A DNA stretch of 42,002 nucleotides. It comes from a virus. Taxonomy: Duplodnaviria; Heunggongvirae; Uroviricota; Caudoviricetes. The stretch is from IMG/VR virus record IMGVR_UViG_2563366918_000005. The stretch is one strand, 5' to 3'. Positions within the stretch are counted from its first letter, which is position 1. Each line of letters starts with the position of its first letter. The notes under the pieces are model-generated. The model did no database searches and was not told where the DNA came from. It was given only the letters and a program-made list of their open reading frames with translations. This document shows, piece by piece, positions 1 through 42,002 of the stretch. The translations under genes were made by a program, and so were the position numbers.

Positions 1-516
1 ATGAAATTTAAAAAATGTCTTCTGCCTGTGGCAACGTTAGCGTCATTCACTCTGGCAGGATGCCAGTCAAATGCTGATGATCATGCCGCCGATGTTTATC
101 AAACCGATCAACTGAATACCAAACAAGAAACTAAAACCGTTAATATTATTTCCATTCTTCCCGCAAAAGTTGCCGTAGACAACTCCCAAAATAAACGAAA
201 CGCACAAGCCTTCGGCGCGCTTATTGGTGCAGTCGCTGGCGGTGTTATTGGCCACAACGTCGGGTCTGGCAGCAATTCCGGAACGACGGCAGGTGCAGTT
301 GGCGGCGGAGCTGTTGGCGCGGCAGCGGGTTCTATGGTGAATGATAAAACCTTAGTGGAAGGTGTTTCTTTAACGTATAAGGAAGGCACCAAAGTGTATA
401 CCTCCACCCAGGTGGGTAAAGAGTGCCAGTTTACGACAGGTTTAGCCGTTGTTATTACCACGACGTATAACGAAACGCGTATTCAGCCAAATACGAAATG
501 TCCTGAAAAGAGCTAA
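1..516 (+). CDS. yfgH: Outer-membrane lipoprotein with glycine-zipper segment (YfgH-like), host gene
   Basis: ATG at position 1; signal peptide with lipobox LAGC; Gly/Ala-rich GxxxG repeats (GALIGAVAGGVIGHNVG...); 171 aa. Symbol assigned from size and synteny with the following 179-aa gene and the guaA remnant, not from remembered sequence. Confidence 0.55.
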   Translation: MKFKKCLLPVATLASFTLAGCQSNADDHAADVYQTDQLNTKQETKTVNIISILPAKVAVDNSQNKRNAQAFGALIGAVAGGVIGHNVGSGSNSGTTAGAVGGGAVGAAAGSMVNDKTLVEGVSLTYKEGTKVYTSTQVGKECQFTTGLAVVITTTYNETRIQPNTKCPEKS

Positions 517-531
517 TGATCAGGAGGAGTC

Positions 532-1071
532 ATGAAGAAAGTTTTTCTTTGCGCCATCTTAGCCTCCTTAAGCTATCCGGCTATCGCCTCATCATTGCAG
601 GATCAACTCTCTGCTGTCGCAGAAGCGGAACAGCAAGGTAAAAATGAAGAGCAAAGGCAGCATGACGAATGGATCGCGGAGCGCAACAGGGAAATCCAGC
701 AAGAGAAGCAACGTCGCGCAAACGCCCAGGCCGCCGCTAACAAAAGAGCGGCAACGGCAGCGGCAAATAAGAAAGCTCGTCAGGATAAACTGGATGCCGA
801 AGCCACTGCGGACAAAAAACGCGATCAAAGTTATGAAGATGAGCTACGCAGCTTAGAGATTCAGAAACAAAAACTGGCGCTGGCGAAAGAAGAAGCCCGC
901 GTTAAGCGCGAAAACGAATTTATCGATCAGGAACTGAAGCACAAAGCTGCGCAAACCGATGTGGTGCAATCTGAAGCTGACGCAAACAGGAATATGACTG
1001 AGGGCGGTCGCGATCTGATGAAAAGCGTGGGCAAAGCAGAAGAGAACAAATCGGACAGCTGGTTTAACTAA
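532..1071 (+). CDS. yfgI: Secreted/periplasmic coiled-coil protein (YfgI-like), host gene
   Basis: RBS AGGAGG at 522-527, ATG 532; N-terminal signal peptide (…AIASS); charged, K/E/Q/A-rich body; 179 aa. Symbol from size and context only. Confidence 0.5.
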   Translation: MKKVFLCAILASLSYPAIASSLQDQLSAVAEAEQQGKNEEQRQHDEWIAERNREIQQEKQRRANAQAAANKRAATAAANKKARQDKLDAEATADKKRDQSYEDELRSLEIQKQKLALAKEEARVKRENEFIDQELKHKAAQTDVVQSEADANRNMTEGGRDLMKSVGKAEENKSDSWFN

Positions 1072-1118
1072 GCGATGTCAGTAACTTCAAGCCTATGATT
1101 CGTGAGTATAATAAATAT

Positions 1119-1142
1119 CCTCCGGCATAGCCGGAGGTTTTT
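1119..1142 (+). terminator. Rho-independent terminator after yfgI-like gene
   Basis: Stem CCTCCGGC / GCCGGAGG with ATA loop followed by TTTTT. Confidence 0.6.
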
Positions 1143-1850
1143 CAAATGCGCCTATAAGGCTCTCTTACCAGCCGCGCCCTAACAGGCGCACACGATCTGA
1201 CATTTGCATCCAACTTCGTTACTTACGGCCCGTAAACGGGCTGCCCGGATAGGGAATCGATAACTGCTCTCCCATTTTATCCTCTTCAAGCTGGTGCTTT
1301 ATGTAATCCTGTATCTTCGCCGTGTTCTTACCCACTGTATCGACGTAGTACCCTCTGCACCAGAACTCCCTGTTCCTGTATTTGAATTTCAAATCACCAA
1401 ACTGCTCGTAAAGCATCAGACTGCTTTTCCCTTTCAGATATCCCATAAACCCGGATACGCTCATTTTAGGCGGGATCTCCACAAGCATATGGATATGATC
1501 TGCACAGCATTCAGCTTCCAGAATCCGTACGCTTTTCCACTCACACAGCTTTCTCAAAATACTGCCTATTGCTCTACGCTTCTCTCTGTAGAACACCTGT
1601 CTTCGGTATTTTGGCGCAAAAACTATGTGATATTTACAGTTCCATCGGGTGTGCGCTAAGCTCTTTTCGTTCCCCATTGGGACCCCCTTTTGATTTCTTG
1701 TTTGACACTTGCAGTTGCCAGACCGCAAGGTGTTTTAACAAATCAAAAGGGGTTTTAATAACTGGCTCAAAGCTGAAAGCTTTCCGGAACCCCCAGCCTA
1801 GCTGGGGGTTTTCTGTGCACAAAAAACCCTCTGTAGTAACAGAGGGTTTT
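1143..1850 (-). mobile_element. IS200 insertion sequence (about 708 bp)
   Basis: Contains IS200-type tnpA. Boundaries inferred from IS200 geometry (about 172 nt left end before tnpA start, about 77 nt after stop); left-end hairpins seen at 1823-1850 (AAAACCCTCTGT-AGTA-ACAGAGGGTTTT) and 1788-1810. Confidence 0.65.
1219..1677 (-). CDS. tnpA: IS200/IS605-family transposase TnpA (HUH Y1 type)
   Basis: 152-aa product MGNEKSLAHTRWNCKYHIVFAPKYRR…HIHMLVEIPPK… matches IS200 TnpA; start at the internal Met of track ORF 1219..1728. Confidence 0.85.
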   Translation of the reverse strand: MGNEKSLAHTRWNCKYHIVFAPKYRRQVFYREKRRAIGSILRKLCEWKSVRILEAECCADHIHMLVEIPPKMSVSGFMGYLKGKSSLMLYEQFGDLKFKYRNREFWCRGYYVDTVGKNTAKIQDYIKHQLEEDKMGEQLSIPYPGSPFTGRK

Positions 1851-1874
1851 GTTCATTCATAGTGCAGGGTCAAA

Positions 1875-1889
1875 TCATTCCCACTCAAT
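1875..1889 (-). other. Prophage-host junction core: remnant of guaA 3' end (…IEWE-stop)
   Basis: Minus strand reads ATT GAG TGG GAA TGA (I-E-W-E-stop), the conserved GMP synthase C-terminus; the upstream in-frame codon is a stop, so only the last codons remain, as expected at an att junction. Confidence 0.45.
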
Positions 1890-1999
1890 TATTTACGGAT
1901 ACCATAACCAATTGAGTGATAACATTTTTCCAAATCTCAATTTTTACCGTACCGTTTTATATACCGTCACCGGAAATCAGTACCATGAAAAATGCCATG

Positions 2000-2482
2000 C
2001 TATCTGGTCAGGGTGTCGTACTGTTTTTCACAGACTCTTCCGGCTTCGGCTGCCCGGTCAGCATACTCTGCCAGTTGTCTGTTTCTCTCGAGAGATTTAC
2101 TGAGCACGTCGGCAAGCAAAACTCCGGTGTCTGCGGCTGACGTCCCAGCGCCGACAATGGCGTTATACTGCCTGAGCTGCTCACGGATGGCAACGAGCTG
2201 TTGCTGCAACCGGCCAGCGCGAGCGGCAGCATCAAGAGCATCATTGCGCGCCTGGTCGATCCTCTGCTGCGCTTCACGTTCATTGATCGATTTCTCCTGT
2301 TCGTAGTGCTGACGAACTCTCTCATCTTCGGTTTTGCGGTCTTCTTTCGCCTGTGCATACCCGGCGTCGTACTGACGACTACCGTGTACATTCCAGGCAA
2401 CAACCCCTGATATGACCAGAACAGCAAGCACCGCCACGATAAGCAACTGTTTCCAGTATGCTTTTACGAATGCCCAGATCAT
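2000..2482 (-). CDS. i-spanin (Rz-like): N-terminal TM helix plus coiled coil
   Basis: 160 aa; TM segment [18 protein letters not shown] then charged coiled coil; start ATG overlaps endolysin stop (ATGA); last gene of the lysis cassette. Confidence 0.65.
2008..2244 (-). CDS. o-spanin (Rz1-like) lipoprotein, nested in the +1 frame of the Rz-like gene
   Basis: Internal start in track ORF 2008..2427 gives [13 protein letters not shown]… with lipobox LAGC; Pro/Ser-rich 78-aa product; fully embedded in the i-spanin gene. Confidence 0.6.
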   Translation of the reverse strand: MMLLMLPLALAGCSNSSLPSVSSSGSITPLSALGRQPQTPEFCLPTCSVNLSRETDNWQSMLTGQPKPEESVKNSTTP

Positions 2483-3108
2483 ACCGCCAGCACCTTACTG
2501 GCAGTGATGTACCGCGCTCTCCGGTCGTCGATGCCGTTCCTGCCACCATTGATAATCAAAGTTACACGTGCAATATCGCCGGTATACTTCATGCAACCTT
2601 TGCTGGAGAAGAACCACGCCGCGCTACGAGCCGCATATTCGTCCTGCGCTAACAGTTCAGGATTCTCCAGCAGGTCCACTTTCAGGCCGTTTCCGCAGTC
2701 ACGATAGTTATTCAAACCGGTAATCTGGATAAGTCCACGGCCTCGGTAATTCCAGCCGTCACCAGGGGAATTGTTCCCCATGCGTTTGCTGTACACCAGA
2801 TTGGCGATCGCTCGCTGGCGCTCGAGTGGCAATGGTGGTTCACCAGCACGGCGACCCAGTGCATTAGCCTGCCCCTGAGTGAGACGCCCAGCCCGAACGA
2901 AGTTAGCCAGACCGCTGACACTGTAGTTGAAATTCTCCTGCAATCTGGTGAAGCCCACAGATTCATGCCCGACCTGAGCAATAAACATTGCCAGATCTTC
3001 TGGTTTGCTGATACCAAACTCTTTCATCGCAGAAGTTATATGCGAGAACCAGCGTGCGGCCAGCGCCTCGCTAATACCAGCAGCTCGCTGGAATTGTTTA
3101 ATCTCCAT
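2479..3108 (-). CDS. Endolysin, glycoside hydrolase family 19 (chitinase-like lysozyme)
   Basis: Start at internal Met ([12 protein letters not shown]…) of track ORF 2479..3339; motif [10 protein letters not shown] typical of the GH19 catalytic region; sits between holins and spanins. Confidence 0.7.
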
Positions 3109-3406
3109 GTTTAGACCTCGATATTTTGAAAATCTGAACAACGTTACCGCGTGTTTTAATAACCGCGGCAAGCATGACAGCGTTGATAATGACCTCAGAT
3201 AAATCCACAGCCATTGGCGTGCGTAACCAGATTGCATAGACGACACGAACAGGAATACTGGCCGCAGCAACAATAAGGAAATAAGCAAGCCACCCTCCCC
3301 ATCTTCGATGTTGAGAGCCGTTACGCCGGAATGTGACAACGCGAATTGCTATGCCAGTACAAATAACTGCATTGGTGATAAGCAAAAAAAACTCATGCGT
3401 TACCAT
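3098..3406 (-). CDS. Second holin/antiholin-like small membrane protein
   Basis: 102 aa with about 3 hydrophobic helices; overlaps holin stop and endolysin start. Confidence 0.5.
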
Positions 3407-3809
3407 CGTCTTTTCTCCCCGGAATTAAATCGCGTGGATTGTCTGAACGGTGGTAGAGCCATATACCAATACGCACAGCGACAATTGCTGACACGAATGC
3501 GCCAGCAGAGAAAACAATACCTTTTTCAAAAGAGTCCTGCGTGATGGTAGGGATCAGGCTGGCTATGCCGATAAGAATTGATGCTGCTGGTTTGTAGAAA
3601 AGAAGTCCGCAGAGAAAGCTGAGCATCGACAAGAGTACGCGACGACGAATTGGATACTCTACCGCAGAGGTAACAAAAATTACCGCGCCAGCAAGAGCAC
3701 CGAGCGCCACCTCTGGCGGAACGCCTACGATAACCGCAGCAAGAGAGCTCACACTAAGCCATTGATTTAAAGACTCAGTTGTTATGTTAACCGACATAGC
3801 ACACACCAT
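3393..3809 (-). CDS. Holin
   Basis: 138 aa with 3-4 TM helices and charged C-terminus; possible dual-start motif M-V-C-A-M; first gene of the lysis cassette. Confidence 0.6.
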   Translation of the reverse strand: MVCAMSVNITTESLNQWLSVSSLAAVIVGVPPEVALGALAGAVIFVTSAVEYPIRRRVLLSMLSFLCGLLFYKPAASILIGIASLIPTITQDSFEKGIVFSAGAFVSAIVAVRIGIWLYHRSDNPRDLIPGRKDDGNA

Positions 3810-3972
3810 TTTTTTTGTACATATCGAACCTCTTCACTTACAGATCACCACACACAACAAACCATATATGTTTAACCATCAGATATTCTGAAATAACTAT
3901 CAATTCATTGGTTTTTGATGACAATATTCATAAACAACCATAAATGTAAGGCGGTTTATTAGTTGCCAAAAT

Positions 3973-6579
3973 TTATTTCCTGCAAACTCCAGATGATGTT
4001 AATCCATCAAAAATAACCTGCACTCTGGCAATAACAACATCAACTCCAGAAGTCGTTTCACTTGCATAACCAAGTTTTATTTTAGATACAATATCCTGAG
4101 TAAGTTCAGATATTTCAGTTTCTGCAATGTTACCAGAGGCCATGTGATTATCGTATGCCATAGAATGAATTCCATTATTGACATCGATTGAACTAGTATG
4201 TTTGTGAAAAATAGATGGGTTTACCTGAAACGAATTTGAACCGATAAGATCAGAATATACTCCATTCATCACTGCAGTACAGCGTGGAATATTATTATCG
4301 GTTATTGTCATATGCAGACGGTTACCAGTTAACCCCTCACCAAGTGTGACATAATACGCCAATTCTCCACCTGCATATTGTTTCCCCTCAACAATAACAG
4401 TAATCCCTCTTAATTTCTGATTAGCTAGCAAAAACTTATTACTGTCTATATAGCATTTATTTGCGGAACCAAAAACAGCCCCTTCTAAAATATCTGATGA
4501 ATAGGAATAAATAAGGTCACCTGAAACAAAGGAAAGAATATCAGATACGTTTCCTTTTTTAGATAAGTTAGGAGAATAGCTATTAACTATTTCATATTGT
4601 CCTGTGATAAAATCAAGGTAAACGCCATCAGTTTTCATCTCTTTAAAGAAAATGCTATTAAAGCATCCATCAAGAACCGGTGGATATATTCTAGAGCTTG
4701 CATAAGCTGTTGGGTGATTCTTATTATTACCACTACCAGGCGAATAAACATCTTCGTTAGTCATTGACTTTTTAAGCTTAACAGGAATCATCGGCTGCAT
4801 ATCAATTTTGCAGTTCCCTGAACCACCGATGCGAGGATAAAATAAACCACCAAACCTTACAATATTACTACTGAATAGTATTTCGTTATCGTTAAGTGTT
4901 ATCTCAACGAAGTTTCCAATAAGTTTAAATTCAACTGAAAACAAACCAAGTGGAGCAGATAATTTAACAATATTGCGCATAAAAACACCTACAGTCCCTG
5001 TTGATGCAGTATAGTGTGTGGTTTCAAAGGCAGAGCCTGTATATTTCAAGTTAATGAAATTATTATGGTATGAAGACAATTGAAATTGAATCCCAGAACT
5101 AAGGATTTCAATATCTACAAATTGAATCCTTACGGAGTAAGCATATGATAAATCTTCATATTCATAAGGCAATGTAACATCTTTTGAAATAGTTGCCCTC
5201 ACATAATTACCAGAAACCACATCAATCCCATCACGTACAGCATTAAAGTAACGATTAAAATCAATAAGCCCAGCGCCAACATACTGCGCATATGACCGAG
5301 TCCATCCTGCCATTGCGTTTCGTCCATTCTGAGCTTCTAAACTGCTAAATTCAGAGTCACTTGTGGTACTTGATGGGAGGATATTTGTACAAAAAATAAT
5401 TTCAGGCATTGAAGTAATATCATTCAGTTCAGCCATCAATTTAAAAAAAGTTTTCTGCGGGAAGTTACCAACATCCCAACCATCTCCGTCATTCATGCCA
5501 AAAGCAATAATAACAACATCAGGGTTAATATCACGAATGTAATCAATCCAGCGTCTGTTCGTGTCTGAATACCATGGGTACTGTGAGTTATAAGAAGTAA
5601 TTGCTGGTGTATCTTTTCCAAGGTCATAGTACCTCATTCCACCAATTGCTCTGTTAAATAAAGTAGAACTTGGGAATTTCTCTTGCAAAACTCTCTTAAG
5701 ATGAGCGGCAAAAATGCTTGATCGATCCACTGTGCTTATATTATATGGGGCACTTAAGCTGTCACCAACTAACACTATTTTTGAGTTAGGCCTTGATAAT
5801 CTCTCAAGTGTTTTAGATGTGACTAAACTGCAGGAATTAATGAACTGAGTACTATTTAGCATCTGTTCAAGTGTATCACCAAATCTGGTACCAACGTATG
5901 ATGATCCGTTGACACTTGCTAGCTTAAGGCATAAATCAGCAGTATCTGTAATTGAAAAAATAGGAACAGGACGTCCTAAACTGTCATACCCCTGAATTGA
6001 GTTTGCCCTAGAAGATGCTGATGCCATTTCGCTTACTATCTCAGGGAAGCGGAGTGTTTTAGATATGTTGCTGTTAATAACTCCTTTGATAGATGAGTCT
6101 GTATATTTCTTCGTGGAAGCGTCCTGAGGAAATAATGGATCATCAAGGTTACGAATACGATTGCCGAGTGCATCGTAGTAAGTGGCACTAAATGATGGTT
6201 TACGAAGAGCCAGCCGAGCCATGCTTTTGACTAACTGGATCAGCATCGTTAGCTTATCAAAAGCATCCTCATGCACTTCCGCAAAGAACTTACCCTGATT
6301 GCGCAGATCAGTTTCCTGTGTAACCGGTAGCTCTCGTGATATAGAAATCTTATAGCCATTGGCCAACGCCTTCGACAATATTACATTTCCACCATTGTAT
6401 CCTCCGGCCCCGGTAACTATATAATCAGTATCAAGAGTCAGTACGGTGATATTTTCATGAATATCAACAACCTGCACAATCAAATCAGATTTATTGAAAA
6501 CCCTAAAGGCATACGGAAACGATGTCGTAACGCCGTTACCGGTGTATTCGTTGTGGTCAACTTCGGTTGAGACCGTCAT
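3973..6579 (-). CDS. Tailspike/tail fibre protein with central SGNH (GDSL) esterase-like domain
   Basis: 868 aa; RBS GGAG 7 nt before ATG 6579; N-terminal motif YTGNGVTTSFPYAF; central KIVLVGDSLSAPYN and VIIAFGMNDGDG blocks of SGNH hydrolases; C-terminal Ser/Asn/Gly-rich region; distal two thirds look AT-rich. Confidence 0.7.
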   Translation of the reverse strand: MTVSTEVDHNEYTGNGVTTSFPYAFRVFNKSDLIVQVVDIHENITVLTLDTDYIVTGAGGYNGGNVILSKALANGYKISISRELPVTQETDLRNQGKFFAEVHEDAFDKLTMLIQLVKSMARLALRKPSFSATYYDALGNRIRNLDDPLFPQDASTKKYTDSSIKGVINSNISKTLRFPEIVSEMASASSRANSIQGYDSLGRPVPIFSITDTADLCLKLASVNGSSYVGTRFGDTLEQMLNSTQFINSCSLVTSKTLERLSRPNSKIVLVGDSLSAPYNISTVDRSSIFAAHLKRVLQEKFPSSTLFNRAIGGMRYYDLGKDTPAITSYNSQYPWYSDTNRRWIDYIRDINPDVVIIAFGMNDGDGWDVGNFPQKTFFKLMAELNDITSMPEIIFCTNILPSSTTSDSEFSSLEAQNGRNAMAGWTRSYAQYVGAGLIDFNRYFNAVRDGIDVVSGNYVRATISKDVTLPYEYEDLSYAYSVRIQFVDIEILSSGIQFQLSSYHNNFINLKYTGSAFETTHYTASTGTVGVFMRNIVKLSAPLGLFSVEFKLIGNFVEITLNDNEILFSSNIVRFGGLFYPRIGGSGNCKIDMQPMIPVKLKKSMTNEDVYSPGSGNNKNHPTAYASSRIYPPVLDGCFNSIFFKEMKTDGVYLDFITGQYEIVNSYSPNLSKKGNVSDILSFVSGDLIYSYSSDILEGAVFGSANKCYIDSNKFLLANQKLRGITVIVEGKQYAGGELAYYVTLGEGLTGNRLHMTITDNNIPRCTAVMNGVYSDLIGSNSFQVNPSIFHKHTSSIDVNNGIHSMAYDNHMASGNIAETEISELTQDIVSKIKLGYASETTSGVDVVIARVQVIFDGLTSSGVCRK

Positions 6580-6682
6580 GTTAAATCTCCAGATAGTCGC
6601 AGCACCCGTTGCGCCGCATATCTGGTTATTCTATTACCTGAAAAACCATATATGTATAGAAAGACTATAAATACCAATAGAT

Positions 6683-6699
6683 ATTACCTTTATGGTAAT
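6683..6699. promoter_or_regulatory. Operator palindrome ATTACCTTTATGGTAAT
   Basis: Perfect 6-5-6 inverted repeat in the divergent tailspike / ant-like intergenic region. Confidence 0.5.
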
Positions 6700-6735
6700 T
6701 TGCAAAACGTGCTGGATAGCAAACAAATTATTTGA

Positions 6736-6755
6736 TACTGTATAAATATACAGTT
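6736..6755. promoter_or_regulatory. LexA (SOS) box TACTGTATAAATATACAGTT
   Basis: Perfect CTGT-N8-ACAG with AT-rich spacer; about 20 bp upstream of RBS GGAG (6763-6766) and ATG 6775. Confidence 0.7.
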
Positions 6756-6774
6756 ATTGCATGGAGAAGATAAG

Positions 6775-7032
6775 ATGCAGCGGTATCACTATCCACTGGA
6801 AGACGGATTTACCGAAAGGATTCACACGCCGGGAGGCGTCAGGTCACTGGTGGAGGGATCGCACTTGATGAAATTACTCCGGGATCTCGATAAGGATGGA
6901 TTTAATGTCGATGGCCCACTTGCCGAACTGACTGCACTGATTAACTACGTCACCAGCTCACAGATGTCTATGCGGGATCTGCAAACACATCTCGACTATT
7001 GTGCCGAACAATTACGAAAACAAACCAGATAA
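6775..7032 (+). CDS. Small antirepressor-like protein (standalone homolog of Ant C-terminal domain); SOS-controlled candidate
   Basis: 85 aa from ATG 6775; aligns by eye with the C-terminus of the 7347..8039 product (HTPGGVRSLVEGSHLMKLL…LRDLQTH versus HSPSGVLGLTENSLLMNLL…LRDIQTH); preceded by the LexA box. Confidence 0.6.
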   Translation: MQRYHYPLEDGFTERIHTPGGVRSLVEGSHLMKLLRDLDKDGFNVDGPLAELTALINYVTSSQMSMRDLQTHLDYCAEQLRKQTR

Positions 7033-7062
7033 GGTTTGCAATTACCAAGTGGAGTGCTTATA

Positions 7063-7079
7063 TTTACCTTTGAGGTAAA
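7063..7079. promoter_or_regulatory. Operator palindrome TTTACCTTTGAGGTAAA
   Basis: Perfect inverted repeat of the same family, between the two ant-like genes. Confidence 0.45.
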
Positions 7080-7171
7080 TTTACATCGCACTCCTCTTGT
7101 GCCATAGTAATCGGGCACTGGCAAAATCCAGTGCCGGGATTGGTCTCCCGGATTACTACAGAGGCACATAT

Positions 7172-7192
7172 GCCGCATAAGCGGTTTTTTTT
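7172..7192 (+). terminator. Putative rho-independent terminator
   Basis: CCGC-ATAA-GCGG stem followed by a T8 run; a further hairpin lies at about 7112-7144. Confidence 0.4.
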
Positions 7193-7346
7193 ATGTGTAA
7201 AGCGCACCTATTCTATGGTGGGCTGTGTGGGGGCACCGAAAGGTGCGCCGGGTTCCTTTGTAGCCGGTAAGACCAACTCTGCACAGTTCACCACCATCTG
7301 ATTGGTCTCAGCGGTGGTGATTAACCTAACTACAAAGGTGATCGCC

Positions 7347-8039
7347 ATGAATACCAAACCTTCCATCTTTTCCTTTGAGTCATCCTGCCAGATCCGTATG
7401 TTCATGATTGACGGAGAACCTTGGTTTGTCACCAAAGATGTGTGCAATGCTTTGAATATTGATGTTACACAAGCGAGAAAACTTGATAAAAAAGGCTGGA
7501 ACAAAAAGGGGCTGTATTCAATACAGACCCCTGGTGGAATACAAGAACTATCCATCGTTTCAGAATCAGGTCTCTACATCCTTATTCTGCGTTGCAAAGA
7601 GGCAATGACTGAGGGAACGAGAGCATTCAGATTTCTTGAATGGGTTACAGGCGAGGTTCTTCCTCAGATCCGCCGCACCGGAAGTTACATTAAAAACTCG
7701 CTACCGCAGGAAGAACGCATAAAGATGGTTGCCGACCAGGTAGCCAACGCCACGGCGTCAGCAGTAATGCAGGCGATGAAGATAGAGAACAAAACCTACA
7801 ACGCCCCGCTGAAGCCCGGCTACCGCAGCCTGATTCATTCCCCGTCTGGTGTTCTCGGCCTGACGGAGAACTCACTGCTGATGAATCTGCTGAACCAGTT
7901 ACAGGAAGACGGGCACGACGTATCGGGCGCGGCGGCGGAGCTGACCACCATGTTCTGCTACATCGTCGGTGTGAGCAAATGCCTGCGTGATATCCAGACG
8001 CACGCGGAGTACATCAACGACAAAGCAGGGTTCTTCTGA
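7347..8039 (+). CDS. Antirepressor (N-terminal BRO-N domain, C-terminal Ant/KilAC domain)
   Basis: RBS GGTGA 5 nt before ATG 7347; N-terminus FSFESSCQIRMFMIDGEPWFVTKDVCNALNI matches the BRO-N pattern; C-terminal domain paralogous to 6775..7032. Confidence 0.7.
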   Translation: MNTKPSIFSFESSCQIRMFMIDGEPWFVTKDVCNALNIDVTQARKLDKKGWNKKGLYSIQTPGGIQELSIVSESGLYILILRCKEAMTEGTRAFRFLEWVTGEVLPQIRRTGSYIKNSLPQEERIKMVADQVANATASAVMQAMKIENKTYNAPLKPGYRSLIHSPSGVLGLTENSLLMNLLNQLQEDGHDVSGAAAELTTMFCYIVGVSKCLRDIQTHAEYINDKAGFF

Positions 8040-8103
8040 CGGGCGGCGGCACAGGGATGTGCCTTTAAATAATTCTGTACAGATTGCAGGTGAATAGCTT
8101 ACT

Positions 8104-8120
8104 ATTACCTCACGGGTGAT
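8104..8120. promoter_or_regulatory. Operator-like imperfect palindrome ATTACCTCACGGGTGAT
   Basis: Left half perfect, right half GGTGAT; lies upstream of the mini-ORF and the 8249 gene. Confidence 0.3.
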
Positions 8121-8156
8121 CCATAGCGATTAGGCACCGATACAGGAGGAGCCCAC

Positions 8157-8189
8157 ATGAGAAAATTTGACGAGTACGAAGGCGTTTAA
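8157..8189 (+). other. 10-codon mini-ORF (MRKFDEYEGV) with strong SD; leader-peptide candidate
   Basis: AGGAGG at 8144-8149, 7 nt before ATG 8157; stop at 8187-8189; followed by the hairpin at 8208-8231. Confidence 0.3.
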
Positions 8190-8207
8190 CATTCGGATAG
8201 TTTAATG

Positions 8208-8231
8208 ACGGGGCCATTAGGCCCCGTTTTC
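8208..8231 (+). terminator. Rho-independent terminator / attenuator hairpin
   Basis: ACGGGGCC-ATTA-GGCCCCGT stem followed by TTTT. Confidence 0.55.
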
Positions 8232-8248
8232 ATGTCTGGAGACAGTTT

Positions 8249-8788
8249 GTGTTAAGTGAAGAAATGCAATTTGCCATGGCTGTGGCTCAAATCGTAAGTG
8301 CAGTCGCGGTTTCGCTTGGCTTGTTCATAGCTATCGCTACTATTATTTATAATGTAAATACAGCGAGAAAAGTACACACTTCAGTATTCCTTGGTGAAAG
8401 CAGGTTTGATGTAGATTATAAGAAAGGCCTATCTACTATGCGCCGCATTCACGAATCGAACAAATCATTCCGCTCTTATATGTATCCAAGCAATGGGCAG
8501 GCTGATCTTACGGATGAAGAAAAGACAGAGAAGAGAGAAATAATTTACTGTCTAGGTTTCTACGAACGCATGGCTGTGAGCGTGAAGCGGAAAACTTATG
8601 ATGAGACCATGATTAAGGAAGTATTTTACAGCTCCGTTGTAAATAACTATCAGATTGCGCTACCTCTTATACAAGCCATTAGAGAAAAAGAAAACATAAA
8701 CACATATTTTAAAGAATATGAATGGTTGGCCACACGATGGAAGGATTGCCCATTGAAGGATAAATCCCCGTGGTACAAGTTTTGGTAA
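8249..8788 (+). CDS. Hypothetical membrane-anchored protein (AT-rich accessory gene; exclusion/defence candidate)
   Basis: RBS GGAGA 6 nt before GTG 8249 (alternative ATG 8264); N-terminal TM helix AVAQIVSAVAVSLGLFIAIATIIY then about 140-aa soluble domain; visibly AT-rich; followed by a terminator-like T-run at about 8789-8811. Confidence 0.55.
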   Translation: MLSEEMQFAMAVAQIVSAVAVSLGLFIAIATIIYNVNTARKVHTSVFLGESRFDVDYKKGLSTMRRIHESNKSFRSYMYPSNGQADLTDEEKTEKREIIYCLGFYERMAVSVKRKTYDETMIKEVFYSSVVNNYQIALPLIQAIREKENINTYFKEYEWLATRWKDCPLKDKSPWYKFW

Positions 8789-8882
8789 GCCAGCGCTGCG
8801 GGCTTTTTTTGTGGACGAAACAAAAGTCAGTGCTACACTCATTGACGCCACATTGAGGTGGCTTATAGATGGAAATTTCACA

Positions 8883-9044
8883 ATGAAAAAAGCATTTGCT
8901 GCACTGTTCGTTTTGTTGTCTCTGGTAGCTTCAACTCAGGCTTTTGCCGGTCGTTGTCAGCACGACAGCGATACTGCCGCTGACGGCTCCCGCTGCGGTG
9001 GGCGTTCTGCGGATTCCCGCCCGGGTGGCGGTGGCATTCGTTAA
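8883..9044 (+). CDS. Small secreted Cys-containing peptide (hypothetical)
   Basis: Internal start of track ORF 8811..9044: MKKAFAALFVLLSLVASTQAFA then a 31-aa Gly/Arg/Asp-rich region with 2 Cys; weak RBS. Confidence 0.3.
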   Translation: MKKAFAALFVLLSLVASTQAFAGRCQHDSDTAADGSRCGGRSADSRPGGGGIR

Positions 9045-9046
9045 AA

Positions 9047-9066
9047 ACAAGGCCGCGAAAGCGGCC
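9047..9066 (-). terminator. Terminator at end of late virion operon (between convergent units)
   Basis: GGCCGC-GAAA-GCGGCC hairpin with T-run on the minus strand. Confidence 0.5.
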
Positions 9067-9075
9067 TGTGACATG

Positions 9076-9372
9076 TCACGTCCCTTTTCTGAATGATAGC
9101 CATTCGAAAAATGATGACATTCCACCGCAGACAACAGCAAAGATGATCCCACCAAAGAAGAGAATGCCAGCCTGCCACCACTCCCACCGCCATACATCCA
9201 CAGCGCCAACCATACCAACAATCGCTCCAACAAATGGAATATAGCTCACGATGAAAGCAATGGGGGCTGCAATTATCCAGTGCAATCCCCACCATGATTC
9301 AAGCCCAGCCATAATTGCTGCCAACTGAAAAAGACCAACGACGATATAAACAATGAATCCTATAGCTTGCAT
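9076..9372 (-). CDS. Small Trp-rich integral membrane protein
   Basis: 98 aa, 3 hydrophobic helices; RBS AGGTGA before ATG 9372; stop codon sits inside palindrome GTGACATGTCAC. Confidence 0.55.
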   Translation of the reverse strand: MQAIGFIVYIVVGLFQLAAIMAGLESWWGLHWIIAAPIAFIVSYIPFVGAIVGMVGAVDVWRWEWWQAGILFFGGIIFAVVCGGMSSFFEWLSFRKGT

Positions 9373-9384
9373 GTAGTCACCTAT

Positions 9385-9558
9385 TTACCCAGTAAAAATC
9401 AGAGGCCTCCCCTCAATAAGGCTTGCAACAAGAACTATTCCCTGCACAACAAAGATGAACCAGCAAATAGCTTGAGTCTGAGGGTTAAGAAAATATTTGT
9501 AGCGGTCAATAAATAACAACCCACCAAAAATTATCACACTCAAAATAATTAAAAACAC
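9385..9558 (-). CDS. Possible small membrane protein (57 aa, not in ORF track)
   Basis: GTG start with AAGGAAG 4 nt upstream; product VFLIILSVIIFGGLLFIDRYKYF… with two hydrophobic segments. Confidence 0.3.
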   Translation of the reverse strand: MFLIILSVIIFGGLLFIDRYKYFLNPQTQAICWFIFVVQGIVLVASLIEGRPLIFTG

Positions 9559-9567
9559 AACACTTCC

Positions 9568-12042
9568 TTATTGCGGAGTGACATCCTGAGGTCGCCACCA
9601 GTATGTCTGGTTAAACTCTTTCTTCGAACGTTGCTCCATTTTACGCAAATAACCTGGTGAAAAATACTCCTGCATCTGGTTAAAGATCATGTGATCGAGA
9701 GCCGCCTTTAAGTACCAGAGATTCGCACCTGGCATCAGACCTTTCCCCAGCTTGACCAGATCACCACCAGTCTGCTCATTCTTCCCTTCCACAGCATTTA
9801 ACGGTATGCCCTGAGCAATCTTCACTACGTCATCAACCAGACCAGCTACCGGGCCAAGCATCGACGCCAGCGCGCCGCTTCCGTACCTAGTGTGATCTGA
9901 CAATAAAAAGTCACCGTAAAGGCCAAGACCACCACCTTTCAGTAGAGCACCAAGCCAAAATTTAGCAGCATCTTCTCCTGTCATCTCACGAGGATTACGA
10001 CCAGACGCAAGGTCGTTAAGTTGCTGCGACAAAGCGCCAAGAATGGTCGTACTGGCAATAAACGTCGCAATATATGCCGCACGCCCACCAGCAGACGGCA
10101 TACCCATAGCGCGTGACCAGTGACGCATAACCACCGAGATAGGGAACGATTTAAACAGGAAAACACTTCTCGTTAATTCACCTTTCCATGTTCCACGCTG
10201 AATACCAGAACCGGTTATCAGTTGCTCACGTGCTCCCGGTGTAATAACAGCCATATCAACTTCTTCAGTTACGGCACCGAGCAGTTTACGCATTGCCTCA
10301 AATTTCACGCGTTCAGGCTCACCAAGATGTTTAACTGCTGAATCAGGGATACGCATAATGCTTTCCGGTGTCAGCATCGTATTATTACCGTTCCCCCAGT
10401 CCTCCTGTTGCGCCAGCTTCCATACGCTCCAGTCTGTGTCAGTAATTCCTTTGCTTTTCAGGATACGAAAATCAGAGTCATCGAGGCTACGAAGGTCTGG
10501 TGTCCGTGACACTACTTCTCCCAGGCTTCCCATCATGGTTACGCCATAGGCGCGCTTGTGCGCATCTGACCATGCTGTAAGCCCACTGGCACGCATTACC
10601 GCCGTTGCCGCCCAGCGAGACACTGACGGCCCCATATTATCCATCGCCCAGCGGTTAACGCTGCCAAGTAGAGATTCCATCGCCAGACCAGCGCGGCGCG
10701 CCCGCGCAAGTTCTGTACGGTTCGTTGGGTCCATAGCTTCAAGCTGGTTGCGGAATAACTGGTTCATTGGAAGGTTGGTAACCTTCGCAGACAGATACAT
10801 GGTTCCAAGATCAGAGAACGATGACAGCAACGCGGATCCGAGTCTGCTGGCAACCAGCCAGTTGCGGATATTGTCAGACCATCGCGCGATGTGCGGATTT
10901 GCTACAGGCTGTGTCTTTCCGGAAATAAAGTTGTACAGATTCTCTGTGTTGTTCGCCAGCCGCTCGACTTTACCGGTTTTACTCGGGTTAGCTGTTGCCG
11001 TTTCTGCCTTCACCTGATCAAGAAGAGAGCGGAAAACATGATCTGGGTTTGGGCCATATGTTTCCACCAGTGCAATATCTTTACTGATACCTTCCAGGTG
11101 ACCGACCATGATTTCCCATAGAGAGCGATCGCCATAAAGTTGCTGATATTGCAGATAGGAATCTGCATCTTTGAAATGTATCTGTCGTGATGCATTACCA
11201 CGGTTAGCACGTGCGCCGGAAATTCGCATTCCGGTATCAGTAAGCTTATTCAGCCCACCAGTAGCGATCGTGTTATAAGCCTCTCCAAGAAATGCAGACA
11301 ACTCGGCATCGTTCATCAGTTGTCCATCGGCTCGGATATAATATTTGCGATCCAGCTTACCTATAACATCGCTAACCCACTTATCCTTTGATACCGCCCC
11401 AACCTTTTCCATAGAATGATGTTGAGGGATCCCCCAGTTTTCGAGATAGCCAATGTCCCCGCCAGCATCATTAAACCGGCGGCGCAGTAGATCTGTCACT
11501 TCTCTCCACGCCTTAGCACCTTTTCTTGCTTTAGCATTGCCAGTATTTTGTCCTCGCATTTCATATACCAGGTCACGCACGCCAGCTTCATCTTCAAACA
11601 GGCCAAAAAAGCGAGGATCAACTGCTTCAAATGCCTCCTGCAATTGACTCAATGCATAATCACGAGTGGCTTTTGTTCTGGACTCAACAGAGAGGAAATT
11701 CGATTTACCGTCTGCATTAAAAGCAATAGTACGGTTAAGAGCGCCAAGTTTCCCATCAGCCCCTTGATAGCTATTGATAAATTTATCCAATCTCTGACGT
11801 GCGGCTATAGTGAGGGCCACACGACGTTTCTTTAATGCCGCTTCTCGCTGTAATTCTTCAGATGCCAATTGTGCTGCTCGATATAGCCGCTCTGATTCGG
11901 AAAGTTGTCTCCACGACATCGGGTCATCACGAGCAATGGAGCGCATATTTCGATAAATGCGGTCTTCAATGTTCTGTATTTCTCGCGCCGTTAACGTGCG
12001 CTGCGCCGCCTGCTGAACCGCTTGTATACATTCCTGTCTCAT
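9568..12042 (-). CDS. Large internal virion / ejection protein (T7 gp16-like position)
   Basis: 824 aa; last large gene of the virion operon; assignment by position and size only. Confidence 0.5.
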   Translation of the reverse strand: MRQECIQAVQQAAQRTLTAREIQNIEDRIYRNMRSIARDDPMSWRQLSESERLYRAAQLASEELQREAALKKRRVALTIAARQRLDKFINSYQGADGKLGALNRTIAFNADGKSNFLSVESRTKATRDYALSQLQEAFEAVDPRFFGLFEDEAGVRDLVYEMRGQNTGNAKARKGAKAWREVTDLLRRRFNDAGGDIGYLENWGIPQHHSMEKVGAVSKDKWVSDVIGKLDRKYYIRADGQLMNDAELSAFLGEAYNTIATGGLNKLTDTGMRISGARANRGNASRQIHFKDADSYLQYQQLYGDRSLWEIMVGHLEGISKDIALVETYGPNPDHVFRSLLDQVKAETATANPSKTGKVERLANNTENLYNFISGKTQPVANPHIARWSDNIRNWLVASRLGSALLSSFSDLGTMYLSAKVTNLPMNQLFRNQLEAMDPTNRTELARARRAGLAMESLLGSVNRWAMDNMGPSVSRWAATAVMRASGLTAWSDAHKRAYGVTMMGSLGEVVSRTPDLRSLDDSDFRILKSKGITDTDWSVWKLAQQEDWGNGNNTMLTPESIMRIPDSAVKHLGEPERVKFEAMRKLLGAVTEEVDMAVITPGAREQLITGSGIQRGTWKGELTRSVFLFKSFPISVVMRHWSRAMGMPSAGGRAAYIATFIASTTILGALSQQLNDLASGRNPREMTGEDAAKFWLGALLKGGGLGLYGDFLLSDHTRYGSGALASMLGPVAGLVDDVVKIAQGIPLNAVEGKNEQTGGDLVKLGKGLMPGANLWYLKAALDHMIFNQMQEYFSPGYLRKMEQRSKKEFNQTYWWRPQDVTPQ

Positions 12043-12047
12043 TTAAT

Positions 12048-13850
12048 TTAACCTCTCAAGAAACACGCCACAGCGACATCAAACAGGCTGGAATCCTGTA
12101 TTGCCTGCTCACTTTCCATGTTCGCTTCATCCAGTACTTCACGCGCACTGCGCGATTGTGGATTACCATCATCATCCAGCACGGTGATTATCATGTCAGG
12201 TGATTCAAGCAGCGAGTCTTCAGCTATGCGCAGATCAATATCTCCTGCCTGATCTGACATCATTTTTTGTTCTGCCTGTTGCAATATTTTATCAGCCTCA
12301 AAAGGAGCTACTTCGTCTGGCGTCCTGACCTCTGCTGTTTTATAGAATGAAACAGCCTGAGCATTAAGTTCACTTTCAGCCTGCTGTCTCCGTGCCAGTT
12401 CTGCTCGAGCTTCAAAAAACTGACCGCCAGGCTCATGCGGTGCCAACACGTTACGGGAAAATTCCAGGCGTTCTTGTGCCTGCCGGATTCGTTGGTCAAT
12501 ATCGCGAAGTCTGGCCTGTTTATCTGATCGAGCACGAGATAAAGCCTTACCGCTACCGGTTGGCTCTTCTGCAAGAATTTGTGCGCGCTGTTCAGTGAGA
12601 TTTTCAATAATTCGTTGGCTATTAGCGATTTCAGACTGGTAAACCTGTCTATCGCCACGCGACAAAAGCTGCGCGGCCTGTTCTTCAAGCAACCGATTTT
12701 CTATAGCGCGCGCCGTTACTCCATCATCTACAGATGACAGAGCCTCATTAACTGCCTGAGACAGCAGACTCTTGCGCCCAGGAATTTCACTGAAAGATGC
12801 AGACTCAACAATGCTGGCAACGTCTACAGGTCTCCCCTGGCTAACATCAGACATGGCTTTTCGCAGAGCCTGAATGTGCGAATTACGCGAAAGCACGTTG
12901 ATCGGAACGCCGGGAGCAATATCAATTTCAGCATGATGAGCGGCATTCGCCGCCAGTGCAGCATCAATATCAACTGGTGAAAAATTTGGTGCGCTTGTAG
13001 ACTCGCCGCGAGAGTTAATAAATCTGCCGACACCACCAAACGCCACCCCAAGAACAGCATCAATAGCAATTGCCTGTCGATCCAACACATCATACTGGTT
13101 AGCCATTTCGCTATAGCCACCATCACGAAGCGTTTTTGCAGTAAGCCCACGCTGTGCCATACCGAACGCAATATTTGTACCTGCGGCATAGGCAATATCT
13201 GGCGTTGCACGTACTGCTGTTGCTGCGGCGCGTCGCACTGAACTTTCACCCGTCCGCGCAAGCTGAGCCGCCACACCTTCCGCCAGCGCACCACCAGCAC
13301 GTAACCCGAGGCTCATAGGGATCAGTGTTCCGGCACCAGCAGTAATACCCTGCACTAATCCCGCTTCCTGCGCCGTCCTGAAATCAACACCCTGTGCTGT
13401 CAGCCGTTCAAACTCAGAAAAACCCTGTAGAGAAGTTACCGCCGCAGCACCTCCGACCGGACCACCGAGCGTTGTACCGACAACAGCCTGCCCGCCCATA
13501 TCGAACAACCCATAAAGGACCTGCCCGGCGGTTCCGGTTGTCGCGGCATCAGGCGTCAGCCGCTTAACCTGCTGCTCTGCTAGTTTTCTCTGCTCAGCAA
13601 TGTATGAAACTGAAGTGTCATTGAGCGAGGTGTTTTCGTTAACAAGCTGAGCAATCGGGGATACGATTTTATCCATCCCTGCCCATAGCAACTGATCTGG
13701 CTTTGCCACCAGCCCGGAGTACAAACCAGACAATGCCGCTCCTACAGCATTGTCGAAAAAACCAACATCGCTGTTAAAGCCAGCTGGATTTGATGCTGCT
13801 TCGTCAAGCTGCTGATTCTGGTTTACTGGATTAAGGCCAAAGTAACTCAT
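12048..13850 (-). CDS. Virion structural protein (Gly/Ala-rich, internal protein candidate)
   Basis: 600 aa; coupled to neighbouring genes in the late operon. Confidence 0.5.
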   Translation of the reverse strand: MSYFGLNPVNQNQQLDEAASNPAGFNSDVGFFDNAVGAALSGLYSGLVAKPDQLLWAGMDKIVSPIAQLVNENTSLNDTSVSYIAEQRKLAEQQVKRLTPDAATTGTAGQVLYGLFDMGGQAVVGTTLGGPVGGAAAVTSLQGFSEFERLTAQGVDFRTAQEAGLVQGITAGAGTLIPMSLGLRAGGALAEGVAAQLARTGESSVRRAAATAVRATPDIAYAAGTNIAFGMAQRGLTAKTLRDGGYSEMANQYDVLDRQAIAIDAVLGVAFGGVGRFINSRGESTSAPNFSPVDIDAALAANAAHHAEIDIAPGVPINVLSRNSHIQALRKAMSDVSQGRPVDVASIVESASFSEIPGRKSLLSQAVNEALSSVDDGVTARAIENRLLEEQAAQLLSRGDRQVYQSEIANSQRIIENLTEQRAQILAEEPTGSGKALSRARSDKQARLRDIDQRIRQAQERLEFSRNVLAPHEPGGQFFEARAELARRQQAESELNAQAVSFYKTAEVRTPDEVAPFEADKILQQAEQKMMSDQAGDIDLRIAEDSLLESPDMIITVLDDDGNPQSRSAREVLDEANMESEQAIQDSSLFDVAVACFLRG

Positions 13851-16360
13851 TGCGGAATATCTCCGGAGAATCTCTGACGCTTCTGTGTCAGATCAAGAAC
13901 AACAGGAGAACCATCATCTTTCAGCAGATAACCAGTACCAAGTTTCACCAGGTACTGACTATCGCCGTAACTTTGCAAACCATACTGACCAGGCGGTGTT
14001 TTTATCCCGGTGCCGACAACTTGTTCATTCCAAGCCTGATTAACCTGCTTATCGAATTGCTCTGCAGACATTCCCCACGGCAAAAGAACATTCCCCATTC
14101 CGTTATAGTCATGCACGCCACCTGTAGCTACGTTAACAGCCTGTTTCCAGATATCATTGTCAATTTCGCCTGATACCACGCCTTTTTTCGCCATCACACC
14201 AGCGTAATAGTCCTTTGCGATCTCGTATGCCATTGATGCCCCCTGAGCATCACCAGCAAATGCATCCTTCACCATGTCAGAAAACTCAAGGCGAAGATCA
14301 GCATCTTTAGGCATCGGAATACCTTTCGCGTCATCAGTACCTTTACGAGCCGCCGCGCCAGCAAGAATTGTCTGCGCAGCGGTTTCAGGAGACACGGAAA
14401 CATCCGGATTAAACCAGTTTTTTTCTGCCAAAATACCACCAGGCTTGTCCATCAGTATCCCGGCAACGGCAGCAGATGGAGCGTTGGCACTGATCTGCTG
14501 TAGTGCTGACATATACACCTGCCCACCACCAGTGCTCTGCCTGATGGTATCGAGATATGCTGCCTGTTGGGAAACGGGCGCATCACGAAAGAAAACACCG
14601 ATCTGATTGGCCTCGTCTTTGGAAAAGAACGTCAGTGGAGTGCCATATGACTTAGCAAGGTCACTGACCTGAGCAGCACGCAAGGCAACGCTCTGTCCAA
14701 AGTTATCCTTATTGCTCATGTCGATAGGCTTTGCCTGTCCGGCGGCAAGAGAGAACTGTACAGGATCAGCCTGTCTCTGCTTTATCACCTGACTTGCAGC
14801 CGACACAACGTTGTCATAAAGAGCGGCTCGTGCCGCATAACCCTCCCCTGTCTCACCAGTATCCGGGCGTAATTGCTCAACATATGCTGTAATGCTGCTT
14901 GTCGGCATGTTGCGGAAAGAGCCTATATACTGTCCGGCGATTTGCGTATTTCTGAACTCGGTATATCGCAGGTTTCCTTCTCTGACTCCATAAGCTGCAA
15001 TAAAATCAGCCTCACCAGGTGGGTTAGGAAATTCAACGCCACGCATATACGCAGCTGTCGCATCGCGAACTTGGCTGTCAATCATCGTTTTATATTCAGC
15101 CTGCTGCTGCCGACGCAGTTGATCCGCCTGTCGCATAAAACTTGCCTGCGCCTCAGGAGATGCCGCATCGAATGCTGCATTACCGGTATAGCGTTTGGTG
15201 TTGGTTGGAATTGTTGATAAACCAAGTGCTGCACTGACACCAGCAGTTAACTGCTGATCACTGTATGGCTGGCTACCGTTCTCATGATGGATAATGGCTG
15301 CACAAAGCGCCTTCAGGGTATCAGGATTAGATGCATCGAGAGGCTCATCAGCAGAAACGCCAAGTTGTTCGCACACTGCTTTGATATACGACATAGTGTC
15401 ATTTTTATCAGTAGGCGGTGCCCAGCGATTAATTATCTCGCTGACGGTATCAATACCCTGCCTCTGATACGACATCAGGTTCCGCCCTAATGCACGAATC
15501 CCGTGTTCAGGTGTTTCGAATTTAGCAAATCGACCATCATCACCGGTCTGGCCTACCCACGGATTGGTTTTGCTGTATTCGAGATTTCCTGGGTTATTGT
15601 TGCGTATGCCACGGGCACGCTCGGAAGAATCACTATCTGCTACAGCACGGCGAGCTCCAGCAGCAGTATCACTTAACTCGCCATTACTTTGGATGAATGC
15701 GGTCGCATTGTTTGCCGACCACTGGGACAATGCTGCATCAGCAACCTTCTCTTTAAACTCGATTTTCTTGGCCTGGATTTGCTCGTCGCTCCAGCCATGC
15801 GCAATGCCGTAATCCTCAATTTGCTGGAAAGTTTGCTTATTAGCCAATACGTATGCGGCGTTGTCGCCATACAATGCTGCGGCATTTTTACCATTGTTCA
15901 GCAGCGTCGCCTGAAACTGGCCTTCTTCGTAGGCATTTATTTGCCATATCTCGTGCCGCCCGGCCTGCGTAGTGAACTGAATGCGCTGCTGCTGCGCCTG
16001 CTGCATGAAAGCATTACGAGCCTGTTCATCCGGCAGCGACATAGCCAGTTGCTCGACCTGGGCATCAAACTGCTGCGTATACTCCTGACCTTTTCCAATA
16101 GCATTTTTCCCTTTCAGGTTAAGCAAACCTGTTTCAGGGTTATTCAGCAGATCGCTGCTTATCTGACTGAGGTTAAGGGATGCCTCCTGTGCCAGAGCGA
16201 TATTGGCACGCTGTTTTGCCTGACCAAAAACATCAATTGCCTCTGTCCCTGCCCGAACAAAAGCATCACCAATACCAGGCTGAGAAAACGTCTGCAAGCC
16301 TGCTGACTGAACGCCACGGCTCTGAACCTGACGGCCGGATACTGTTGGTACGACTGGCAT
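13847..16360 (-). CDS. Large internal virion protein (T7 gp15-like position) with conserved RGIRNNNPGNL…RWAP motif
   Basis: Start moved to ATG 16360 (RBS GGAGG 6 nt upstream), overlapping the upstream stop; 837 aa. Confidence 0.5.
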   Translation of the reverse strand: MPVVPTVSGRQVQSRGVQSAGLQTFSQPGIGDAFVRAGTEAIDVFGQAKQRANIALAQEASLNLSQISSDLLNNPETGLLNLKGKNAIGKGQEYTQQFDAQVEQLAMSLPDEQARNAFMQQAQQQRIQFTTQAGRHEIWQINAYEEGQFQATLLNNGKNAAALYGDNAAYVLANKQTFQQIEDYGIAHGWSDEQIQAKKIEFKEKVADAALSQWSANNATAFIQSNGELSDTAAGARRAVADSDSSERARGIRNNNPGNLEYSKTNPWVGQTGDDGRFAKFETPEHGIRALGRNLMSYQRQGIDTVSEIINRWAPPTDKNDTMSYIKAVCEQLGVSADEPLDASNPDTLKALCAAIIHHENGSQPYSDQQLTAGVSAALGLSTIPTNTKRYTGNAAFDAASPEAQASFMRQADQLRRQQQAEYKTMIDSQVRDATAAYMRGVEFPNPPGEADFIAAYGVREGNLRYTEFRNTQIAGQYIGSFRNMPTSSITAYVEQLRPDTGETGEGYAARAALYDNVVSAASQVIKQRQADPVQFSLAAGQAKPIDMSNKDNFGQSVALRAAQVSDLAKSYGTPLTFFSKDEANQIGVFFRDAPVSQQAAYLDTIRQSTGGGQVYMSALQQISANAPSAAVAGILMDKPGGILAEKNWFNPDVSVSPETAAQTILAGAAARKGTDDAKGIPMPKDADLRLEFSDMVKDAFAGDAQGASMAYEIAKDYYAGVMAKKGVVSGEIDNDIWKQAVNVATGGVHDYNGMGNVLLPWGMSAEQFDKQVNQAWNEQVVGTGIKTPPGQYGLQSYGDSQYLVKLGTGYLLKDDGSPVVLDLTQKRQRFSGDIPQ

Positions 16361-16905
16361 TATAATCCTCCGGGTAATCTGGTTCCTGCTGCTGCCCCGA
16401 TTGGCGCAGGGGTGCTTTGAGTAAACGGACTCCACGTCCCACCAAACATCTGGTACGCACCGTATGCCTTCAGAGGCGCAGTGAGCAATGTTGTTGCTGC
16501 TCCCACATTCCCCTGTTTACGGGCTGAACTGGCTTCTGCTTTATAGTTGGCAGCCTGAACCTGATAACCGTAAGCCTCGCGTTGCGCGTTATTCGCCGTC
16601 GTCAGAGAATCAAGAGCGCCAAACTGGGCAGTGTCGCCAAATATATCCAGCGCGTTACCTGTAGATAAATCAGCGCCGGTAGCCCCCATTGTCGCCGCCT
16701 GTGTACCAAGCCGCTGTCGGGTCTCTCTGCGCCGTTGCTCAGCTTCAGCGTTACCTCTGTTTATTGCATCATTTGCCTGAGCTGTGGCTATATCTGCGTT
16801 CGCTTCTGCAACCTTCGAGGCATACTTTCCCTGTTGGTACTGGGTGTATGCCTGAATGCCACTCATGGCGAGCATTGCGCCACCAGCAATAACCGGATCG
16901 CACAT
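16360..16905 (-). CDS. Virion protein (T7 gp14-like position)
   Basis: 181 aa, Ala/Gly/Gln-rich; coupled within the late operon. Confidence 0.45.
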   Translation of the reverse strand: MCDPVIAGGAMLAMSGIQAYTQYQQGKYASKVAEANADIATAQANDAINRGNAEAEQRRRETRQRLGTQAATMGATGADLSTGNALDIFGDTAQFGALDSLTTANNAQREAYGYQVQAANYKAEASSARKQGNVGAATTLLTAPLKAYGAYQMFGGTWSPFTQSTPAPIGAAAGTRLPGGL

Positions 16906-17369
16906 TATTTTCTCTCCATGTGAAATCTGTGGAAATTAAGACCAAGAGCACCATAAGGCGCGGCTTCTTCAAGCCTGAATCCAAGCCAGTGCAGCCATGC
17001 TTTGGCAACATGGTTTCGCTCGTCGACATAGTTTTCCAGGCGCGGATAAACTGCCAGCATCTGCTGCAATACAGGGCGGCAGTGGCGAAGAAATGTCTTC
17101 TGATATTTTTCGATACGGCTGGTTCCGACCAGCCATGGCGTACCATTGCCACCGATCATTGACGCCGGAGATACGCCAAACATGGTTACCAGTTCTCCGT
17201 TCGCGAACCCTGACCAGGCCATAGTCGCAGTGCGAAGACCAACACGCAGCGCATCTTCGGTAGTCATCAGCGATACCGCATACAGTTCGTCAATATCAGC
17301 CTGACGAACATCCGGCAAAATCATCTGAAGATGCTCTTTGGTGGCGGGAATAATTCGAACATCGATCAT
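16905..17369 (-). CDS. Virion protein (T7 gp13-like position)
   Basis: 154 aa; start/stop overlap with both neighbours. Confidence 0.45.
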   Translation of the reverse strand: MIDVRIIPATKEHLQMILPDVRQADIDELYAVSLMTTEDALRVGLRTATMAWSGFANGELVTMFGVSPASMIGGNGTPWLVGTSRIEKYQKTFLRHCRPVLQQMLAVYPRLENYVDERNHVAKAWLHWLGFRLEEAAPYGALGLNFHRFHMERK

Positions 17370-27055: not shown

Positions 27056-27249
27056 CCAACGCCATTCATGGCCATATCAATGATTTTCTGGTGCGTACCG
27101 GGTTGAGAAGCGGTGTAAGTGAACTGCAGTTGCCATGTTTTACGGCAGTGAGAGCAGAGATAGCGCTGATGTCCGGCGGTGCTTTTGCCGTTACGCACCA
27201 CCCCGTCAGTAGCTGAACAGGAGGGACAGCTGATAGAAACAGAAGCCAC
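26974..27249 (-). CDS. insA: IS1 InsA
   Basis: 91 aa, [42 protein letters not shown]… matches IS1 InsA. Confidence 0.85.
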
Positions 27250-27304
27250 TGGAGCACCTCAAAAACACCATCATACACTAAATCAGTAAGTTGGCAGCAT
27301 CACC

Positions 27305-27313
27305 TGCTGCCTA
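27305..27313. repeat. IS1 target-site duplication TGCTGCCTA (right copy)
   Basis: See left copy. Confidence 0.8.
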
Positions 27314-27864
27314 TTACCATGGGTAAACAATATCATTAACGTATGGCAAGCAAAGCCTCTTGATAATAATGACTCAATCGAAAATCACCTGAAGGCAAGA
27401 AAAATCCAGCGTGAAACAAGACTGCAGAGGTTATTGGCTAAAAAAGATGTTACATACGACAAAGTTAAGACTGGCGCGGAAAAAGACATCCAAGAGATGA
27501 AAGAAGAGATTATTCGATCAAAGAATAGTATGGGGGAATTGACTGCCGAGTTGAAAGCTAAAGATGACGAATTGAGATCCGCCAGTGCTCAGTTAGCAGC
27601 TCTAAATCATTCATTAAAAGAGATATCGGAAACTCTTGGAAGAATGAATGAGGCATATAAGACCCTCCAAAATGATTTCGACGAATACAAACTCAAATAC
27701 CCTGAAAAATCTCAAATAAAAAGCCTTGAACTTGGCAACGGCCAAACAATTAGCAACTTTTTGGAGCAACACAACTTATCCGGATTAAAATCTGGTAAGC
27801 CAAACGTTTTTAATAACTTTGGTGTTCTATCTGGATTATCAGGTTTCGAGGATAAAAATAAAGA

Positions 27865-29340
27865 CTAAGCATATGGATCGTACTCGGTAAGCGCCTTGCC
27901 TTGCTGGTTCTGCTGCCCGGGAAGTCGCAGGCGCTTTGACACCGGGAAAGCAAACGTCAGCAGTAGCGCATCGCCTTTACCAGGCGAACGCCCAAGTCGT
28001 TCTTTGATATCTTCCTTCGGTTCGATAACGATTTTACCGTCCACGCGAACTTTGTACTCTGCCGCCGACAGATCGTCCGCTGTTTCCTGGTCATCCAGCA
28101 TCCCGCCCAACCTCAGCCATGTCTTGCATGAGTTGAACATCTCCCCGCGCTTGTTGAGCATCTGAGGGTCAGTTGACGCACCACCGAACGGAACAAGTTG
28201 CCATGTGCGCCCCCAGCCGTCACCGATTGACTTCAGACCGGTTCCGTAACCGAAGTCGATGAACACCGCGTCAGCCTGATACTGGTCTTCAAAGTCAGCG
28301 ATACGCTTCGCCATAATCAGATCGTCAGTGGTCTTGTTGCCAGTCCATAGCACCTTACTATGCAACCCCTGCCGCAGGTATATCACCGCGTCATCAACGC
28401 CTGAATATGCCGGGTCAACACCGATTATCACCGGAGCATGTGCCACCTGCGCAGCGGTTACCACCCGTTTCATTGCCTCATCAGTAAGACCGGTAGGGAT
28501 AAACTGCAATTCAGATGCATCAGGGAATATGCCGCGCACACGGATTTTAACGAAGTCGCTGTCTTCCCCGTAGTCATCAACCCATTTCTGCAACTGCTGT
28601 TTGTTAGTACCTTCCACCGTCCGGCTGTCAATCTGCGCAGTTTTCCAGCGGTGTTTGTATTTGCGGAAACATTCGCGAAAACGCCCGGTATTACGTGTAG
28701 GGTTTCCGAACGCCACCCAGATAATCTCAGTGTCTTCGTCCGTAAGCGCACCCTCAGCAACTTCCCACACCAGATCCGCAATGTTCGACGCTTCATCGAA
28801 TACCACGATGATGCGTTTGCGCTCGTTGTGTAGTCCGGCGAATGCCTCAGTGTTGTGCTCAGACCAGGGGATTGCGTCAGCTCGCCACCGCTTGTCGTGC
28901 CCAGGATCATTGCTGTACATCGCGGTAGCGGTACAGGTAAACCAGTCTTTCGTGATAGCAAGGTTCGACCACTTGATAATTTCCGGCCAGGTCTTCGTTC
29001 GTAGCTGGTTGTCGGTGTTGGCGGTCACCACGACCTTACAATCCTCGCAAGTGGACATGCCCCAGTTGATCAGCATTGAGATGAATGCGGATTTACCAAT
29101 ACCGTGACCAGAAGCACGTGCCAGCATAAGCGGCTGATAACGCGTCTCTGGATTCTGCAGGTGATCACGTATCTCTCGGAACGCATCGGCCTGCCACTGA
29201 CGTGGGCCGGTAGCATGTGCCAGTTCAGTCCCCTCTTCCCCCCACGGGAACGCATAGAGGGCATAGCCAAGCGGATCGTGAGTGAACCCTGCAATATCCT
29301 CGATTAACTGCTCTTCAGGAGATAACGCTGTATCTGTCAC
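27865..29340 (-). CDS. Terminase large subunit
   Basis: 491 aa; Walker A-like ARASGHGIGKS; GTG start overlapping terS stop; convergent with the accessory gene (4-bp stop overlap). Confidence 0.85.
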   Translation of the reverse strand: MTDTALSPEEQLIEDIAGFTHDPLGYALYAFPWGEEGTELAHATGPRQWQADAFREIRDHLQNPETRYQPLMLARASGHGIGKSAFISMLINWGMSTCEDCKVVVTANTDNQLRTKTWPEIIKWSNLAITKDWFTCTATAMYSNDPGHDKRWRADAIPWSEHNTEAFAGLHNERKRIIVVFDEASNIADLVWEVAEGALTDEDTEIIWVAFGNPTRNTGRFRECFRKYKHRWKTAQIDSRTVEGTNKQQLQKWVDDYGEDSDFVKIRVRGIFPDASELQFIPTGLTDEAMKRVVTAAQVAHAPVIIGVDPAYSGVDDAVIYLRQGLHSKVLWTGNKTTDDLIMAKRIADFEDQYQADAVFIDFGYGTGLKSIGDGWGRTWQLVPFGGASTDPQMLNKRGEMFNSCKTWLRLGGMLDDQETADDLSAAEYKVRVDGKIVIEPKEDIKERLGRSPGKGDALLLTFAFPVSKRLRLPGQQNQQGKALTEYDPYA

Positions 29341-29933
29341 TGATTACCATCCTGACGTTCTTTGAGTCGCTTCCTGGCTGCTGCTATGCGATCAGCAATT
29401 GTCACATTCACATTAACATCCAGACGTTCTTTGAACGCGTTGACATCAACATGCTTACCAATCAGCTCAAGGTTCTTCACCTTGTCAGGCCATTTAATTT
29501 TTTTGAGGATTGTCTCTATCGAATCCTCGTTCATGTTCATGATGGTCGATGACAAATCAAAGCCACTAAGCGTAGTGCGCCAGATTTTCGGCCACTCACG
29601 GATTGGTTTAAGGCTCCCATCGTCGTTGAGGATGTCGATCACGTCCATCTGGTCGATCTGCACCAGGCGCATGAGAACGTAATCAGCACTGACGCGCATT
29701 CGTTTGTTGCGCTCCTCCATCAACTCGGCAATCCGTTTTTGAATGCGTTCATCGCGCATCATGACACTGGCTTTAACTGCCGCTGTATTTGGGGAGAATC
29801 CTGCGTTAATCGCTGCCTGAGTCTGGTTTTCAGGCGTTTTGATGTATGACTGGCAATAAGCCTCCTGCATTGCTGTTAGTGGCTTAAATTGCGTTGATTT
29901 GCGTTTATAGGTTTTAGGTTCAGCAGGCATCAT
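29337..29933 (-). CDS. Terminase small subunit
   Basis: Start placed at the MMPAEPK Mets (29933/29930, RBS GGTGG); the longer track ORF (to 30011) would read through an upstream terminator and repeat region; about 198 aa. Confidence 0.6.
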   Translation of the reverse strand: MMPAEPKTYKRKSTQFKPLTAMQEAYCQSYIKTPENQTQAAINAGFSPNTAAVKASVMMRDERIQKRIAELMEERNKRMRVSADYVLMRLVQIDQMDVIDILNDDGSLKPIREWPKIWRTTLSGFDLSSTIMNMNEDSIETILKKIKWPDKVKNLELIGKHVDVNAFKERLDVNVNVTIADRIAAARKRLKERQDGNQ

Positions 29934-29940
29934 AACCACC

Positions 29941-29969
29941 GTGGTAATAGTTACCGTTGTGGTAATAGT
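29941..29969 (-). promoter_or_regulatory. Two direct repeats GTGGTAATAGT just upstream of terS (late control region candidate)
   Basis: Copies at 29941-29951 and 29959-29969, between terminator and terS start. Confidence 0.3.
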
Positions 29970-29976
29970 ACCATGC

Positions 29977-30002
29977 AAAATAAAGCCGCCATAGTTGGCG
30001 GC
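29977..30002 (-). terminator. Terminator between nin-like operon and late (terminase) operon
   Basis: GCCGCCA-ACTA-TGGCGGC hairpin followed by TTTATTTT on the minus strand. Confidence 0.5.
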
Positions 30003-30051
30003 AGTATTCAAAACCCATCAAATTCATCATGCATAATCTACTCGTGACATG

Positions 30052-30390
30052 TCACACTATTAATTTCGTTTCATGCCAGCCTTTAGTCACCCAGCATTGC
30101 GAGTCACCATTACACGGGCATGAATTAACTGGAACTCTCTCGCCGCACTTACCGCAACATTTTCTGCTGATCGATTTTATACGCCCGCGCACGCGTGCAT
30201 CATCCTGGCGGATCAGTAACGCTATATACTCACCAAATTCGTAAGGCGCACGCCCGGGGCGACGCGTGGCACAGTTACGCTCCAGCATTTCAATTTCCTG
30301 AGCATCAAGCACAATTTCCAGCTTACGCACACCAGATGCAGCTTGTCTGGCTCTCTGAGCGGCTTTGCGCTCTGCTGCTGATTTAGCCAT
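30052..30390 (-). CDS. Hypothetical Cys-rich (zinc-binding?) protein; late-regulator candidate
   Basis: 112 aa; RBS AGGAAA before ATG 30390; C-terminal CCGKCGERVPVNSCPCNGDSQC cluster; last gene before the late operon. Confidence 0.45.
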   Translation of the reverse strand: MAKSAAERKAAQRARQAASGVRKLEIVLDAQEIEMLERNCATRRPGRAPYEFGEYIALLIRQDDARVRGRIKSISRKCCGKCGERVPVNSCPCNGDSQCWVTKGWHETKLIV

Positions 30391-30736
30391 TCTGATTTTC
30401 CTGCATCATGAGGAAGACAATCATGGCGGCGCGGAGAACATTTTCATGCTCATGCTCCCAAATATGGTTGGCAGAAGCACCGTGCAAACCGCTTTCGTTC
30501 CAGTCCCAGAGAATGTTAACTCCGTTATCAGCAATAATCGGCCATGAGGCGCTCGGATCATTGCAGTAGTCAGGTAAAGGGTTTAATGGCTCGAAAGTTG
30601 TATCAGCATTTCCGTAATACCATTTGTTGGTGTTATTCCCTGACGTTTCCGGTTTACATGCCCAAAGGCCTTTAAAAATTATGTCTCCTACCATTCTGTT
30701 AATTTCAAAATCACTTAACTGTGAATAGTCCATCAT
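30383..30736 (-). CDS. Hypothetical protein
   Basis: 117 aa; RBS AAGGTGG; coupled to neighbours. Confidence 0.45.
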   Translation of the reverse strand: MMDYSQLSDFEINRMVGDIIFKGLWACKPETSGNNTNKWYYGNADTTFEPLNPLPDYCNDPSASWPIIADNGVNILWDWNESGLHGASANHIWEHEHENVLRAAMIVFLMMQENQNG

Positions 30737-31437
30737 TTCGCCACCTTCGGAGGTTCTGGTAGCGGCATCCAGTGGGTTACACCGCCAATTGGCTCATCGT
30801 CGTCGTACTCCAATGCGGCTATATAGAACCCGTCACGACGAGAATAAGAAATCCCTGACATTACAATGCCATCCGAAACAACAATAATGTCACCCGTTTC
30901 TTCCGGCATTCTCTCACTACAGCTTATCCAACCATCCGGAGTTACCGGAGAGTTGCCCGACAGCTTGTTCAACTTGTAAGTCTGGCTTACAGGTTTGGCA
31001 CCATGAAGCATGGCGTCGCTCCGCTCTATGCCATCCAGCGCGATTCGCAGTGCCTGAATTGTGGTAATGCTATCGTTTGGGGCTATTCCATATCGCTCGA
31101 ATACAGCGATATGACCGCGCATAATCTCAGGCGTAAGCTCTTTGTAAGCATAAGCAAGCGACCCTGATGCCTCATCCGGCACAACCGACGCAGGCGCGGC
31201 AGCATAAACAGGAATAACGTCCGCTTGCTCTTTATTGCTTTCATCCGTTAAAGCCCAGAATAATTTCCCGGCCGGATGTTTGAAAATATAAGCAACTGGT
31301 TCTGCTTCCAGCGATGCCAGAGCAATTCGTGCCAGTTCTTCCGCTTCTTCTGCTGGCAGTACAACGTTGCTACCAGGTCCGTATGTTTCGCGCCACTGTT
31401 TGATTGTCAGTAGTCGCTCTTTGGTAATAGTGGTCAT
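30733..31437 (-). CDS. Hypothetical protein with DUF551-like C-terminal domain
   Basis: 234 aa; C-terminus …THWMPLPEPPK typical of DUF551 as remembered. Confidence 0.45.
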   Translation of the reverse strand: MTTITKERLLTIKQWRETYGPGSNVVLPAEEAEELARIALASLEAEPVAYIFKHPAGKLFWALTDESNKEQADVIPVYAAAPASVVPDEASGSLAYAYKELTPEIMRGHIAVFERYGIAPNDSITTIQALRIALDGIERSDAMLHGAKPVSQTYKLNKLSGNSPVTPDGWISCSERMPEETGDIIVVSDGIVMSGISYSRRDGFYIAALEYDDDEPIGGVTHWMPLPEPPKVAK

Positions 31438-31439
31438 AG

Positions 31440-31631
31440 CTATTTCACCTTAATCTCAACATTTCGCAGCTTTAGCTCTACTGGCAGGTCTGACTTTCCG
31501 GTTAATGCTAATGCGAGATTTTCTGGAGTAATGAGAGCCGTTATTGTTTTCCCCATCGCCAGACGAATAGTCATTCGTATCTCGCGATCGTCACATGCTC
31601 CCGGTCGAACAATTGAGATTTGTCCGTTCAT
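31440..31631 (-). CDS. Hypothetical small protein
   Basis: Start at ATG 31631 with strong RBS GGAGAG; 63 aa. Confidence 0.4.
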   Translation of the reverse strand: MNGQISIVRPGACDDREIRMTIRLAMGKTITALITPENLALALTGKSDLPVELKLRNVEIKVK

Positions 31632-31632
31632 A

Positions 31633-32118
31633 TCACTCTCCTTTGATGCGAATGCCTGTTGCAATGCTGTTTATGATGCTGTCAGTGCATGGGGTAGAAA
31701 GCTGGGCATCTCCAACAATTTTCATGACCTCAACATCTGCATATCGAATACCGAGGTGTATCAGACCGGCTATGCCTGACTTAAGCCGAGCATTTTCCAT
31801 AAATAGAACTTTTGCCCGCTGTTTTTCTGCTTCAAGCTCAACGCGCAGCTTCCCTACCGTTAGCGCAATTTCCTCGTTCTCCTGGTCGCGGCGTTTGATG
31901 TATTGCTGGTTTCTTTCCCGTTCATCCAGTAGTGCCAGCACGGTTTCTGGTCCGGCCAGAAATTTGAAGGCGTTGAGCGCATCAATATCCACACCGTAAT
32001 CTTTAAGTTCCTGTTCGCTTATCAGATCATCATCAACTGGCAACATTAACAGGCGTTCCATTGCCGGAATTGCACGTTCTGCCGCCTCACGCAGTGCCTG
32101 ATAGTTAATTTTGGTCAT
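31633..32118 (-). CDS. Hypothetical coiled-coil protein (Ead/Ea22-like?)
   Basis: 161 aa, N-terminus MTKINYQALREAAE…; early region. Confidence 0.4.
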   Translation of the reverse strand: MTKINYQALREAAERAIPAMERLLMLPVDDDLISEQELKDYGVDIDALNAFKFLAGPETVLALLDERERNQQYIKRRDQENEEIALTVGKLRVELEAEKQRAKVLFMENARLKSGIAGLIHLGIRYADVEVMKIVGDAQLSTPCTDSIINSIATGIRIKGE

Positions 32119-32119
32119 A

Positions 32120-32419
32120 TCACATCACCCTGAAGCCGTTGCATTTACGTAAAAAATCGCAGATATAGCCCTTCATTTTTTTATGCCAATCTCGATCATT
32201 CCCATTGCACCAACCATCAGGTGGAGTCCAGTTTTCTATCAGAGCAGCCATTTTCTTTGCTTTCGCCGGAGTAGCTGTTGCGGTATCGCAGTAATGACGA
32301 GTGTCAACCAACGCATCCATACCATCGATATCAAGTACGCAAAACCATGTGTGATTCGGAATTCCTACAGGTGGTATTTGTTGCCCACGTCGGCGTTTAT
32401 CAATGAGATATACACTCAC
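32120..32419 (-). CDS. Hypothetical protein
   Basis: 99 aa; coupled. Confidence 0.4.
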   Translation of the reverse strand: MSVYLIDKRRRGQQIPPVGIPNHTWFCVLDIDGMDALVDTRHYCDTATATPAKAKKMAALIENWTPPDGWCNGNDRDWHKKMKGYICDFLRKCNGFRVM

Positions 32420-33000
32420 TGGTTGCCTCCTTTGCGAAGCTGGGCAGCAAAGTCACGGATAGTGTCATCAAGGTCTGGGCACAACAGATGGTCAGCAAAC
32501 ATCTCTACCCCCTGCGCACGTACTTCAGCCAGAAAAGTGTCGGTGGCTGGGGTTTCGATATTAGGTAGAAGCGCATAATCGCAAATCGTATCGATCGCAG
32601 GATCACAACAGTCATCCTCGTTGCGTGGTCGTTCGCCAACCTTCGTTGACGATTGCATGATGATTCCCCAGCAAATACTATCGACCTCTTCGCTCCATCC
32701 ATCGCAAGCATCACCGCGATAGTCGTCGATTGCAGCCTCAGCCGATTCGATAGCTTCCTCAGCAGTTTTGTGCCATTCGAAATTATGCTCAGAGCCATAT
32801 GAGAAATATGAATGTCCCGCCTTCAGCCCCGCATTCTCCGCTGCCATCGCATTAGCACGCACCAGTTGCACTTCCAGTTGCGTTGCCAAATCGCTGATCA
32901 GCTTTGCCACACTACGCATATCAACGGCACCACATTCTGCTTTCAGTTCCGAAGCCATCTCATGCCCGGCGGCAACTAACCCTTTGATATTACTTTCCAT
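32416..33000 (-). CDS. Hypothetical acidic protein (Ead/Ea22-like?)
   Basis: 194 aa. Confidence 0.4.
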   Translation of the reverse strand: MESNIKGLVAAGHEMASELKAECGAVDMRSVAKLISDLATQLEVQLVRANAMAAENAGLKAGHSYFSYGSEHNFEWHKTAEEAIESAEAAIDDYRGDACDGWSEEVDSICWGIIMQSSTKVGERPRNEDDCCDPAIDTICDYALLPNIETPATDTFLAEVRAQGVEMFADHLLCPDLDDTIRDFAAQLRKGGNQ

Positions 33001-33061
33001 CTTTACCCTCGCTTATCCACATAACTTATTGATTACATTGATAACTAAAAAGATCGTCGAT

Positions 33062-33406
33062 TCAGAACTCTTCGATGTTCCAGCCACCACCTGCTTTCTT
33101 TGGTTTAACCGTTACCCCGATGATTCGGAACGGATACTGATCTGCGGCGACTTTGGTTTTCACCCTGGCGTCGTCGGTCCAGAAACCTTTCACTTCGTGC
33201 AGTTCCATCTCGCCGGTGGCGAGCATCACAGCAAAATCGGGCGTATAGAACGTGTTGTCAGCTAACCGCAGCTTGATACCCTCAAATCGATACCAGACGA
33301 TTTCTCCTGCACGTTTACGCAGCTCAAGGTGCTGGCAATACGCAGATTCTGTTTTGTTCATCTGTCCTGTTTTGAGTCGACCAAGAGCCTGTATCTGTTT
33401 TCTCAT
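33062..33406 (-). CDS. Putative PD-(D/E)xK-type nuclease
   Basis: 114 aa; motif …YTPDFAVM…EMELHEVKG fits a D…ExK signature; operator pair immediately upstream. Confidence 0.4.
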   Translation of the reverse strand: MRKQIQALGRLKTGQMNKTESAYCQHLELRKRAGEIVWYRFEGIKLRLADNTFYTPDFAVMLATGEMELHEVKGFWTDDARVKTKVAADQYPFRIIGVTVKPKKAGGGWNIEEF

Positions 33407-33408
33407 GA

Positions 33409-33425
33409 TTTACCCCTGAGGTAAT
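33409..33425. promoter_or_regulatory. Operator palindrome TTTACCCCTGAGGTAAT
   Basis: Abuts the ATG (33406) of the nuclease-like gene. Confidence 0.45.
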
Positions 33426-33470
33426 TAAAAACCACATAAGACACGAAATCAATAGATTTTAGAATATTTT

Positions 33471-33487
33471 ATTACCTAACAGGTAAT
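33471..33487. promoter_or_regulatory. Operator palindrome ATTACCTAACAGGTAAT
   Basis: Perfect 6-5-6 palindrome 62 bp from the previous site. Confidence 0.5.
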
Positions 33488-33523
33488 TATCGAAACGTAA
33501 AAAAATGCGCTATCGCGCTGGTA

Positions 33524-34324
33524 TTACTTGATAAATCCTGCCGCCTTTCCTCGCCTGTATTCCTCCATCAGCCACTGCGCCGGTGTTATTCCCCCAAGGG
33601 TGGCGGCGTTAGGCATGCACCCGAAACTTCGCCCTGGTGGATGGTAAACGTCTCTCCCTGTGTCCGGAGGCGTACTCATGGGTTCTGGCTTTGCCTGTAT
33701 GCTGATCACCGGATCGGGTATCTGCTGTCCGGAAGCCACCTTTTTCGCCCAATCATCGAGCAGCCTGCGCGCGTGTTTCTCAACCTCTATCTCGCTAAGC
33801 TGGCGCTGATACATTGCACGGCGGGTATCACATACGACCCAGTACATAACCGGATGCCGCCACGGGAATCTTTCGGGACCACCAGGATATAAACTTTTTT
33901 CCTTGCTGTACCGGTGAAACTCCGTCATCACATCGTCAATGGTGACGCCAAGAACCATCTTGCTGTCTTTGCACCACTTGATGAATTGCCCTGGCGACGG
34001 CCAGAACGGAGAATCACTGGCGCGGGCGTGGCGCATACCAGCAGAAACCTGTTCACGGGTTCGGATCCCCCCTTCGGCAAACGCAGCAATCCACTGCTGT
34101 TTTGCAGCAACTTCCTGCTCTGGCGTCTTCAGGTTGGTTACCACTGCCGCCGGAAACAGTTGTTTCAACTGTTTGAAAAGGGCATCAACAAGCCTCTCTG
34201 CTGACATGTTCACTACGTTGTCATTGTTGACGTACTGATGCTCATAACCTGACATGCGAGAAAGGGCTTCTCCGTCACGGTTTTGTATTGCGGTAAAAAC
34301 GTTGTTCACAAGAAATCCTCCCAT
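33524..34324 (-). CDS. Replication protein P-like (helicase loader)
   Basis: Block …KQQWIAAFAEGGIRTREQVSAGMRHARASDSPFWPSPGQFIKWC… parallels lambda P (…RRQWVLAFRENGITTMEQVNAGMRVARRQNRPFLPSPGQFVAWC…) as remembered; start may be at an internal Met (34255). Confidence 0.7.
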   Translation of the reverse strand: MGGFLVNNVFTAIQNRDGEALSRMSGYEHQYVNNDNVVNMSAERLVDALFKQLKQLFPAAVVTNLKTPEQEVAAKQQWIAAFAEGGIRTREQVSAGMRHARASDSPFWPSPGQFIKWCKDSKMVLGVTIDDVMTEFHRYSKEKSLYPGGPERFPWRHPVMYWVVCDTRRAMYQRQLSEIEVEKHARRLLDDWAKKVASGQQIPDPVISIQAKPEPMSTPPDTGRDVYHPPGRSFGCMPNAATLGGITPAQWLMEEYRRGKAAGFIK

Positions 34325-35097
34325 GCTTCAGGGCTGTTCCAGTGCGGAACGTTGTTATCAGGTAATGTTGATTGCTTCTGTCTGCTAATCTGCAGCCGCC
34401 TTGCCAGCTTCTGCTCCCACTGCGCCTGATGGTATGCCTTACCCTCAGCCATCCAGTAAATTCTGAACTCTGCAAGTTCCTGTGCCGTTGGCAGACTGTC
34501 CAGGTAGATCCCCTGCAATGAGCTTTTCCGAAGAAAGTCATCTGATGGTTGCCATTGTTCATGCATGACAAATTTGCCTAATTGCCCTGGCCCACCAGGA
34601 GGAACAAAGTTATTCATCACGGCGTTGTTTGCGCCGGGGTCATGAGGCACAGAATCCCCGCTTTTTGTCCTGCTCTCCCTCTCTTGGTTAAATGACTGGT
34701 TATATGACTGGTTCTGGATCCCGTTTTTGGGATCATTCAACATCCCGTTTTTGGGTATATTCCCGTTTTCGGTAACATTACCGTTTTCGGGTTCATTACC
34801 CCCTTCCCGGTTGCCTTTAATGTTCCCGTTTTTGGTTATATTAAGAGAGAAAACCCGCACTCTTTTCGTCGCTCCCTTTCTCTCTCCGGTATCTGAAATA
34901 AGCCCCATTTTCATGAGCGATATAAGCCCGGCCTGCACGGTTTTTTTATTCAGGCAAGTGTCTTTAACGAGGCGTTCTATGCTGGGGTAGCAGAGGTTAT
35001 ATTCATCGGCTCTGTCAGCCATCGAGAGCAGTATGAGCTTTAATGACGAGCTACCTGGATCTGTCTCCCAGGCCCAATCTGTTGCATGTCTGCTCAT
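34306..35097 (-). CDS. Replication initiator (lambda O-like) with origin iterons inside the gene
   Basis: N-terminal wHTH-like domain; central repetitive linker (ENGN repeats) encoded by iterons; directly upstream of P-like gene. Confidence 0.6.
   Translation of the reverse strand: MSRHATDWAWETDPGSSSLKLILLSMADRADEYNLCYPSIERLVKDTCLNKKTVQAGLISLMKMGLISDTGERKGATKRVRVFSLNITKNGNIKGNREGGNEPENGNVTENGNIPKNGMLNDPKNGIQNQSYNQSFNQERESRTKSGDSVPHDPGANNAVMNNFVPPGGPGQLGKFVMHEQWQPSDDFLRKSSLQGIYLDSLPTAQELAEFRIYWMAEGKAYHQAQWEQKLARRLQISRQKQSTLPDNNVPHWNSPEAWEDFL
34692..34839. repeat. Origin-like iteron array (five or more ~17-bp repeats TCCCGTTTT(T/C)GGG, 18-bp period) plus 2x ATGACTGGTT
   Basis: Repeats start at 34718, 34742, 34760, 34778, 34823; flanking AT-rich segment; inside O-like gene as for ori-lambda. 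Confidence 0.6.
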
Positions 35098-35112
35098 GAT
35101 TAATCTCCGCTA

Positions 35113-35376
35113 TCAGCTTGAATGTTGTGGGGAGGAATTAATCATGATCTGCTTAATCTCTGCCCTGATACGACGGTTTGATTCCATGGTGCACTCAACA
35201 CAGTGTCCGTTGTAAACCCAGCGTTCACTGTCATGTCCGTGCTTACATGTTTTTCCGGTGTAGTAGCGTTTAAGTCCGCGCTTTGCGGCATCAATACGTG
35301 TAATGATTTCCATGGTAAGCCCTGTTATTAGTATTGGGATTACGGTCATTTTGTGCTGACACAAAAAAAATATCAA
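35113..35376 (-). CDS. Small Cys/His zinc-ribbon-like protein (hypothetical)
   Basis: …YYTGKTCKHGHDSERWVYNGHCVEC…; start uncertain (35376 or internal Met at 35313). Confidence 0.4.
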   Translation of the reverse strand: MIFFLCQHKMTVIPILITGLTMEIITRIDAAKRGLKRYYTGKTCKHGHDSERWVYNGHCVECTMESNRRIRAEIKQIMINSSPQHSS

Positions 35377-35392
35377 CCAGATTTGGTTTTTT

Positions 35393-35409
35393 ATTACCTT
35401 TGAGGTACG
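35393..35409. promoter_or_regulatory. Operator-like site ATTACCTTTGAGGTACG
   Basis: Left half perfect, right half GGTACG. Confidence 0.35.
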
Positions 35410-35463
35410 AATAGATATGAAAAGACCGCCGGGTGGCGGTCTACAGAGGGTTGTGGCTGGATA

Positions 35464-35694
35464 TCATGAGTAGAAGAAGTATGCCAGTTCTGCTTTTGAG
35501 CGCAGCCATTGTCTTGTTTTACAGGCTTTAAAAAGCCCATTCATCAATACTTTACCTGGCATTTTGCGCTTACCTGTTAAGTGAGTCTGGATATAGTGAC
35601 TCGTCGTTCCGGCTTCCTGTGCGAAGGCTTCACGCTCATCCGGAGTAAGTGCAAGCCAGTGCTTTTTGAAATCGAAATGTCCGTTATCGCTCAT
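35464..35694 (-). CDS. Cro-like small DNA-binding regulator (first gene of leftward early operon)
   Basis: 76 aa; divergent from repressor gene across the three-operator region. Confidence 0.5.
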   Translation of the reverse strand: MSDNGHFDFKKHWLALTPDEREAFAQEAGTTSHYIQTHLTGKRKMPGKVLMNGLFKACKTRQWLRSKAELAYFFYS

Positions 35695-35729
35695 AGCTAT
35701 TGCCTGATATTTATTTCAGATAATAAATA

Positions 35730-35746
35730 TTCACCCATAAGGTAAC
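35730..35746. promoter_or_regulatory. Operator (weak) TTCACCCATAAGGTAAC
   Basis: One mismatch in left half. Confidence 0.3.
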
Positions 35747-35760
35747 AAAAATCAAGGATA

Positions 35761-35777
35761 GTTACCTATGAGGTGCA
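35761..35777. promoter_or_regulatory. Operator GTTACCTATGAGGTGCA
   Basis: Left half matches family; right half degenerate. Confidence 0.35.
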
Positions 35778-35794
35778 TTTACCTGTTGGGTAAT
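35778..35794. promoter_or_regulatory. Operator palindrome TTTACCTGTTGGGTAAT
   Basis: Near-perfect; with the two adjacent sites forms an OR-like triple operator between cro-like and repressor genes. Confidence 0.5.
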
Positions 35795-35848
35795 ATTGCT
35801 TTAAATTGAATCATCTACTGATTCATATATGAGGCGATTTTCCAGAAA

Positions 35849-36433
35849 ATGAAAAGTATCCAGGACGTCCGCAGGCAAAATCTCAACGACTTGATCGACC
35901 GTGAATTCAATGGTGTTCAGACGCGGATGGCAGAAAAACTTGGAACTCAGGCAAATCTGGTAAACCGCTGGGCTCTTGGCAAGAAGGTTATCGGCGACCA
36001 GGTTGCACGAAAAATTGAAGCTGCCGCCAATAAACCCCGTAACTGGCTTGATATTGATCGCTCGCTTTCTCAGGAGGGTTTTCAGCCTGTCGGCCCGAGC
36101 GATATAGGTCAGCTGGCGGCTCACAACCTGGAACGCTGGATGAGCGAAAGCCGCGACCTTTCAACGCAGGGAAAACTACACCGCGCATCCGGCGTCGCCC
36201 AGGTGACAATCAGCCGCCTGTTAAACAATGAGGTCAGCGTTTCCATTTCCACCCTGGAGAATGTTGCATCCGCATTCGGGCGTCACGGCTATGAATTACT
36301 GATTCACCCGCACGACCCTGCGACCATCAACTATGATCGCTCGCGCTACGCATTGTTACCCGAAACCGAGAAAGCAAAGATCGAAAGTTACATTGAATTT
36401 GTCATCAACCAGAACGAAAAAAACAAACAATAA
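35849..36433 (+). CDS. Immunity repressor candidate with two HTH domains, no peptidase domain
   Basis: 194 aa; HTH-like segments (…QTRMAEKLGTQANLVNRWALGKK… and …LHRASGVAQVTISRLLNNE…); no Ala-Gly / Ser-Lys autocleavage module seen; sits between operator clusters. Confidence 0.6.
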   Translation: MKSIQDVRRQNLNDLIDREFNGVQTRMAEKLGTQANLVNRWALGKKVIGDQVARKIEAAANKPRNWLDIDRSLSQEGFQPVGPSDIGQLAAHNLERWMSESRDLSTQGKLHRASGVAQVTISRLLNNEVSVSISTLENVASAFGRHGYELLIHPHDPATINYDRSRYALLPETEKAKIESYIEFVINQNEKNKQ

Positions 36434-36453
36434 AATCATATTTTTCAGTAAGT

Positions 36454-36478
36454 AAGCCGCCAGAAGGCGGCTTTTTTA
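36454..36478 (+). terminator. Rho-independent terminator after repressor gene
   Basis: AAGCCGCC-AGAA-GGCGGCTT followed by TTTTATT. Confidence 0.7.
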
Positions 36479-36489
36479 TTGCCTATTCG

Positions 36490-36506
36490 ATTACCTAATG
36501 GGTAAT
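36490..36506. promoter_or_regulatory. Operator palindrome ATTACCTAATGGGTAAT
   Basis: Perfect 6-5-6 palindrome upstream of -35 TTGACA. Confidence 0.5.
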
Positions 36507-36524
36507 TTTTTTAACTCATATCTA

Positions 36525-36552
36525 TTGACATCAAACCAGATACGCATAATTA
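36525..36552 (+). promoter_or_regulatory. PL-like early promoter (TTGACA-16-TAATTA)
   Basis: -35 TTGACA 36525-36530, -10 TAATTA 36547-36552, bracketed by operators. Confidence 0.5.
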
Positions 36553-36568
36553 TTACCTCAACGGTAAC
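36552..36568. promoter_or_regulatory. Operator ATTACCTCAACGGTAAC
   Basis: Overlaps the -10 / +1 of the PL-like promoter. Confidence 0.45.
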
Positions 36569-36586
36569 AGACCGAGGTAACAAGTT

Positions 36587-36739
36587 ATGCAGTGGAAAAT
36601 CATCAACGGTTGGTACTGCGTTACTGCATGCGGATTCATGAGCTGGAAGTTCCGCACCTTACAGGAAGGCATTAAGTGGGCTTTCGTCAGCAAAGAAGCT
36701 CGCGATGTGGCCAACGATAACGAGATATGGGAGGGCTGA
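36587..36739 (+). CDS. Small Trp/Cys-rich protein (50 aa; not in ORF track), first gene of early operon
   Basis: RBS GAGGT 8 nt before ATG 36587; product MQWKIINGWYCVTACGFMSWKFRTLQEGIKWAFVSKEARDVANDNEIWEG. Confidence 0.4.
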   Translation: MQWKIINGWYCVTACGFMSWKFRTLQEGIKWAFVSKEARDVANDNEIWEG

Positions 36740-36741
36740 TA

Positions 36742-37041
36742 ATGAACGTTAATCAGCAGAAAAATCTTCAAAAAATCATGCTGGCATTCGACAAGGACTA
36801 CCGCCTGTCAGAACAGCTATATGACCGACAAGTTGAACTGATTGAGAGTATCCGGCTTCATCAACTGGCATCAACTTTCGACGTTGTAACAGTTAAAGGC
36901 GTTCGCCAGGAAGTACTGGAGGCCGCTAAAGACAGCCCTGAGTTCGAAGAACTAATGGATGCCTACCGGCGCGAGGCAATGGCAATTATCGCCCGCTGGG
37001 ATCTGGCTGATCAGATTGATGGGCAGAGGGACGCGGCATGA
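36742..37041 (+). CDS. Hypothetical protein upstream of exonuclease
   Basis: RBS GGAGGG 6 nt before ATG 36742; 99 aa; stop overlaps exonuclease start. Confidence 0.5.
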   Translation: MNVNQQKNLQKIMLAFDKDYRLSEQLYDRQVELIESIRLHQLASTFDVVTVKGVRQEVLEAAKDSPEFEELMDAYRREAMAIIARWDLADQIDGQRDAA

Positions 37042-37859
37042 ATCCGGGAATTTATTTCGATATCAGCAACGAGGACTACCACGCCGGTGACGGCGTGAGT
37101 AAGTCGCAGCTAGATATGGTGGCTAAGAACCCTGCCCTTCTGAAATGGGTGAAGGCTGCTCCGGAAGACGAAGAGAAGAAGTCTGCACTGGACATGGGTA
37201 CTGCTCTGCACTGTCTGCTTCTGGAACCTGGAGAGTTTGACAAACGCTTCATCGTTTCACCGAAATTCGATCGTCGGACAAAACAAGGTAAAGCTGACGA
37301 AGAGGCATTTATTCGTGATGTAGCGGATATGGGGATTTCGGTACTTGATGCAGAGCAGTGGCGAAAACTGGAGCTGATGCGTGATAGCGCAATGGCTCAC
37401 CCGGCGGCACGCTGGATGTTGGAAGCACCTGGTTACTGCGAAGCATCAATGTACTGGAACGATGAAGATACGGGTGAGTTGTGCCGAATTCGTCCAGACA
37501 AATGGCTGAACGAGCACAACGTGATCGTCGACGTGAAAAAGGTTGCAGATATGGACCGTTTTGCACGCCACATCGAGGAGTTCCGCTACCACGTGCAGGA
37601 CGCAATGTACCGCGAAGGCGCAATGAGGGTTACTGGTCAGCCACATGGTTTTTTCTTTCTTGCCGTGAGCGAAAGCATTGATTGTGGTCGGTATCCGGTA
37701 CGCGTGTTCGAGCTGGATGCGCCGGATGTCGATGCCGGGCACGCTCTGTTCCGCCGGGATCTGAATACCTATCACGAATGCCGCATCAACGATGAGTGGG
37801 GCGGAGTGGAAATTATTAAACGCCCTGACTGGGCACGTAAACAGGATATGTACGTATGA
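37038..37859 (+). CDS. PD-(D/E)xK exonuclease (RecE-like)
   Basis: 273 aa; N-terminus MNPGIYFDISNEDYHAGDGVSKSQLDMV… and …VIVDVKKV… / …RYHVQDAMY… blocks resemble prophage exonuclease VIII-type proteins as remembered. Confidence 0.6.
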   Translation: MNPGIYFDISNEDYHAGDGVSKSQLDMVAKNPALLKWVKAAPEDEEKKSALDMGTALHCLLLEPGEFDKRFIVSPKFDRRTKQGKADEEAFIRDVADMGISVLDAEQWRKLELMRDSAMAHPAARWMLEAPGYCEASMYWNDEDTGELCRIRPDKWLNEHNVIVDVKKVADMDRFARHIEEFRYHVQDAMYREGAMRVTGQPHGFFFLAVSESIDCGRYPVRVFELDAPDVDAGHALFRRDLNTYHECRINDEWGGVEIIKRPDWARKQDMYV

Positions 37860-38737
37860 GCAATGATATCGCAATCACATCACAACCAGGCGCAACTGTA
37901 GGTACTGCTGCGGCAATCTTCAGCCCGGAGGGCATGAATCAACTGGTGCGTTTCGCGGAGTTGATGTCACAAAGCAAAGCGACTGTACCGAAACATCTTG
38001 AAGGCAAACCTGCCGATTGTCTGGCGGTGACCATGCAGGCGGCACAGTGGGGAATGAATCCTTTCGCCGTGGCGCAGAAAACGCATGTGGTAAACGGAAC
38101 GTTAGGCTACGAAGCACAGTTGGTAAACGCGGTCGTATCCTCTTCCAGCCTGCTAGCGACACGCCTGAATTATCGCTGGAGCGGTGACTGGTCGAATGTT
38201 AACGGCAAAACAGATAAATCACCGAATCTGACGGTAACTGTGTCAGCAGTTCTTAAAGGAGAAGCAGAACCCCGTGAGCTTACCATCAGTATGGCGCAAG
38301 CCGGAGTGCGTAACTCTCCATTGTGGGAACAGGATCCGCGCCAGCAGCTTGCCTATCTTTGCACGAAACGATGGGCTCGCCTGCACGCTCCTGATGTACT
38401 TCTCGGTGTTTACACCCCTGACGAATTACAGGAAACGGCACCGCGCGTTGAGCGAGACATTACTCCGCAAACGACCACTGCTGCGGGAATGAACAGTCTG
38501 ATCAACGCTAAACCAGCGAAAAAGCCTGATGAGCAAACGCGTAAAGCGGATAGCCGTGATCCAGAAGAAATGCTGATGGCCTTTACCAGCGCAGCGATGA
38601 ATTACAGCACTGTCTCCGAACTGGATAAGGCTTACAAATACATTGCACAAAAACTTTCAGATGATGACGAACTGCTGGCAAAAGCCACCGACGTTTACAG
38701 CGTTCGTCGGGAAGAATTAAACGAAACATCTATGTAA
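37856..38737 (+). CDS. Single-strand annealing recombinase (Bet/RecT superfamily)
   Basis: 293 aa; …AAQWGMNPFAV… and …ERDITPQ… resemble lambda Bet (…ANQYGLNPWTKEIYAF…, …ERDITPV…) as remembered; start coupled to exonuclease stop. Confidence 0.65.
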   Translation: MSNDIAITSQPGATVGTAAAIFSPEGMNQLVRFAELMSQSKATVPKHLEGKPADCLAVTMQAAQWGMNPFAVAQKTHVVNGTLGYEAQLVNAVVSSSSLLATRLNYRWSGDWSNVNGKTDKSPNLTVTVSAVLKGEAEPRELTISMAQAGVRNSPLWEQDPRQQLAYLCTKRWARLHAPDVLLGVYTPDELQETAPRVERDITPQTTTAAGMNSLINAKPAKKPDEQTRKADSRDPEEMLMAFTSAAMNYSTVSELDKAYKYIAQKLSDDDELLAKATDVYSVRREELNETSM

Positions 38738-38786
38738 CCACCACCGCGGCGCCACGCGCGCCGCACTGCAACCAAGAGAGGTATTT

Positions 38787-39035
38787 ATGAAAGGTGCATT
38801 AGGTAAGAAGGAACTCCTGGCGGTGGTGCCACTGTCATGGAGCACTATCGACCGTATGGAGCGCGCAGGGGAATTTCCTAAACGCTGGTATATCACCGAT
38901 AAACGCTGCGCATGGAACCGTGATGAAGTTGAGCGTTGGCTTGATGAACGTCAGGCAGCAAGCCCGGCAGAGTTCCAGGGTAAAAAACCTCCTGTTCAGC
39001 AACGTGTATATCGTCCCGTGAGCAACGCGGCATGA
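38787..39035 (+). CDS. AlpA-family regulator / excisionase-like protein
   Basis: 82 aa; RBS AGAGAGG; …LSWSTIDRMERAGEFPKRWYITDKRCAWNRDEVERWL… fits AlpA/Xis-type pattern. Confidence 0.55.
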   Translation: MKGALGKKELLAVVPLSWSTIDRMERAGEFPKRWYITDKRCAWNRDEVERWLDERQAASPAEFQGKKPPVQQRVYRPVSNAA

Positions 39036-39144
39036 GTGTGCTGCTAAGGCACTGGAGCAAATGGTCAGGATGGTACTTATTCCTGGCCTCTGTTTCTGCA
39101 TGGCTTTATCTGCTGGCATTAATTTTCAGAGAGGGTTGGATTAA

Positions 39145-39444
39145 GTGAGAAAGTTAAGCCGACTTGAAAAATATCACATGAACAAGGTTTCAATGCGCAG
39201 CCCTTCAAAGGTTGTTGCCGTTACTCCTGCGGCGATAGAGATCGAAAAACGCGCGATTGAAAGAGAGAAAAAAGGGCAGTTCCGCATTGCCGCCCACCTT
39301 TGGCTTCAGTGTATGGATGTTGCTTCTGGTGATGTTGAGCGTGCAAGGATCGCGGTTCGCAGGGACCAATGTATCACAAAAGGTAACGGCCTTCGCCGTG
39401 GCGACTATAGCGGCATAGGATGTTGCGGGGTGGTTTATGACTAA
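39145..39444 (+). CDS. PerC/ANR-like small regulator (hypothetical)
   Basis: 99 aa; …AAHLWLQCMDVASGDVERARIAVRRDQC… resembles PerC-family pattern; GTG start. Confidence 0.4.
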   Translation: MRKLSRLEKYHMNKVSMRSPSKVVAVTPAAIEIEKRAIEREKKGQFRIAAHLWLQCMDVASGDVERARIAVRRDQCITKGNGLRRGDYSGIGCCGVVYD

Positions 39445-40087
39445 GAAATACACACTAATCTATGCAGATCCACCCTGGGTATACCGGGACAAAGCCGCAG
39501 ATGGTAATCGCGGTGCCGGTTTTAAATATCCGGTTATGAGTGTGCTGGATATCTGCCGCCTTCCTGTGTGGGATTTGGCCGATGAAAACTGTCTGTTGGC
39601 CATGTGGTGGGTGCCAACACAACCACTCGAAGCACTAAAAGTTGTTGAAGCCTGGGGATTCCGTCTGATGACCATGAAGGGCTTCACGTGGATAAAATGT
39701 GGTAGTCGACAACCAGATAAACTGGTTATGGGTATGGGACACATGACTCGCGCCAATAGTGAAGATTGCCTGTTTGCAGTAAAGGGAAAACTACCTCCGC
39801 GCATTAATGCAGGGATCGTTCAGTCATTTACCGCACCGCGGCTTGAGCATTCAAGAAAACCAGATGTCGTTCGTGAAAAACTTGTGCAATTGTTAGGCGA
39901 TGTTTCTCGCATTGAACTGTTCGCCCGCCAGTCGTCTCATGGCTTCGATGTTTGGGGTAATCAGTGCGAAGACCCGGCAGTGCAACTACACCCTGGATAC
40001 GCATTGGATATTGCCAGATTAACAAATGCATTCAGCAATGCTCAGGTGTCACCAATAGACAACCAGGGGCGGGAGCGTGCAGCATGA
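39437..40087 (+). CDS. DNA N6-adenine methyltransferase, MT-A70 family
   Basis: 216 aa; catalytic DPPW motif (…[10 protein letters not shown]…). Confidence 0.7.
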
Positions 40088-40743
40088 ACCTATATCAACG
40101 CATCAATGGCGCTGACTGGTGCAATATCTTCGTCGTCGGCGATCTGCATGGGTGCTACACGCTGCTGATGAACGAACTCGACAAAGTTTCATTCGACCCG
40201 GCGCGCGATTTACTTATTTCCGTTGGTGACCTTGTTGACCGCGGCGCTGAAAACGTCGAATGCCTGGATTTGATTACTATGCCGTGGTTCCGAGCTGTTC
40301 GTGGCAACCATGAGCAGATGATGCTGGATGCACTGGTCAACGGCGGAAGTTTCGGACATTGGATGTCAAACGGCGGTGGATGGTGGCACCAACTTGATTC
40401 TGAGCAGGATGTGCAACTCAAATACCTTCTGCCAAAGATTACCAACCTCCCGATGATTATCGAACTGGTTACCGGCAATAAGAAGGTCGTCATCTGTCAC
40501 GCAGACTACCCGCACAACGAATACGCATTCGATAAGCCAGTACCAGAAGAAATGGTGATATGGAATCGTGAGCGGGTTAGCGACGCGCAGGACGGTATTG
40601 TCTCGGAGATAACCGGTGCCGATTTGTTCATCTTCGGTCATACGCCAGCACATCACCCACTGGTGTATGCAAACCAGATGTACATCGACACCGGCGCAGT
40701 GTTCTGCGGAAATCTGACGCTTACCAAAGTCCAGGAAGGATAG
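40084..40743 (+). CDS. Ser/Thr protein phosphatase, lambda-type metallophosphoesterase
   Basis: 219 aa from ATG 40084 (RBS GGGAG); motifs GDLHG, GDLVDRG, GNHE; start overlaps methyltransferase stop. Confidence 0.75.
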
Positions 40744-40745
40744 AA

Positions 40746-42002
40746 TTATTTATTACTGTCTTCCATCCACCTCTCAAACTTCGACGGGGAGAACGGAATC
40801 AGATCCGTATGCTCCCCGTTAATCCAGGAATCAATCATATCGGCCCACTGCTGCAACATGTAGGCGCGCTGTCTGGCGTATTCCGCTTTGTTATATACGG
40901 CGCGCACACCTTTCTGCTCATGTGCCAGAGCCTTTTCAATCCAGTCTGAAGGATAACCAGCCTCATGCAACAACGTACTGGCTGTACGGCGCATATCATG
41001 TACGGTGAAGTCCTGAATATGCTCACCATCTTCATTTATTATTTTCACCGTTCTGTCGATCAGAGAGTTCAGCGCGGCATTAGATAATGGCTTCCGGAAG
41101 TTGTAACGACCAGGAACCAGATATTCACTTCCACCAGCGCACATCTGCAACCCGACCAATATATCCTGTGCCTGTTTAGGCAGGTAAATAACATGCGCCC
41201 GGCTTCCCTTCATGCGGTCTGAAGGAATTGTCCATGTCCATTTTTTAAAATCTATTTCGTCCCACGTTGCATTGGTGAATTCGCCTTTACGAACCATAGT
41301 GATAAGCACCAGCTTTAAAGCCATTTTCATAGTGCCCATAGCACCAATGGCATCCAGCGTGCGGAAGAACAGGCCAATTTCTTCTGGTGTCAGTGTTCGC
41401 TCTCGTGGTTTAAATATGGCGATAGACGAAGGTTTAATGTCAGCCGCAGGATTAAACAAACCATGACCACGGTCATTGGCGTGACGGTATACGCTGCTGA
41501 TGATCTCCCTGGCCTGCACTGCTGTTGCCCGACCACCGCGTTCGACAATCCGGTCACACAAATCACGAACCATCGATGTGGTAATTTCAGTCATCATTTT
41601 GTTGCCAAGAAACGGAAGTATGTCACGGTCGATCACCGCCTGCTTCATTGCGCGGGTACTGTCAGCCAGGATGACATGTTTCATATAACTGTCGGTATGT
41701 ACCGCAAACGTCTCGGCACCACGAATCTTTTTGATACCGTCACGTTTAGCCGCAGCCGGTGACTGGCCTGCTTTAAGCAGCTTCTTTGCAGCAATCAGTT
41801 CTTCTCGCGCTTCTGCCAGGCTGATACCGTCACGCCCATACTGCCCGATTACCAGTGTTTCGCGGCGACCGTTGATACGGTAGTCATAGCGAAACGAGAC
41901 CGTGCCTGACGTAAGCACAGCTACATACAGCCCGTCACGATCGGAGACCTTGTACAGTTTGTCCTGCGGCTTGAGGTTTTTTAATTTTGTATCGGTAAGC
42001 AC
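40746..42002 (-). CDS. Tyrosine integrase (P4-like N-terminal domain), truncated by window edge
   Basis: N-terminus …LTDTKLKNLKPQDKLYKVSDRDGLY…; C-terminal catalytic region with …HDMRRT…; ORF open at 42002 so the true start may lie beyond the window. Confidence 0.85.
   Translation of the reverse strand: MLTDTKLKNLKPQDKLYKVSDRDGLYVAVLTSGTVSFRYDYRINGRRETLVIGQYGRDGISLAEAREELIAAKKLLKAGQSPAAAKRDGIKKIRGAETFAVHTDSYMKHVILADSTRAMKQAVIDRDILPFLGNKMMTEITTSMVRDLCDRIVERGGRATAVQAREIISSVYRHANDRGHGLFNPAADIKPSSIAIFKPRERTLTPEEIGLFFRTLDAIGAMGTMKMALKLVLITMVRKGEFTNATWDEIDFKKWTWTIPSDRMKGSRAHVIYLPKQAQDILVGLQMCAGGSEYLVPGRYNFRKPLSNAALNSLIDRTVKIINEDGEHIQDFTVHDMRRTASTLLHEAGYPSDWIEKALAHEQKGVRAVYNKAEYARQRAYMLQQWADMIDSWINGEHTDLIPFSPSKFERWMEDSNK

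Follow-up and report, generated by a model that had tools for sequence, protein, structure and literature searches.

The 17-bp segment at positions 1873-1889 of the window, as we call the whole 42,002-nucleotide stretch of DNA that was analysed, is almost certainly (we would put it at about 97%) the attR core of an integrated temperate podophage of the epsilon15/phiV10/ZX5 type (genus Uetakevirus). This att junction marks the right-hand boundary of a ~40-kb Uetakevirus prophage. Insertion of a phage at the guaA 3' end, as proposed by an initial annotation made from the sequence alone, was borne out: host homology runs to position 1889, phage homology starts at 1873, and the rebuilt attP is contiguous in free phages. 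The features at and around the junction were as follows.

1-516: yfgH, E. coli chromosome
532-1071, plus strand: yfgI (DUF5384), the convergent natural neighbour of guaA
1116-1820, minus strand: IS200C (annotated as such), between yfgI and the guaA terminator; tnpA at 1219-1677, Pfam Y1_Tnp
1821-1872, minus strand: host DNA downstream of guaA (B' arm), 100% identical to unoccupied E. coli chromosomes
~1823-1850: yfgI/guaA bidirectional terminator hairpin, fold -21.8 kcal/mol, z = -4.85
1873-1889, minus strand: att core, attR copy; 17 bp, ATTGAGTGGGAATGATT, i.e., the last four guaA codons, TGA and TT
1890-1999, minus strand: phage arm of attR (attP arm, from the Rz spanin gene to the core), collinear with attP of phiV10, ZX5, and epsilon15
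1961-1970, minus strand: predicted arm-type integrase-binding repeat GTGACGGTAT, an exact 10-mer in the P arm
2000-2482, minus strand: Rz-like spanin, the final phage gene before attR, reading towards the core; Pfam DUF2514 (E = 6.6e-44), collinear with phiV10 p30

On the plus strand, positions 1875-1889 read tcattcccactcaat, and the reverse complement, ATTGAGTGGGAATGA, translates as I-E-W-E-stop. The E. coli GuaA protein ends in ...GKPPATIEWE*, and its last four codons and stop are found at window 1875-1889 on the minus strand; the IEWE-stop taken by the initial annotation for the C-terminus of GMP synthase is therefore an exact match to the end of E. coli guaA. The minus strand at the junction reads CCG TAA ATA ATT GAG TGG GAA TGA. 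Thus, the in-frame stop that had been described as immediately upstream does exist (1893-1895), but it is not adjacent, being separated from the guaA-derived codons by a single phage-derived ATA codon at the place where guaA has ACT. When the window was compared with uninterrupted E. coli chromosomes, host homology (yfgH, yfgI, IS200C, and the guaA terminator) stopped exactly at 1889, while homology to the free phage genomes of phiV10 and vB_EcoP_ZX5 started exactly at 1873. Host and phage homologies consequently overlap by 17 bp (1873-1889; ATTGAGTGGGAATGATT). The core had been placed at 1875-1889, which does lie within the repeat, but the repeat is 17 bp long and reaches 2 nt past the stop, to 1873. 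The same 17 bp are common to attB of an unoccupied chromosome (NZ_CP030768.1; L002), attL of a near-identical lysogen (NZ_AP022222.1; L001), and attR of the window, and they are present exactly once each in phiV10, ZX5, and epsilon15, between the Rz gene and int.

We weighed the possibility that the 15-mer reads IEWE-stop by chance in non-coding DNA and has nothing to do with guaA. Loose matches to it do occur: with up to two mismatches, shuffled sequence yielded a mean of 0.15 matches and the window held one extra match, at 19040-19054. However, the exact 15-mer, of which the 42-kb window holds a single copy, would be expected only ~8e-5 times in 84 kb of two-strand sequence (calculated), the adjoining 52 bp on the host side are 100% identical to guaA-downstream DNA in thousands of E. 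coli genomes, and host homology breaks off at the phage boundary. A chance origin is vanishingly improbable, and it was rejected on the host-flank identity, the phage boundary, and the alignment of att sites described below. The near-copy at 19040-19054 (minus strand, ATTGAGTGGGAATAT) differs at two positions, lies within a phage structural gene, and was itself judged to be due to chance.

On the host side, the uninterrupted chromosome of NZ_CP030768.1 has the order yfgH, yfgI, IS200C, guaA. Alignment to an uninterrupted guaA-yfgI region, the check that had been suggested for the junction, gave the predicted outcome, with the host match ending at 1889 and 1821-1889 being 100% identical to unoccupied genomes. 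The boundaries of IS200C were fixed by means of a K-12-type chromosome that lacks this element and in which 1821-1889 also matches. Like the window, strain 2017C-4173W12, whose attB is unoccupied, carries IS200C; since yfgI, IS200C, and guaA are contiguous there, yfgI is simply the natural neighbour of guaA, and the suggestion that the junction accounts for the yfgI-like gene beside it was correct. The presence of IS200C in a strain with an unoccupied attB also means that this element is older than, or independent of, the prophage. The junction thereby explains the local order of yfgH, yfgI, IS200C, and the guaA stump, which is useful for annotation. IS200C directly adjoins the yfgI/guaA bidirectional terminator hairpin and lies 55 bp from the guaA stump. 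A consensus terminator scan of the window did not call the host guaA hairpin, though folding shows it clearly, probably because its A/T-extended stem consumes the T tract.

A guaA pseudogene stump might in principle stem from a deletion or an IS-mediated rearrangement and not from site-specific recombination, and the window does contain two insertion sequences, IS200C (1116-1820) and an IS1 (26537-27303). However, the same IS200C occupies the same place beside an uninterrupted guaA, so it did not create the junction, and a stump generated by IS200C was rejected for this reason. In addition, the stump consists of exactly the 17-bp core that occurs once in free phage genomes, and near-identical genomes have a full-length guaA at the other end of the prophage. 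A rearrangement is accordingly a very improbable source of the stump.

The attR core was next placed in the context of the prophage to which it belongs. The main features of the prophage were:

1873-42002 and continuing past the window, minus strand: Uetakevirus-type prophage, ~40 kb, collinear with phiV10 and ZX5
3973-6579, minus strand: tailspike, 868 aa, with a GDSL/SGNH esterase domain (Pfam Lipase_GDSL_2)
26537-27303: IS1 with a 9-bp target duplication, TGCTGCCTA; InsB ORF at 26552-27055 (Pfam DDE_Tnp_IS1, 3e-75)
38787-39035, plus strand: AlpA-family small DNA-binding protein (Pfam Phage_AlpA, E = 3.1e-05, above the gathering score), counterpart of phiV10 p36
40746-42002, minus strand: P4-type tyrosine integrase, 418 aa, with its GTG start at the last base of the window
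41481-41490 (plus), 41734-41743 (minus), and 41824-41833 (minus): three further exact copies of GTGACGGTAT in the 5' part of int

From position 1890 on, all genes are phage genes. The Rz-like spanin, a GH19 endolysin, two holins, and the SGNH-domain tailspike come first, followed by genes for internal virion, tail, capsid, portal, terminase, replication, repressor, RecT/exonuclease, AlpA-family, methyltransferase, phosphatase, and integrase proteins. The structural, lysis, integration, and replication modules are collinear with those of phiV10 and ZX5, and DNA identity to these two phages is 98.4-98.6% in the structural block and 98.5-99.2% in the integrase gene.

The last base of the window belongs to the integrase start codon, and the predicted attL lies 190 bp further on. 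By extrapolation, the attL core would occupy positions 42193-42209, with the prophage ending ~207 bp past the window and a predicted plus-strand sequence of AATCATTCCCACTCAAT. The corresponding region can be read in NZ_AP022222.1, which is 99.8-100% identical over the whole window except that it lacks one 767-bp insertion (the IS1). There, the order is xseA, guaB, full-length guaA, the 17-bp core (L001 7297-7313), 190 bp, and int (7504-8760), whose product (WP_001546935.1) is identical to the integrase of the window. The L001 locus has two copies of the core, 39.6 kb apart, with only phage genes between them, and the second copy corresponds to window 1873-1889. Furthermore, the exact 418-aa integrase was found in 535 index blocks; all 24 of the long contigs that were read carried guaB, guaA (525 aa), and int, and in both inspected loci with the identical integrase (L007 and L008) the core lay 190 bp before int. 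The GuaA accession, WP_000138279.1, is the same in the lysogen L001 and the non-lysogen L002, indicating that integration leaves the guaA coding sequence unaltered. A copy of the guaA end at the integrase side, as had been expected, is present in L001, where a full-length guaA ends in the core, and the 24 contigs likewise have a full-length guaA before int, but the copy is not a coding replacement supplied by the phage, as had been supposed. Since the crossover falls inside an identical core, guaA is never truncated, and the phage swaps only the guaA 3' flank, providing the core, a new flank, and a terminator at the integrase side and no replacement coding segment. Phage 21 and e14 integrate into the 3' end of icd, where the attB core overlaps the end of a housekeeping gene and the element restores the reading frame. 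In contrast to these, the duplicated coding part here amounts to only four codons and a stop inside the identical core, with no alternative C-terminus.

To rebuild attP, both prophage arms were joined round one core, the attL arm being taken from L001, giving a predicted attP of 1217 bp. This sequence was contiguous over 100% of its length in the free phages BP9 (99.4% identity), EC.W1-9 (97.3%), ZX5 (96.6%), and phiV10 (96.5%); identity was 86.4% in epsilon15, and epsilon15, SPN1S, and their relatives (~86%) likewise held it contiguously at full length. In total, 21 phage records matched over at least 80% of the length and, among the matches listed, 16 did so over 100%. Contiguity of the predicted attP in free phages is the outcome expected from the hypothesis of insertion at guaA. 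A six-way alignment of attB, attL, attR, and the attP sites of phiV10, ZX5, and epsilon15 gave the same picture, as attR is composed of the P arm, core, and B' arm, and attL of the B arm, core, and P' arm.

The prophage encodes a plausible machinery for recombination at this site. By Pfam, the integrase combines an arm-binding domain at the N-terminus with a tyrosine recombinase catalytic domain at the C-terminus (Arm-DNA-bind_3, 3.9e-20; Phage_int_M, 1.8e-11; Phage_integrase, 1.4e-19). In epsilon15 (record AY150271), the depositors predicted integrase binding sites at four occurrences of the 10-mer GTGACGGTAT, and the copies inside int here fall where such sites are annotated in that phage. 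The window holds four exact copies, all of them either next to the att core or no more than ~520 bp from where int starts, against ~0.08 expected by chance (calculated); no further exact copy was found elsewhere in the window. Another copy lies outside the window in the P' arm (L001 7438-7447), so that predicted arm-type sites are present on both sides of the core. The AlpA-family protein is a candidate excisionase, or recombination directionality factor.

The attP of the phage and the attB of the host share the 17-bp ATTGAGTGGGAATGATT, which in the host forms the end of guaA (four codons, the stop, and two bases). From these components, we infer the following mechanism. The P4-type tyrosine integrase would exchange strands within this core in a Campbell-type integration, acting through its arm-binding N-terminal domain and the GTGACGGTAT sites on both arms, probably with the use of IHF (the IHF sites of epsilon15 are depositor predictions). 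The core is duplicated: in the near-identical genomes the integrase-side copy (attL) still completes a full-length guaA, and the attR copy of the window is flanked by the phage lysis cassette on one side and by the old guaA terminator and yfgI on the other. Excision would be carried out by the integrase together with the AlpA-family protein, and the prophage is, judging from its sequence, presumably still mobile.

Alternatively, the attR could be a true one that belongs to a decayed and immobile remnant, in which case it would be a fossil and not a working site. One prophage gene is indeed interrupted by IS1, and several early-region and tailspike modules differ from those of phiV10 and ZX5. 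However, the integrase, AlpA, repressor, replication, terminase, portal, capsid, tail, and lysis genes are intact ORFs collinear with those of active phages, IS1 sits in an accessory gene of a variable region, and both arms and the core are intact. We therefore regard a fossil site as unlikely, though less so than the other alternatives considered, and favour the attR of a mobile prophage.

Integration exchanges the DNA downstream of guaA for a phage arm, and this arm carries a terminator, AACCCTCTGTTTTTACAGAGGGTTTTT, at L001 7358-7381, ~45-70 bp past the attL core. This sequence is an annotated terminator in phiV10 and epsilon15 and has a fold of -20.6 kcal/mol. Counted on the alignment, 25 of 27 positions agree with the E. 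coli guaA terminator, AACCCTCTGTTACTACAGAGGGTTTTT, while the spacers between core and hairpin are unrelated. In other Enterobacterales, and in the islands inserted in them, the terminator is of a different type, GCCCGC..GCGGGC: it was seen at island-occupied sites in Citrobacter and in Enterobacteriaceae strain RIT714, resembling the unoccupied guaA end of Raoultella, and also at the guaA ends of Tatumella and Rosenbergiella, which have a near-identical flank. The likeness between phage and host terminators suggests that the attP arms may derive from host guaA flanks, which would preserve guaA termination. Whether guaA-targeting elements in general carry a host-type guaA terminator at a set distance past the core, integration swapping the guaA 3' UTR and terminator for an equivalent, is a more tentative proposition, to which we give somewhat less than even odds. 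If true, attP arms would be captured host DNA that records the ancestral host and is kept by selection for guaA expression.

The junction is common among E. coli. With a 191-bp query (window 1800-1990) and at least 80% of it covered, we found it in 550 of 5426 complete E. coli genomes (~10%). Most of the 30 spread rows listed for this query matched only 1821-1889 and were annotated guaA, which indicates an unoccupied site. Beyond E. coli, the exact 17-mer occurred at no fewer than 120 loci in species-representative genomes. Among the matches listed, 108 were genuine guaA ends (...KPP[AG]TIEWE*), from Alpha-, Beta-, and Gammaproteobacteria, Firmicutes, cyanobacteria, Chloroflexi, and archaea, and 12 were stump-like with no guaA upstream. 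The IEWE C-terminus of GMP synthase is invariant in these 108 listed ends, all of which were picked by the exact 17-mer. As the core encodes this invariant C-terminus, the guaA end is a widely shared target; indeed, an integrase 43-55% identical to the present one begins ~300 bp past the core in ~30 of the 108 listed ends, and such integrases are found at this distance from guaA in many Proteobacteria. Phages and islands thus share guaA as a pan-bacterial integration hotspot, a broader context that was already known. The stump-like 17-mers (L027, L030, L051, L057, L063, L069, L071, L083, L084, L086, L106, and L131) came from very diverse taxa, including Streptococcus oralis, a Spirochaetaceae MAG, and a Methanobacteriaceae MAG, and 8 of the 12 read I-IEWE-stop, as the window does. 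Other guaA-targeting elements may have left these copies as attR-type scars, or they may be due to chance.

Non-phage elements use the site as well. In E. coli GN02270, the identical 17-bp core (L009 7873-7889) is bordered by an island with CoiA-like, PIN, and TraI/MobA relaxase genes, so that within E. coli guaA serves unrelated types of element as a common hotspot. The insertion site of GIsul2 islands is also the guaA 3' end, and their core, 5'-GAGTGGGA-3' (PMC9376610), is nested in the 17-mer. We therefore considered whether the junction might belong to an element of this kind, either a GIsul2-type or a relaxase-bearing island, with the phage lying in tandem beside it. The shared hotspot, the island of GN02270, the nested GIsul2 core, and the related integrases (43-55% identical) that follow guaA in ~30 of the 108 diverse genomes among the matches listed are all compatible with such an arrangement. 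However, the core in the window borders directly on a phage attP arm, with the Rz gene next to it, both collinear with those of phiV10, ZX5, and epsilon15, and L001 has just its two copies of the core with solely phage genes between them. An island at this junction is thus highly improbable, and a non-phage element was rejected in view of the abutting attP arm. Relaxase, toxin-antitoxin, and resistance genes characterize GIsul2 and the related guaA islands, which are mobilizable or resistance islands, whereas the present element is a complete tailed-phage genome: it encodes terminase, portal, capsid, tail, holin, endolysin, and spanin proteins and not the cargo of GIsul2 (relaxase/transfer, resG, toxin-antitoxin, and sul2).

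Assignment of the junction to a Uetakevirus prophage agrees with the published systems. For a ZX5 lysogen, PCR products of attB, attL, and attR were Sanger-sequenced, which placed the core, attgagtgggaatgatt, at the 3' end of guaA and 190 bp 5' of int (PMC9782041, Pathogens 2022), and attP of phiV10 and of epsilon15 is the same 17-bp sequence as the ZX5 core (PMC9782041). Integration of ZX5 had no effect on host growth, biofilm, stress response, antibiotic sensitivity, HeLa-cell adherence, or virulence, among the traits tested (PMC9782041). The present prophage shares with ZX5, phiV10, and epsilon15 the identical 17-bp core, its position at the guaA 3' end, and the 190-bp spacing to a P4-type integrase; its attP arms are 96-97% identical to those of ZX5 and phiV10 and 86% identical to those of epsilon15, with the same arm-type 10-mer and terminator. 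No difference from the three phages was found at the attachment site. Since the guaA att site, the 17-bp core, and the mechanism have been published for ZX5, phiV10, and epsilon15, they were already known, and the junction adds no new biology, being a known site of a known phage family.

Away from the attachment site, the prophage does differ from ZX5, phiV10, and epsilon15, having different tailspike and early-region modules, no oac, a Metallophos gene beside int, and the IS1. Only the N-terminal ~115-200 residues of the tailspike are common to phiV10, ZX5, or solved tailspikes, and neither phiV10 nor ZX5 shows DNA homology to window 3785-6234. A PDB sequence search with the tailspike gave a match limited to the N-terminal adaptor region, which is uninformative on receptor specificity. 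The oac O-acetyltransferase gene is absent from this prophage. Probably, then, the receptor module differs from that of phiV10 and ZX5, and it is possible that the protein is a deacetylating tailspike. The accessory gene that IS1 interrupts lies between terminase and portal, in a variable region of the prophage, and L001 lacks this insertion; with window 26200-27700 as the query and coverage of at least 80%, no complete E. coli genome in the collection had IS1 at this place. A tRNA-Arg gene (anticodon TCT; 25974-26050, plus strand) lies in the same variable region, adjoining the gene disrupted by IS1. At the integrase end, a Metallophos (Ser/Thr phosphatase-like) gene at 39964-40743 (plus strand) adjoins int as a swapped accessory module, its place in phiV10 and ZX5 being taken by a small DUF1382-type gene.

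Follow-up and report, generated by a model that had tools for sequence, protein, structure and literature searches.

A predicted SGNH-esterase tailspike of mosaic origin in an epsilon15-like prophage of Escherichia coli

The window, a stretch of 42,002 nucleotides of tailed-virus (Caudoviricetes) DNA, carries on its minus strand a single open reading frame (3973..6579) that begins with an ATG, has a GGAG Shine–Dalgarno sequence about 8 nt 5′ of that codon and codes for a protein of 868 residues. This protein is 100% identical to WP_001546907.1, encoded in NZ_AP022222.1, whose RefSeq label is already “SGNH/GDSL hydrolase family protein”, and PHROG 17220 covers it over its full length. The gene and the parts that we recognize in it, from the 5′ end of the coding sequence onwards, are:

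3973..6579, minus strand: whole tailspike gene, 868 aa plus stop (open reading frame list and translation)
5878..6579, minus strand: virion-binding (adaptor) domain of the epsilon15 gp20 type, aa 1–234 (BLASTP, phrog_1640, PDB 28lx)
5980..5985, no strand: compositional junction, the GC3 change point after codon 199, at about nt 5982
5200..5817, minus strand: first part of the SGNH esterase domain, aa 255–460, with blocks I, II and III
5752..5766, minus strand: block I, GDSLS, aa 272–276, with Ser274 as predicted nucleophile (aligned with TesA GDSLS; coordinates checked by translation)
5638..5655, minus strand: block II, NRAIGG, aa 309–314, with Gly314 as predicted oxyanion-hole glycine (aligned with TesA NASISG)
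5488..5499, minus strand: block III, GMND, aa 361–364, with Asn363 as predicted oxyanion-hole asparagine (aligned with TesA GGND)
4777..5199, minus strand: nested ConA-like/LamG-like beta-sandwich, aa ~461–601, an insert that separates SGNH blocks III and V
4645..4776, minus strand: second part of the SGNH esterase domain, aa 602–645, with block V and the last helix (AF2, PF00657, Possum gp66 alignment)
4711..4731, minus strand: block V, GNNKNHP, aa 617–623, with His622 as predicted general base (coordinates checked)
4000..4632, minus strand: C-terminal ConA-like beta-sandwich, aa ~650–860, a putative carbohydrate-binding domain (AF2, fold matches)

Positions 1–26536 of the window are 99.996% identical to NZ_AP022222.1, in whose annotation the gene is followed directly by those for holin, endolysin and Rz, and the prophage sits beside guaA. 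Upstream of the tailspike gene are tail and injection genes, with an accessory block on the opposite strand (6757–9372) intervening; PADLOC returned nothing convincing for the accessory genes neighbouring the tailspike, and when the surroundings of the spike gene were searched for an acetyltransferase or a seroconversion gene belonging to the prophage, none was found. The gene would belong to a temperate podovirus of the epsilon15 kind whose prophage lies between E. coli yfgI and guaA. Two lineage alleles of it differ at 10 codons, 5 of them synonymously and 5 not, and neither is interrupted by a stop, in keeping with a gene that is intact and maintained. We also considered an exchange with a virulent phage, given that the last 320 nt of the gene match the 138-kb Vequintavirus BP9 at 99.7%, and rejected it: the BP9 record contains an entire attP-spanning epsilon15-like fragment, running from the integrase to Rz, endolysin and holins and then to the truncated 3′ end of the tailspike gene, and since this fragment adjoins an IS2 gene, the match points to a chimeric assembly or to IS-mediated capture.

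The N-terminal 234 residues are 67% identical, over 234 aa in BLASTP, to the tailspike of Salmonella phage VB_ST_E15; phrog_1640 (“tail protein”) matches residues 1–254 with E 1e-120, and PDB 28lx, Dpo31, matches residues 1–164 with E 6e-24. A single-sequence PDB search with the whole protein returned relatives of this adaptor only and no SGNH enzyme. In possessing an N-terminal domain homologous to residues 1–247 of gp20, the protein is of the epsilon15 tailspike type. At the nucleotide level, homology to other epsilon15-like tailspike genes covers the first 345–435 nt only. The proposal in the initial annotation that this is a tailspike or receptor-binding protein is thus borne out, both by the adaptor identity and by the slot, which has tail genes on one side and the lysis cassette on the other; the conserved adaptor fixing the spike to the tail would be made up of residues 1 to about 234.

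Beyond the adaptor, the translation contains VLVGDSLSAP and IIAFGMNDGDGW, with GMNDGDG at residues 361–367, so that the GDSL-type blocks from which an esterase had first been suspected are present as described. Pfam Lipase_GDSL_2 (PF13472) matches residues 271–447 (E 2.4e-9; 38.4 bits against a curated cut-off of 32.9), and G272, D273, S274, G361, M362, N363 and D364 are invariant in 33 of 33 aligned homologues; with a score above the cut-off and invariant residues, the GDSLS and GMND motifs go beyond chance. In block II, N309 and G314 are likewise invariant and G313 is found in 31 of the 33 aligned sequences, while H622 and N621 are kept in all 31 full-length homologues, within a GNxxNHP motif immediately ahead of the last helix. 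Ser274, Gly314, Asn363 and His622 are hence conserved across all full-length homologues, and the block I Ser, block II Gly, block III Asn and block V His of the SGNH superfamily are all in place, including the catalytic Ser and His on which the esterase proposal hung. The acid of the DxxH triad is not: position 619, three residues before His622, is Asn here, and among the 31 full-length sequences it is G in 24 homologues and D in 5. This Asp is not universal in the SGNH superfamily, some of whose esterases, such as those of carbohydrate esterase family 2, work with a Ser–His dyad.

With the nested insert removed, the PF13472 score rises to 42.6 bits and PF00657 reaches 29.9 bits (cut-off 23.6), its coverage extending to profile position 203 of 208; the block V segment moreover aligns with GGNGINHPSAQGIARIVTPVL of the Possum gp66 protein considered below. 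A full-length family profile was set aside, being dominated by the Tail_spike_N segment of the homologues, and for that reason an insert-free profile (A2) was built, which retrieves both the acetyl-xylan esterase 7ddy and, at E 1.3e-4, the GDSL-like lipase 3p94, in alignments that end before block V. An hhalign comparison with E. coli TesA covers blocks I–III only at a probability of 28%, which is weak and serves as a check of register. Because these profile alignments stop short of block V, the assignment of His622 as the predicted general base rests on its conservation, the context of its motif, the PF00657 coverage and the alignment with Possum gp66.

The AF2 model, a monomer built on a shallow alignment of 33 sequences, is confident over residues 220–860 and displays the three-layer alpha/beta/alpha flavodoxin-like fold of the SGNH superfamily; with the Pfam family match above its cut-off, the earlier suggestion of an SGNH fold stands. 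Residues 613–624, which include block V, form a loop that leads into the helix 625–641. The C-terminal sandwich is all-beta in the model (pLDDT 85–95) and its fold matches include galectin, LamG and CBM40; no Pfam family matches it, and it is seen in only about 9 related 50%-identity clusters, as against more than 100 for the esterase core. The native spike is presumably a trimer. Neither Pfam nor fold searches found a beta-helix or a glycosidase fold or family in the protein, and hence the earlier preference for an esterase rather than a glycosidase is supported.

The base composition of the gene bears the mark of a mosaic origin. Its GC content is 0.376 as against 0.486 for the window, and of all 2-kb stretches in the window the one beginning at 3751 has the lowest GC (0.354; mean 0.486, sd 0.034). 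The best change point in GC3 falls after codon 199, with 0.422 on its 5′ side and 0.262 on its 3′ side, a likelihood ratio that was reached in 3 of 2000 permutations. GC is thus uniform neither along the gene nor along the window. The earlier picture of a GC-normal N-terminus followed by an AT-rich remainder holds at third positions, where the 5′ part agrees with the neighbouring tail genes (GC3 0.41–0.46), although its total GC, at 0.41–0.45, lies slightly under the window mean. In other phages homologous modules are found on adaptors of the T7, P2 tail-collar and Tail_spike_N types, and because the same module sits on these unrelated N-terminal adaptors, swapping of host-range modules is well supported by the sequence comparisons. 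The idea of a swapped module, which the initial annotation had drawn from composition, is strengthened both by this and by the confinement of homology with epsilon15-like tailspikes to the 5′ end of the gene.

The closest characterized relative of the module is gp66 of the Pectobacterium phage Possum (Cbunavirus, Schitoviridae), a tail fibre or spike which was shown by NMR to strip the 2-O-acetyl group of rhamnose from the O-polysaccharide of its host (PMC9569702). It is 27% identical to the tailspike over 430 columns (BLASTP E 2e-34; tblastn E 2e-25; Foldseek E 2.5e-28, TM 0.40), and the homology spans blocks I–III, the nested sandwich and block V. Both proteins have the same order of blocks, a sandwich between blocks III and V and an Asp-less GNxxNHP, and Possum gp66, like the tailspike, is a virion receptor-binding protein devoid of a depolymerase domain. 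Its host belongs to another genus, its substrate is 2-O-acetyl-rhamnose, and it differs in its adaptor, which is of the Tail_spike_N type and attaches via a connector protein in an N4-like virulent phage, as well as in its C-terminus, a tip resembling that of a Listeria-phage receptor-binding protein (aa 825–925 according to its authors; PMC9569702) where the tailspike has a ConA-like sandwich. By analogy, the tailspike would remove acetyl groups from a host polysaccharide without depolymerizing it.

The relationship to gp20 of the Salmonella phage epsilon15 is of a different kind: virion-binding domain (67%, aa 1–234), genomic slot and phage type are common to the two, whereas the main body of the 1070-aa gp20, a beta-helix endorhamnosidase with a beta-sandwich, is absent from the tailspike, the adaptor being shared and the enzymatic body not. 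The gp20 protein has an SGNH “petal” with a nested beta subdomain that deacetylates O-antigen galactose (bioRxiv 10.64898/2026.07.31.742079). However, past residue 234 we found no significant similarity of the tailspike to gp20, the best segment in the SGNH petal having E 0.066; the beta-barrel of gp20 (residues 826–906) interrupts the chain between blocks II and III, unlike the insert between blocks III and V of the tailspike; and gp20 has a canonical Asp1035-x-x-His1038 where the tailspike has Asn619. Another esterase tailspike, gp63.1 of the Escherichia phage G7C (PDB 4QNL), deacetylates the E. coli 4s O antigen; it has another adaptor and comes from another, N4-like, type of phage, no sequence similarity of the tailspike esterase domain to it is detectable, and the family profile reaches 4qnl only via the Tail_spike_N segment, which the tailspike lacks. 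In structure G7C gp63.1 is less similar to the tailspike than are the bacterial SGNH carbohydrate esterases to which a further, carbohydrate-binding domain is joined (Ape1, 8GLD/4K3U; CEX, 6HFZ), which are 14–16% identical and are cellular enzymes, whereas the tailspike is by homology a virion protein. Finally, the prophages of Klebsiella pneumoniae encode receptor-binding proteins that carry an SGNH esterase where a beta-helix depolymerase is classically found, and for which deacetylation was proposed as an alternative to depolymerization; they are associated with capsule loci and two of them hydrolyse pNP-acetate (PMC13123978). The likeness of the tailspike to these temperate-phage proteins is by description, an esterase standing in place of a depolymerase in both.

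We accordingly place at about 0.8 the probability that the product of the gene is an epsilon15-like prophage tailspike in which a gp20-type adaptor is joined to an exchangeable SGNH carbohydrate-esterase module with two sandwiches. The host-range module would be built around the esterase, whose nucleophile would be Ser274 and whose base His622, the oxyanion hole being formed by Gly314 and Asn363; one lectin-like beta-sandwich would be nested inside the esterase fold and the second would make up the C-terminus. The sandwiches may bind a polysaccharide of the host surface, from which the esterase would take O-acetyl groups, leaving the chain uncut, and this deacetylation would let the virion bind productively and move down to the outer membrane, as for Possum gp66 and G7C gp63.1. 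On the analogy of these proteins, the most likely function of an SGNH esterase in place of the usual sugar-cutting domain is to strip acetyl groups from a surface polysaccharide.

As to the polysaccharide, the initial annotation had suggested a deacetylase acting on, for example, O antigen; the homology to the proven deacetylase Possum gp66 upholds the first part of this, but O antigen as the substrate is not established, because near-identical alleles occur in O15, O102 and other hosts. Specific de-O-acetylation of the host O antigen is a serious if tentative candidate: G7C gp63.1, Possum gp66 and the epsilon15 petal all act on O antigens (PMC13123978; PMC9569702; bioRxiv 10.64898/2026.07.31.742079), and carriage is concentrated in two O types, the 37 E. 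coli genomes with near-identical alleles comprising 9 of 100 O15 genomes, 24 of 107 O102 genomes (one of these carriers being labelled O102:H6) and 4 of the remaining 5219. Yet the O15 and O102 gene clusters are unrelated, with an L-FucNAc pathway in one and rhamnose and GalNAc-type initiation in the other, and neither includes an annotated O-acetyltransferase; an O15 strain (AP022222) shares with an O102 strain (B19429) an allele identical over 1401 nt; 4 carriers have neither O type; and the enrichment by O type may come simply from clonal descent in a small number of phylogroup-D lineages.

Alternatively, the substrate may be a capsule (K antigen) bearing O-acetyl groups or some other glycan than O antigen, such as colanic acid or the enterobacterial common antigen; this would account for one allele across several O types, and we regard it as a nearly as likely, and likewise tentative, candidate. 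Both carrier capsule loci that were inspected encode an O-acetyltransferase, namely a group-3 locus with an AlgX-related acetyltransferase (9 of 37 carriers vs 46 of 5426 genomes) and a group-2 locus with a CatB-related one (9 of 37 vs 49 of 5426), and the SGNH receptor-binding proteins of Klebsiella prophages, two of them active esterases, are tied to capsule type (PMC13123978). Against this, one capsule locus is unrelated to the other, roughly half of the carriers lack both and no K type unites them, many genomes with either locus lack the tailspike, and lineage confounds the association just as it does for the O types. An attempt to derive a single substrate from the O and K glycotypes of the hosts was likewise given up, with no uniting type and with lineage confounding remaining.

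A bolder view, which we consider unlikely, is that the spike is not O-serotype-specific at all, its esterase and two lectin-like domains recognizing an acetylated glycan, for instance a capsule, colanic acid or enterobacterial common antigen, that E. coli of types O15, O102 and others have in common. Were this so, an epsilon15-like temperate phage would have a host range that is not bounded by O type, and the spike would point to a widespread, uncharacterized receptor-binding module with an Asp-less Ser–His SGNH core and a nested carbohydrate-binding domain.

The missing triad Asp (N619; G in 24 of 31 homologues) and the presence of two lectin-like domains might also be taken to mean that the SGNH domain is catalytically dead and the spike a pure adhesin that uses its sandwiches. 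This we hold to be improbable: Ser, Gly, Asn and His are strictly kept among relatives 27–47% identical, a constancy that one would not expect of an inactive site, and the Asp-less block V is compatible with activity because the active Possum gp66 has Gly, not Asp, three residues before its His. That the protein is no virion component but an enzyme of lysogenic conversion or of the cell wall, such as a lipase or a peptidoglycan O-acetylesterase resembling Ape1, is barely credible, given the 234-residue epsilon15 gp20 virion-binding domain, the tailspike slot of the gene and the homologous modules on T7-type, P2 tail-collar and Tail_spike_N adaptors.

Esterase tailspikes are already known among phages, and this gene is an added, ordinary example. 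Nevertheless, receptor-binding proteins with an esterase are increasingly recognized in temperate phages as a common substitute for depolymerases, and they matter for host-range prediction, the design of phage therapy and the serotype-independent spread of prophages. With Possum gp66 as a proven but distant comparator, the tailspike offers a tractable example in E. coli, and its allele is found in multidrug-resistant lineages of clinical importance, O102 accounting for 24 of the 37 carriers. The occurrence of one such spike in hosts with differing O and K loci poses a concrete, testable puzzle: what do such esterases recognize?

The tailspike gene lies in a stretch of the E. coli chromosome that runs from the yfgH and yfgI side towards guaA and contains an epsilon15-like (Uetakevirus-type) prophage; window positions 1-26536 are 99.996% identical to the O15 strain WP8-S17-ESBL-12 (NZ_AP022222.1). 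The following features are discussed here:

1219-1728: IS200C-type tnpA, between yfgI and the lysis-gene end of the prophage
3973-6579, minus strand: tailspike, a single ORF of 868 aa with an ATG start
6757-9372, mostly on the opposite strand: small accessory genes between the tail genes and the tailspike
25974-26050: tRNA-Arg of the prophage, between the portal region and the IS1-split hypothetical gene (coordinates transferred from the NZ_AP022222.1 annotation)
26537-27303: IS1 element, with InsA (26974-27249, minus strand) and InsB (26552-27055, minus strand)

A ribosome-binding site (GGAG) is found ~8 nt upstream of the tailspike ATG, and both motifs quoted in the initial annotation are present in the translated ORF: VLVGDSLSAP, with GDSLS at aa 272-276, and IIAFGMNDGDGW, with GMND at aa 361-364. 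In NZ_AP022222.1 the product is listed as WP_001546907.1, which RefSeq calls an "SGNH/GDSL hydrolase family protein"; PHROG 17220, listed as of unknown function, covers its full length. Directly downstream are genes for two holins, a GH19 endolysin and an Rz-like protein, and the large tail and injection genes lie upstream, with the accessory block in between. This position, between the tail/injection genes and the lysis genes, identifies the tailspike slot.

The accessory block codes for an 85-91 aa hypothetical protein, a BRO-N protein, a DUF4760 protein and further hypothetical proteins, and yielded no hits with PADLOC. In the O102-lineage lysogen NZ_CP163448.1 (stretch L014, 7697-8522), a hypothetical gene and one for a YafO-family toxin take the place of the DUF4760 gene, with flanks ~98.5% identical; the IS200C-type tnpA is absent from the matching junction of this lysogen. 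The IS1 element splits a gene for a 272-aa hypothetical protein, which has the large terminase on one side and the prophage tRNA-Arg and portal genes on the other; the prophage of NZ_AP022222.1, otherwise 99.8-100% identical, lacks this element. A related fragment is found in the 138-kb Vequintavirus GenBank record of Escherichia phage BP9 (PP488543.1):

L002 (stretch of PP488543.1), 2454-6713: epsilon15-like fragment spanning attP

Its genes lead from the integrase past Rz, endolysin and holins into the tailspike gene, of which the last 320 nt are included (99.7% identical), and it stops beside an IS2 insA gene, shortly ahead of rIIB. The record is probably a chimeric assembly, or else an excised prophage was captured by way of an IS element.

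The esterase domain of the tailspike is real. Pfam Lipase_GDSL_2 (PF13472) matches aa 271-447 with E 2.4e-9 and 38.4 bits (gathering cut-off 32.9 bits), and a search of 5.8 billion proteins recovered 37 relatives of aa 226-868, those at 35-47% identity covering 93-98% of the query and all displaying PF13472. Invariant across all 33 aligned sequences are G272, D273 and S274 of block I, N309 and G314 of block II, and G361, M362, N363 and D364 of block III; N621 and H622 of block V are present in 31/31 full-length sequences. The SGNH-esterase-like domain proposed from the sequence is thus borne out by the PF13472 score and the block residues, and its contrast with a glycosidase also holds, in that the searches of the tailspike turned up neither a beta-helix nor a glycosidase, whether as family or as fold.

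The Lipase_GDSL_2 match ends at profile position 155 of 178, ahead of the His block. An AlphaFold2 model built from the relatives' alignment is confident over aa 220-860 and poor over aa 1-212, where the alignment lacks depth. It explains the early stop: beyond block III and the helices after it, the chain departs from the esterase fold into an all-beta domain (aa ~461-601, pLDDT mostly 87-95), re-entering at aa 602-645 as a short loop and final helix with the "SGNNKNHPT" motif. In-silico deletion of aa 460-601 raises the PF00657 score from 23.3 to 29.9 bits (cut-off 23.6 bits) and extends the match from profile positions 1-100 to positions 1-203 of 208. Hence, the esterase is interrupted by another domain, which is nested between its blocks III and V, an anatomy that is unusual but not unprecedented.

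The closest experimentally characterised relative is gp66 of the Pectobacterium phage Possum (27% identity over 430 columns, E 2e-34), with the alignment extending from block I through blocks II and III and the nested sandwich to block V ("GGNGINHPS" in gp66). By sequence, the window protein is a homologue of the esterase core of gp66, which in recombinant form removes the 2-O-acetyl of rhamnose from the host O-polysaccharide, leaving the chain intact, as seen by NMR (Lukianova et al., PMC9569702). Position -3 from His622, Asp in the canonical DxxH, is Asn619 in the window protein, Gly in 24 homologues and Asp in only 5, which taken alone would point to a possibly dead enzyme. Most of this doubt is settled by gp66, an NMR-proven deacetylase that likewise has Gly at -3. 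Moreover, Ser, Gly, Asn and His are strictly conserved throughout the family, which argues for an active enzyme, with predicted catalysis probably via a Ser-His dyad.

Receptor-binding proteins with esterase domains form an established class: G7C gp63.1 deacetylates the O antigen, and in the receptor-binding proteins of Klebsiella prophages SGNH ranks among the commonest enzymatic domains, two of these proteins having been shown to be active esterases (PMC13123978). The epsilon15 tailspike, gp20, deacetylates galactose with an SGNH "petal" in addition to its endorhamnosidase activity (bioRxiv 10.64898/2026.07.31.742079). The window protein falls outside the gp63.1 sequence family, and the gp20 petal, whose inserted beta-barrel lies between blocks II and III and whose Asp-x-x-His is canonical, belongs to another SGNH lineage; the adaptor is the sole part common to gp20 and the window protein. 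The window protein probably works like gp63.1, gp66, the epsilon15 petal and the Klebsiella SGNH proteins. The existing generic annotation of the gene is correct, and the protein type is already known.

The adaptor (aa 1-234) is 67% identical to the tailspike N-terminus of the epsilon15-type Salmonella phage VB_ST_E15, which, with the gene's location, upholds its description as a tailspike; protein comparison revealed no similarity to gp20 past aa 234. In epsilon15, gp20 up to residue 247 is a flexible phage-binding domain (bioRxiv 10.64898/2026.07.31.742079). DNA matches in other epsilon15-like phages and in 494 of 5426 complete E. coli genomes are confined to the first 345-435 nt, at ~78-89% identity; the remaining ~1.9 kb is found in just 37 of the 5426 genomes, never below 99.4% identity. 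In the 494 genomes the sole matching part is the 5' adaptor-coding end (window 6145-6579), mostly at 80-90% identity, so spikes of the epsilon15 type that bear other receptor-binding modules are common in E. coli; one such spike, P0016, is a 46%-identical esterase paralogue of the same architecture.

Conversely, the esterase module of relatives is joined to quite different adaptors, among them Tail_spike_N (PF18668), the P2-type tail collar (PF12571) and the T7 tail-fibre N-terminus (PF03906). Isolated phages that carry the module are likewise unrelated: Escherichia phage anhysbys (149 kb), a T7-like Kayfunavirus and N4-like Pectobacterium phages. When 1.84 billion cluster representatives were searched exhaustively with HMMER, 492 clusters proved related at E <= 1e-3, with 286 of them reaching E <= 1e-10 and 42 reaching E <= 1e-30; about nine span the whole module and >100 the esterase and nested sandwich only (query 30-405, aa ~265-640). 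Composition agrees with a mosaic tailspike: the gene has a GC of 0.376 (window 0.486) and contains the lowest-GC 2-kb stretch of the window, and GC3, which at 0.422 initially matches the neighbouring tail genes, falls to 0.262 after codon 199 (a signal reached by only 3/2000 permutations), slightly upstream of the end of adaptor homology. Together, the adaptor-only DNA homology, the module's presence on other adaptors and the GC3 drop lend good support to the swapped host-range module and uneven base composition originally noted.

As the predicted substrate we commit to an acetylated surface polysaccharide. Typing by wzy assigned 24 of the 37 carrier genomes to O102 and 9 to O15, with 4 belonging to neither. 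One allele is identical over 1401 nt between the O15 strain AP022222 and the O102 strain B19429; the O-antigen gene clusters of the two types share no pathway, and neither contains an annotated O-acetyltransferase. The O antigen is thus a tentative candidate, and the weak point of an initial annotation whose observation is confirmed and whose interpretation is otherwise supported. The alternative of a capsule or another glycan is about as tentative, and capsule typing points no more clearly to one substrate; capsule loci with O-acetyltransferases, exemplified below, are present in a part of the carriers:

L008, 1-17236, and L009, 14107-23092 (stretches of NZ_AP022222.1): group-3 type capsule locus; region 2 has rhamnose genes and an AlgX-related O-acetyltransferase
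L012, 39536-47477, and L013, 1339-7317 (stretches of NZ_CP163448.1): group-2 type capsule locus at pheV; region 2 codes only for a 1114-aa HAD-family multidomain protein and a CatB-related O-acetyltransferase

The group-3 locus with the AlgX-related enzyme is found in 9 carriers, with a variant in one more, and the group-2 locus with the CatB-related enzyme in another 9; the remaining carriers have neither. The two differing capsule loci of the carrier strains are at pheV. Both O types and both capsule types are strongly enriched in carriers relative to the species, an enrichment that may stem from inheritance within a few phylogroup-D lineages. Two alleles compared directly, one from the O15 lineage and one from the O102 lineage, are both intact and differ at only 10 codons (5 synonymous, 5 not), all within aa 240-775.

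Follow-up and report, generated by a model that had tools for sequence, protein, structure and literature searches.

The window analysed here, one strand of 42,002 nucleotides, contains a phiV10/epsilon15-like (Uetakevirus) prophage of the phiV10 lineage from E. coli, which is integrated at guaA. Its lysogeny repressor gene rep (35849-36433, plus strand) encodes an XRE-type protein of 194 aa with an N-terminal helix-turn-helix (HTH) domain and a C-terminal HTH_3-like tetramerisation/Ant-binding domain. Rep is a full-length homologue of Rep of Salmonella phage SPC32H (PDB 5D50_A, E = 4e-42, residues 1-190) and is 100% identical to the repressor of phiV10 and ZX5, in agreement with the preliminary description, which had named the product of 35849-36433 as the repressor. 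A Pfam search returned HTH_3 and only HTH families, and it found no S24 peptidase (LexA-like autocleavage) domain. Identity to the epsilon15 protein is 42% overall and 54% in the N-terminal domain, and the recognition-helix residues NLVNRW are invariant in 4/4 Rep groups. Overexpression of the ZX5/phiV10 repressor abolishes lytic gene transcription, with lysis genes down by 99.97% or more (PMC9782041), and the fold type of the Rep C-terminus has been linked to DNA looping (PMC9986798). For SPC32H Rep, tetrameric binding to palindromic DNA has been reported. Divergent from rep lies a cro-like gene (35464-35694, minus strand), the 76-aa product of which belongs to phrog_35 'transcriptional repressor' (E = 5.6e-13), is 58-84% identical within the family and carries an invariant AGTTSHYIQ.HLT stretch.

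Three 17-bp dyads are located between these two genes. O1 (TTCACCCATAAGGTAAC, 35730-35746; 3 mismatches, 14.1 bits on the weight matrix) overlaps the spacer and -35 element of PR, a predicted promoter on the minus strand (TTGTTA-17-TATTAT, 35748-35720), and an orthologous site is present in epsilon15 and SPC32H. O2 (GTTACCTATGAGGTGCA, 35761-35777; 4 mismatches, 12.0 bits) directly abuts O3 (TTTACCTGTTGGGTAAT, 35778-35794; 1 mismatch, 19.9 bits), which adjoins rep, and this pair, 17 bp apart, has orthologues in epsilon15 (33340/33357), SPC32H (34389/34406) and BUCT711 (6401/6418). The matrix that scored 35730 and 35761 was built without these two sites; their orthologues in epsilon15 and SPC32H show an identical spacing of 17 + 30/31 bp. 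Just past the rep terminator (36454-36473), a perfect dyad (OL distal, 36490-36506, 21.6 bits) is found 62 bp from OL proximal (36552-36568; 1 mismatch, 20.1 bits), which covers the -10 and start site of the predicted PL (TTGACA-17-AATTAT, 36525-36553); the spacing of the OL pair is 62-63 bp in all relatives examined. Past the cro terminator (35442-35423), O-R2 (35393-35409; 2 mismatches, 18.8 bits) stands upstream of the replication-gene promoter (TTGATA-17-CAAAAT, 35376-35348), 16 nt from its -35, at a position that is orthologous in five aligned relatives. A second pair comprises a perfect dyad past the terminator following gene P (O-R3 distal, 33471-33487, 23.4 bits) and, 62 bp from it, O-R3 proximal (33409-33425; 1 mismatch, 22.0 bits), which is fused to the -10 TTTAAT and ends 2 nt ahead of the DUF1064 start codon. 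Across six genomes, 12/12 such pairs are spaced by 62-63 bp.

The divergent ant/tailspike control region holds a further perfect dyad (O-ant/tsp, 6683-6699, 23.7 bits), orthologous to the annotated epsilon15 repressor site 19895-19911. A perfect LexA box (CTGTATAAATATACAG, 6738-6753), the sole intergenic CTGT-N8-ACAG match in the window, overlaps the promoter of ant (6775-7032, plus strand), and we infer that ant is under LexA control. Its product, a small antirepressor inactivating Rep, matches SPC32H Ant (PDB 5D50_E, E = 3.5e-46). O-isrK/BRO (7063-7079; 2 mismatches, 22.2 bits) overlaps the -10 of TTGCAA-17-TATATT and precedes, on the plus strand, an isrK-like sRNA (7115-7191; RF01394, 74.7 bits) and a C4 antisense RNA (7211-7298; RF01695, 78.6 bits), both above the Rfam gathering thresholds. 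These RNAs (7115-7298) form the leader of a BRO-N family antirepressor-like gene (7347-8039, plus strand; Pfam Bro-N, E = 1.9e-13; PHROG 'anti-repressor Ant', E = 3.5e-51). The site accompanies the BRO module in phiV10 (20496), Tyrion (21392), ZX5 (2042) and TL-2011b (34384), and is absent from epsilon15 and SPC32H, which do not carry the module. The earlier statement that the motif precedes the ant genes can thus be refined: 6775-7032 is the true Rep-specific Ant with its LexA box, and the BRO gene belongs to the isrK/C4 module.

Two dyads sit between the terminator 30002-29985 and the ATG of terS at 29930. O-terS-1 (29950-29966; 1 mismatch, 18.2 bits) is the orthologue of the annotated epsilon15 repressor site 12-27, and the right half of O-terS-2 (29932-29948; 1 mismatch, 14.8 bits), 1 nt from the ATG, doubles as the terS ribosome-binding site. 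With its corrected start, the small terminase gene terS (29337-29930, minus strand) has the 594 nt of its ZX5 and TL-2011b counterparts and an N-terminus, MPAEPK, matching that of epsilon15 terS; the annotation of the near-identical prophage NZ_AP022222.1, which begins the gene with a TTG at 30011, is over-extended. O-tRNA/head (25636-25652; 1 mismatch, 21.7 bits) is positioned 15 nt past a conserved TTGACA pointing to tRNA-Arg (UCU; 25974-26050, plus strand), which lies downstream of the site and a 322-nt leader. The site is also upstream of the first head-operon gene, 89 nt away on the opposite strand, and both its position and the TGTCAA element are kept in five aligned relatives. O-moron (26253-26269; 2 mismatches, 19.9 bits) lies within ATGACC-17-TATAAT, in its spacer and -10, and upstream of a plus-strand accessory gene (26273-27868) interrupted by IS1, and its 17-mer is identical ahead of int in phiV10, ZX5, TL-2011b and SPC32H. 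O-4760 (ATTACCTCACGGGTGAT, 8104-8120; 1 mismatch, 18.6 bits) is joined to TACTAT, a candidate -10, and lies upstream of the DUF4760 gene (8249-8788); other cargo genes in the same slot have their own sites in ZX5 (977) and TL-2011b (33332, 34477).

Enrichment and placement of the dyad

Computation shows that the motif exists, is enriched, sits at promoters and is conserved in relatives. An exact scan of the whole window returned three perfect copies of ATTACC-N5-GGTAAT (6683, 33471 and 36490), while none occurred in 100 dinucleotide-preserving shuffles. Allowing up to two mismatches, 14 copies were found against 1.18 expected by chance, a number reached by no shuffle. Non-coding DNA makes up 8.5% of the window, yet it holds 13 of these 14 matches when corrected gene starts are used (binomial P = 1.7e-13), and a Markov null derived from non-coding DNA alone predicts 0.24 matches against the 13 observed. 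The sole coding match, at 16362 within a virion gene, scores below 8 bits and is probably due to chance. The preliminary description of a repeated, intergenic motif, which a similar frequency in coding or shuffled DNA would have contradicted, is therefore upheld. Eleven of the 13 coordinates given there have at most two mismatches; those at 35730 and 35761, with three and four, are therefore not near-perfect. Its count of 13 or more now stands at 15, since 29950 and 29932 at terS had been missed.

The extended consensus reads ATTACCT-N3-AGGTAAT. The 15 sites, in at least 10 regions, are found at PL, PR/PRM, two further early promoters, terS, the ant/tailspike region, the isrK-C4-BRO antirepressor module, DUF4760, the tRNA-Arg promoter and the IS1-disrupted accessory gene. 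Promoter assignments in the window are consensus matches throughout, that at 7063 having been read by eye. Predicted -10 and -35 hexamers overlap operator sites, and an overlap with -10 regions or ribosome-binding sites had been noticed earlier for several copies.

The ligand of the dyad and a proposed switch

Taken together, these data make it likely that Rep (35849-36433) uses the 17-bp dyad, ATTACC(T)-N3/5-(A)GGTAAT, as its operator in a regulon-wide switch, with a copy most likely placed at nearly every phage promoter. The window combines intergenic dyads and epsilon15-orthologous sites with a Rep that has an HTH and an SPC32H-type C-terminal domain and with a small Ant, as in a Uetakevirus Rep regulon. 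The earlier proposal that one DNA-binding protein links immunity, antirepressors, tRNA and accessory cargo is supported, and the reading of the dyad as an operator is backed by the orthologous sites annotated in epsilon15. The motif occurs at orthologous positions in seven fully sequenced relatives (phiV10, Tyrion, BUCT711, epsilon15, SPC32H, ZX5 and TL-2011b). However, in the relatives the promoter of O-antigen conversion genes, expected to be on in lysogens, contains a site, and this counts against a repressor operator.

In lambdoid phages, Cro and CI share operators. The dyad might accordingly be meant mainly for the Cro-like protein (35464-35694) or for another phage regulator such as the gp49-like one (30052-30390), AlpA or PerC, with Rep binding the rep-cro region only. 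The Cro-like protein is as conserved as Rep, which counts against Rep as the sole or main ligand, and its HTH-like stretch is invariant in all groups; it also falls in the 'transcriptional repressor' PHROG. Nevertheless, we regard this as improbable, given that the best site of the immunity region abuts rep and that the epsilon15 curators assigned the sites, as a predicted annotation, to the repressor. In addition, Pseudomonas phage PseuP_224 has a distant cI that shares only the N-terminal domain with Rep and has a different, S24-type C-terminal domain, yet identical TTACC/GGTAA half-sites recur in two or more dyads just upstream of it. The Cro-like protein may be a second binder of the Rep sites, but such sharing fits an operator of Rep and does not replace it.

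It is very improbable that a duplicated or mobile promoter cassette left these copies behind as relics, kept by descent with no protein-binding role of their own. PL and the O-R3 promoter do share more than the dyads, e.g. ATCTATTGA at -35, and the accessory gene of the window has the identical 17-mer ATTACCTTAAAGGTATA that relatives carry at their int promoter. However, only the half-sites are conserved among orthologues (mean pairwise identity 0.95), whereas the central 5 bp (0.50) and the flanks (0.57) vary freely; sites preceding unrelated cargo genes have unrelated flanks, and dyad symmetry is kept throughout. A host transcription factor exploited by the phage, as the identical motif in Escherichia, Enterobacter, Klebsiella and Salmonella phages could suggest, is hardly credible, since we know of no enterobacterial regulator with this consensus, the scanned host flank of the window (1-1872) contains no site, and the motif co-occurs with Rep homologues (89 of 120 IMG/VR loci retrieved via the paired motif, 40-100% identity).

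With Rep as the ligand, a switch can be proposed. Rep would form a tetramer of the SPC32H type, and its four N-terminal HTH domains would allow a single tetramer to bind two dyads. The distal and proximal dyads of PL and of the DUF1064 promoter, exactly 62 bp or about six helical turns apart, would both be held by Rep, with the promoter trapped in a small loop and the -10 and start site masked by the proximal dyad. The sites at 35393, 6683, 36490 and 33471 are located at about -60 from the nearest predicted start, which counts against their proposed role as Rep operators, as a repressor bound there would not by itself block RNA polymerase. Abutting dyads would be used at PR/PRM, single dyads on the -10 or spacer at the isrK-C4-BRO, DUF4760, tRNA-Arg and accessory-gene promoters, and at terS two dyads would cover the ribosome-binding site. 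Given dyads at all these promoters, nearly every transcription unit of the lysogen would be silenced directly by Rep. Upon DNA damage, LexA would leave the 6738-6753 box and Ant (6775-7032) would be made and dismantle the Rep tetramers. All operators would be vacated together, and the early, replication, packaging, second-antirepressor and cargo units would switch on in concert; the Cro-like protein would probably use the same operators afterwards.

Only tentatively, and with considerable doubt, do we suggest that the DNA specificity of the primary repressor has been frozen by the presence of the operator at 10-17 promoters in each genome, those of all newly gained cargo units among them. Although the Rep proteins of phages from four host genera share only 42% identity, this specificity would be the same in all of them. 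Any differences in immunity would then lie in the antirepressors (Ant, and C4/BRO), the layers that vary, as between P1 and P7. Cargo genes would join the lysis-lysogeny circuit by bringing or gaining a promoter that carries the operator, and some cargo might remain on in lysogens owing to weaker GGTGAT variants.

The immunity region of this prophage type is present in 567 of 5426 complete E. coli genomes, and phiV10 relatives serve as O157 detection phages. From the site map, which joins immunity, two antirepressor layers, packaging, tRNA and cargo to one repressor, it can be predicted which prophage genes the lysogen keeps silent and which are co-activated on SOS induction; the map also corrects the terS start. 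Operator pairs at a fixed 62 bp offer a concrete test case for looping by a tetrameric repressor.

Comparison with known systems

Salmonella phage epsilon15 (NC_004775.2 / AY150271) has the same 17-bp dyad and repressor family; seven perfect dyads are annotated there as 'protein_bind: repressor, lysogeny', an annotation that is itself a prediction. Orthologous sites lie ahead of terS and the head operon, in the ant/tailspike region, at PL and ahead of the first gene after the replication genes, whereas the window adds sites at the isrK-C4-BRO module, DUF4760 and the IS1-disrupted accessory gene. The public phiV10 record has no annotated repressor-binding features. Because motif and repressor assignment are already in the epsilon15 record, current concepts are unchanged: the operator finding confirms known biology and reveals nothing new in kind.

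Rep and Ant of the window are full-length homologues of the proteins of the SPC32H Rep-Ant lytic switch (PDB 5D50, 5D4Z; Kim & Ryu 2013, Kim et al. 2016). Shared as well are a LexA box at the ant promoter and a Rep without an autocleavage domain, and the SPC32H genome carries the same operators. The window adds a second, BRO-type antirepressor module.

Lambda CI/Cro acts at operators in two regions, the tripartite OR and OL. As in lambda, three sites lie between divergent repressor and cro genes and a PL-like promoter is predicted to be repressed, and multi-site cooperative binding is likely. Unlike lambda, Rep has no S24 autocleavage domain, induction would be driven by an antirepressor, and the sites occupy at least 10 regions with pairs 62 bp apart. 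The gp71 'stoperators' of mycobacteriophage L5 resemble the sites of the window in being spread genome-wide in short intergenic regions. However, they are asymmetric 13-mers that act in one orientation on elongating polymerase within transcribed regions, whereas the sites described here are dyad-symmetric and overlap predicted promoters.

The C1 repressor of phage P1, a plasmid prophage, acts on many dispersed, asymmetric 17-bp operators, including Op51 before the c4-icd-ant (immI) operon. The operator of the window is palindromic and of different sequence, C1 is unrelated to Rep, and apart from the C4 RNA no homology was found between P1 and the window. Nevertheless, both systems place one primary repressor over many separate units, one of them a C4 antisense RNA with an antirepressor, and in both, relatives keep the repressor and operator in common but differ in their antirepressor modules. 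As in P1 immI, an operator (7063) precedes the C4 RNA (7211-7298), followed by the BRO gene (7347-8039).

Occurrence and public record of the dyad

The preliminary description, made by reading the sequence by eye, had listed 13 intergenic copies of a 17-bp palindrome, ATTACC-N5-GGTAAT, and a computed scan confirmed that the repeat is real. Three exact copies occur in the window and none in 100 shuffles, while 14 dyads with at most two mismatches stand against 1.18 expected. Eleven of the 13 listed coordinates fell within two mismatches, whereas 35730 and 35761 have three and four; these two score above 12 bits on a matrix built without them and have orthologous sites in relatives. Two further sites, 29950 and 29932, had been missed. 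The intergenic placement also stood: non-coding DNA, 8.5% of the window with corrected gene starts, holds 13 of the 14 matches (binomial P = 1.7e-13), where a Markov null derived from the AT-richer non-coding DNA alone expects 0.24, and the sole coding match within two mismatches, at 16362 inside a virion gene, scored below 8 bits and was rejected as chance. A symmetrised weight matrix at 12 bits returned 15 sites versus approximately one in shuffles; in coding DNA, 3658 was the only match at this threshold, followed by 16106 with 11.4 bits. In its extended form the consensus reads ATTACCT-N3-AGGTAAT.

For a congeneric phage, both the motif and its attribution to the repressor are already on public record: the epsilon15 RefSeq entry carries seven features labelled "protein_bind: repressor, lysogeny", all seven of which are perfect ATTACC-N5-GGTAAT dyads. 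One precedes terS, one precedes the first head gene and one separates gp19 (the homologue of the antirepressor Ant) from the tail fibre gene; three are at PL, and the last precedes the gene following the replication genes. The public phiV10 record contains no repressor-binding features of this kind, the searchable literature holds no description of these sites for the phiV10 lineage, and the motif string is absent from the full-text literature searched. The only literature match for Uetakevirus together with operator, the ZX5 paper (PMC9782041), defines no operators.

The DNA is an E. coli chromosome segment with a phiV10/epsilon15-like prophage (genus Uetakevirus). The host genes yfgH and yfgI (1-1071) precede an IS200 element (1219-1677) that adjoins the prophage end and is accompanied by an STnc490 RNA (1687-1810). 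The prophage starts at the att core ATTGAGTGGGAATGATT (1873-1889; core sequence from PMC9782041), and extends to the integrase start at 42002. Comparable immunity regions were found in 567 of 5426 complete E. coli genomes.

Placement of the sites at genes and predicted promoters

A site is present at nearly every transcription unit of the window; the promoters named here are predictions from consensus matches. PL (dyads 36490 and 36552; predicted TTGACA-17-AATTAT at 36525-36553) and the DUF1064 promoter (dyads 33471 and 33409) share one layout, namely a terminator, the distal dyad, approximately 19 nt, a -35 (ATCTATTGA), a 17-nt spacer, a -10 and the gene, with the last two bases of the -10 forming the first two of the proximal dyad. 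In all 12 such pairs from six genomes the centres are 62-63 bp apart, and no indels occur within pairs although the intervening DNA has diverged by approximately 40%. Between rep and the Cro-like gene, O1 (35730) lies in the spacer and -35 of predicted PR, and O2 (35761) and O3 (35778) abut each other beside rep. Site 35393 follows the cro terminator, with the -35 of the replication-gene promoter 16 nt downstream.

Upstream of terS on the minus strand, a terminator (30002-29985) is followed by two dyads and then by ATG CCT GCT GAA. The ATG at 29930 yields the N-terminus MPAEPK, as in epsilon15 terS, and a length of 594 nt, as annotated for ZX5 and TL-2011b; given this agreement with relatives, we place the true terS at 29337-29930. 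The annotated TTG start (30011 in near-identical public records; also phiV10 41-715) is 27 codons too long, and the over-extension (29931-30011, minus strand) runs across the terminator and both operator dyads. A 14-bp palindrome, TGTGACATGTCACG, at the 3' ends of two minus-strand operons (9067-9080 and 30043-30056) is kept in epsilon15 before the terS terminator; having only two copies, it shows no statistical enrichment. The palindrome TGTGACATGTCAC was likewise not enriched.

The preliminary description had also placed the motif before the ant, tRNA and accessory genes, and dyads map there at 6683 and 7063, 25636, and 26253 and 8104, respectively. The perfect dyad at 6683 is 38 bp upstream of the LexA box of ant and, on the other side, approximately 100 bp upstream of the divergent tailspike gene. 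Site 7063, before isrK/C4/BRO, is a single dyad of the proximal type and overlaps a candidate -10 (TTGCAA-17-TATATT); the same holds for 8104 before DUF4760 and for 26253, which lies inside a candidate ATGACC-17-TATAAT before an IS1-interrupted accessory gene. Before tRNA-Arg, 25636, also of this type, overlaps a candidate -10 and lies 15 nt after a TTGACA whose position is conserved in five aligned relatives, including those without the tRNA. In the corresponding cargo slot, ZX5 and TL-2011b carry different genes, each with its own dyad and unrelated flanks.

Several features of these units were observed alongside. Rfam identified isrK (7115-7191) and C4 antisense RNA (7211-7298) between site 7063 and the BRO gene; this plus-strand tandem of an isrK-like Hfq-binding sRNA and C4 upstream of a BRO-N gene is unannotated in the phiV10 record. 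A GC-rich leader of 322 nt (25652-25973, plus strand) runs from the operator-controlled promoter to tRNA-Arg(UCU) and folds at -122 kcal/mol (z = -3.35; none of 100 shuffles as stable); it had no Rfam match, and the corresponding region of the epsilon15 record has an annotated RNase III site. Between operator 8104 and the DUF4760 start, a 10-codon ORF (MRKFDEYEGV) with a strong Shine-Dalgarno sequence precedes a GC hairpin and T-run (8158-8226, plus strand), an attenuator-like layout. The plus-strand accessory gene at 26273-27868 is split by IS1 (approximately 26530-27300; insA/insB on the minus strand), and an uninterrupted copy of 272 aa exists in strain WP8-S17-ESBL-12. PADLOC found no defence family among the cargo genes.

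In relatives (loci L007 24691, L005 26407, L004 24703 and L003 24781), an operator lies in the promoter spacer of the O-antigen conversion genes, flanked by a possible -35 and a good -10. The half-site GGTGAT, found in three of these four dyads and in the DUF4760 dyad at 8104, may characterise a class of low-affinity sites.

Another conserved element, CATATRTGGTT, gave eight matches versus 1.4 expected (minus-strand copies at 25585-25595, 6644-6654, 3860-3870 and 33430-33440, and cassettes in the relatives' loci L003-L007). When relatives were aligned for each class, it lay 14-18 nt upstream of a -10-like hexamer that precedes the head operon, the tailspike gene or the lysis genes, and no good -35 accompanied it. 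The element is a candidate site for a late promoter or late activator, and its copy in the lysis cassette falls within a 14-bp palindrome, AACCATATATGGTT. That the dyads at these promoters act as activator sites for this late element was considered and rejected, because their distance from it varies with the class (approximately 48, 36 and 39 bp) and follows no helical phasing. The divergent promoters of ant, the tRNA and the conversion genes are the better assignment for these dyads.

Conservation of the sites and the probable binding protein

The window-derived matrix found 11-17 sites in each of phiV10, Enterobacter phage Tyrion, Klebsiella phage BUCT711, epsilon15, SPC32H, ZX5 and TL-2011b, which cover all four Rep sequence groups of the phage collection (100, 75-78, 45 and 42% identity). 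Ten orthologous classes were recognised: two dyads abutting terS; a single dyad at a distance of 89 nt upstream from the head operon; one in the divergent region of ant and the tailspike gene; one preceding isrK-C4-BRO, only in genomes with that module; one in the conversion-gene/lysis divergent region, only with conversion genes and absent from the window; one before int, outside the window; the PL pair; the rep-cro triple, with spacings of 17 and 30-31 bp; one that follows the cro terminator; and a pair preceding the gene next downstream of the replication genes. When nine of these classes were compared pairwise among four diverged genomes, mean identity was 0.95 for half-sites versus 0.50 for the central five bases and 0.57 for the 15-bp flanks, the signature of a dyad-symmetric protein site.

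Rep (35849-36433, 194 aa) is a full-length match to the Rep protein of Salmonella phage SPC32H (PDB 5D50 chain A, E = 4e-42). It contains HTH domains, lacks an S24 peptidase domain and shares its entire sequence with the phiV10 and vB_EcoP_ZX5 repressors (100% identity). Its N-terminal domain is 54% identical to that of SPC32H Rep and the remainder 36%; the helix residues NLVNRW are invariant in the Rep alignment. Overexpression of the ZX5 repressor abolished free phage and lowered endolysin and holin transcripts by at least 99.97% (PMC9782041). SPC32H Rep has been described as forming a tetramer on palindromic sites, in which the partners of each DNA-binding pair come from different dimers and which tetrameric Ant takes apart; the fold of the Rep C-terminal domain belongs to a type associated with DNA looping (PMC9986798). 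The product of 6775-7032 is an Ant homologue (PDB 5D50 chain E, E = 3.5e-46), and a perfect LexA box, CTGTATAAATATACAG (6738-6753), the only intergenic match in the window, lies just upstream of its gene. Pfam gave no match for the Cro-like protein.

Motif and repressor also travel together more widely. An IMG/VR scan for two dyads 61-63 bp apart returned at least 120 loci, mostly on contigs of approximately 40 kb, and among the matches listed 89 of 120 had a Rep homologue (40-100% identity) within the fetched stretch. The cI protein of Pseudomonas phage PseuP_224 shares only the N-terminal domain with Rep (39% identity) and has a classical S24 C-terminal domain; directly upstream of it (locus L130, 3921-3975) lie ATTACC-N4-GGTAAT and TTTACC-N4-GGTAAC, with a 4-bp centre, and a weaker third dyad, AATACC-N4-GGGAAT. 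The N-terminal domain is thereby tied to the TTACC half-site by evidence that does not depend on the Uetakevirus family. Among phages of four host genera, neither the operator sequence nor the helix residues of Rep and the Cro-like protein vary, with Rep only 42% identical overall; DNA specificity appears frozen, unlike in lambdoid phages.

That the dyads serve a host factor was rejected, as no sign supported it. We consider it quite likely that they are operators of Rep, and the operator interpretation of the preliminary description is supported.

Proposed regulation and comparison with known systems

In the lysogen, Rep tetramers would occupy the dyads, and a single tetramer could bridge paired or abutting sites, a looping detail that we hold less firmly than the operator assignment itself. 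Proximal dyads would block access to the -10 and start site and, in the case of terS, to the ribosome-binding site too; sites near -60 cannot repress alone. DNA damage would remove LexA from the ant promoter, whereupon Ant would disassemble Rep and release all units jointly, among them the second antirepressor, of BRO type, which would strengthen the switch. Later in infection, the same sites are probably used by the conserved Cro-like protein. A weak point of the model is that the conversion genes behind the relatives' dyad should be on in lysogens.

In its working the system resembles other multi-operator phage repressors, of which P1 C1 is the nearest in logic. The P1 immI operon comprises an operator, c4 RNA and an antirepressor, and the unit of site 7063, isrK-C4 and BRO resembles it as a P1/P7 immI-like secondary immunity module. 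Rep does not belong with lambda CI, since it has no autocleavage domain, nor with P1 C1 or L5, since operator type and protein differ. By every feature that could be tested, the system belongs to the epsilon15/SPC32H Rep regulon.

Follow-up and report, generated by a model that had tools for sequence, protein, structure and literature searches.

A predicted SPC32H-type LexA/Ant/Rep lytic switch in an Escherichia coli Uetakevirus prophage

The closest described counterpart of the locus considered here is the LexA/Ant/Rep switch of Salmonella phage SPC32H, a member of the genus Uetakevirus. This switch was reportedly described by Kim and Ryu in 2013 (J Virol 87:11775), who are said to have found that the SPC32H Rep is not cleaved, and the Ant-Rep switch of the same phage was reportedly treated again by Kim et al. 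in 2016 (PNAS), with the PDB entries 5D4Z and 5D50. A differently wired antirepressor locus is the immI operon of phages P1 and P7, which consists of a C1-controlled promoter, the C4 antisense RNA, icd and ant. For the LexA/Ant/Rep type, a review (PMC7380047, citing Kim & Ryu 2013) states that self-cleavage of LexA allows Ant to be made and that Ant then inhibits the repressor by protein-protein contact. Rep is described as binding DNA as a tetramer, and tetrameric Ant as taking up two Rep dimers and thereby breaking the tetramer, in a second paper (PMC9638917); the order of the Rep domains, given in a third (PMC9986798), is DNA-binding, middle dimerisation, and C-terminal tetramerisation together with Ant binding.

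The window analysed here is a stretch of 42,002 nucleotides of viral DNA (IMG/VR record IMGVR_UViG_2563366918_000005). When positions 6400-8200 were compared with phage records by megablast, matches were obtained to phiV10, TL-2011b, ZX5, phiv142-3 and EC.W1-9 and, more distantly, to Enterobacter phage Tyrion and the Salmonella epsilon15 group. All of the phages matched are temperate podophages of the genus Uetakevirus, and the window is, judged by these similarities, a phiV10/epsilon15-like podophage of that genus and an E. coli prophage. Several E. coli genomes carry a chromosomal prophage that is 100% identical to the window over positions 6580-7040, and of 5426 complete E. coli genomes, 531 have the ant locus. 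DNA damage elicits a response in lysogens of E. coli Uetakevirus phages: the close relative ZX5 rose from 1e7 to 1e9 PFU/mL, or 100-fold, upon treatment with mitomycin C (PMC9782041), and a DNA-damaging microcin induced two Uetakevirus prophages 21- and 47-fold (2026 preprint). The small Ant is mentioned neither in the ZX5 paper (2022, PMC9782041), where induction was discussed without the small Ant, its LexA box or the RNAs, nor in the 2026 microcin preprint.

Comparison with SPC32H indicates with high confidence that the window carries a lytic switch of the SPC32H type. In a lysogen, Rep would bind operators of the form ATTACC-N5-GGTAAT and keep the lytic genes off, while host LexA would occupy a single SOS box over the ant promoter and keep Ant off. 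Upon DNA damage, RecA*-stimulated self-cleavage of LexA would permit transcription of ant. Ant, a tetramer in SPC32H, would bind the C-terminal domains of Rep dimers, and this binding would break up the DNA-binding Rep tetramer and lead to induction. Three domains are expected in Rep: the N-terminal one would bind DNA, the middle one, which is HTH-like, would mediate dimerisation, and the short C-terminal one would serve tetramerisation and Ant binding; as Rep lacks an S24 peptidase module, RecA*-stimulated self-cutting of Rep should be impossible. The same steps presumably operate in the E. coli phage. LexA binding of the box and the contact between Ant and Rep are carried over from SPC32H by analogy, and release of Rep from its operators by Ant would follow from the close identity of the two Ant proteins and the conservation of the Rep C-terminus. 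The coordinates of the features are collected in Table 1.

Table 1. Features of the predicted switch and of the adjoining antirepressor module (positions in the window)
Feature	Position	Strand	Evidence
Operator-like TTACC-N5-GGTAA palindrome between tailspike gene and ant	6684-6698	.	kept in 9 of 9 phages
Predicted ant promoter: -35-like TGGATA (6713-6718), 17-nt spacer, extended -10 TG-n-TACTGT (6733-6741)	6713-6741	+	conservation
LexA (SOS) box TACTGTATAAATATACAGTT	6736-6755	.	18/20 against E. coli consensus, unique, conserved position
Ribosome-binding site GGAG of ant	6763-6766	+	constant in intergenic alignment; 8 nt before ATG
ant, 85-aa antirepressor, SPC32H Ant orthologue	6775-7032	+	PDB match, tblastn, synteny
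Promoter-like TTGCAA-17-TATATT and TTTACA-17-CATAGT around operator-like palindrome 7064-7078	7036-7108	+	function predicted
isrK-like RNA with its own terminator	7115-7191	+	Rfam RF01394, 74.7 bits, gathering score 50
C4-type antisense RNA (P1/P7 immI type)	7211-7298	+	Rfam RF01695, 78.6 bits, gathering score 45
Second antirepressor, BRO-N domain and Ant-like C-terminus, 230 aa	7347-8039	+	Pfam Bro-N E 1.6e-13; 43% identity to Ant
rep, 194-aa immunity repressor, SPC32H Rep homologue	35849-36433	+	5D50_A match, Pfam
Two operator-like palindromes 5' of rep	35731-35793	.	motif count, comparison with SPC32H rep
Two operator-like palindromes 3' of rep	36491-36567	.	motif count, comparison with SPC32H rep
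Operator-like 15-mers (start positions)	6684, 7064, 25637, 26254, 29951, 33410, 33472, 35394, 35731, 35779, 36491, 36553		

The product of ant has a single match among solved structures: residues 2-84 align with chain E of PDB 5D50, 'Anti-repressor protein', with an E value of 3.5e-46. A tblastn comparison gave 87% identity with the product of the gene annotated as ant in SPC32H (SPC32H_020, GenBank KC911856), so that the window has a small Ant of the kind that defines the group (about 86 aa and homologous to SPC32H Ant). Gene order agrees as well. In the window as in SPC32H, ant is divergent from the tailspike gene; it is located between that gene and the late operon, and rep lies in a distant immunity region. 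No Tum-related family or structure was encountered among the Ant matches in PDB, Pfam and PHROGs, and neither Ant nor the neighbouring BRO-N protein nor the DUF4760 cargo gene beyond it gave a match to defence systems. The first-pass annotation, made from the sequence without database searches, had described the 85-aa ORF as homologous to the C-terminal part of the neighbouring BRO-N antirepressor, and this homology was recovered: residues 2-75 of Ant align with residues 149-222 of the BRO-N protein at 43% identity over 74 residues (E 8e-17), and both proteins match phrog_450 (PHROG 450, 'unknown function').

The BRO-N protein belongs to a second module, directly 3' of ant, in which an isrK-like RNA and a C4-type RNA precede the protein-coding gene. 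The palindrome 7064-7078 at its promoter-like sequences is kept in six E. coli loci, and a terminator-like site of the isrK-like RNA is found at 7172-7185. The C4 RNA has a fold z-score of -4.6. One of its loops (7255-7263) is complementary to positions 7330-7338, which cover the Shine-Dalgarno sequence of the BRO-N gene, and another (7270-7276) to positions 7302-7308; both targets lie just before the start of the BRO-N gene. A comparison of six E. coli variants shows that loops and targets co-vary, with compensatory substitutions in both pairs: AGACCAA/TTGGTCT is replaced by ACGCCAA/TTGGCGT, and CCTTTGTAG/CTACAAAGG by CCTTTTAG/CTAAAAGG in phiV10 and by CCACTTAG/CTAAGTGG in strain CS6L. Such co-variation speaks well for translational control of the BRO-N/Ant-like protein by the C4 RNA, in the manner known for icd-ant in P1. 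The module resembles P1/P7 immI in that a C4-family RNA stands 5' of an antirepressor gene, with two loops facing two sites of the ribosome-binding region, and in the repressor-operator-like site at the promoter. It differs from immI in having a BRO-N/Ant-like fusion in place of icd-ant1/2, an isrK-like RNA before C4, and operators that are Rep-like and not of the C1 type. It is also similar to the isrK-orf45-anrP segment of Gifsy-1 (Hershko-Shalev et al. 2016, PMC4825925), which has an isrK-family RNA, a leaky terminator and an antirepressor-type gene further 3', whereas in the window a C4 RNA is inserted between isrK and the antirepressor gene.

The cargo carried next to the BRO-N gene, on its 3' side, varies between prophages. 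In the window this slot contains the gene of a DUF4760 protein (8249-8788), for which PADLOC returned no match, and in other E. coli prophage loci a YafO-family toxin pair (4590-5415 in one locus, from position 3228 in two). A further, strong RNA match, to the Hfq-binding sRNA STnc490, is located on the minus strand of the window at 1687-1810 (Rfam 146 bits, gathering score 56).

A second antirepressor gene next to ant could share or take over its role. It might be, for instance, that the BRO-N/Ant-like protein drives induction and that the small LexA-controlled ORF is accessory, acting as a modulator or a decoy. The sole experiment in an E. coli member was indeed performed with the large protein: when ZX5 ORF4 was over-expressed, lysogens fell from 1e9 to 1e6, a drop of about 1000-fold (PMC9782041). 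ZX5 ORF4 is 80% identical overall to the BRO-N protein of the window, from which it differs by a single residue from residue 104 on, and it carries the same Ant-like domain. This explanation is nevertheless very unlikely, for SPC32H and epsilon15 lack the entire isrK/C4/BRO-N module, with its BRO-N gene, yet keep ant and the LexA box. In phiV10, moreover, the product of the BRO-N gene (locus positions 2446-3125) can be aligned with that of the window only as far as residue 180, beyond which the two diverge, and a 90-bp ORF follows; as the truncation falls within the Ant-like domain, the type phage is probably without a functional second antirepressor, while its small ant is intact. Scans of the window detected no LexA box upstream of the BRO-N gene, and what this gene has in its place, a C4 antisense RNA preceded by an operator-like palindrome, is wiring for the control of immunity or superinfection and not for SOS sensing.

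The small ant gene, which we regard as the SOS-responsive element of an SPC32H-type switch, does possess such a box. The first-pass annotation had placed a LexA box in front of the 85-aa ORF, and the site is real: TACTGTATAAATATACAGTT has two mismatches to the 20-nt E. coli LexA consensus TACTGTATATATATACAGTA, it is the sole site with three or fewer mismatches in the 42-kb window, and none of 100 shuffles produced any such site. The distance had been given as about 20 bp to the ribosome-binding site, which needs correction, as the box ends 7 nt from GGAG and 19 nt from the ATG of ant. The bare pattern CTGT-N8-ACAG, by which the box had been recognised, is weaker evidence and unconvincing by itself: it occurs twice in the window against 0.5 expected, and two such sites were present in 12% of shuffles. 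The second occurrence, at 21624-21639, was rejected as a LexA box, its spacer being GC-rich and the site having no TA/TA flanks. A relaxed search of the window for ACTGT-N8-ACAGT found nothing further except a chance match in a coding region at 34143.

The best match to the LexA consensus was also located in 14 related loci in addition to the window, and the tailspike-ant intergenic region was aligned for nine phages of E. coli, Salmonella, Enterobacter and Klebsiella. The box has kept its position throughout. Its spacing to the ant ATG is 19 nt in 12 of the 14 loci (E. coli, Salmonella and Enterobacter) and 18 nt in the two Klebsiella phages. The CTGT/ACAG arms are constant in the 14 loci except in these two Klebsiella phages and in SPC32N, and, SPC32N again excepted, TACTGT and ACAGT are kept across the E. 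coli, Salmonella and Enterobacter loci, while the central eight bases occur in at least eight versions. A nearly fixed spacing to ant together with kept arms and a drifting spacer points to selection on a LexA site that is tied to ant. The ZX5 box agrees with the consensus at 17 of 20 positions. In the Klebsiella phages the left arm reads ATGT for CTGT, and the box, ATATGTATATATATACAGTA, occupies positions 1457-1476 of both loci.

The loci of SPC32H and SPC32N differ by two nucleotides in 3.2 kb, and one of the two is a C-to-A change in the LexA box that turns ACAG into AAAG. Kim and Ryu reportedly found in 2013 that only two nucleotides distinguish the entire genomes of these phages, and a single mutation of the LexA site is said to make the phage lytic through constitutive production of Ant. 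The difference seen between the two loci is consistent with that result.

The promoter of ant is predicted from the same alignment, in which CTGGATAG and TG-n-TAC are constant or almost so. The extended -10 would share bases with the left arm of the box, and with this layout LexA would cover both the -10 and the transcription start. A scan for consensus sigma-70 promoters called none at the LexA box, with neither TGGATA nor TTGCAA (6700-6705, a possible alternative -35); the basis of the promoter model is conservation. A block TCTATTACC...AACCATATATG at 6627-6660, flanked by the start of the tailspike gene on one side and the operator-like palindrome on the other, is kept in nine of nine phages. 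Read on the minus strand it gives ...GGTAATAGAAT, and it might thus contain a half-operator and the promoter of the tailspike gene.

Because the box lies within a 195-bp divergent region common to the tailspike gene and ant, in which no consensus promoter was called, it might serve the tailspike gene or another target, or be a non-functional relic. This is highly improbable in view of its distances, 19 nt to the ant ATG against 157 nt to the start codon of the tailspike gene, of a spacing to ant that is fixed within 1 nt over 14 loci, and of the point change of SPC32N, which falls in this very box. LexA control of ant remains the preferred reading of the site.

The repressor on which Ant would act is likewise related to a crystallised protein. 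Residues 1-190 of Rep match 5D50_A, 'Repressor', with an E value of 4e-42, and the C-terminal fragment 5D4Z_A with an E value of 4e-20; the homologue in SPC32H is the annotated rep (SPC32H_041, GenBank KC911856). Identity to SPC32H Rep is 42% overall; by domain it amounts to 53% (N-terminal), 31% (middle) and 52% (C-terminal), and in the alignment Phe187 and Phe190 of the SPC32H tetramer interface correspond to Tyr181 and Phe184 in the window. Since overall identity is 42% and that of the middle domain 31%, the Ant-Rep interface is assumed for the Rep of the window. The protein is 100% identical to the repressors of phiV10 and ZX5. Its Pfam matches are HTH_3 (central), HTH_26, LacI and YdaS-like only, and the N-terminal region is HTH-like. 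The earlier description of this ORF as a double-HTH protein with no recognisable peptidase module is borne out by HTH-type matches in both halves and by a Pfam search that found no Peptidase_S24 or LexA-like module. That Rep might instead be inactivated by RecA-stimulated cleavage at a cryptic site, with Ant dispensable, is scarcely credible, as the lambda paradigm was all that could be found to speak for it, whereas Rep, besides having no Peptidase_S24/LexA-like domain, aligns over its full length with SPC32H Rep, whose C-terminus is devoted to tetramerisation and Ant binding.

TTACC-N5-GGTAA palindromes occur 15 times in the window against 0.73 expected and cluster around rep and in several intergenic regions. 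SPC32H rep is flanked by ATTACC-N5-GGTAAT, with the same half-sites as in the window, and the epsilon15 counterpart of the palindrome between the tailspike gene and ant is annotated as a protein_bind feature, 'repressor'. These palindromes are probably Rep operators. A phage-borne tRNA-Arg gene (anticodon TCT) is located on the plus strand at 25974-26050, and two of the operator-like palindromes (25637 and 26254) are close to it. As the half-sites are the same despite only 42% identity of the repressors, one may ask whether the E. coli and Salmonella members share immunity or can induce one another.

Taken over the whole locus, the window agrees with SPC32H in genus, in gene order, in an Ant of 87% identity, in full-length homology of Rep, in the 19 nt from box to ATG, and in the ATTACC-N5-GGTAAT half-sites. 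It is distinguished from SPC32H by its host, E. coli, by a Rep of only 42% identity, by the N8 spacer of the box, and by the extra isrK/C4/BRO-N antirepressor module directly 3' of ant. The mechanism put forward in the first-pass annotation, SOS induction through a LexA-derepressed antirepressor, is thus very probably right, the two proteins being orthologues of the crystallised SPC32H pair and the box being conserved. The accompanying statement that this had not been described for phages of this type does not hold, since SPC32H, of the same genus, has a published LexA/Ant/Rep switch, and ant and rep are annotated in KC911856. Because such a switch has been published for the same genus, it counts as already known; the LexA/Ant/Rep finding is no new biology and represents an SPC32H-type switch in an E. 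coli relative.

The same annotation had likened the locus to coliphage 186 Tum and to Gifsy/Fels-type phages, a likeness that is valid for function, while no relation in sequence was found. With the Tum/CI system of 186 it shares the logic of a LexA-repressed small antirepressor set against a non-cleavable repressor, a system cited in the review mentioned above (PMC7380047). It is unlike Tum in that no sequence similarity was detected in PDB, Pfam or PHROGs, and 186 is a P2-like myovirus. In Gifsy-1, Gifsy-3 and Fels-2 (Lemire et al. 2011, PMC3121763) LexA-controlled antirepressors also act by protein-protein contact on non-cleavable repressors, and cross-talk between prophages by way of these antirepressors is possible (PMC3121763). 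The protein families are different there, and the phages are lambdoid or P2-like, in a comparison drawn entirely from the literature.

Judged from the domain shared by Ant and the BRO-N protein, these phages appear to carry two antirepressors with one Rep-binding domain, one of them under SOS control and the other under control of the repressor and an antisense RNA. A tentative reading, which we consider possible rather than probable, is that the E. coli, Enterobacter and Klebsiella members, in contrast to SPC32H and epsilon15, use the Ant domain twice, with two inputs: once as the separate Ant, answering to LexA and hence to SOS, and once as the C-terminus of the BRO-N protein, behind a promoter with a Rep operator, an isrK-like RNA and the C4 RNA. 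Being derepressed from Rep, the second copy could be a feed-forward amplifier that commits the switch once LexA-controlled Ant has begun it; alternatively, it could act upon superinfection as an anti-immunity device like immI of P1. No description of a two-tier antirepressor circuit was found for these phages in the literature searched, and the C4-controlled second antirepressor is the only part of the locus that might repay experiments.

The practical value of the finding lies in annotation. In all E. coli records among the matches listed, the ant orthologue is labelled 'hypothetical protein', and the gene is hidden under that name. Serotype conversion is a trait of some of these E. coli Uetakevirus prophages, and proper names for these genes would make the SOS-inducibility of Uetakevirus prophages, carried by about 10% of E. 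coli strains, predictable from sequence.

Follow-up and report, generated by a model that had tools for sequence, protein, structure and literature searches.

Paralogous standalone and BRO-N-fused antirepressor domains lie side by side behind different control elements in a Uetakevirus prophage of Escherichia coli

In the phage SPC32H, a LexA-controlled antirepressor (Ant) reportedly binds the repressor Rep and releases it from DNA. PDB entries 5D50 and 5D4Z belong to this Ant-Rep antirepression system of a Salmonella Uetakevirus. The immI operon of P1 and P7 is said to comprise the c4 antisense RNA, icd and ant, with an operator of the primary repressor at its promoter, a1/b1 sites upstream, and C4 pairing over the ribosome-binding site. 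Its specificity types reportedly differ between phages that have the same primary repressor.

The Gifsy-1 locus isrK-orf45(STnc1160)-anrP has the order IsrK, C4 and, about 50 nt downstream, the antirepressor gene anrP; IsrK turns on translation of the downstream antirepressor in trans and is required for stationary-phase induction (Hershko-Shalev et al. 2016, PMC4825925). Gifsy-1 also has a LexA-controlled small antirepressor, GfoA (Lemire et al. 2011, PMC3121763). For N15, published summaries (PMC4488713, PMC3121763) of earlier work (Mardanov & Ravin 2007; Ravin et al. 1999) describe an SOS-regulated AntC and an immA operon (antA-icd-antB) under a small processed RNA. Overexpression of ORF4, called an “anti-repressor”, from phage vB_EcoP_ZX5 decreased the prophage titre from 1e9 to 1e6 and lowered lysogeny (Li et al. 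2022, PMC9782041). The ZX5 paper mentions neither a small Ant, nor RNAs, nor homology to SPC32H Ant, and the terms “SPC32H” and “LexA” have 0 occurrences in it.

We analysed a stretch of 42,002 nucleotides (“the window”), which is a phiV10/epsilon15-like (Uetakevirus) prophage of E. coli. It contains two adjacent antirepressor genes:

6775-7032, plus strand: small standalone antirepressor gene (small ant; 85 aa), orthologue of SPC32H Ant, assigned by its match to 5D50_E and by dN/dS
7347-8039, plus strand: BRO-N/Ant-like fusion antirepressor gene (BRO-ant; 230 aa), assigned by Pfam Bro-N, its match to 5D50_E and a fold match

Both ORFs are intact and are coding in the RefSeq annotation. The BRO-N domain of the fusion protein comprises aa 16-106 (7392-7664; Pfam PF02498, 51.5 bits versus a cut-off of 25.6), and the Ant-like domain comprises aa 149-225 (7791-8021). 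The Ant-like domain has no model in Pfam or NCBIfam, and no third copy was found within the window. A DUF724 match of the small protein, far under the cut-off, was discounted.

The first-pass annotation, made by eye, had proposed that the two products carry paralogous C-domains, one standalone and one fused to BRO-N, and the comparison confirmed this proposal. In a BLASTP alignment, residues 2-75 of the small Ant pair with residues 149-222 of the BRO protein without gaps and with high significance (32/74 identities, E=8e-17). The measured identity of 43% agrees with the estimated value of about 45 percent, but the shared length is about 74-82 aa rather than the proposed 65 or so. Both products match chain E of PDB 5D50, the SPC32H antirepressor (E=3.5e-46 and 87% identity for the small Ant, E=4.9e-14 for residues 149-225 of BRO-Ant), and both match PHROG 450 (E=1e-47 and 3e-37, respectively). 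An alignment of 9 standalone and 7 fused homologues has 16 invariant columns. Structure prediction gave the same picture: when the C-terminal 89 aa of BRO-Ant were modelled with AlphaFold (pLDDT 79), the PDB search returned only Ant chains of 5D50, i.e. chains G, E, and H, with a probability of 1.00, TM values of 0.58-0.74 and an rmsd of about 3 A. The full-length BRO-Ant model is of modest quality (pLDDT 66.6); searched against the PDB, it gave only weak matches to BRO-N-like folds (SKI/Dachshund, baculovirus Orf22-N, and Mbp1; E values of at least 0.025) and none to 5D50. That the similarity of the two products reflects chance or low-complexity matching instead of homology is refuted by the alignment statistics, and the common PDB chain and PHROG, the invariant columns and the predicted fold leave practically no room for it.

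The standalone and fused Ant clades are old and distinct, with 35-46% identity between them and five fixed switch positions, and their targets or affinities could therefore differ. A standalone protein of about 86 aa together with a LexA box, the combination typical of SPC32H-type Ant, is found for 6775-7032 and not for the 230-aa fusion. In a profile search for further Ant-like architectures, sequence weighting retained the BRO-N columns (230 positions), so that BRO-N matches dominated and few proteins were informative (P0243, P0248, P0257, P0316, P0244, and P0251).

The presumed common target of both antirepressors is encoded elsewhere in the window:

35731-35793, no strand: cluster of operator-type palindromes between a cro-like gene and rep, with sites at 35731 and 35779
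35849-36433, plus strand: prophage repressor Rep, assigned by its match to PDB 5D50_A

Residues 1-190 of Rep match SPC32H Rep (5D50_A) with E=4e-42 and 43% identity, and the protein is 100% identical to the repressors of phiV10 and ZX5. Among 50,697 phage records searched, 34-35 have the Ant-like domain and 36 a full-length Rep homologue; the two sets consist of the same phages, from Escherichia, Salmonella, Klebsiella, and Enterobacter. The Ant-like C-domain is confined to the 34-35 Rep-carrying records and has no match in P1; N15 was not retrieved from this record set either. Of 5426 complete E. coli genomes, 529 have the small ant gene, and the fused domain accompanies this rep in 470 of the approximately 537 E. 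coli genomes in which rep was found.

Two elements precede the small ant gene:

6684-6698, no strand: operator-type palindrome TTACCTTTATGGTAA, which fits the TTACC-N5-GGTAA family perfectly, in the divergent region that small ant shares with the tailspike gene
6736-6755, no strand: LexA box TACTGTATAAATATACAGTT with a perfect core at 6738-6753

The LexA box had been predicted by the first-pass annotation, and its core, CTGTATAAATATACAG, is indeed a perfect CTGT-N8-ACAG. Five phages have the same CTGT and ACAG, with a spacer that varies between them. Another perfect CTGT-N8-ACAG, with a GC-rich spacer, is present at 21624; we regard it as a chance occurrence. The sole near-match to the core in the BRO-ant leader lies at 7223, inside the C4 gene, and has one mismatch. 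No convincing sigma-70 promoter of small ant was found by eye or by consensus scan. The palindrome family has 15 sites, compared with 0.73 expected by chance. The member at 6684-6698 lies 40 bp upstream of the LexA box and is kept in phiV10, TL-2011b, Tyrion, and SPC32H.

Five elements lie upstream of or within the leader of the fused gene:

7036-7064, plus strand: predicted sigma-70-like promoter TTGCAA-17-TATATT of the IsrK/C4/BRO-ant transcript (consensus scan, position only)
7064-7078, no strand: operator-type palindrome TTACCTTTGAGGTAA, a family member, over the -10 hexamer and the transcription start
7115-7191, plus strand: IsrK-type RNA with its own terminator (Rfam RF01394, 74.7 bits, gathering score 50)
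7211-7298, plus strand: C4 antisense RNA (Rfam RF01695, 78.6 bits, gathering score 45)
7302-7338, plus strand: C4 target sites in the ant leader, TTGGTCT (7302-7308) and CTACAAAGG (7330-7338), exact complements

The half-sites of the palindrome at 7064-7078 are kept in phiV10, TL-2011b, and Tyrion with a variable spacer, and the layout of a palindrome over a promoter recurs at 36553, after rep. The promoter of the BRO-ant cassette may be controlled by the primary repressor Rep, as judged from the operator-like sequence. The proposal that the two genes have different upstream signals, a LexA box and an operator palindrome, holds in that small ant has the LexA box and BRO-ant the promoter overlapped by a palindrome. 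The palindrome alone does not tell the two genes apart, because small ant has a copy of its own at 6684-6698. The fused copy had been read as answering to the phage repressor; its dominant control, by the IsrK and C4 RNAs, was overlooked. The idea of a two-input module is partly supported: the second input is an RNA switch on top of presumed repressor control and not a simple operator.

The RNA elements are complementary in detail. The C4 antisense elements are the loop CCTTTGTAG (7255-7263) and the single-stranded AGACCAA (7270-7276). The former pairs exactly with CTACAAAGG over 9 nt and the latter with TTGGTCT over 7 nt, and the CTACAAAGG target overlaps the Shine-Dalgarno sequence AAGGTGA of BRO-ant (7335-7341). 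IsrK, which ends in a terminator at 7172-7193 (stem 7172-7185, then a T run), carries a1/b1-like sites complementary to C4, i.e. TTGGTCT (7140-7146) and CTACAGAGG (7156-7164), the latter with one G-U pair. The c4-a1b1 family RF03163 scored 39.9 bits over 7102-7154, under its gathering score of 46.7. Folding of the BRO-ant leader RNA gave a z value of -5.6. In the window, phiV10, TL-2011b, Tyrion, and ZX5, IsrK and C4 score above the Rfam gathering scores and always lie directly upstream of BRO-ant, whereas both are absent from SPC32H, which has no BRO-ant gene. No conserved icd-like or orf45-like leader ORF is evident: the only ORFs in the C4 region stop at 7301, leaving 46 nt to the ant start codon, and they differ in frame and length between two types of phages (see below). 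Translational coupling, which is needed in both P1 and Gifsy-1, may accordingly not apply here.

Two types can be distinguished, and IsrK, C4, and the leader targets switch together between them. Type I is represented by the window and Tyrion, and type II by phiV10, TL-2011b, and ZX5. In type II phages the target sites are TTGGCGT and CTAAAAGG, which co-vary with C4, as do the IsrK sites. That such types exist although Rep is 100% identical would be in line with BRO-Ant being mainly an anti-immunity weapon, with which a superinfecting phage inactivates the Rep of a resident Uetakevirus of the other C4 type, similar to P1/P7, and may also hit diverged Reps in a Gifsy-like cross-talk. This reading gains from the annotation of the phiV10 gene by its authors as “putative anti-immunity protein”, from documented activity of antirepressors on non-cognate repressors (PMC3121763), and from the age and distinctness of the two Ant clades. 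Because ZX5 ORF4 works on its own phage, and because the proposed function is compatible with, and largely a consequence of, the explanation favoured below, we regard it as improbable as an explanation in its own right.

Both genes are under purifying selection, and neither copy is a pseudogene in the window. The dN/dS value is about 0.06 for small ant (versus SPC32H and Tyrion), and for BRO-ant it is 0.18 over the full protein and 0.27 over its Ant-like part. BRO-Ant is 80% identical to ZX5 ORF4 overall and about 99% over the C-terminal half. The BRO-ant gene is frameshifted in the type phage phiV10, which is viable and temperate, so that the fused gene is dispensable; none of the 12 Salmonella Uetakevirus records has it, and some E. 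coli phages, e.g. PAS61, lack it too. BRO-ant sits in a variable cargo slot adjoining a DUF4760 gene. Frameshift, patchy presence and cargo slot could all indicate that BRO-ant takes no part in the switch and is a passenger gene that can be dispensed with, or a duplicate in decay. We consider this very unlikely, as the dN/dS values, intact copies with 66-99% identity across Escherichia, Salmonella, Klebsiella, Citrobacter, and Enterobacter, the covariation of the RNA regulators with their targets, and the phenotype of ZX5 ORF4 overexpression argue against it.

The observed homology, RNA elements, complementarity and covariation, and co-occurrence with Rep are best explained by two antirepressors that are built on one Rep-binding Ant fold and stand under two control circuits, a reading that we hold to be probable. 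The effect of ZX5 ORF4 overexpression and the activation of the Gifsy-1 antirepressor by IsrK agree with it, while the divergence of the two Ant clades, the frameshift in phiV10, the low RF03163 score and the missing leader ORF speak against it. Host LexA would keep the small Ant off until DNA damage removes LexA. The small Ant would then bind the C-terminal domains of the Rep tetramer and strip Rep from its operators, a mechanism carried over from the SPC32H orthologues, for which it has been shown. BRO-ant would be the payload of the second cassette, the promoter of which is overlapped by the Rep-type operator. Its transcript would yield IsrK first, stopping at the IsrK terminator, and read-through would carry C4 and ant. 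The C4 loops are predicted to pair with the two leader sites, one over the Shine-Dalgarno sequence, and thus to block translation, and IsrK, which bears copies of both target sites, could titrate C4. In a lysogen the fused gene would thus be locked twice, its promoter by Rep and its ribosome-binding site by C4.

Three consequences would follow from this two-circuit arrangement. First, when Rep is removed, e.g. by SOS-induced small Ant, the IsrK promoter would fire, IsrK would outnumber C4, and BRO-Ant would be made and would reinforce the inactivation of Rep, forming a commitment loop. Second, upon infection of a naive cell the cassette would delay the establishing of repression. Third, the C4 of a resident prophage would provide secondary immunity of a defined specificity against a superinfecting phage. 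This feedback logic presupposes that BRO-Ant binds the Rep of this phage via its C-domain, as the homology suggests.

Alternatively, the fused copy could be an independent second input, i.e. the original two-input idea, in which the RNA switch would do the sensing: IsrK levels would go up outside the SOS response (in stationary phase, at low Mg2+ or at low Fe2+), BRO-Ant would be translated, and induction would occur without DNA damage. Gifsy-1, whose isrK-C4 arrangement is present here, needs IsrK for induction in stationary-phase minimal medium, and IsrK levels answer to several stresses (PMC4825925); in addition, ZX5 lysogens spontaneously release 1e7 PFU/mL (PMC9782041). On the other hand, with a Rep-type operator over the IsrK promoter, the levels of IsrK and ant mRNA should be low in a stable lysogen until Rep is removed, and we therefore judge an independent input to be unlikely. 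No terminator was found between small ant and the IsrK region, and the two inputs may thus form a cascade rather than act independently.

A wider version of the two-circuit reading is offered tentatively. Uetakeviruses might have a tripartite immunity in the style of P1/P7. As there are at least two C4/IsrK classes among phages with an identical Rep, a superinfector of the other class would express BRO-Ant unchecked and might induce the resident prophage. Transcription of small ant could read through into IsrK, since no terminator intervenes, and during the SOS response it might in this way supply the IsrK decoy and release BRO-Ant. The result would be a two-stage, self-reinforcing switch made from one duplicated repressor-binding domain.

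The results link two hitherto unconnected lines of work, the structural Ant-Rep mechanism of SPC32H and the BRO-N “anti-repressor” of E. coli Uetakeviruses (ZX5, phiV10), and they provide a mechanistic hypothesis for the latter, namely that its C-terminal domain is the Rep-binding module. The IsrK/C4 cassette would be a portable front end that precedes antirepressors unrelated to each other, AnrP in Gifsy-1 and BRO-Ant in the window, with an effector domain behind it that matches the local repressor. The occurrence of two C4 types with an identical Rep leads to a testable prediction of heteroimmunity. Such prophages are present in about 10% of complete E. coli genomes, and their rules of induction and cross-immunity are thus relevant to gut and pathogen strains.

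In comparison with SPC32H, the window has a highly similar small Ant (87% identity), a less similar Rep (43%), the same gene position beside the tailspike gene, and a conserved LexA box with the upstream palindrome. In contrast, SPC32H has the small Ant only; convergent virion genes come immediately after its ant, and IsrK, C4, and BRO-ant are all missing. The window has, in addition, a fused paralogue that would be controlled by RNA. The BRO-ant cassette is of the P1 immI/Gifsy-1 isrK type. It resembles immI in that C4 lies upstream of ant and has two complementary elements, one at the ribosome-binding site, in that the promoter has a predicted primary-repressor operator, in its candidate a1/b1 sites upstream, and in its specificity types among phages with an identical Rep. 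It differs from immI in that no conserved icd-like ORF is evident in the window, the ant ribosome-binding site seems to be a direct target of C4, and the upstream sites form part of an IsrK RNA that has its own terminator. With Gifsy-1 it shares the order of IsrK with its own terminator, C4/STnc1160, and an antirepressor gene, as well as an SOS-controlled small antirepressor in the same prophage. The orf45 coupling is not kept in the window, and the two Gifsy-1 antirepressors are not presented as paralogues by the authors, whereas those of the window have a common domain. Homology of AnrP (STM2616) to BRO-Ant was rejected (best BLASTP E=3.4). N15, as described in the summaries cited, likewise has one LexA-controlled and one RNA-controlled anti-immunity antirepressor per genome, but there the loci are separate, while in the window they are adjacent and paralogous. 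ZX5 has ORF4 as the orthologue of the 7347-8039 product, an identical Rep, and the same order of small ant, IsrK, C4, and BRO-ant, and it differs in having a C4/IsrK pair of type II. The two-input logic of an SOS-controlled and an RNA-gated antirepressor is already known from N15 and Gifsy-1, and each part is known from other phages; the novelty appears to lie in two related antirepressors that stand side by side and have a common repressor-binding domain.

Both open reading frames, at 6775-7032 and 7347-8039 (plus strand), are present as the first-pass annotation gave them, and the paralogy it had proposed for their products is borne out by BLASTP: residues 2-75 of the 85-aa product (small Ant) align without gaps to residues 149-222 of the 230-aa product (BRO-Ant), with 43% identity (E=8e-17). 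Small Ant is 87% identical to chain E of PDB 5D50 (E=3.5e-46), which is also matched by the C-terminus of BRO-Ant (E=4.9e-14), and both proteins match PHROG 450. 5D50 is the antirepressor Ant of the Salmonella phage SPC32H, crystallised with its repressor. The N-terminal part of BRO-Ant is a Pfam Bro-N domain (51.5 bits), while the Ant-like domain has no model in Pfam or NCBIfam. Structure prediction, suggested earlier as a check, agreed: for a model of the C-terminal 89 residues of BRO-Ant (pLDDT 79) the Ant chains of 5D50 were the sole PDB matches (probability 1.00, TM 0.58-0.74). The full-length model was mediocre and recovered weak BRO-N-like folds only.

When nine standalone homologues are aligned with seven fused ones, 16 columns are invariant. 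The two kinds form separate clades, parted by five fixed switch positions, and identities are 61-85% and 49-98% within the two groups versus 35-46% between them. This points to an old duplication of which neither lineage has been lost. Neither gene is a pseudogene in the window, the dN/dS values being about 0.06 for small ant (versus SPC32H and Tyrion) and, for BRO-ant versus Tyrion, 0.18 for the whole fusion and 0.27 for the Ant-like part. The window holds no third Ant-like copy; TL-2011b and HEMP4 each have a third place matching the domain. A profile search yielded a 216-aa protein that joins an AntA-domain N-terminus to a copy of the window's Ant-like domain, identical over the C-terminal 80 residues, so that this domain has been shuffled among different antirepressor N-termini. 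BRO-N variants have been swapped ahead of a nearly constant C-half, e.g. identity between the ZX5 protein and BRO-Ant is about 60% across the BRO-N part and about 99% starting at residue 104. In the type phage, phiV10, BRO-ant carries a frameshift, possibly a sequencing error, within the Ant-like domain; the frameshift implies that the second antirepressor is accessory, not essential. The gene is there split in two (4746-5425), giving one ORF of 194 aa whose tail is out of frame and another of 29 aa that matches the final 29 residues of BRO-Ant in the window.

The window is 100% identical to E. coli chromosomes and is a phiV10/epsilon15-like prophage of the genus Uetakevirus, adjoining yfgI/pdeF. 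Both ant genes are placed between the tailspike gene and the virion-protein block, a slot that is home to regulatory and cargo genes in the Uetakevirus family. The same variable slot holds a DUF4760 cargo gene after BRO-ant (8249-8788), with a degenerate operator palindrome ahead of it (8105-8119). Between yfgI and the lysis genes of the prophage there is an IS200-like transposase (1219-1810) whose 5′ end carries an STnc490 RNA (146 bits). The features of the slot and of the 314-bp spacer between the two ant genes are:

3973-6579, minus strand: tailspike gene
7036-7064: candidate sigma-70-like promoter, TTGCAA-17-TATATT, presumably active
7064-7078: palindrome TTACCTTTGAGGTAA, overlapping the -10 hexamer and the transcription start
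7115-7191: IsrK RNA (74.7 bits, gathering score 50), with its own terminator
7211-7298: C4 antisense RNA (78.6 bits, gathering score 45)

The LexA box reported upstream of small ant is present as a perfect CTGT-N8-ACAG core (6738-6753), 22 bp from the start codon; its two half-sites do not vary among the window, phiV10, TL-2011b, Tyrion, and SPC32H, unlike the spacer. In SPC32H, ant is reportedly controlled by LexA, and tetrameric Ant is said to disassemble the repressor Rep. A DNA-damaging microcin induces Uetakevirus prophages (bioRxiv 10.64898/2026.05.26.727859). The palindrome assigned to BRO-ant is likewise present, but not as its only signal, as the spacer also contains the promoter, IsrK, and C4. 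Nor does it tell the two genes apart, because a copy at 6684-6698, conserved in SPC32H, also precedes small ant.

The C4 hairpin loop CCTTTGTAG (7255-7263) has its exact complement, CTACAAAGG, at 7330-7338, overlapping the BRO-ant Shine-Dalgarno sequence AAGGTGA, and the single-stranded AGACCAA of C4 (7270-7276) is complementary to TTGGTCT at 7302-7308. Both target sites recur in IsrK, as TTGGTCT (7140-7146) and as CTACAGAGG (7156-7164), where the pairing includes one G-U. In phiV10, TL-2011b, and ZX5 (type II) the C4 elements are CCTTTTAG and ACGCCAA, and the leader and IsrK sites both switch to CTAAAAGG and TTGGCGT; Tyrion has the C4, IsrK, and target sites of the window type. This three-way covariation is strong evidence for a function of the C4 pairings. 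Compared with shuffled controls, the leader folds much better (z=-5.6). The two co-varying types occur among phages that share a 100% identical Rep, which predicts P1/P7-like heteroimmunity within E. coli Uetakeviruses. TL-2011b has about 1.1 kb inserted between small ant and the IsrK promoter (4280-5368), replacing the -35 region and keeping the palindrome. There is no conserved leader ORF of the icd/orf45 kind. At 7131-7301, IsrK and C4 share their sequence with short ORFs (56 aa from GTG 7131; a 28-aa version from ATG 7214) that may be a counterpart of Gifsy-1 orf45; their frame differs in the type II phages, and they end 46 nt before the ant start codon. In ZX5, a GenBank CDS for a 37-aa "ash family protein" (1956-2069) covers the C4 RNA and is probably a spurious gene call.

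The repressor Rep (35849-36433, plus strand) matches chain A of 5D50, SPC32H Rep (E=4e-42). The Ant-like domain is carried by 34-35 of 50,697 phage records and a full-length Rep homologue by 36, and it is the same phages, of Escherichia, Salmonella, Klebsiella, and Enterobacter, that have both. This strict association supports Rep as the likely partner of the two Ant-like domains. Of 5,426 complete E. coli genomes, 537 have rep, 529 small ant, and 470 the fused domain. Small Ant is 87% identical in the E. coli and the Salmonella phage, whereas for Rep the identity is only 43% (52% in the N-domain and 39% in the C-domain); judged from these values, the antirepressor changes far less rapidly than the protein it targets. 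The palindrome family TTACC-N5-GGTAA has 15 sites with at most one mismatch in the window, versus 0.73 expected:

3659, 6684, 7064, 8105, 25637, 26254, 29933, 29951, 33410, 33472, 35394, 35731, 35779, 36491, 36553: TTACC-N5-GGTAA sites

Sites are grouped between the cro-like gene and rep, and one lies at a TTGACA promoter just downstream of rep, the pattern expected of an operator that Rep would occupy. The 15 palindromes probably constitute a Rep operator network. They are dispersed over the prophage ahead of several transcription units, similar to the scattered C1 operators of P1; those at 25637 and 26254 flank a tRNA-Arg gene (anticodon TCT, 25974-26050).

We propose that in the lysogen small ant would be silenced by LexA and BRO-ant double-locked, by Rep at the operator and by C4 at the ribosome-binding site. 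Upon DNA damage, released small Ant would remove Rep and the IsrK promoter would open; terminated IsrK would build up and titrate C4, allowing translation of BRO-Ant, which would reinforce Rep inactivation, presumably by binding Rep. No terminator separates small ant from IsrK, and thus SOS transcription may feed the C4 decoy directly. Upon infection, the same cassette could shape the lysis-lysogeny decision, and resident C4 could confer a secondary immunity with specificities varying among phages with identical Rep, as in P1 and P7.

In the immI operon of P1 and P7, a1/b1 is followed by c4 and then by a2/b2 over the ribosome-binding site. The arrangement in the window is alike (Rfam RF01695 and, below its gathering score, RF03163), with candidate a1/b1 sites in IsrK. 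The Gifsy-1 isrK locus has the same order of isrK, C4, and antirepressor; there, IsrK turns on translation of the downstream antirepressor AnrP in trans, and stationary-phase induction depends on it (PMC4825925). AnrP and BRO-Ant are unrelated. Since the IsrK/C4 pair also occurs widely in other phages, Stx and APSE phages among them, the cassette resembles a portable front end for regulation, here joined to an effector domain matching the local repressor. SPC32H and all other Salmonella members have small Ant only, without IsrK or C4. ZX5 shares gene order and an identical Rep with the window; overexpression of its ORF4, a BRO-N "anti-repressor", brought the prophage count down from 1e9 to 1e6, and transcription of the repressor fell as well (PMC9782041). 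Small Ant, LexA, SPC32H, and the RNAs are absent from that paper. The halves of the module have been studied separately, in SPC32H and ZX5. In the searchable literature we found no description of the two antirepressors as sharing one presumed repressor-binding domain, of the ZX5/phiV10 BRO protein as an SPC32H Ant-fold fusion, or of co-varying specificity types in C4/IsrK control of BRO-ant. There are earlier examples of one genome combining an SOS-controlled with an RNA-controlled antirepressor: in N15 these are AntC and the immA operon (PMC4488713, PMC3121763), and in Gifsy-1 GfoA and IsrK/AnrP, respectively.

Follow-up and report, generated by a model that had tools for sequence, protein, structure and literature searches.

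An IsrK-type leader and a C4 antisense RNA in the spacer between two anti-repressor genes: a very probable P1/P7-type immI cassette in an Escherichia coli prophage

The window is the whole 42,002-nucleotide stretch of DNA that was analyzed, and the region of interest within it is a spacer at positions 7033–7346 which separates two anti-repressor genes. The upstream gene, ORF 6775–7032, encodes a protein with 87% identity to the Ant annotated in phage SPC32H. The downstream gene encodes a protein with an N-terminal Bro-N domain (Pfam, E = 1.6e-13), which matches PHROG 130, “anti-repressor Ant”, with E = 3.5e-51. Its C-terminal domain is related to the SPC32H-type Ant, with the last 74 residues being 43% identical to ORF 6775–7032. 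An earlier note on this DNA, made from the sequence alone, had described the two genes as ant-like, and these searches bear it out. The pair adjoins the tailspike gene. The small SPC32H-type gene is presumably LexA-controlled, and a LexA box for it is present in the sequence. No Arc or Mnt gene was matched in Pfam and PHROG searches.

The + strand of the spacer is occupied, in order, by an operator, a promoter, an IsrK leader with its terminator, a C4 RNA and the target sites a2 and b2 (Table 1). This strand folds with a z-score of −4.9 and, when both strands were searched against Rfam, every match fell on it. The earlier note had stated that the spacer holds no ORF, which is right in substance: mechanical ORFs of 47–60 aa occur on both strands and the only recurrent one is not conserved. 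It passed over the largest structured element, the C4 RNA, as well as the target sites at 7302–7338, while the hairpin and terminator that it did report belong to the IsrK-type leader, which carries the sequences a1 and b1.

Table 1. Features of the spacer and of the gene that follows it.
Feature	Position	Strand	Description
Upstream promoter-like site	7036–7064	+	TTGCAA, 17 nt, TATATT; consensus scan, 9/12 matches; prediction
Operator palindrome	7064–7078		TTACC-TTTGA-GGTAA; putative prophage-repressor site
Leader/C4 operon promoter	7080–7108	+	−35 TTTACA, 17 nt, extended −10 TGcCATAGT; consensus scan
IsrK-family leader sRNA (a1b1 leader)	7115–7191	+	Rfam RF01394
a1	7140–7146	+	TTGGTCT; in hairpin 2 loop; complement of C4 a'
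b1	7156–7164	+	CTACAGAGG; in single-stranded linker; complement of C4 b', one G-U pair
Intrinsic terminator	7172–7192	+	GCCGC-ATAA-GCGGT + T8; stem 7172–7185; ends short leader RNA
C4 antisense RNA gene	7211–7298	+	Rfam match extent, RF01695
b'	7255–7263	+	CCUUUGUAG; 12-nt loop of C4 hairpin 2
a'	7270–7276	+	AGACCAA; single-stranded junction of C4
Alternative hairpin, unprocessed transcript	7288–7320	+	C4 3' strand 7288–7295 with 7313–7320; a2 in loop
a2	7302–7308	+	TTGGTCT; first target site in ant leader
b2	7330–7338	+	CTACAAAGG; second target site; overlaps ant Shine-Dalgarno AAAGGTG
Regulated anti-repressor gene	7347–8039	+	230 aa; N-terminal Bro-N; C-terminal domain related to SPC32H-type Ant

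An operator palindrome had been reported at 7063, and it was located one base further on, where it extends to TATATTTACCT/AGGTAAATTTA at 7059–7083. The palindrome sits between two promoter-like sites: it is abutted by the TATATT −10 box of the upstream site, and a single nucleotide separates it from the leader promoter's −35 box. The motif TTACC-N5-GGTAA, allowing up to one mismatch, is found 15 times in the window versus 0.73 expected. Three of the copies lie at 35.7 kb between a divergent 76-aa gene and the gene at 35849–36433, which encodes a 194-aa HTH (HTH_3) protein; the leader promoter and the prophage's own cI/cro-like switch region have the motif in common. Across five related phages, the operator keeps both half-sites invariant, with variation in the 5-nt spacer. 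The palindrome is therefore very probably a real operator, at which the prophage repressor would bind.

The promoter-like sites come from a consensus scan, and hits of this kind do occur by chance: shuffles of the 2-kb region are expected to yield 3.6 promoters and 1.9 terminators. The leader promoter also aligns with the TTGAC and TATAGT boxes in 24 further modules, one of them being that of phage P1 with its annotated P1c4 (P51b). Its predicted transcription start is at approximately G7115, and the −10 box ends 6 nt before the first base of the isrK model, which is 7115. The upstream promoter-like site may correspond to the repressor-controlled P2c4 (P51a) of P1.

The leader matches the isrK family over its entire length (1–77 of 77) with 74.7 bits against a gathering threshold of 50 and E = 1.8e-15. 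The c4-a1b1 model, RF03163, matches 7102–7154 with 39.9 bits, which is below its gathering threshold of 46.7, and the same sequence is covered above threshold by isrK. The leader consists of hairpin 1 (7114–7135), hairpin 2 (7135–7150), a linker and the intrinsic terminator. Hairpin 1 has a perfect 8-bp stem in which 7114–7121 pairs with 7128–7135. Together with imperfect flanks, this is what had been read as a 13-bp imperfect hairpin at about 7112–7144. Directly 3' of it, hairpin 2 is closed by a 5-bp stem (7135–7139 with 7146–7150) and presents a1. The T-run terminator noted previously is present where it was placed, was picked up by the terminator scan independently of the isrK match, and is preserved in 25/25 aligned modules; at the aligned position in P1, a hairpin is followed by the T-rich run TATTTTTG.

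The C4 RNA likewise matches its Rfam model from end to end (1–87 of 87), with 78.6 bits against a gathering threshold of 45 and an E-value of 5e-15 in a 3-kb search or 7e-14 in a search of the whole window. The fold is a long, acceptor-like outer stem around two hairpins. When the annotated ends of the P1 RNA are aligned to G7217 and C7295, the mature C4 is predicted to span 7217–7295 (79 nt). It has a tRNA-acceptor-like stem with ACC at its 3' end, followed by A7296 to give a tRNA-like ACCA. In an alignment of 25 modules, with P1 and Gifsy-1 included, 96.5% of the cells of the fold are paired and compensatory changes are present at 16/27 pairs. None of 500 shuffles was as good and slid controls were 33–54% paired. 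The stems also hold conserved G-U pairs, which on the − strand become A-C mismatches. An alternative helix in the unprocessed transcript, which competes with the acceptor stem of C4, is 96% paired across the 25 modules with compensatory changes present, the slid controls here ranging from 32 to 75%.

The loop sequences of C4 are complementary to two pairs of sites, one on either side of it. Here, b' pairs with b2 through 9/9 Watson-Crick pairs and a' with a2 through 7/7, with b2 ending 8 nt before the ATG of the anti-repressor gene. The target sites are direct repeats of one another, GATTGGTCTC occurring twice and ACTACA[G/A]AGG twice. The combined motif TTGGTCT-N(5-30)-CTACARAGG has exactly three occurrences in the window, namely a1b1, a2b2 and C4 in reverse complement, where 0.00 are expected. 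Duplex energies are −14.1 kcal/mol for b1/b' and −12.0 kcal/mol for b2/b'. These were calculated for the loop segments because RNAcofold, being restricted to nested structures, cannot represent loop-loop contacts; for mature C4 with either the leader or the ant leader it gave a ddG of about 0, no better than shuffled targets. RNAduplex produced messy pairings on long segments, and an explicit search for contiguous complementarity was used instead.

Further support for pairing came from covariation, since a' and b' co-vary with both target pairs, a1/b1 and a2/b2, across the 25 modules. Approximately 20 different b' sequences are found among them, and every one has a b1 and a b2 that fit it. The longest complement to b' averages 8.0 nt in the cognate b1 and 9.2 nt in the cognate b2, versus 5.4 and 6.0 nt in non-cognate sites. 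For a', of which there are nine specificities, the cognate match is 6–9 nt long (median 7) in 25/25 modules.

Of 5426 complete E. coli genomes, 467 contain the spacer sequence, and in E. coli WP8-S17-ESBL-12 the spacer is 100% identical. Among the matches listed, none of 20 records has an annotated feature at the spacer. Several phage records place CDSs over the module under the names “Ash family protein”, “Rha protein” or “putative antirepressor”; these seem to be either N-terminal extensions or the RNA gene in translation. In 19/19 homologous loci that were fetched, isrK is followed 20–30 nt downstream by C4, and in the annotated records the gene 3' of the module is named ant, Bro-N, Rha or Ash. 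The pattern GCGCCGGNTTN10CCGGT was found in at least 120 IMG/VR stretches, most of them chance matches, and nhmmer (E ≤ 0.01) places the module in at least seven of these (L014, L021, L083, L087, L099, L105 and L120).

The observed family membership, anatomy, complementarity, covariation, anti-repressor synteny, and multiplicity and conservation of the operator lead us to conclude that the spacer is very likely a complete RNA immunity cassette of the P1/P7 immI type, in a phiV10/epsilon15-like (Uetakevirus) prophage of E. coli. In it, an IsrK-type leader RNA and a processed C4-type antisense RNA would very probably hold the downstream anti-repressor gene off. The type of cassette is already well known, and the spacer is a further instance of it rather than a new kind of system.

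The immI region of P1, whose RNAs belong to Rfam families RF01695 and RF03163 (clan CL00128), has the same order as the window: operator, promoter, a1, b1, hairpin with T-run, C4, a2, b2 with Shine-Dalgarno, and ATG. Both cassettes sit ahead of an anti-repressor gene. In each, 32 nt separate the end of the −10 box from a1. Sites a2 and b2 are 22 nt apart in P1 and 21 nt apart in the window, and b2 is separated from the next ATG by 10 nt in P1 (the icd start) and 8 nt in the window (ant). The c4 RNAs of P1 and P7 share the fold, with b' in the loop of hairpin 2, a' in the junction and an acceptor-like stem ending 3' in ACC. In P1, C4 is excised by RNase P from a longer transcript as an RNA of approximately 77 nt. 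P1 genetics defines C4 as the trans-acting repressor that sets P1/P7 heteroimmunity (PMC12197685; P1 annotation).

There are also differences. The a'/b' specificity is AGACCAA/CCUUUGUAG in the window and CUGUCAA/UCACUAAC in P1. That of phiV10 is ACGCCAA/CCUUUUAG. The probable operator in the window would serve a lambdoid-style HTH repressor, whereas P1 has a C1 operator (Op51/Oc4), and the terminator after b1 is strong in the window (GC stem and T8), unlike that of P1. In P1, C4 directly targets translation of the leader gene icd, on which ant expression depends. The window has no icd-like gene: its b2 overlies the anti-repressor's own ribosome-binding site and no small ORF lies between b2 and ant. 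The window element is an integrated, podovirus-type prophage and P1 a plasmid prophage. The Bro-N anti-repressor is unrelated to P1 Ant1 (E = 0.04) and is not homologous to AnrP of Gifsy-1 (E = 3.4). Since the regulated protein lacks homology to either, the RNA cassette is portable, with a cargo that varies.

The isrK-orf45/STnc1160-anrP locus of Salmonella Gifsy-1 (RF01394; L122, with isrK at 1995–2071 and C4 at 2097–2180) has a homologous leader and the same read-through architecture, and its b2 is at the ribosome-binding site of the downstream anti-repressor, as in the window. Hershko-Shalev et al. 2016 (PMC4825925) found that the downstream anti-repressor is expressed from the isrK promoter, that the read-through mRNA is silent in translation, and that IsrK supplied in trans raises anrP translation more than 100-fold, an activity that is lost in a1 mutants. 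STnc1160 is described there as a stable, processed RNA from downstream of IsrK. The compensatory mutant pairs G28A/C162U and G31A/C159U (Table 1 of PMC4825925), by which the homologous pairing was shown, map exactly to a1 and a', and the published mutations sit in a1, a' and the C4 stem. The comparison shows IsrK as the probable a1b1 leader, and “orf45”/STnc1160 as the probable C4 RNA, of a P1-type module. The results on the locus and its structures and the discussion in PMC4825925 liken the locus to CI/seqA/seqC of P4 and draw no link to P1 C4, and a 2025 review (PMC12197685) handles IsrK and c4 as separate.

Gifsy-1 differs from the window in its a and b specificities and in having isrJ downstream and a Q antiterminator gene upstream. 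Its orf45 stop overlaps the start of the anti-repressor, for which the window has no equivalent. As the window lacks a leader ORF coupled to ant, be it icd of P1 or orf45 of Gifsy-1, the details of derepression may differ. Hfq binding and trans-activation of the anti-repressor by IsrK are known only for Gifsy-1 (PMC4825925). The CI RNA of satellite phage P4 resembles the C4 proposed for the window in being a small RNA processed from the leader of the operon that it controls, and seqA/seqC resemble the a/b sites, being complementary sites up- and downstream of the small RNA on the same transcript. According to the discussion of PMC4825925, CI works by terminating transcription of the replication operon prematurely, whereas the window C4 is proposed to occlude an anti-repressor's ribosome-binding site. 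The window matched no Rfam family of P4 type.

The following mechanism is proposed. By homology, we infer that C4 is processed, that it represses translation, that Rho causes polarity and in which direction the leader acts, and promoter use and terminator efficiency in this prophage are predicted in the same way. Transcription would start near 7115 from a sigma-70 promoter, next to the repressor operator. Most transcripts would stop at the terminator, releasing an IsrK-type RNA of approximately 77 nt which displays a1 and b1, while read-through transcripts would carry C4 and ant. C4 would then be cut from its precursor, with the 5' end generated by RNase P as in P1, yielding the tRNA-like molecule of ~79 nt. 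The exposed b' in its hairpin loop and a' in its junction would pair with a2/b2 on any transcript that carries the ant leader, hiding the Shine-Dalgarno of the Bro-N gene and blocking translation, and the untranslated message would probably be ended by Rho, as in P1. If C4 blocks ant translation, the anti-repressor would therefore be silent in the lysogen, and equally on a superinfecting phage that shares its a/b specificity. The a1/b1 sequences are expected to bind the same elements of C4, in cis on the read-through RNA or in trans from the short RNA, and may thereby modulate or counteract C4, as for IsrK in Gifsy-1.

Several other readings of the spacer were weighed. The suggestion in the earlier note of a cis-acting or antisense RNA was half right: both are present on the + strand, but the P22 ant-type mechanism that it invoked has no opposite-strand signal. 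In P22, sar is a cis-encoded RNA from the opposite strand, and control is exerted in addition by the proteins Mnt and Arc. An equivalent here would be transcribed from the − strand across the ant ribosome-binding site and pair perfectly with the ant mRNA. The position beside the tailspike gene is similar to that of P22 immI, the role of keeping an anti-repressor silent in the lysogen is the same, and the − strand folds well (z = −4.5), although the complement of any structured RNA would be expected to do so. However, the promoter and T-run terminator are on the + strand, a scan of 7033–7346 found no promoter- or terminator-like site on the − strand, the Rfam matches are confined to the + strand, the conserved G-U pairs of C4 are lost in the complement, and the flanking gene is Ant-like rather than of Arc or Mnt type. 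A sar-type RNA was rejected on this strand evidence and is extremely improbable. Instead, the antisense RNA is of the P1/P7 C4 type, which is encoded upstream on the same strand as its target and acts in trans via two loop sequences.

Less can be said for ordinary punctuation, that is, a terminator for the upstream gene followed by an ant promoter and operator, with hairpins that have no function as RNA. One terminator-like and two promoter-like sites are indeed found, but the terminator cannot serve the upstream gene alone because it is downstream of the leader promoter. Rfam covariance-model matches with E ~1e-15, covariation of the helices and the three-way covariation of the target sites already contradict this reading, to which we attach almost no probability. 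Conservation could alternatively reflect a small protein or leader peptide (“orf45” or “Ash family protein”) that is translationally coupled to ant. A conserved AUG at 7215 opens a frame of 28 codons, the peptide matches Pfam Phage_ASH and several PHROGs, CDSs are annotated across the module in several database records and, in Gifsy-1, orf45 translation contributes to anrP expression (PMC4825925). Against it, the Phage_ASH match has 22.5 bits and is below the Pfam cut-off of 26 bits; the frame varies from 14 to more than 53 codons with many end positions, and it occurs in all three phases relative to the downstream gene across the 25 modules; and the substitutions are compensatory for RNA pairing. 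The AUG itself belongs to the acceptor-like C4 stem, whose 5' strand is invariant, and its P1 counterpart lies at the mature 5' end of a non-coding RNA. In the window, coupling to ant is impossible because the frame stops (7299–7301) 48 nt before the ATG. A protein-coding spacer was rejected as the ORF is conserved in neither length nor frame across the 25 modules, and the idea is accordingly very improbable.

Closer to the preferred reading is one modeled on Gifsy-1, in which the short leader trans-activates its own read-through mRNA and the C4-like segment is mainly a structural element in cis. In the full-length fold, a1/b1 and a'/b' are paired in cis, comparable to “structure A” of Gifsy-1, and the trans effect of IsrK on anrP argues for it, as does the finding that extra STnc1160 did not antagonize IsrK (both from PMC4825925). 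Opposing it are the P1 genetics described above, a requirement for orf45 coupling, which is absent in the window, and the covariation of a2/b2 with a'/b' in 25 modules, which the published cis-remodeling model neither uses nor explains. We consider this reading unlikely; for the most part it agrees with the best explanation, since it describes how the same module would be derepressed. Because co-expressed STnc1160 failed to counteract IsrK toxicity in Gifsy-1 (discussion of PMC4825925), a simple scheme in which C4 represses and the leader is a decoy is not fully established even there.

Returning to the P1-type cassette, a tentative extension, which is possible but on balance doubtful, is that the IsrK leader and C4 form a self-contained RNA toggle, wired to the prophage repressor and to SOS read-in. 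In such a toggle, the promoter-proximal terminator would set the ratio of released a1/b1 decoy to C4 repressor, the latter being made only upon read-through. The short leader would titrate C4 and therefore license translation of the anti-repressor. Inputs would come from the prophage repressor acting through its operator and from SOS-induced read-in out of the LexA-controlled small ant gene upstream. If the toggle is true, then “IsrK”, “orf45/STnc1160” and the “c4/a1b1” of P1 would be one system and, if the inputs hold as well, the two anti-repressor genes would form an induction circuit.

Recognition of the cassette would explain the silence of the second anti-repressor in a phiV10-like prophage. 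Viewing IsrK and STnc1160 as a P1-type module offers a simpler frame for the Gifsy-1 literature. In addition, recognition of the cassette predicts RNA-based heteroimmunity classes, defined by a/b specificity, among the Uetakevirus, Stx, Gifsy and APSE phages.

The 314-bp spacer between an 85-aa ORF (6775–7032) and a 230-aa ORF (7347–8039) very probably carries an immunity cassette of the P1 type. An Rfam search of both strands of 6000–9000 returned three overlapping or adjacent matches inside it, all on the + strand: c4-a1b1, isrK and C4 antisense RNA. The isrK and C4 matches were recovered again in a scan of the whole window at gathering thresholds, which found no further copy of either. The earlier note had described an operator palindrome, a hairpin and a T-run terminator here, and each is present: the palindrome spans 7059–7083 (core TTACC-TTTGA-GGTAA, 7064–7078) and lies between two promoter-like sites, the hairpin has a perfect 8-bp stem (7114–7121 pairing with 7128–7135), and the terminator has a stem at 7172–7185 followed by T8. 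An IsrK-family leader begins with this hairpin and ends with this terminator. The C4 gene, the largest structure of the spacer, was absent from that description.

Features of the module, of the putative switch region and of the P1 and Gifsy-1 loci (P1 elements from GenBank annotation)
Feature	Locus	Position	Strand	Remarks
Second promoter-like site	window	7036–7064	+	prediction
Promoter-like site TTTACA, 17 nt, TGcCATAGT	window	7080–7108	+	ends 6 nt before first isrK-match base
c4-a1b1 (RF03163)	window	7102–7154	+	39.9 bits, under gathering score 46.7
isrK (RF01394)	window	7115–7191	+	74.7 bits, gathering score 50, E = 1.8e-15
a1, TTGGTCT	window	7140–7146	+	loop of leader hairpin 2; pairs perfectly with a'
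b1, CTACAGAGG	window	7156–7164	+	pairs with b', one G-U pair
C4 antisense RNA (RF01695)	window	7211–7298	+	78.6 bits, gathering score 45, E = 5e-15
b', CCUUUGUAG	window	7255–7263	+	12-nt loop of C4 hairpin 2
a', AGACCAA	window	7270–7276	+	C4 junction
a2, TTGGTCT	window	7302–7308	+	pairs perfectly with a'
b2, CTACAAAGG	window	7330–7338	+	pairs perfectly with b'
76-aa gene	window	35464–35694	-	divergent from HTH_3 gene
HTH_3 gene, 194 aa	window	35849–36433	+	
Operator Oc4	P1 (L126)	18141–18157		
Promoter P2c4	P1 (L126)	18156–18184		
Promoter P1c4	P1 (L126)	18196–18224		
a1	P1 (L126)	18256–18262		
b1	P1 (L126)	18270–18277		
c4	P1 (L126)	18344–18420		
a2	P1 (L126)	18424–18430		
b2	P1 (L126)	18453–18460		
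icd	P1 (L126)	from 18471		
isrK	Gifsy-1 (L122)	1995–2071		
C4	Gifsy-1 (L122)	2097–2180		
anrP	Gifsy-1 (L122)	start 2235		

C4 folds into a 17-bp outer stem around two hairpins, with two segments left unpaired. Partners of its elements a' and b' were found by explicit complementarity search and a repeat finder, and the duplex energies are -14.1 kcal/mol for b':b1, -12.0 for b':b2 and -9.2 for both a':a1 and a':a2. The Shine-Dalgarno sequence AAAGGTG lies within b2, which ends 8 nt upstream of the ATG at 7347. A search of the 42-kb window for TTGGTCT-N(5-30)-CTACARAGG finds just three instances, namely a1b1, a2b2 and, in reverse complement, C4 (shuffles, 0.00). In addition, an 8-bp helix between the C4 3' strand (7288–7295) and 7313–7320 is conserved and co-varying, being 96% paired in 25 modules versus 32–75% in slid controls. 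In the unprocessed RNA this helix would compete with the C4 outer stem and place a2 in a hairpin loop; no description of it was found in the accessible literature.

The host element of the window is a phiV10/epsilon15-like (Uetakevirus) prophage, and the spacer sequence is matched in 467 of 5426 complete E. coli genomes, with no annotated feature under it among the 20 matching E. coli records listed. The module is also found, in more distant copies, in Stx phages, Gifsy-1, APSE and in Hafnia, Klebsiella, Enterobacter and Actinobacillus phages. Rfam places isrK and then, after 20–30 nt on the same strand, C4 in 19 of 19 fetched loci, and wherever the fetched records carry annotation, the gene that follows goes by the name Ant, anti-repressor, Rha or Ash. 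A MAFFT alignment of 25 modules, P1 included, brings together the promoter boxes, both leader hairpins, the terminator, C4, a2, b2 and the ATG. Here, b' has some 20 distinct sequences, with which b1 and b2 vary in step: at b1 the longest cognate complement averages 8.0 nt, versus 5.4 nt for non-cognate ones, and at b2 9.2 versus 6.0 nt. Nine specificities are seen for a', which has a cognate partner of 6–9 nt (median 7) at a1 and a2 in every module (25/25). RNA structure is conserved among the relatives, a point that the earlier note had wished to see checked: the C4 fold is 96.5% paired across the 25 modules and 16 of its 27 pairs have changed on both sides, while none of 500 shuffles was as good and slid controls were 33–54% paired. 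Several conserved G-U pairs in C4 identify the + strand as the RNA strand.

Two IMG/VR contigs carry more than one module. In the first (L083, 2290–5110), four IsrK-C4 modules follow one another in tandem at intervals of about 850 bp; they differ in specificity, with three kinds of a and four of b, and the aligned ATG after each b2 starts a frame that begins MATxPT(Q), as it does in the Hafnia yong2 and PhiR47_1 modules; the second (L099) has two (3796–4035 and 10373–10613). These contigs look like arrays of independently RNA-gated genes.

Element order is the same in the window and in P1, and distances are nearly equal: 32 nt in both from the end of the -10 box to a1, 7 nt in P1 and 9 nt in the window between a1 and b1, 22 and 21 nt between a2 and b2, and 10 and 8 nt from b2 to the ATG. 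Between b1 and c4, P1 has a hairpin and then a T-rich run, TATTTTTG, comparable with the leader terminator of the window, and the putative operator at the leader promoter of the window is analogous to the C1 operator at the c4 promoter of P1. P1 C4 is processed by RNase P. When the annotated ends of mature P1 C4 are transferred to the window by alignment, the predicted mature C4 is 79 nt long (7217–7295); it would begin with the G of a conserved AUG, and A7296, directly after its 3' ACC, makes a tRNA-like ACCA. Unlike P1 and Gifsy-1, the window has no icd-like or orf45-like coupling ORF.

The Gifsy-1 locus of Hershko-Shalev et al. (PMC4825925) is homologous to the window module. With the transcription start set at L122:1995, the published mutations all have the correct base identity and each falls within a defined element. 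G28 and G31 lie in a1 and C159 and C162 in a' (pairs G28:C162 and G31:C159), G114 and C175 pair with each other in the outer stem of C4, and 'orf45' has its first AUG (position 107) at the conserved AUG of the C4 5' strand. According to the same paper, the anti-repressor gene is transcribed from the isrK promoter, on a read-through RNA that is translationally silent, IsrK in trans raises translation >100-fold and needs an intact a1 for this, and extra STnc1160, a stable processed RNA from downstream of IsrK, failed to counteract IsrK (PMC4825925). These results transfer to the window module: they are experimental evidence, from a homologue, that a1 contacts a' and that RNA controls the anti-repressor gene downstream.

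In a P1-type immunity cassette, which is the best-supported reading, the leader promoter would be partly controlled by repressor; termination at 7172–7192 would give a short a1b1 RNA and read-through a C4 precursor. Mature C4 would pair with a2 and b2, blocking the ant ribosome-binding site, and this pairing would then probably trigger Rho-dependent polarity, as in P1. The leader sites a1 and b1 would bind the same C4 elements and so modulate C4. The failure of extra STnc1160 to counteract IsrK in Gifsy-1 is a warning that a simple repressor-and-decoy picture is unproven.

The antisense RNA that the earlier note proposed by analogy with the P22 ant region is thus present, as a C4 RNA of the P1 type. 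An opposite-strand RNA of the P22 sar type is scarcely credible and was rejected on the strand evidence, namely Rfam matches on the + strand only, a scan of the spacer in which the - strand showed neither promoter-like nor terminator-like sites, and the conserved G-U pairs. That the spacer is conserved because it encodes a protein is highly improbable and was likewise rejected: the frame from the AUG at 7215 has 28 codons in the window (stop 7299–7301, 48 nt upstream of ant), and across the 25 modules the frame from the conserved AUG runs from 14 to >53 codons and takes all three phases relative to the downstream gene. The cis-remodelling model drawn from Gifsy-1 is a more serious contender, if still an unlikely one, and leaves the co-varying a2 and b2 at the ribosome-binding site unexplained. 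It is compatible with the P1-type cassette, of which it probably describes the derepression arm.

The peptide of the C4 frame (7215–7301) matches Pfam Phage_ASH (PF10554) at 22.5 bits, under the cut-off of 26, which points to C4 genes read as protein behind some 'Ash family' annotations; part of this Pfam family may be translated RNA. In three public phage records, CDSs named 'Ash family protein', 'Rha protein' and 'putative antirepressor' span the IsrK/C4 module (L127 988–1671, L131 825–1973, L133 743–1885), and such CDSs are probably spurious N-terminal extensions. A Bro-N domain (E = 1.6e-13) is present in the regulated protein (7347–8039), which also matches PHROG 130 'Ant'. Directly 3' of it, a DUF4760 protein is encoded (8249–8788, 179 aa, E = 8e-31), whose gene may be a moron or accessory gene.

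TTACC-N5-GGTAA with at most one mismatch occurs 15 times in the window versus 0.73 expected. The 154-bp region 35695–35848, between the divergent 76-aa and 194-aa HTH_3 genes, holds three of them and from its typical layout is probably the prophage repressor/cro switch; other sites include 25637, 29951, 33410, 33472, 36491 and 36553. The motif probably defines the regulon of this switch. In five relatives (E. coli, Enterobacter, Klebsiella) the half-sites at the leader promoter are invariant and the 5-nt spacer differs, which supports, at the level of sequence, calling the palindrome an operator. A tRNA-Arg gene (anticodon TCT, 25974–26050) sits inside the prophage region with operator-like sites on either side, at 25637 and 26254.

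The ant-like gene upstream of the spacer encodes an 85-aa protein (ATG 6775) that shares 87% identity with the Ant annotated in Salmonella phage SPC32H; the gene is preceded by a near-consensus LexA box (CTGTATAAATATACAG, 6738–6753) and a TTACC-N5-GGTAA operator (6684–6698), both the same in SPC32H. There, a divergently oriented membrane-protein gene comes directly after ant, so SPC32H lacks the block of IsrK/C4, Bro-N ant and DUF4760. The window prophage has two anti-repressors with a common C-terminal domain, of which one is probably under SOS control and the other under RNA control. As no terminator was found between the two genes, read-in is possible. The tail-fibre/tailspike gene adjoining the module (3973–6579, - strand, 868 aa) is an SGNH/GDSL hydrolase family protein in RefSeq, and the homologues in phiV10 and SPC32H are annotated as tail fibre and tailspike, respectively; its receptor-binding part may therefore include an esterase-type enzymatic domain. 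About 2 kb past the end of this gene is a match to the Hfq-binding sRNA STnc490 (RF01405; 1687–1810, - strand, 146.4 bits versus a gathering score of 56).

Curated Rfam families cover the spacer element, unannotated here, and work on P1/P7 and Gifsy-1 has already addressed its mechanism. In its discussion and its results on the locus and structures, the Gifsy-1 paper likens the locus to P4 CI/seqA/seqC and does not mention P1 c4 (PMC4825925), and a 2025 review enters IsrK and c4 as separate systems (PMC12197685). The main value of the finding lies in annotation and in joining the IsrK and C4 literatures. As the regulated Bro-N protein showed no homology to AnrP or P1 Ant1 on comparison, the RNA cassette is portable and its cargo variable.

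Follow-up and report, generated by a model that had tools for sequence, protein, structure and literature searches.

Among described DNA elements, the closest to the palindrome considered here is matS, which is bound by the host protein MatP in the host terminus region. MatP is said to contain a ribbon-helix-helix domain, and its taxonomic range roughly coincides with the host range of the phages that encode the protein discussed below. The matS consensus, GTGAC[AG]N[CT]GTCAC, spans 13 bp, and a survey reported that Escherichia and Salmonella prophages contain no true matS sites, prophages lacking matS altogether (PMC3603311); a strict 13-bp search would have missed a 12-bp phage relative. MatP has also been reported to unload MukBEF (PMC8669397). 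Other ribbon-helix-helix regulators (P22 Arc, Mnt, CopG, ParD and TacA antitoxins, TraY, TraM) have their operators in promoters, upstream of the regulated genes. In the lambda Q/qut/tR' arrangement, the regulator, which contains zinc, is encoded last before the late genes, with its DNA site immediately downstream and then a terminator, and the binding element lies inside a promoter with a sigma-dependent pause. LacI has an operator over the end of its own coding sequence, and its occupation at the lacI 3' end leads to non-stop mRNA and tmRNA tagging, a gene-specific negative feedback inside a longer transcript. The binding site of SlmA, a TetR-family host protein, is GTGAGTACTCAC.

The palindrome GTGACATGTCAC was found in the window, by which we mean the whole 42,002-nt stretch of DNA analysed, a phiV10/epsilon15-like (Uetakevirus) prophage. 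It is matS, GTGACRNYGTCAC, with one central base left out. The two share the half-sites GTGAC...GTCAC, and both elements are palindromic with few dispersed copies; however, the phage motif has 12 bp instead of 13 bp, a strict 2-bp spacing and copies at gene ends, and its candidate protein has a predicted four-Cys module where MatP has a four-helix bundle and a coiled coil. This near-identity raises the question of whether phages copy or deliberately sidestep the host's chromosome-organising code. In contrast to the operators of the ribbon-helix-helix regulators, the phage site lies at the 3' end of the presumed regulator's own gene, by terminators, and the protein would carry an extra zinc module. 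The gene order resembles that around lambda Q, but Q is twice as large as the phage protein and not related to it in sequence, additional copies of the site lie at operon ends, and no conserved promoter or pause was found at the palindrome. The position over the regulator's own 3' end is shared with LacI, although LacI is a helix-turn-helix repressor with its main role at the promoter, and a roadblock by the phage protein is an analogy. The SlmA site is likewise a 12-bp palindrome with the outer GTGA...TCAC, whereas its inner four bases are GTAC and not CATG. The exact 12-mer was found in none of the papers searched, nor was a description of the element found among those on epsilon15/phiV10 and on MatP/matS with phage. 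The motif marks transcription-unit boundaries in Uetakeviruses, whose gene regulation is essentially unstudied, and links to a precise DNA sequence a widespread, uncharacterised protein family annotated merely as 'hypothetical' or 'transcriptional regulator', which makes it directly testable.

The palindrome in the window

Scanning of the whole window gave two exact matches to the palindrome and none besides. These and the neighbouring features are:

30044..30055, no strand: palindrome copy 1 ('site 1'), GTGACATGTCAC, covering the TGA stop (30052-30054, minus) of the Cys-rich gene
9068..9079, no strand: palindrome copy 2 ('site 3' of relatives), GTGACATGTCAC, covering the TGA stop (9076-9078, minus) of the last head-tail-block gene
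30052..30390, minus strand: gene for a 112-aa basic Cys-rich protein of phrog_536, homologue of phiV10 gp55 and N15 gp46; candidate palindrome binder
29977..30002, minus strand: intrinsic terminator, GCCGCCAACTATGGCGGC then TTTATTTT, about 40 nt downstream of copy 1, ending the early-right transcription unit
9076..9372, minus strand: 98-aa membrane-protein gene (phrog_3075), with its stop inside copy 2; the gene varies among relatives
9040..9067, minus strand: intrinsic terminator, AGGCCGCTTTCGCGGCCT then TGTTTTTAAC, directly abutting copy 2
27865..29930, minus strand: terS (29337-29930) and terL (27865-29340), with no palindrome after terL in the window

The first-pass annotation had reported two identical copies with the TGA stop at palindrome positions 2-4, each followed by a terminator hairpin, and all of this was reproduced: the exact scan returned both copies, the ORF ends coincide with them, and G+C-rich hairpins with T runs, as in intrinsic terminators, lie on the minus strand at 30002-29985 and 9067-9050. 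Its exclusion of a CRP site also stands, as the 22-bp symmetric TGTGA-N6-TCACA has a spacing different from GTGAC-N2-GTCAC. The palindrome itself is not an intrinsic terminator, having at most a 4-bp stem and no T run. The hairpin at copy 1 is kept in relatives and is doubled in the E15-like phage; the terminator at copy 2 separates the head-tail block from the convergent plus-strand accessory genes (7302-9044). It had also been suggested that the palindrome delimits the late operon. In a strict sense it does not, because the tailspike gene (3973-6579) and the lysis genes (2000-3809) lie beyond the copy at 9068; relatives, moreover, have a third syntenic copy after terL, which the window lacks because a plus-strand ORF (27434-27868) abuts terL there.

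None of 100 dinucleotide shuffles of the window contained a copy of the 12-mer, and a scan allowing up to two mismatches added a single weak match, at 23586. The window holds nine perfect 12-bp palindromes against 10.3 expected, and GTGACATGTCAC is the sole repeated one. As a post hoc correction, by our own arithmetic, the chance of an identical pair among nine random 12-bp palindromes is about 36/4096, or roughly 0.009.

Conservation and the general motif

The decisive evidence that the palindrome is real is its comparative conservation in sequence, which rules out a chance repeat. The window was compared with ten Uetakevirus-type genomes, the whole set coming from Escherichia, Salmonella, Enterobacter and Klebsiella. 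The exact 12-mer occurs at up to three syntenic places, at the stop of the Cys-rich gene, after terL and after the head-tail block, while the flanking DNA and coding context of the three sites are different or unrelated. Site 1 was found in phiV10, TL-2011b, phiv142-3, the E15-like phage, Tyrion, PAS61, 66FD, BUCT711 and HEMP4, and the window's second site is kept in 10/10 complete or near-complete Uetakevirus-type genomes examined. In IMG/VR, where all matches to the family alignment were relatives with >=95% identity and distant clades were not reached, site 1 is exact in 77 of 78 close relatives and 53 of 80 have site 2, which in most relatives lies ~30 nt after terL, beside a hairpin. In the alignment of copy 2 (A4) the palindrome is invariant and the gene-side flank unalignable. 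At the end of the head-tail block phiV10 and PAS61 have a different small gene, with its stop 8 nt before the palindrome, and in Tyrion the upstream gene stops a few bases short of it. Overlap with a stop codon is thus not required; the same stop-codon register nevertheless recurs in unrelated genes (window 9076-9372; locus L020, 14752-15594). Conservation independent of the coding context, which the first-pass annotation had proposed to check, was therefore observed, and the two outcomes that it named as speaking against its reading, frequent occurrence elsewhere and absence from close relatives, are not what was found, the motif being rare elsewhere and present in nearly all close relatives at site 1 and, at the second site, in all ten genomes examined.

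Across more distant phages the motif generalises to GTGAC-NN-GTCAC, in which both 5-bp half-sites are invariant and the two central bases are free. Over 1.25 Mb of loci, almost all of which were chosen for carrying a homologue of the Cys-rich protein, 76 matches were counted where 1.19 were expected; in the same loci, the other half-site spacings (0, 1 and 3-8) gave 0-2 matches each against the same expectation. A scan of lambda for GTGAC-NN-GTCAC found none. The centre varies by lineage, being AT in the epsilon15 type, CG in Yersinia, TG in the N15 type (all three copies of N15 are identical 12-mers) and AC or CG in the Vibrio phage. Such a combination of invariant half-sites and a lineage-variable centre is the signature of a dimeric operator, and very probably the palindrome is a selected, sequence-specific double-stranded DNA site.

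The phrog_536 protein and its proposed action

Related phages from a wide range of gut and marine bacteria carry the motif, which travels in them with the phrog_536 protein. Among 31 loci found via the protein alone, it overlaps the homologue's stop codon or lies within 6 bp of it in most, down to ~40% identity (Yersinia); the same position was seen in Kpn_R1 and Yersinia phage YenM_56.17, and the association holds for homologues down to 35% identity (N15 gp46, Yersinia P2-like phages). The exceptions are L012 and L013, with the motif 81 and 205 bp past the stop, L020, with no copy at the stop and two elsewhere, and L010 (truncated gene) and L038 (contig ending inside the gene), with no motif. 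In an Aeromonas phage with a homologue of ~30% identity no site was found. Protein and site thus come as a unit, one copy lying over or right next to the stop codon of the encoding gene. The palindrome is kept across relatives and travels with one protein; it is therefore most likely that protein's DNA docking site and not a product of chance. This tie supports the first-pass choice of the 30052-30390 protein as the best candidate binder, and binding of the palindrome by the phrog_536 family is probable, as judged from a purely genomic association.

The 112-aa protein is predicted to begin with a basic helix, to have a core that is probably ribbon-helix-helix-like, and to end in a zinc module with four Cys. 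Its fold matches are weak, ribbon-helix-helix-like and to double-stranded-DNA binders; Pfam ribbon-helix-helix models gave no match. The family comprises 726 sequence clusters by protein search and matches 153 phage records, in podo-, sipho- and myovirus-type temperate phages of Vibrio, Escherichia, Salmonella, Klebsiella, Yersinia, Aeromonas, Enterobacter, Pectobacterium and Citrobacter.

The same genome holds one to three further copies of the site. In Uetakeviruses, the copies lie at the 3' ends of three transcription units (early-right, terS-terL, head-tail block), each beside an intrinsic terminator. It is proposed that a dimer of the phrog_536 protein binds GTGAC-NN-GTCAC and that the bound protein would act as a roadblock or insulator, a boundary for RNA polymerase. 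Read-through would be limited both from the protein's operon into the packaging genes and where the late and accessory-gene units converge, and a block at the stop codon of its gene would give negative feedback on the protein's synthesis. That the palindrome is an operator of this protein, bound as a dimer and acting at transcription-unit boundaries, is the explanation that we favour, with belief and doubt about equally weighted for the whole of it; the boundary or roadblock action, taken separately, is put forward tentatively, as a possibility.

A terminator-like element was found within 80 nt of 59 of 100 distinct-context sites and within 5 nt of 36 of them, against 2.5% and 0.3% of random positions, and the unit that follows seems to have a promoter region of its own, which a separate dispersed motif marks; both speak for the boundary reading. 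The adjacency is lineage-specific, being absent in Pantoea, Yersinia, N15 and Vibrio contexts, and terminator-linked action therefore cannot be the universal function. In phage types other than Uetakeviruses, further copies precede ribosome-binding sites or lie within genes. Vibrio phage K308 has two copies exactly 19 nt before start codons, and N15 has one 12 nt before gene 47. Copies within genes occur in BUCT711 structural genes, in N15 repA and in a small early ORF of L017, L020 and L021; a roadblock at such places would presumably do harm, which counts against the boundary reading. So do the phiV10 terminators after the lysis genes and after the tail-fibre gene, which have no palindrome, and the Aeromonas homologue without a site.

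Alternative readings

The first alternative is a matS-like architectural element, in which the protein would bridge two to four copies or mark phage DNA, as MatP does at matS, possibly to organise or insulate the DNA or to keep host MukBEF off it. Gene ends would then be the cheapest spot for a 12-bp site in a compact genome, with the built-in TGA doubling as a stop, and the recurrence of the stop-codon register in unrelated genes is in line with this. There are only a few copies, scattered over the genome and in some cases within genes; the protein weakly resembles the fold reported for MatP, and its phages' hosts roughly match the MatP range. The one-base difference from the matS consensus (PMC3603311) and the reported unloading of MukBEF by MatP (PMC8669397) also fit. 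However, the copies cluster at unit boundaries and are not evenly spread, and MatP homology was undetected: hhalign gave a probability of 0.13% over 13 columns, a weak comparison in which the MatP side was a single sequence, and the phage protein has only a short N-terminal helix and no predicted coiled coil. Nor do the copies belong to matS itself: each has 12 bp and two central bases, and the 13-bp consensus was found neither in the window nor in any locus examined, except at one site in K308. We consider the architectural element unlikely. It is similarly doubtful that temperate enterobacterial and vibrio phages have their own matS-like system, separate from the host's, in which a small ribbon-helix-helix and zinc protein with two to four 'matS minus one base' sites would organise or insulate their DNA, for example by bridging sites or by evicting host MukBEF, and evade host MatP.

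It is also rather improbable that the palindrome serves Q-like antitermination, with the protein docking upstream of the terminator and moving to a passing RNA polymerase, so that late in infection transcription of the early-right unit would continue into the genes for packaging and for the virion. The phrog_536 gene does occupy the position of lambda Q, and every Uetakevirus copy precedes its hairpin when read in the direction that gives the hairpin a good T run; at copies 1 and 3 this is the late-gene direction, which would fit the loading of an antitermination factor no less well than a roadblock. The late genes, broken up by terminators and reverse-oriented accessory-gene islands, fit as well. 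However, at the copy after terL the transcript let through would be that of a reverse accessory gene, running into terL antisense; both N15 and the P2-like Yersinia phage already possess a Q-like or Ogr-like late regulator besides the homologue; and the late units seem to have promoter regions of their own. Inspection of the contexts of the site in the various lineages showed no consistent sigma-70 promoter or pause element. A promoter with GTGACA as the -35 element was likewise rejected: the scanner gave only 9-of-12 promoter-like matches over the palindrome, candidate -10 elements differ between lineages, and the other two sites, after terL and after the head-tail block, have none.

There is a small chance that the 12-mer and the adjacent terminator serve mainly as a linker for recombination, a short homology patch for exchange of gene modules. 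Megablast homology to phiV10, PAS61 and TL-2011b ends at window position 9080, one base past the palindrome, and that to EC.W1-9 at 9069; different genes adjoin the palindrome on its gene side at the head-tail-block end, and in L060, L076 and L125 alternative inserts start 2 nt after the first copy. Such breakpoints would nevertheless be expected beside any strongly conserved element, 12 bp is short for homologous exchange, and a linker does not account for a free centre between invariant half-sites, for the strict spacing of 2 bp or for the link to one family across four phage morphotypes.

That the palindrome is bound by MatP or some other nucleoid factor of the host, or is a pac signal for terminase, is very unlikely. 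The half-sites are those of matS, copies lie about 114 nt (window) and 19 nt (K308) upstream of terS, and the phiV10 and Tyrion records open within the palindrome; against a host factor stand the 12-bp length and the lack of true matS in Escherichia and Salmonella prophages (PMC3603311) and in the window. A pac signal is at odds with two to four copies per genome and with their presence in N15, which has its own cos and cohesive ends, and in P2-like phages, with unrelated terminases. Neither accounts for the tie to the phrog_536 gene.

Least credible is a signal in RNA, a small hairpin, either in a 3' untranslated region or ahead of a ribosome-binding site, bound by the phrog_536 protein or by a nuclease for processing, stability or translational control: most copies are transcribed, those of K308 and N15 precede starts, and Mu Com, a zinc-finger protein that binds mRNA and controls translation, is a precedent, but the weak fold matches are double-stranded-DNA binders, and the processing signal that the first-pass annotation had entertained finds no support, because the RNA hairpin is weak (4 bp at most, since a 2-nt loop is impossible, and missing from 2/4 minimum-energy folds) and its 'stem' has no compensatory changes across highly divergent phages. 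The adjacent terminator stems, by comparison, do covary (AGCCAGC/GCTGGCT vs AGCCCGC/GCGGGCT).

Gene order and repetition of the palindrome

The window is a phiV10/epsilon15-like (Uetakevirus) prophage, and the 12-mer GTGACATGTCAC, of the general form GTGAC-NN-GTCAC, is present within its 42,002 bp in two exact copies, 30044-30055 (copy 1) and 9068-9079 (copy 2). A set of 100 dinucleotide-preserving shuffles yielded no copy, and a scan allowing up to two mismatches added one weak match in the window. The genes around both copies are arranged as follows.

Features of the window (coordinates, strand, description)
30052-30390, minus, 112-aa protein, phiV10 gp55 homologue, last gene of the minus-strand early-right run; TGA stop is palindrome positions 2-4 of copy 1
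30002-29985, minus, terminator-like hairpin and T run after copy 1
29337-29930, minus, terS
27865-29340, minus, terL
down to 9568-12042 and two small ORFs, minus, portal, head and tail genes, then copy 2 and terminator
9076-9372, minus, 98-aa ORF; TGA stop is palindrome positions 2-4 of copy 2
9067-9050, minus, terminator-like hairpin and T run after copy 2
8811-9044, plus, small membrane protein, in the convergent island beyond copy 2
8249-8788, plus, DUF4760 gene, same island
7302-8039, plus, anti-repressor, same island
3973-6579, minus, tailspike
2000-3809, minus, holins, endolysin and spanin
1219-1728, minus, ORF matching transposase families (phrog_2577, phrog_2393), just past the lysis genes

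Since the repeat had been chosen after it was seen, every perfect 12-bp palindrome in the window was counted too. Nine were found (10.3 expected), and GTGACATGTCAC is the sole repeated one; by our own arithmetic, the chance of two identical sequences among nine is about 0.009, which is suggestive and not decisive, and it is the comparative data that settle the matter. The first-pass annotation proposed that the palindrome delimits the virion operon. This holds for the packaging-head-tail block, which the copies bracket, but not for all late genes, because the tailspike and lysis genes lie beyond copy 2. A consensus LexA box, CTGTATATTTATACAG (6738-6753), precedes a small plus-strand ORF that starts at about 6775 and is located between the genes for tailspike and anti-repressor. 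LexA boxes also lie 3' of the palindrome in four fetched loci (L008, L009, L013 and L016), ahead of inserted accessory genes, which in L009 and L013 are UmuD-like.

Conservation and the tie to the phrog_536 gene

Ten complete or near-complete Uetakevirus-type genomes were compared (phiV10, TL-2011b, phiv142-3, an E15-like Salmonella phage, Enterobacter phage Tyrion, PAS61, Salmonella 66FD, Klebsiella BUCT711, HEMP4, and the window). All ten carry site 1, which overlies the gp55 homologue's stop codon (in phiV10 it spans the record ends and has one mismatch), and all ten also carry site 3, which follows the head-tail block. Seven have site 2 directly downstream of terL, its centre changed in two of these; the three without it are the window, TL-2011b and BUCT711. 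At the window's terL end (27865), a reverse-oriented plus-strand ORF (27434-27868, phrog_4780) abuts terL without intergenic space. Among 80 close relatives in IMG/VR, the sequence reached the stop codon in 78; the exact 12-mer is found in 77 of these and the remaining one carries a single change, GTGAAATGTCAC. The copy after terL is present in 53/80 and absent from 27/80.

In the alignments, the palindrome is invariant and its gene-side flank unalignable. In phiV10 and PAS61 the gene upstream of site 3 ends 8 nt short of the palindrome, and in Tyrion one base short; the window, phiv142-3 and HEMP4 have another gene there, which reads into the palindrome's TGA. Thus, the check proposed in the first-pass annotation, conservation independent of coding context, was borne out: the palindrome stays the same where the adjoining genes differ. 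The terminator stem beside site 2 shows compensatory changes (AGCCAGC/GCTGGCT vs AGCCCGC/GCGGGCT) next to an unchanged palindrome; in these alignments, the hairpin evolves like an RNA structure and the palindrome like a directly read sequence. The GenBank record of Tyrion (L006, end 41760) opens at the exact palindrome centre, GTGACA|TGTCAC, and that of phiV10 (L002, end 39104) just 3' of the palindrome's TGA, which is probably a numbering convention. In the E15-like phage (L005, ~39880-39950), the terminator that separates the palindrome from terS is present as a tandem duplicate, 2x GGCCGCCGACTATGGCGGCTTTGTTTT.

The 112-aa protein is assigned in PHROGs to phrog_536, labelled "transcriptional regulator", and gave no match in Pfam, NCBIfam or PDB sequence searches; R8, R13, R43, R44, R61, C79, C82, C91 and C99 are invariant in the family. 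A search with this protein alone, one genome per species, yielded 31 loci (Citrobacter, Klebsiella, Pantoea, Erwinia, Yersinia and others), and at most of these GTGAC-NN-GTCAC is found either overlapping the homologue's stop codon or no more than 6 bp away. Five are exceptions: the motif lies 81 bp (L012) or 205 bp (L013) past the stop, has two copies elsewhere and none at the stop (L020), or is absent where the 3' end of the gene is replaced (L010) or the contig ends inside the gene (L038). The tie extends to distant homologues. The stop-site motif is GTGACGCGTCAC in Yersinia (~40% identity); N15 gp46 (35% identity) ends in GTGACTGGTCAC, whose TGA is the stop and of which N15 has three identical copies; the motif is also tied to the homologue's stop in Kpn_R1, which is N15-like, and in YenM_56.17, a P2-like Yersinia phage. 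In Vibrio phage K308 (32% identity) the motif is present three times, and at two of these places a start codon, in one case that of terS, follows 19 nt later. No copy was found in lambda, which lacks the protein, or in an Aeromonas phage whose homologue is 30% identical. In the 1.25 Mb of fetched DNA, half-sites spaced by 2 bp gave 76 matches, and each other spacing from 0 to 8 gave 0-2 (1.19 expected). The motif centre differs by lineage and the half-sites are invariant, the hallmark of a protein that binds DNA as a dimer without reading the centre. In three loci (L017:232, L020:3890, L021:4164), the palindrome is part of a small early ORF; it codes for C-D-M-S there and is nucleotide-identical in these otherwise diverged homologues.

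The element is real and strongly selected and, as far as we found, previously unannotated. Among the first-pass proposals of a binding, processing or recombination signal, a binding site with the 30052-30390 protein as candidate binder is the best-supported reading, and the palindrome most likely serves an uncharacterised family of phage regulators as its operator. A DNA-binding protein with its cognate palindrome is a known arrangement; the placement over the regulator's own stop and beside terminators is unusual.

Comparison with matS

MatP, the host protein acting at matS, includes a ribbon-helix-helix domain. The phage palindrome equals the matS consensus, GTGAC[AG]N[CT]GTCAC, minus one central base, and true matS was found in no Escherichia or Salmonella prophage (PMC3603311). 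MatP at matS is described as unloading MukBEF (PMC8669397). The 13-bp consensus has no match in the window and one in all fetched loci, GTGACACCGTCAC in K308 (L041, 19491-19503), alongside its three 12-bp copies. The phage sites are strictly 12 bp, unlike 13-bp matS, and an hhalign comparison of the phage family with E. coli MatP detected no similarity. The element is not a member of the matS family, although by analogy it may work somewhat like matS, and there is a modest chance that it is a phage counterpart of the host system. The exact 12-mer occurs in none of the papers searched, and targeted literature searches turned up no account of the element or of what the protein does.

Terminators, transcription units and a proposed action

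Each Uetakevirus copy adjoins an intrinsic terminator, always on its upstream side in the direction of the hairpin's good T run. Among 100 distinct-context sites, many of them homologous so that the counts are not independent, a terminator-like element lies within 80 nt of 59 and within 5 nt of 36 (2.5% and 0.3% for random positions). The Pantoea, Yersinia, N15 and Vibrio contexts among these sites have no adjoining terminator, so terminator adjacency is lineage-specific, and the universal feature of the palindrome is its association with the 3' end of the gene encoding the protein.

Another dispersed palindrome, ATTACC-N5-GGTAAT, unrelated to the first, matches the window 14 times, where 1.2 matches are expected, and phiV10 15 times.

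Sites of ATTACC-N5-GGTAAT (17 bp)
Window: 6683, 7063, 8104, 25636, 26253, 29932, 29950, 33409, 33471, 35393, 35778, 36490, 36552
phiV10: 86, 104, 3251, 20876, 24691, 26869, 31952, 32014, 32726, 33111, 35069, 35131

It precedes most transcription units (terS, the portal block, tailspike, lysis genes, integrase and both sides of the repressor gene), looks like a single genome-wide operator/promoter element, and is possibly the prophage repressor's site. Its position ahead of terS suggests that the early-right unit truly stops at the terminator after copy 1 and that terS is served by a promoter region of its own. On this view, each of the three Uetakevirus copies marks the end of a unit, which favours a boundary role: the bound protein would act as a roadblock or insulator, and a block at its own stop codon would also exert negative feedback on the protein. 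Comparable feedback, by a block at the end of lacI, is known for LacI. Copies inside genes, as in BUCT711 and N15 repA, fit a simple roadblock poorly, and the boundary role competes mainly with three other readings: antitermination loading, matS-like bridging and a recombination linker.

Between copy 1 and its terminator lies a mini-ORF, MHDEFDGF* (30008-30034, minus), whose end is 5 nt short of the stem. The E15 and Tyrion types lack it, L012 and L014 keep it with synonymous changes (MTDEFDGF, MRDEFDGF), and it could be a leader peptide affecting the terminator.

Follow-up and report, generated by a model that had tools for sequence, protein, structure and literature searches.

A ribbon-helix-helix gene with a conserved palindrome and predicted repressor operators at the early/packaging gene boundary of an epsilon15/phiV10-like temperate phage

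Introduction

One of the closest described arrangements to the one considered here is the Q module of lambdoid phages. In both cases, the last early gene encodes a small, here predicted, DNA-binding protein with a presumed zinc site, a DNA site adjoins this gene, an intrinsic terminator lies between the site and the late genes, and further terminators interrupt the late region. The differences are also considerable. The protein of the present locus resembles none of the Q families (lambda, 82, 21) in sequence or fold, and its site comes with neither a promoter nor a sigma-dependent pause element, both of which belong to a Q element. Moreover, the sites recur at operon ends and their distance to the terminator varies.

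Ribbon-helix-helix (RHH) proteins offer a second term of comparison. The known ones are mostly repressors, and we know of no RHH antiterminator. Compared to the regulators Arc and Mnt of P22, CopG, TacA, MazE, ParD and TraM, the protein described here (RHH-Zn in the following) has an extra basic N-terminal helix and a C-terminal Cys cluster, and, instead of lying at its own promoter, its sites are found at gene 3' ends. The MatP-matS system shares with it the identical inverted pentamer half-sites (GTGAC/GTCAC), an RHH-containing dimer, which is predicted in the case of the phage protein, and a handful of dispersed sites. However, the matS consensus is the 13-bp GTGACRNYGTCAC with a 3-bp spacer (PMC6907758, PMC8669397), whereas the phage site has 12 bp and a 2-bp spacer, and 13-bp sites are not enriched. 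MatP is formed by a four-helix bundle, the RHH and a C-terminal coiled coil, whereas RHH-Zn has the Cys cluster instead of bundle and coil, is phage-encoded and is expressed from an early lytic operon.

Small Cys-containing phage proteins are also found in the Ogr/Delta/B group of P2-, P4- and 186-like phages. In P2-like phages, the RHH-Zn homologue sits after gene A, the position at which phage 186 presumably carries its late activator B; the late-promoter element of P2, TGT-N12-ACA, is unlike GTGAC-N2-GTCAC. A CxxCGxx(L/I)P knuckle after a long helix is, in turn, shared with the TraR/DksA proteins, whose hallmarks are a DxxDxA N-terminal helix, CxxC-17-CxxC and R48/R49, and of which lambda Orf73 is a member (PMC9239242). 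Like Orf73 in the exo-xis region, one relative of RHH-Zn (L107) is part of an accessory early region and adjoins xis-int.

Finally, dispersed operators have been described for several temperate phages. As with the operators of the epsilon15/SPC32H type, a 17-bp motif is distributed here at block heads and over ribosome-binding sites, and a homologue of the repressor Rep is encoded in the window (the whole stretch of 42,002 nucleotides analysed). P1 C1 and the 'stoperators' of mycobacteriophage L5 gp71 can also be compared, although the ATTACC-N5-GGTAAT sites, unlike stoperators, are palindromic.

Results

Genes and elements at the boundary

The early and the DNA-packaging genes of an epsilon15/phiV10-like temperate podophage meet at this locus, where the genes are on the minus strand (Table 1). 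The order on this strand is the 112-aa gene encoding the RHH domain and the Cys cluster, a palindrome on its stop codon, the terminator T1, a tandem pair of predicted 17-bp operators of the form ATTACC-N5-GGTAAY, and terS. A sequence-only reading of the window had proposed a control region at the start of the late operon, composed of a Cys-rich gene, a palindrome, a terminator and direct repeats before terS. An early/late junction at this place is supported, and every one of these elements is present where it had been placed and goes beyond chance expectation. The 112-aa Cys-rich ORF is a real gene with 726 homologues, and its profile search gives a match to PHROG 536 (E=1.7e-54). That reading had recognised no Q- or N-like antiterminator, and neither did the scan of the early ORFs against Pfam and PHROGs. 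The PADLOC defence-system models gave zero matches. The terS gene could start at ATG 29933 or 29930, the second ATG being probably the one used.

Table 1. Features of the boundary and related elements, in positions of the window
Feature	Position	Strand	Basis or remark
112-aa protein (RHH-Zn) gene	30052-30390	-	last gene of the early-right operon; epsilon15 gp49/phiV10 gp55/N15 gp46 family, PHROG 536
P1, perfect 12-bp palindrome GTGACATGTCAC	30044-30055		over the TGA stop codon of the 112-aa gene; candidate RHH-Zn site
Spacer, 41 nt	30003-30043	-	deletion remnant of a 70-aa ORF, from relatives
T1, intrinsic terminator GCCGCC-AACTAT-GGCGGC then TTTATTTT	29977-30002	-	ends the early-right operon before terS
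O1, 17-bp predicted operator ATTACC-ACAAC-GGTAAC (coding strand)	29950-29966		half-site is the second repeat copy of the sequence-only reading
O2, predicted operator ATTACC-ACGGT-GGTTAT	29932-29948		over terS Shine-Dalgarno GGTGG and first ATG
terS (small terminase)	29337-29933	-	Pfam Terminase_2 E=1e-29; TL-2011b annotation; epsilon15 alignment
terL (large terminase)	27865-29340	-	PHROG 2 'terminase large subunit' and PHROG 5902; annotation of relatives
Two predicted operators ahead of portal/structural block	26253-26269, 25636-25652		epsilon15 equivalent 2931-2947
P3, second exact GTGACATGTCAC	9068-9079		over the stop codon of a 98-aa membrane-protein ORF, end of structural block
T3, intrinsic terminator AGGCCGC-TTTC-GCGGCCTTGTTTTT	9044-9066	-	1 nt past P3, between convergent genes; read by eye
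Perfect predicted operator ATTACCATAAAGGTAAT	6683-6699		about 100 nt upstream of tailspike gene; epsilon15 equivalent 19895-19911
Two predicted operators ahead of DUF1064 gene	33471-33487, 33409-33425		sigma-70-like promoter overlaps the first
Predicted operator between rep and cro-like gene	35778-35794		PR region
Rep, prophage repressor, 194 aa	35849-36433	+	helix-turn-helix; presumed operator binder
Two predicted operators just downstream of rep	36490-36506, 36552-36568		head of early-left operon

The direct repeats and the repressor

The direct repeats are two exact copies of the 11-nt GTGGTAATAGT (29941-29951 and 29959-29969), 18 bp apart; with one mismatch allowed, five matches are obtained against 0.43 expected. 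The 17-bp operator motif ATTACC-N5-GGTAAT has 14 copies in the window, compared to 1.18 expected, and among them are copies in the immunity region and at the heads of most late blocks. The placement of O2 over a ribosome-binding site is repeated at 33409-33425, before the DUF1064 gene, and at 16362-16378. In the epsilon15 record NC_004775.2, the identical motif is annotated as 'protein_bind: repressor', including positions 12-27 just upstream of terS. Rep itself is homologous to the repressor of Salmonella phage SPC32H (PDB 5D50, E=4e-42) and to PHROG families of transcriptional regulators/repressors. Taken on motif counts and annotation, the direct repeats are very probably Rep operators. The number of copies, their presence in the immunity region and the epsilon15 annotation point to the repressor and not to the Cys-rich protein as their binder.

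The 112-aa protein

RHH-Zn consists of a basic N-terminal helix, an RHH domain and a C-terminal Cys cluster (C79, C82, C91/C93, C99). It has the beta-alpha-alpha dimerising fold of the RHH class, preceded by one helix only, and in the basic helix of the family R8 and R13 are nearly invariant. A single RHH protein was the only significant Foldseek match in the PDB, and none of the Pfam RHH families was matched above threshold. Clustered at 50% identity, the family falls into about 150 groups from phages of Enterobacterales, Vibrio and Aeromonas, and its members are currently labelled only as 'transcriptional regulator' or 'hypothetical'. At least four unrelated phage architectures place the gene last or nearly last in the early operon, with late genes such as those for lysis or packaging close by.

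When the family profile was compared with PDB sequences, the top three matches were TraR, TraR and YbiI (E 0.02-0.04; hhalign 59%). Nevertheless, membership in the TraR/DksA family was rejected, as equivalents of the DxxDxA helix, of CxxC-17-CxxC and of R48/R49 are absent and no fold similarity to the globular domain was found; Pfam zf-dskA_traR had 0 matches in 58 family members. The family has no match to Ogr/Delta in Pfam either, and no RNA-polymerase-binding domain could be established for the protein. Homology to MatP was also discarded, with an hhalign probability of 0.9% against the verified E. coli MatP sequence, and the likeness of the sites stands alone. Apparent domain fusions (P0249, P0234, P0158, P0098) look like gene-calling fusions and were set aside as hints of function.

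The palindrome GTGAC-N2-GTCAC

The window has two exact copies of GTGACATGTCAC, whereas about 0.04 are expected by our own arithmetic for a palindrome with 10 specified bases; a shuffle expectation of 1.14 refers to palindrome matches with up to one mismatch. Individual phage genomes contain one to three exact copies of GTGAC-N2-GTCAC, again against about 0.04. The spacing is strict: in a test with eight genomes, N2 gave 16 hits and every other spacing together just one, and the 3-bp spacing that resembles matS occurred once in eight genomes. In 15 of the 21 species-level genome loci, the homologous gene has the exact palindrome on or adjoining its stop codon, regardless of the sequence that follows. 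The gene has no palindrome nearby in five loci, and a search for variant sites in these five found none. The palindrome also accompanies homologues with just 33-40% identity (N15 gene 46, Yersinia vB_YenM_56.17, K308-like Vibrio phages and L122), and it lies beside the gene in most of the enterobacterial prophages examined, as well as in N15, P2-like, Vibrio and P22-like phages. Terminases, repressors and late regulators are unrelated among the phages that bear it, and the RHH-Zn gene is the only common component noticed. No match to the 12-mer was found in the searchable literature, and the palindrome as the probable conserved partner site of RHH-Zn is previously undescribed.

The half-sites are invariant, without compensatory changes, and the central two bases vary. 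Therefore, we think of a DNA site for a dimer and not of a hairpin; an RNA hairpin is disfavoured by these same features and by its minimal loop. From this pattern and from the association with the gene, it is very likely that the palindrome is the binding site of RHH-Zn itself.

The surroundings of the site are diverse. P3 and its terminator have an equivalent in phiV10, Tyrion and epsilon15, there behind unrelated genes, and in the same three phages a palindrome copy named P2 is placed after the terL terminator, not ahead of it. The moron that adjoins the palindrome in phiV10 has a copy in Sf6 without palindrome. P2-like phages contain a pair of sites at a distance of 33 bp. Several phages have the site directly ahead of a ribosome-binding site with no terminator nearby, and in N15, Aeromonas, K308 and phiV10-like variants sites lie 9-19 nt before start codons. 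An asymmetric variant, GTGACCGGACAC, is common to an Aeromonas myovirus and a P22-like prophage; it is uninformative about covariation between protein subfamily and site, since the two proteins are no nearer to each other than to the window protein. Short intergenic gaps by themselves could account for sites adjoining stop codons and terminators.

Terminators and spacer

T1 has a stem of 7 bp with 6 GC pairs followed by TTTATTTT, and it is present in the minimum-free-energy fold. The GC-rich hairpin, the U-tract and the conserved position characterise it as an intrinsic terminator. The same stem is found in epsilon15, Tyrion and two other loci (L009, L010), and the Rahnella prophages L022 and L024 have a different hairpin stem at this position. 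T3 was read off the sequence and does not come from the terminator scan; the annotation of phiV10 includes a terminator at the equivalent site. In many other lineages, a terminator lies within 20-70 nt after the palindrome, and the overall range of distances is from 1 to about 240 nt. The comparison with known RNA families gave only an rseX-like match, sub-threshold (27.8 vs 50 bits) and driven by the terminator.

The 70-aa ORF from which the spacer derives is intact in about one third of the close relatives, which show the palindrome, 9 nt, the ATG, the ORF and, after it, this same terminator. The promoter scan returned a doubtful sigma-70-like match, GTGACA-18-CATGAT (30055-30026, 9/12), that runs from the palindrome into the spacer; it was rejected as a designed late promoter because it sits in the remnant of an ORF that relatives keep intact. 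No consensus promoter was found ahead of terS, nor ahead of the portal block or the tailspike gene. Near-identical relatives differ by about 190 bp in the palindrome-to-terS distance. The variable distance and the origin of the spacer thus argue against the promoter-proximal activation that had been considered for RHH-Zn.

The gene-site module in other phages

The gene and its palindrome are found in N15, which has Q, in P2-like phages, which have Ogr, and beside xis-int in a lambdoid prophage (L107). In N15, the module coexists with the Q-type activator gp40, and at the Ogr position the Yersinia P2-like phage vB_YenM_56.17 has another regulator gene, of 72 aa. The module is spread over podo-, sipho- and myoviruses and plasmid-prophages, independently of their regulatory circuits; a search of viral contigs with a single distant query yielded only two loci. 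Since it stands alongside Q, Ogr and xis-int, the module is not a dedicated late regulator, and the proposal of the sequence-only reading in this sense finds no support. The RHH-Zn gene with its palindrome is a portable accessory module and no universal late switch. Antitermination by RHH-Zn at T1, which had also been suggested, is possible.

Discussion

The best explanation that we can offer combines silencing by Rep and T1 with gating of boundary transcription by RHH-Zn, and we give it, as a whole, a probability of roughly 40%. We propose that, in the lysogen, Rep on O1 and O2 together with T1, which would halt stray transcription, keep terS and terL silent. Upon induction, removal of Rep is expected from the SOS-controlled antirepressor Ant, which is encoded at 7302-8039 close to a LexA box. 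No consensus promoter is found in the interval from T1 to terS, and the packaging genes therefore most likely depend on transcription that continues through T1. A dimer of RHH-Zn would bind the palindromes, P1 and also P3 immediately before T3, at which transcription blocks have their 3' ends, and would gate the amount of transcription crossing the block boundaries. Once accumulated, it might promote read-through, which would be a Q-like logic with no Q homology. This last step is doubtful in our opinion; we lean weakly towards it on account of the lack of Q, N and consensus promoters in our scans, of the position of P1 before T1 and of P3 before T3, of the terminators that come after the palindrome in many other lineages, and of the place of the gene at or near early-operon ends. 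Several observations count against the explanation: known RHH proteins are mostly repressors, no RNA-polymerase-binding domain could be established, the module coexists with Q, Ogr or a neighbouring xis-int, the P2 copy of phiV10, epsilon15 and Tyrion follows the terL terminator, some sites precede a ribosome-binding site and lack a nearby terminator, the site pair of P2-like phages resembles a classical operator pair, and five of the 21 loci have the gene but no palindrome near it. That RHH-Zn and its palindrome constitute a new portable class of site-loaded antitermination, similar to Q/qut in its logic though of unrelated fold, present in several morphotypes and leading early transcription over intrinsic terminators to late or accessory genes, seems improbable to us.

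The gating mechanism has to be weighed against a more conventional one, in which RHH-Zn is an ordinary RHH repressor that damps transcription passing or starting at the palindromes and reinforces the block ends at T1, T2 and T3. It would exert feedback on the distal genes of its own operon, and late timing would be set wholly by Rep, Ant and other factors. The RHH fold class is dominated by repressors, the tandem sites of P2-like phages are upstream of a gene, other sites precede start codons closely (N15, Aeromonas, K308, phiV10-like variants), and palindromes are found at the ends of convergent units, adjoining terminators. However, most sites show no promoter signal, a roadblock placed on a stop codon would leave the mRNA upstream of it truncated, blocking driven by accumulation conflicts with the rising need for late expression, and termination is already supplied by T1 and T3; we therefore regard this explanation as unlikely, if still worth serious attention. 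The likeness to matS leads to another one, a portable tag of the MatP/matS or ParB/parS kind, for DNA organisation or for evading SMC-type complexes such as MukBEF. In its exotic variant, a phage 'mini-MatP' would mark its own DNA at matS-like sites against the host SMC complexes. It is favoured by half-sites identical to those of matS with one base less in the spacer, by few dispersed sites per genome with one adjoining the gene, by the portability of the module across podo-, sipho- and myoviruses and plasmid-prophages, and by the hosts seen (Enterobacterales, Vibrio, Aeromonas), groups that presumably possess MatP. We nevertheless think that tagging is quite improbable, since the MatP profile comparison is non-significant, RHH-Zn has neither four-helix bundle nor coiled coil and no link to MukBEF, and the clustering at operon boundaries is not needed for pure tagging.

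The remaining explanations have less in their favour. A dedicated late activator or Q-type antiterminator acting at T1, with the repeats as part of its target, is close to the original proposal, and the order of regulator gene, site, terminator and late genes does mimic that of lambda Q, qut and tR', with no other late regulator recognised. It is very unlikely when one considers that the repeats belong to a genome-wide family of repressor operators, that no homology to Q, Ogr or Mor/C was found, that the supposed promoter of the spacer belongs to a deletion remnant, that the distances from site to terminator and to terS are not conserved, and that the module coexists elsewhere with Q and Ogr. 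The palindrome might also be independent of the protein, a recombination or mosaic-junction element or an RNA 3'-UTR element hitch-hiking with the gene. Palindromes are indeed at exact borders between conserved and hypervariable DNA, with various reverse-strand inserts (about three gene families and diverged alleles) adjoining P2 and unrelated genes adjoining P1 and P3; the position is always transcribed, either intercistronic or in a 3'-UTR, and the RNA could form a 5-bp hairpin. Against this stand the invariant half-sites with variable central bases, which are the pattern of a dimer site in DNA, the co-occurrence with one gene family in phages that share nothing else noticed, and the length of 12 bp, short for homologous exchange, and the chances of this explanation are accordingly slim. 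Packaging sites would be a further option, the repeats being pac- or cosB-like and bound by TerS. The repeats lie immediately upstream of terS, the deposited records of relatives start here, and in lambda cosB is likewise immediately upstream of the small terminase gene. This option was rejected as extremely unlikely, since the motif is spread over the genome with its centre on the immunity region: its 14 copies include those around rep and before the tailspike, epsilon15 has it annotated as a repressor site, and the record starts are a convention of annotators.

Conclusions

What was a vague 'control region' is now resolved into four defined parts. A protein-DNA pair can be predicted, formed by the 112-aa RHH-Zn protein and GTGAC-N2-GTCAC, and operators of the prophage repressor are suggested to lie directly on the ribosome-binding site of the packaging genes and at most late-block heads. 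The palindrome is the host matS minus one base pair, which raises a question of recognition. The palindromes are also markers of the exact borders of hypervariable moron cassettes, and thus of phage mosaicism. The epsilon15/phiV10 group (Uetakevirus), which includes O157- and Salmonella-converting phages, has no recognised late regulator of Q, N or Ogr type. Should RHH-Zn gate read-through at terminators, it would represent an antitermination factor of a new kind.

Organization of the junction

By Megablast, the interval 29300-31500 matches epsilon15/phiV10-type temperate podophages (TL-2011b, ZX5, phiV10 and O157 typing phages), with identities of 92-99% over the matched parts. All genes of this locus are carried by the minus strand, and their order therefore places it where the early-right operon ends and the packaging genes follow. 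The elements described by the sequence-only reading (Cys-rich gene, palindrome, terminator, direct repeats, terS) are all present. Its proposal of a late-operon control region holds as to a control region with a DNA-binding, regulator-type protein, but the repeats very probably belong to the prophage repressor.

Features of the window discussed in the text
Feature	Position	Strand	Remark
DUF1064 gene	33406-33062	minus	first in listed order
Ead/Ea22	32118-31633	minus	after DUF1064 gene
DUF551	31437-30733	minus	after Ead/Ea22
NinX	30736-30383	minus	after DUF551
112-aa Cys-rich ORF	30390-30052	minus	after NinX
Palindrome P1	30044-30055		perfect 12-mer GTGACATGTCAC; overlaps TGA stop of Cys-rich gene
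Intergenic stretch			118 bp, between Cys-rich ORF and terS
Terminator T1	30002-29977		GCCGCC-AACTAT-GGCGGC then TTTATTTT (terminator scan)
terS	from 29933 or 29930	minus	Pfam Terminase_2, E=1e-29
terL	29340-27865	minus	after terS
Palindrome P3	module span 9044-9079		exact GTGACATGTCAC copy; overlaps stop codon of 98-aa membrane-protein ORF (9372-9076, minus)
Operators adjoining rep gene	36490, 36552, 35778, 35393
Operators ahead of DUF1064 gene	33471, 33409
Operators O1, O2 ahead of terS	29950-29966, 29932-29948
Operators ahead of portal block	26253, 25636
Operator ahead of tailspike	6683
Operators in antirepressor/moron region	7063, 8104
Weaker operator	16362-16378		2 mismatches; over ribosome-binding site of internal late gene
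PerC-like 'transcriptional activator' (PHROG 868)	39145-39444	plus	early-left operon
Ant-type antirepressor	7302-8039	plus	among moron (accessory cassette) genes
LexA box CTGTATATTTATACAG	6738-6753		promoter region upstream of antirepressor; divergent region, tailspike gene/plus-strand morons

A repeat search located two exact copies of GTGGTAATAGT 18 bp apart (29941-29951 and 29959-29969). In the RefSeq record of epsilon15, seven sites with the sequence ATTACC-N5-GGTAAT carry the annotation 'protein_bind: repressor', one of them (12-27) directly upstream of terS and others ahead of gp3 and the tail-fibre gene. With up to 2 mismatches allowed, this motif has 14 copies in the window vs 1.18 expected, and the 11-mer repeats can be read as the shared half-sites of two tandem operators. 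The 194-aa repressor of the window (Rep) is homologous to that of SPC32H (PDB 5D50, E=4e-42), and prophages of Rahnella and Samsonia likewise retain operators immediately ahead of terS. From the epsilon15 annotation and the distribution of the motif we assign the direct repeats as putative operators bound by Rep. Of the two, O2 extends over the Shine-Dalgarno sequence and first ATG of terS. Because the layouts at 33409-33425 (DUF1064 gene) and 16362-16378, the latter inside the late operon, match that of terS, with the operator over the Shine-Dalgarno sequence and 1-2 nt before the ATG, a recurrent operator-on-RBS design is suggested.

Three arrangements follow P1 among 80 close relatives (87-100% protein identity), the window having the first. 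In the second, a 70-aa ORF starts 9 nt past the palindrome and ends at the same T1; in the third, that of lambdoid prophages, xis and int come after two ORFs (the first of 142 aa), each with a terminator behind it. The 41-nt spacer of the window is a deletion remnant, since its sequence agrees with that at the 3' end of the 70-aa ORF. For this reason the region's only sigma-70-like match lacks credibility as a late promoter; nor are P1 and T1 a conserved distance apart. T1 is conserved, with a different hairpin at the same place in Rahnella relatives. In a predicted fold of the minus-strand RNA 29962-30043, the spacer pairs with sequence just 3' of T1 and encloses the terminator (z = -3.05 vs shuffles); this pairing is probably fortuitous, because the spacer is missing in relatives.

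The Cys-rich protein family

The Cys-rich ORF is a genuine gene: it has 726 homologues in a large protein collection, the family falls into 152 clusters at 50% identity, and over its full length the protein matches PHROG 536 ('transcriptional regulator', E=1.7e-54). It has no Pfam family, and annotations in the family go no further than 'transcriptional regulator' or 'hypothetical'. When 58 diverse homologues were aligned, a basic N-terminal stretch, ERKxxQRxR (R8 and R13 nearly invariant), proved conserved, together with a PY..EY..LI helix and a Cys motif with invariant C79 and C82, a nearly invariant C99 and a third Cys of variable position. The protein is therefore considered a ribbon-helix-helix (RHH) DNA binder, whose extra Cys-rich module presumably binds zinc (RHH-Zn protein). 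Near its beginning, just after the cro-like gene, the early-right operon encodes another small Cys-containing protein: an 87-aa ORF (35113-35376, minus strand; PHROG 1081, a family of unknown function) whose sequence includes the zinc-finger-like motif CxHGH...CxxC.

A palindrome associated with the family

Our main new result is that the palindrome belongs, as a predicted protein-site pair, to the RHH-Zn family. In enterobacterial prophages of different species, exact GTGAC-NN-GTCAC occurs in 15 of 21 loci, in 14 of these at the stop codon or within a few nt of it, followed by wholly different sequences (terS, LexA-box morons, other terminators, other ORFs); 5 of the 21 have the gene and no nearby site. 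The site also accompanies distant homologues (33-40% identity): it stands at the stop codon or close by in N15 (gene 46), in the Yersinia phage vB_YenM_56.17, which is P2-like, and in the K308-like prophage L122, and slightly further downstream of the homologous gene in Vibrio K308-type phages. Against a chance expectation of ~0.04 per genome, exact sites number 3 each in epsilon15, Tyrion, N15 and K308, 2 in the window, and 2 in phiV10 besides one copy with a single mismatch. A spacing control over eight phage genomes gave 16 hits for the 2-bp spacing vs 1 for all others (0-6 bp) pooled, and 2 for everted half-sites. The half-sites never vary whereas the central two bases do (AT, AG, AC, CT, GC, TG, CG), which points to a symmetric dimer on duplex DNA and speaks against an RNA hairpin. 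Terminases, repressors and late regulators of the site-bearing phages are unrelated, and the RHH-Zn gene is the only common component that we noticed. As a negative control, the moron that adjoins the palindrome in phiV10 lacks it in its Sf6 copy.

An asymmetric variant, GTGACCGGACAC, is common to two unrelated phages. In the Aeromonas myovirus 14AhydR10PP (L032) it occurs at 251, 3032 and 29428, 13-15 nt ahead of start codons, that of the homologous gene included; in the P22-like prophage L123 it occurs at 5731 and 6359, ~20-40 nt ahead of start codons. A similar GGTTAAA ribosome-binding stretch follows the site in the Aeromonas phage and N15. N15 (L029) repeats the 12-mer of its gene 46 stop codon at 28550 and 33237: one copy is inside repA, and the other separates gene 33 from the annotated terminator ahead of genes 32-30, the anti-immunity region.

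In the epsilon15 group each palindrome stands where a transcription block has its 3' end. P1 comes after the final gene of the early operon. P2 lies beyond terL and its terminator, precisely on the edge of a hypervariable slot for reverse-strand morons, where several different inserts, representing some three gene families as well as diverged alleles, adjoin it in the 80 relatives; the window has neither this terminator nor P2, and a different moron fills the slot. P2 is found in L035-L114 (relatives; e.g. L041 at 12601), phiV10 (L030, 2262), epsilon15 (L116, 2142) and Tyrion (L031, 2702), and the stop codon of each adjoining moron is 4 nt from the palindrome. P3 ends the structural block, with T3 starting 1-2 nt beyond it (1 nt in the window, where the flanking genes are convergent); the block's last gene is an unrelated one in each of the window, phiV10, Tyrion and epsilon15. 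A terminator follows the site within 20-70 nt in other lineages (L012, L013, L015, L016, L022, L024). None is present in N15, Aeromonas, K308 and some phiV10-like variants, where the next start codon comes 9-19 nt after the site, and P2-like phages have two sites, 33 bp apart. Tight gene packing alone may explain why a 12-bp site adjoins stop codons and terminators.

Implications for late-gene control

In agreement with the sequence-only reading, the early ORFs yielded no Q- or N-like protein. Ahead of terS, the portal block and the tailspike, a simple scan of the coding strand gave no consensus promoter; it did give one overlapping the operator at 33471. The PerC-like protein is a further candidate for late-gene activation in this phage group. 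The LexA box region adjoins moron genes including the Ant-type antirepressor, which suggests that antirepression may be under SOS control, as is reportedly the case in SPC32H. Several enterobacterial prophages (L006, L007, L013, L015) likewise have a LexA box, there located after the palindrome. Between the terL-adjacent moron and the portal block, in the late region and on or near the opposite strand, lie a tRNA-Arg (anticodon TCT, 25974-26050, plus) and a transposase-like ORF (PHROG 720, 26552-27055, minus).

On the most economical reading, all blocks would be held silent by Rep in the lysogen, with the packaging genes insulated by T1, and after induction terS would be reached largely via transcripts passing T1. 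The RHH-Zn protein, made last in the early operon, is predicted to bind just before T1 and T3, and it is for this reason the best available candidate for a factor gating that passage in one direction or the other. We think that promotion of read-through is a tentative possibility (about 0.3): K308-like, Aeromonas, P22-like and P2-like phages, too, have the gene at the early operon end or not far from it, close to lysis, packaging or other late genes. However, no RNA-polymerase contact could be shown for the protein, P2 comes after its terminator and not before, and the gene-site module occurs alongside Q in N15 (gp40) and an Ogr-position regulator in a P2-like phage, and adjoins xis-int in lambdoid prophages. 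This distribution leaves the dedicated late activator suggested earlier unsupported. RHH proteins are repressors as a rule, which also speaks against read-through; a role as insulator or repressor is rated only slightly lower.

A MatP- or ParB-like DNA-marking role seems improbable. The consensus of matS, the MatP site, is GTGACRNYGTCAC, and GTGACATTGTCAC in E. coli (PMC6907758, PMC8669397); the phage half-sites match those of host matS, and the phage site is matS without one central base pair. Sequence homology of the RHH-Zn protein to MatP is unsupported (hhalign 0.9%, MatP sequence verified against PDB 4D8J). The 12-mer had no matches in the searchable literature, and the pair of RHH-Zn protein and matS-like GTGAC-N2-GTCAC appears to be undescribed so far. 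This predicted pair would belong to the RHH site-specific DNA binders and is readily testable.
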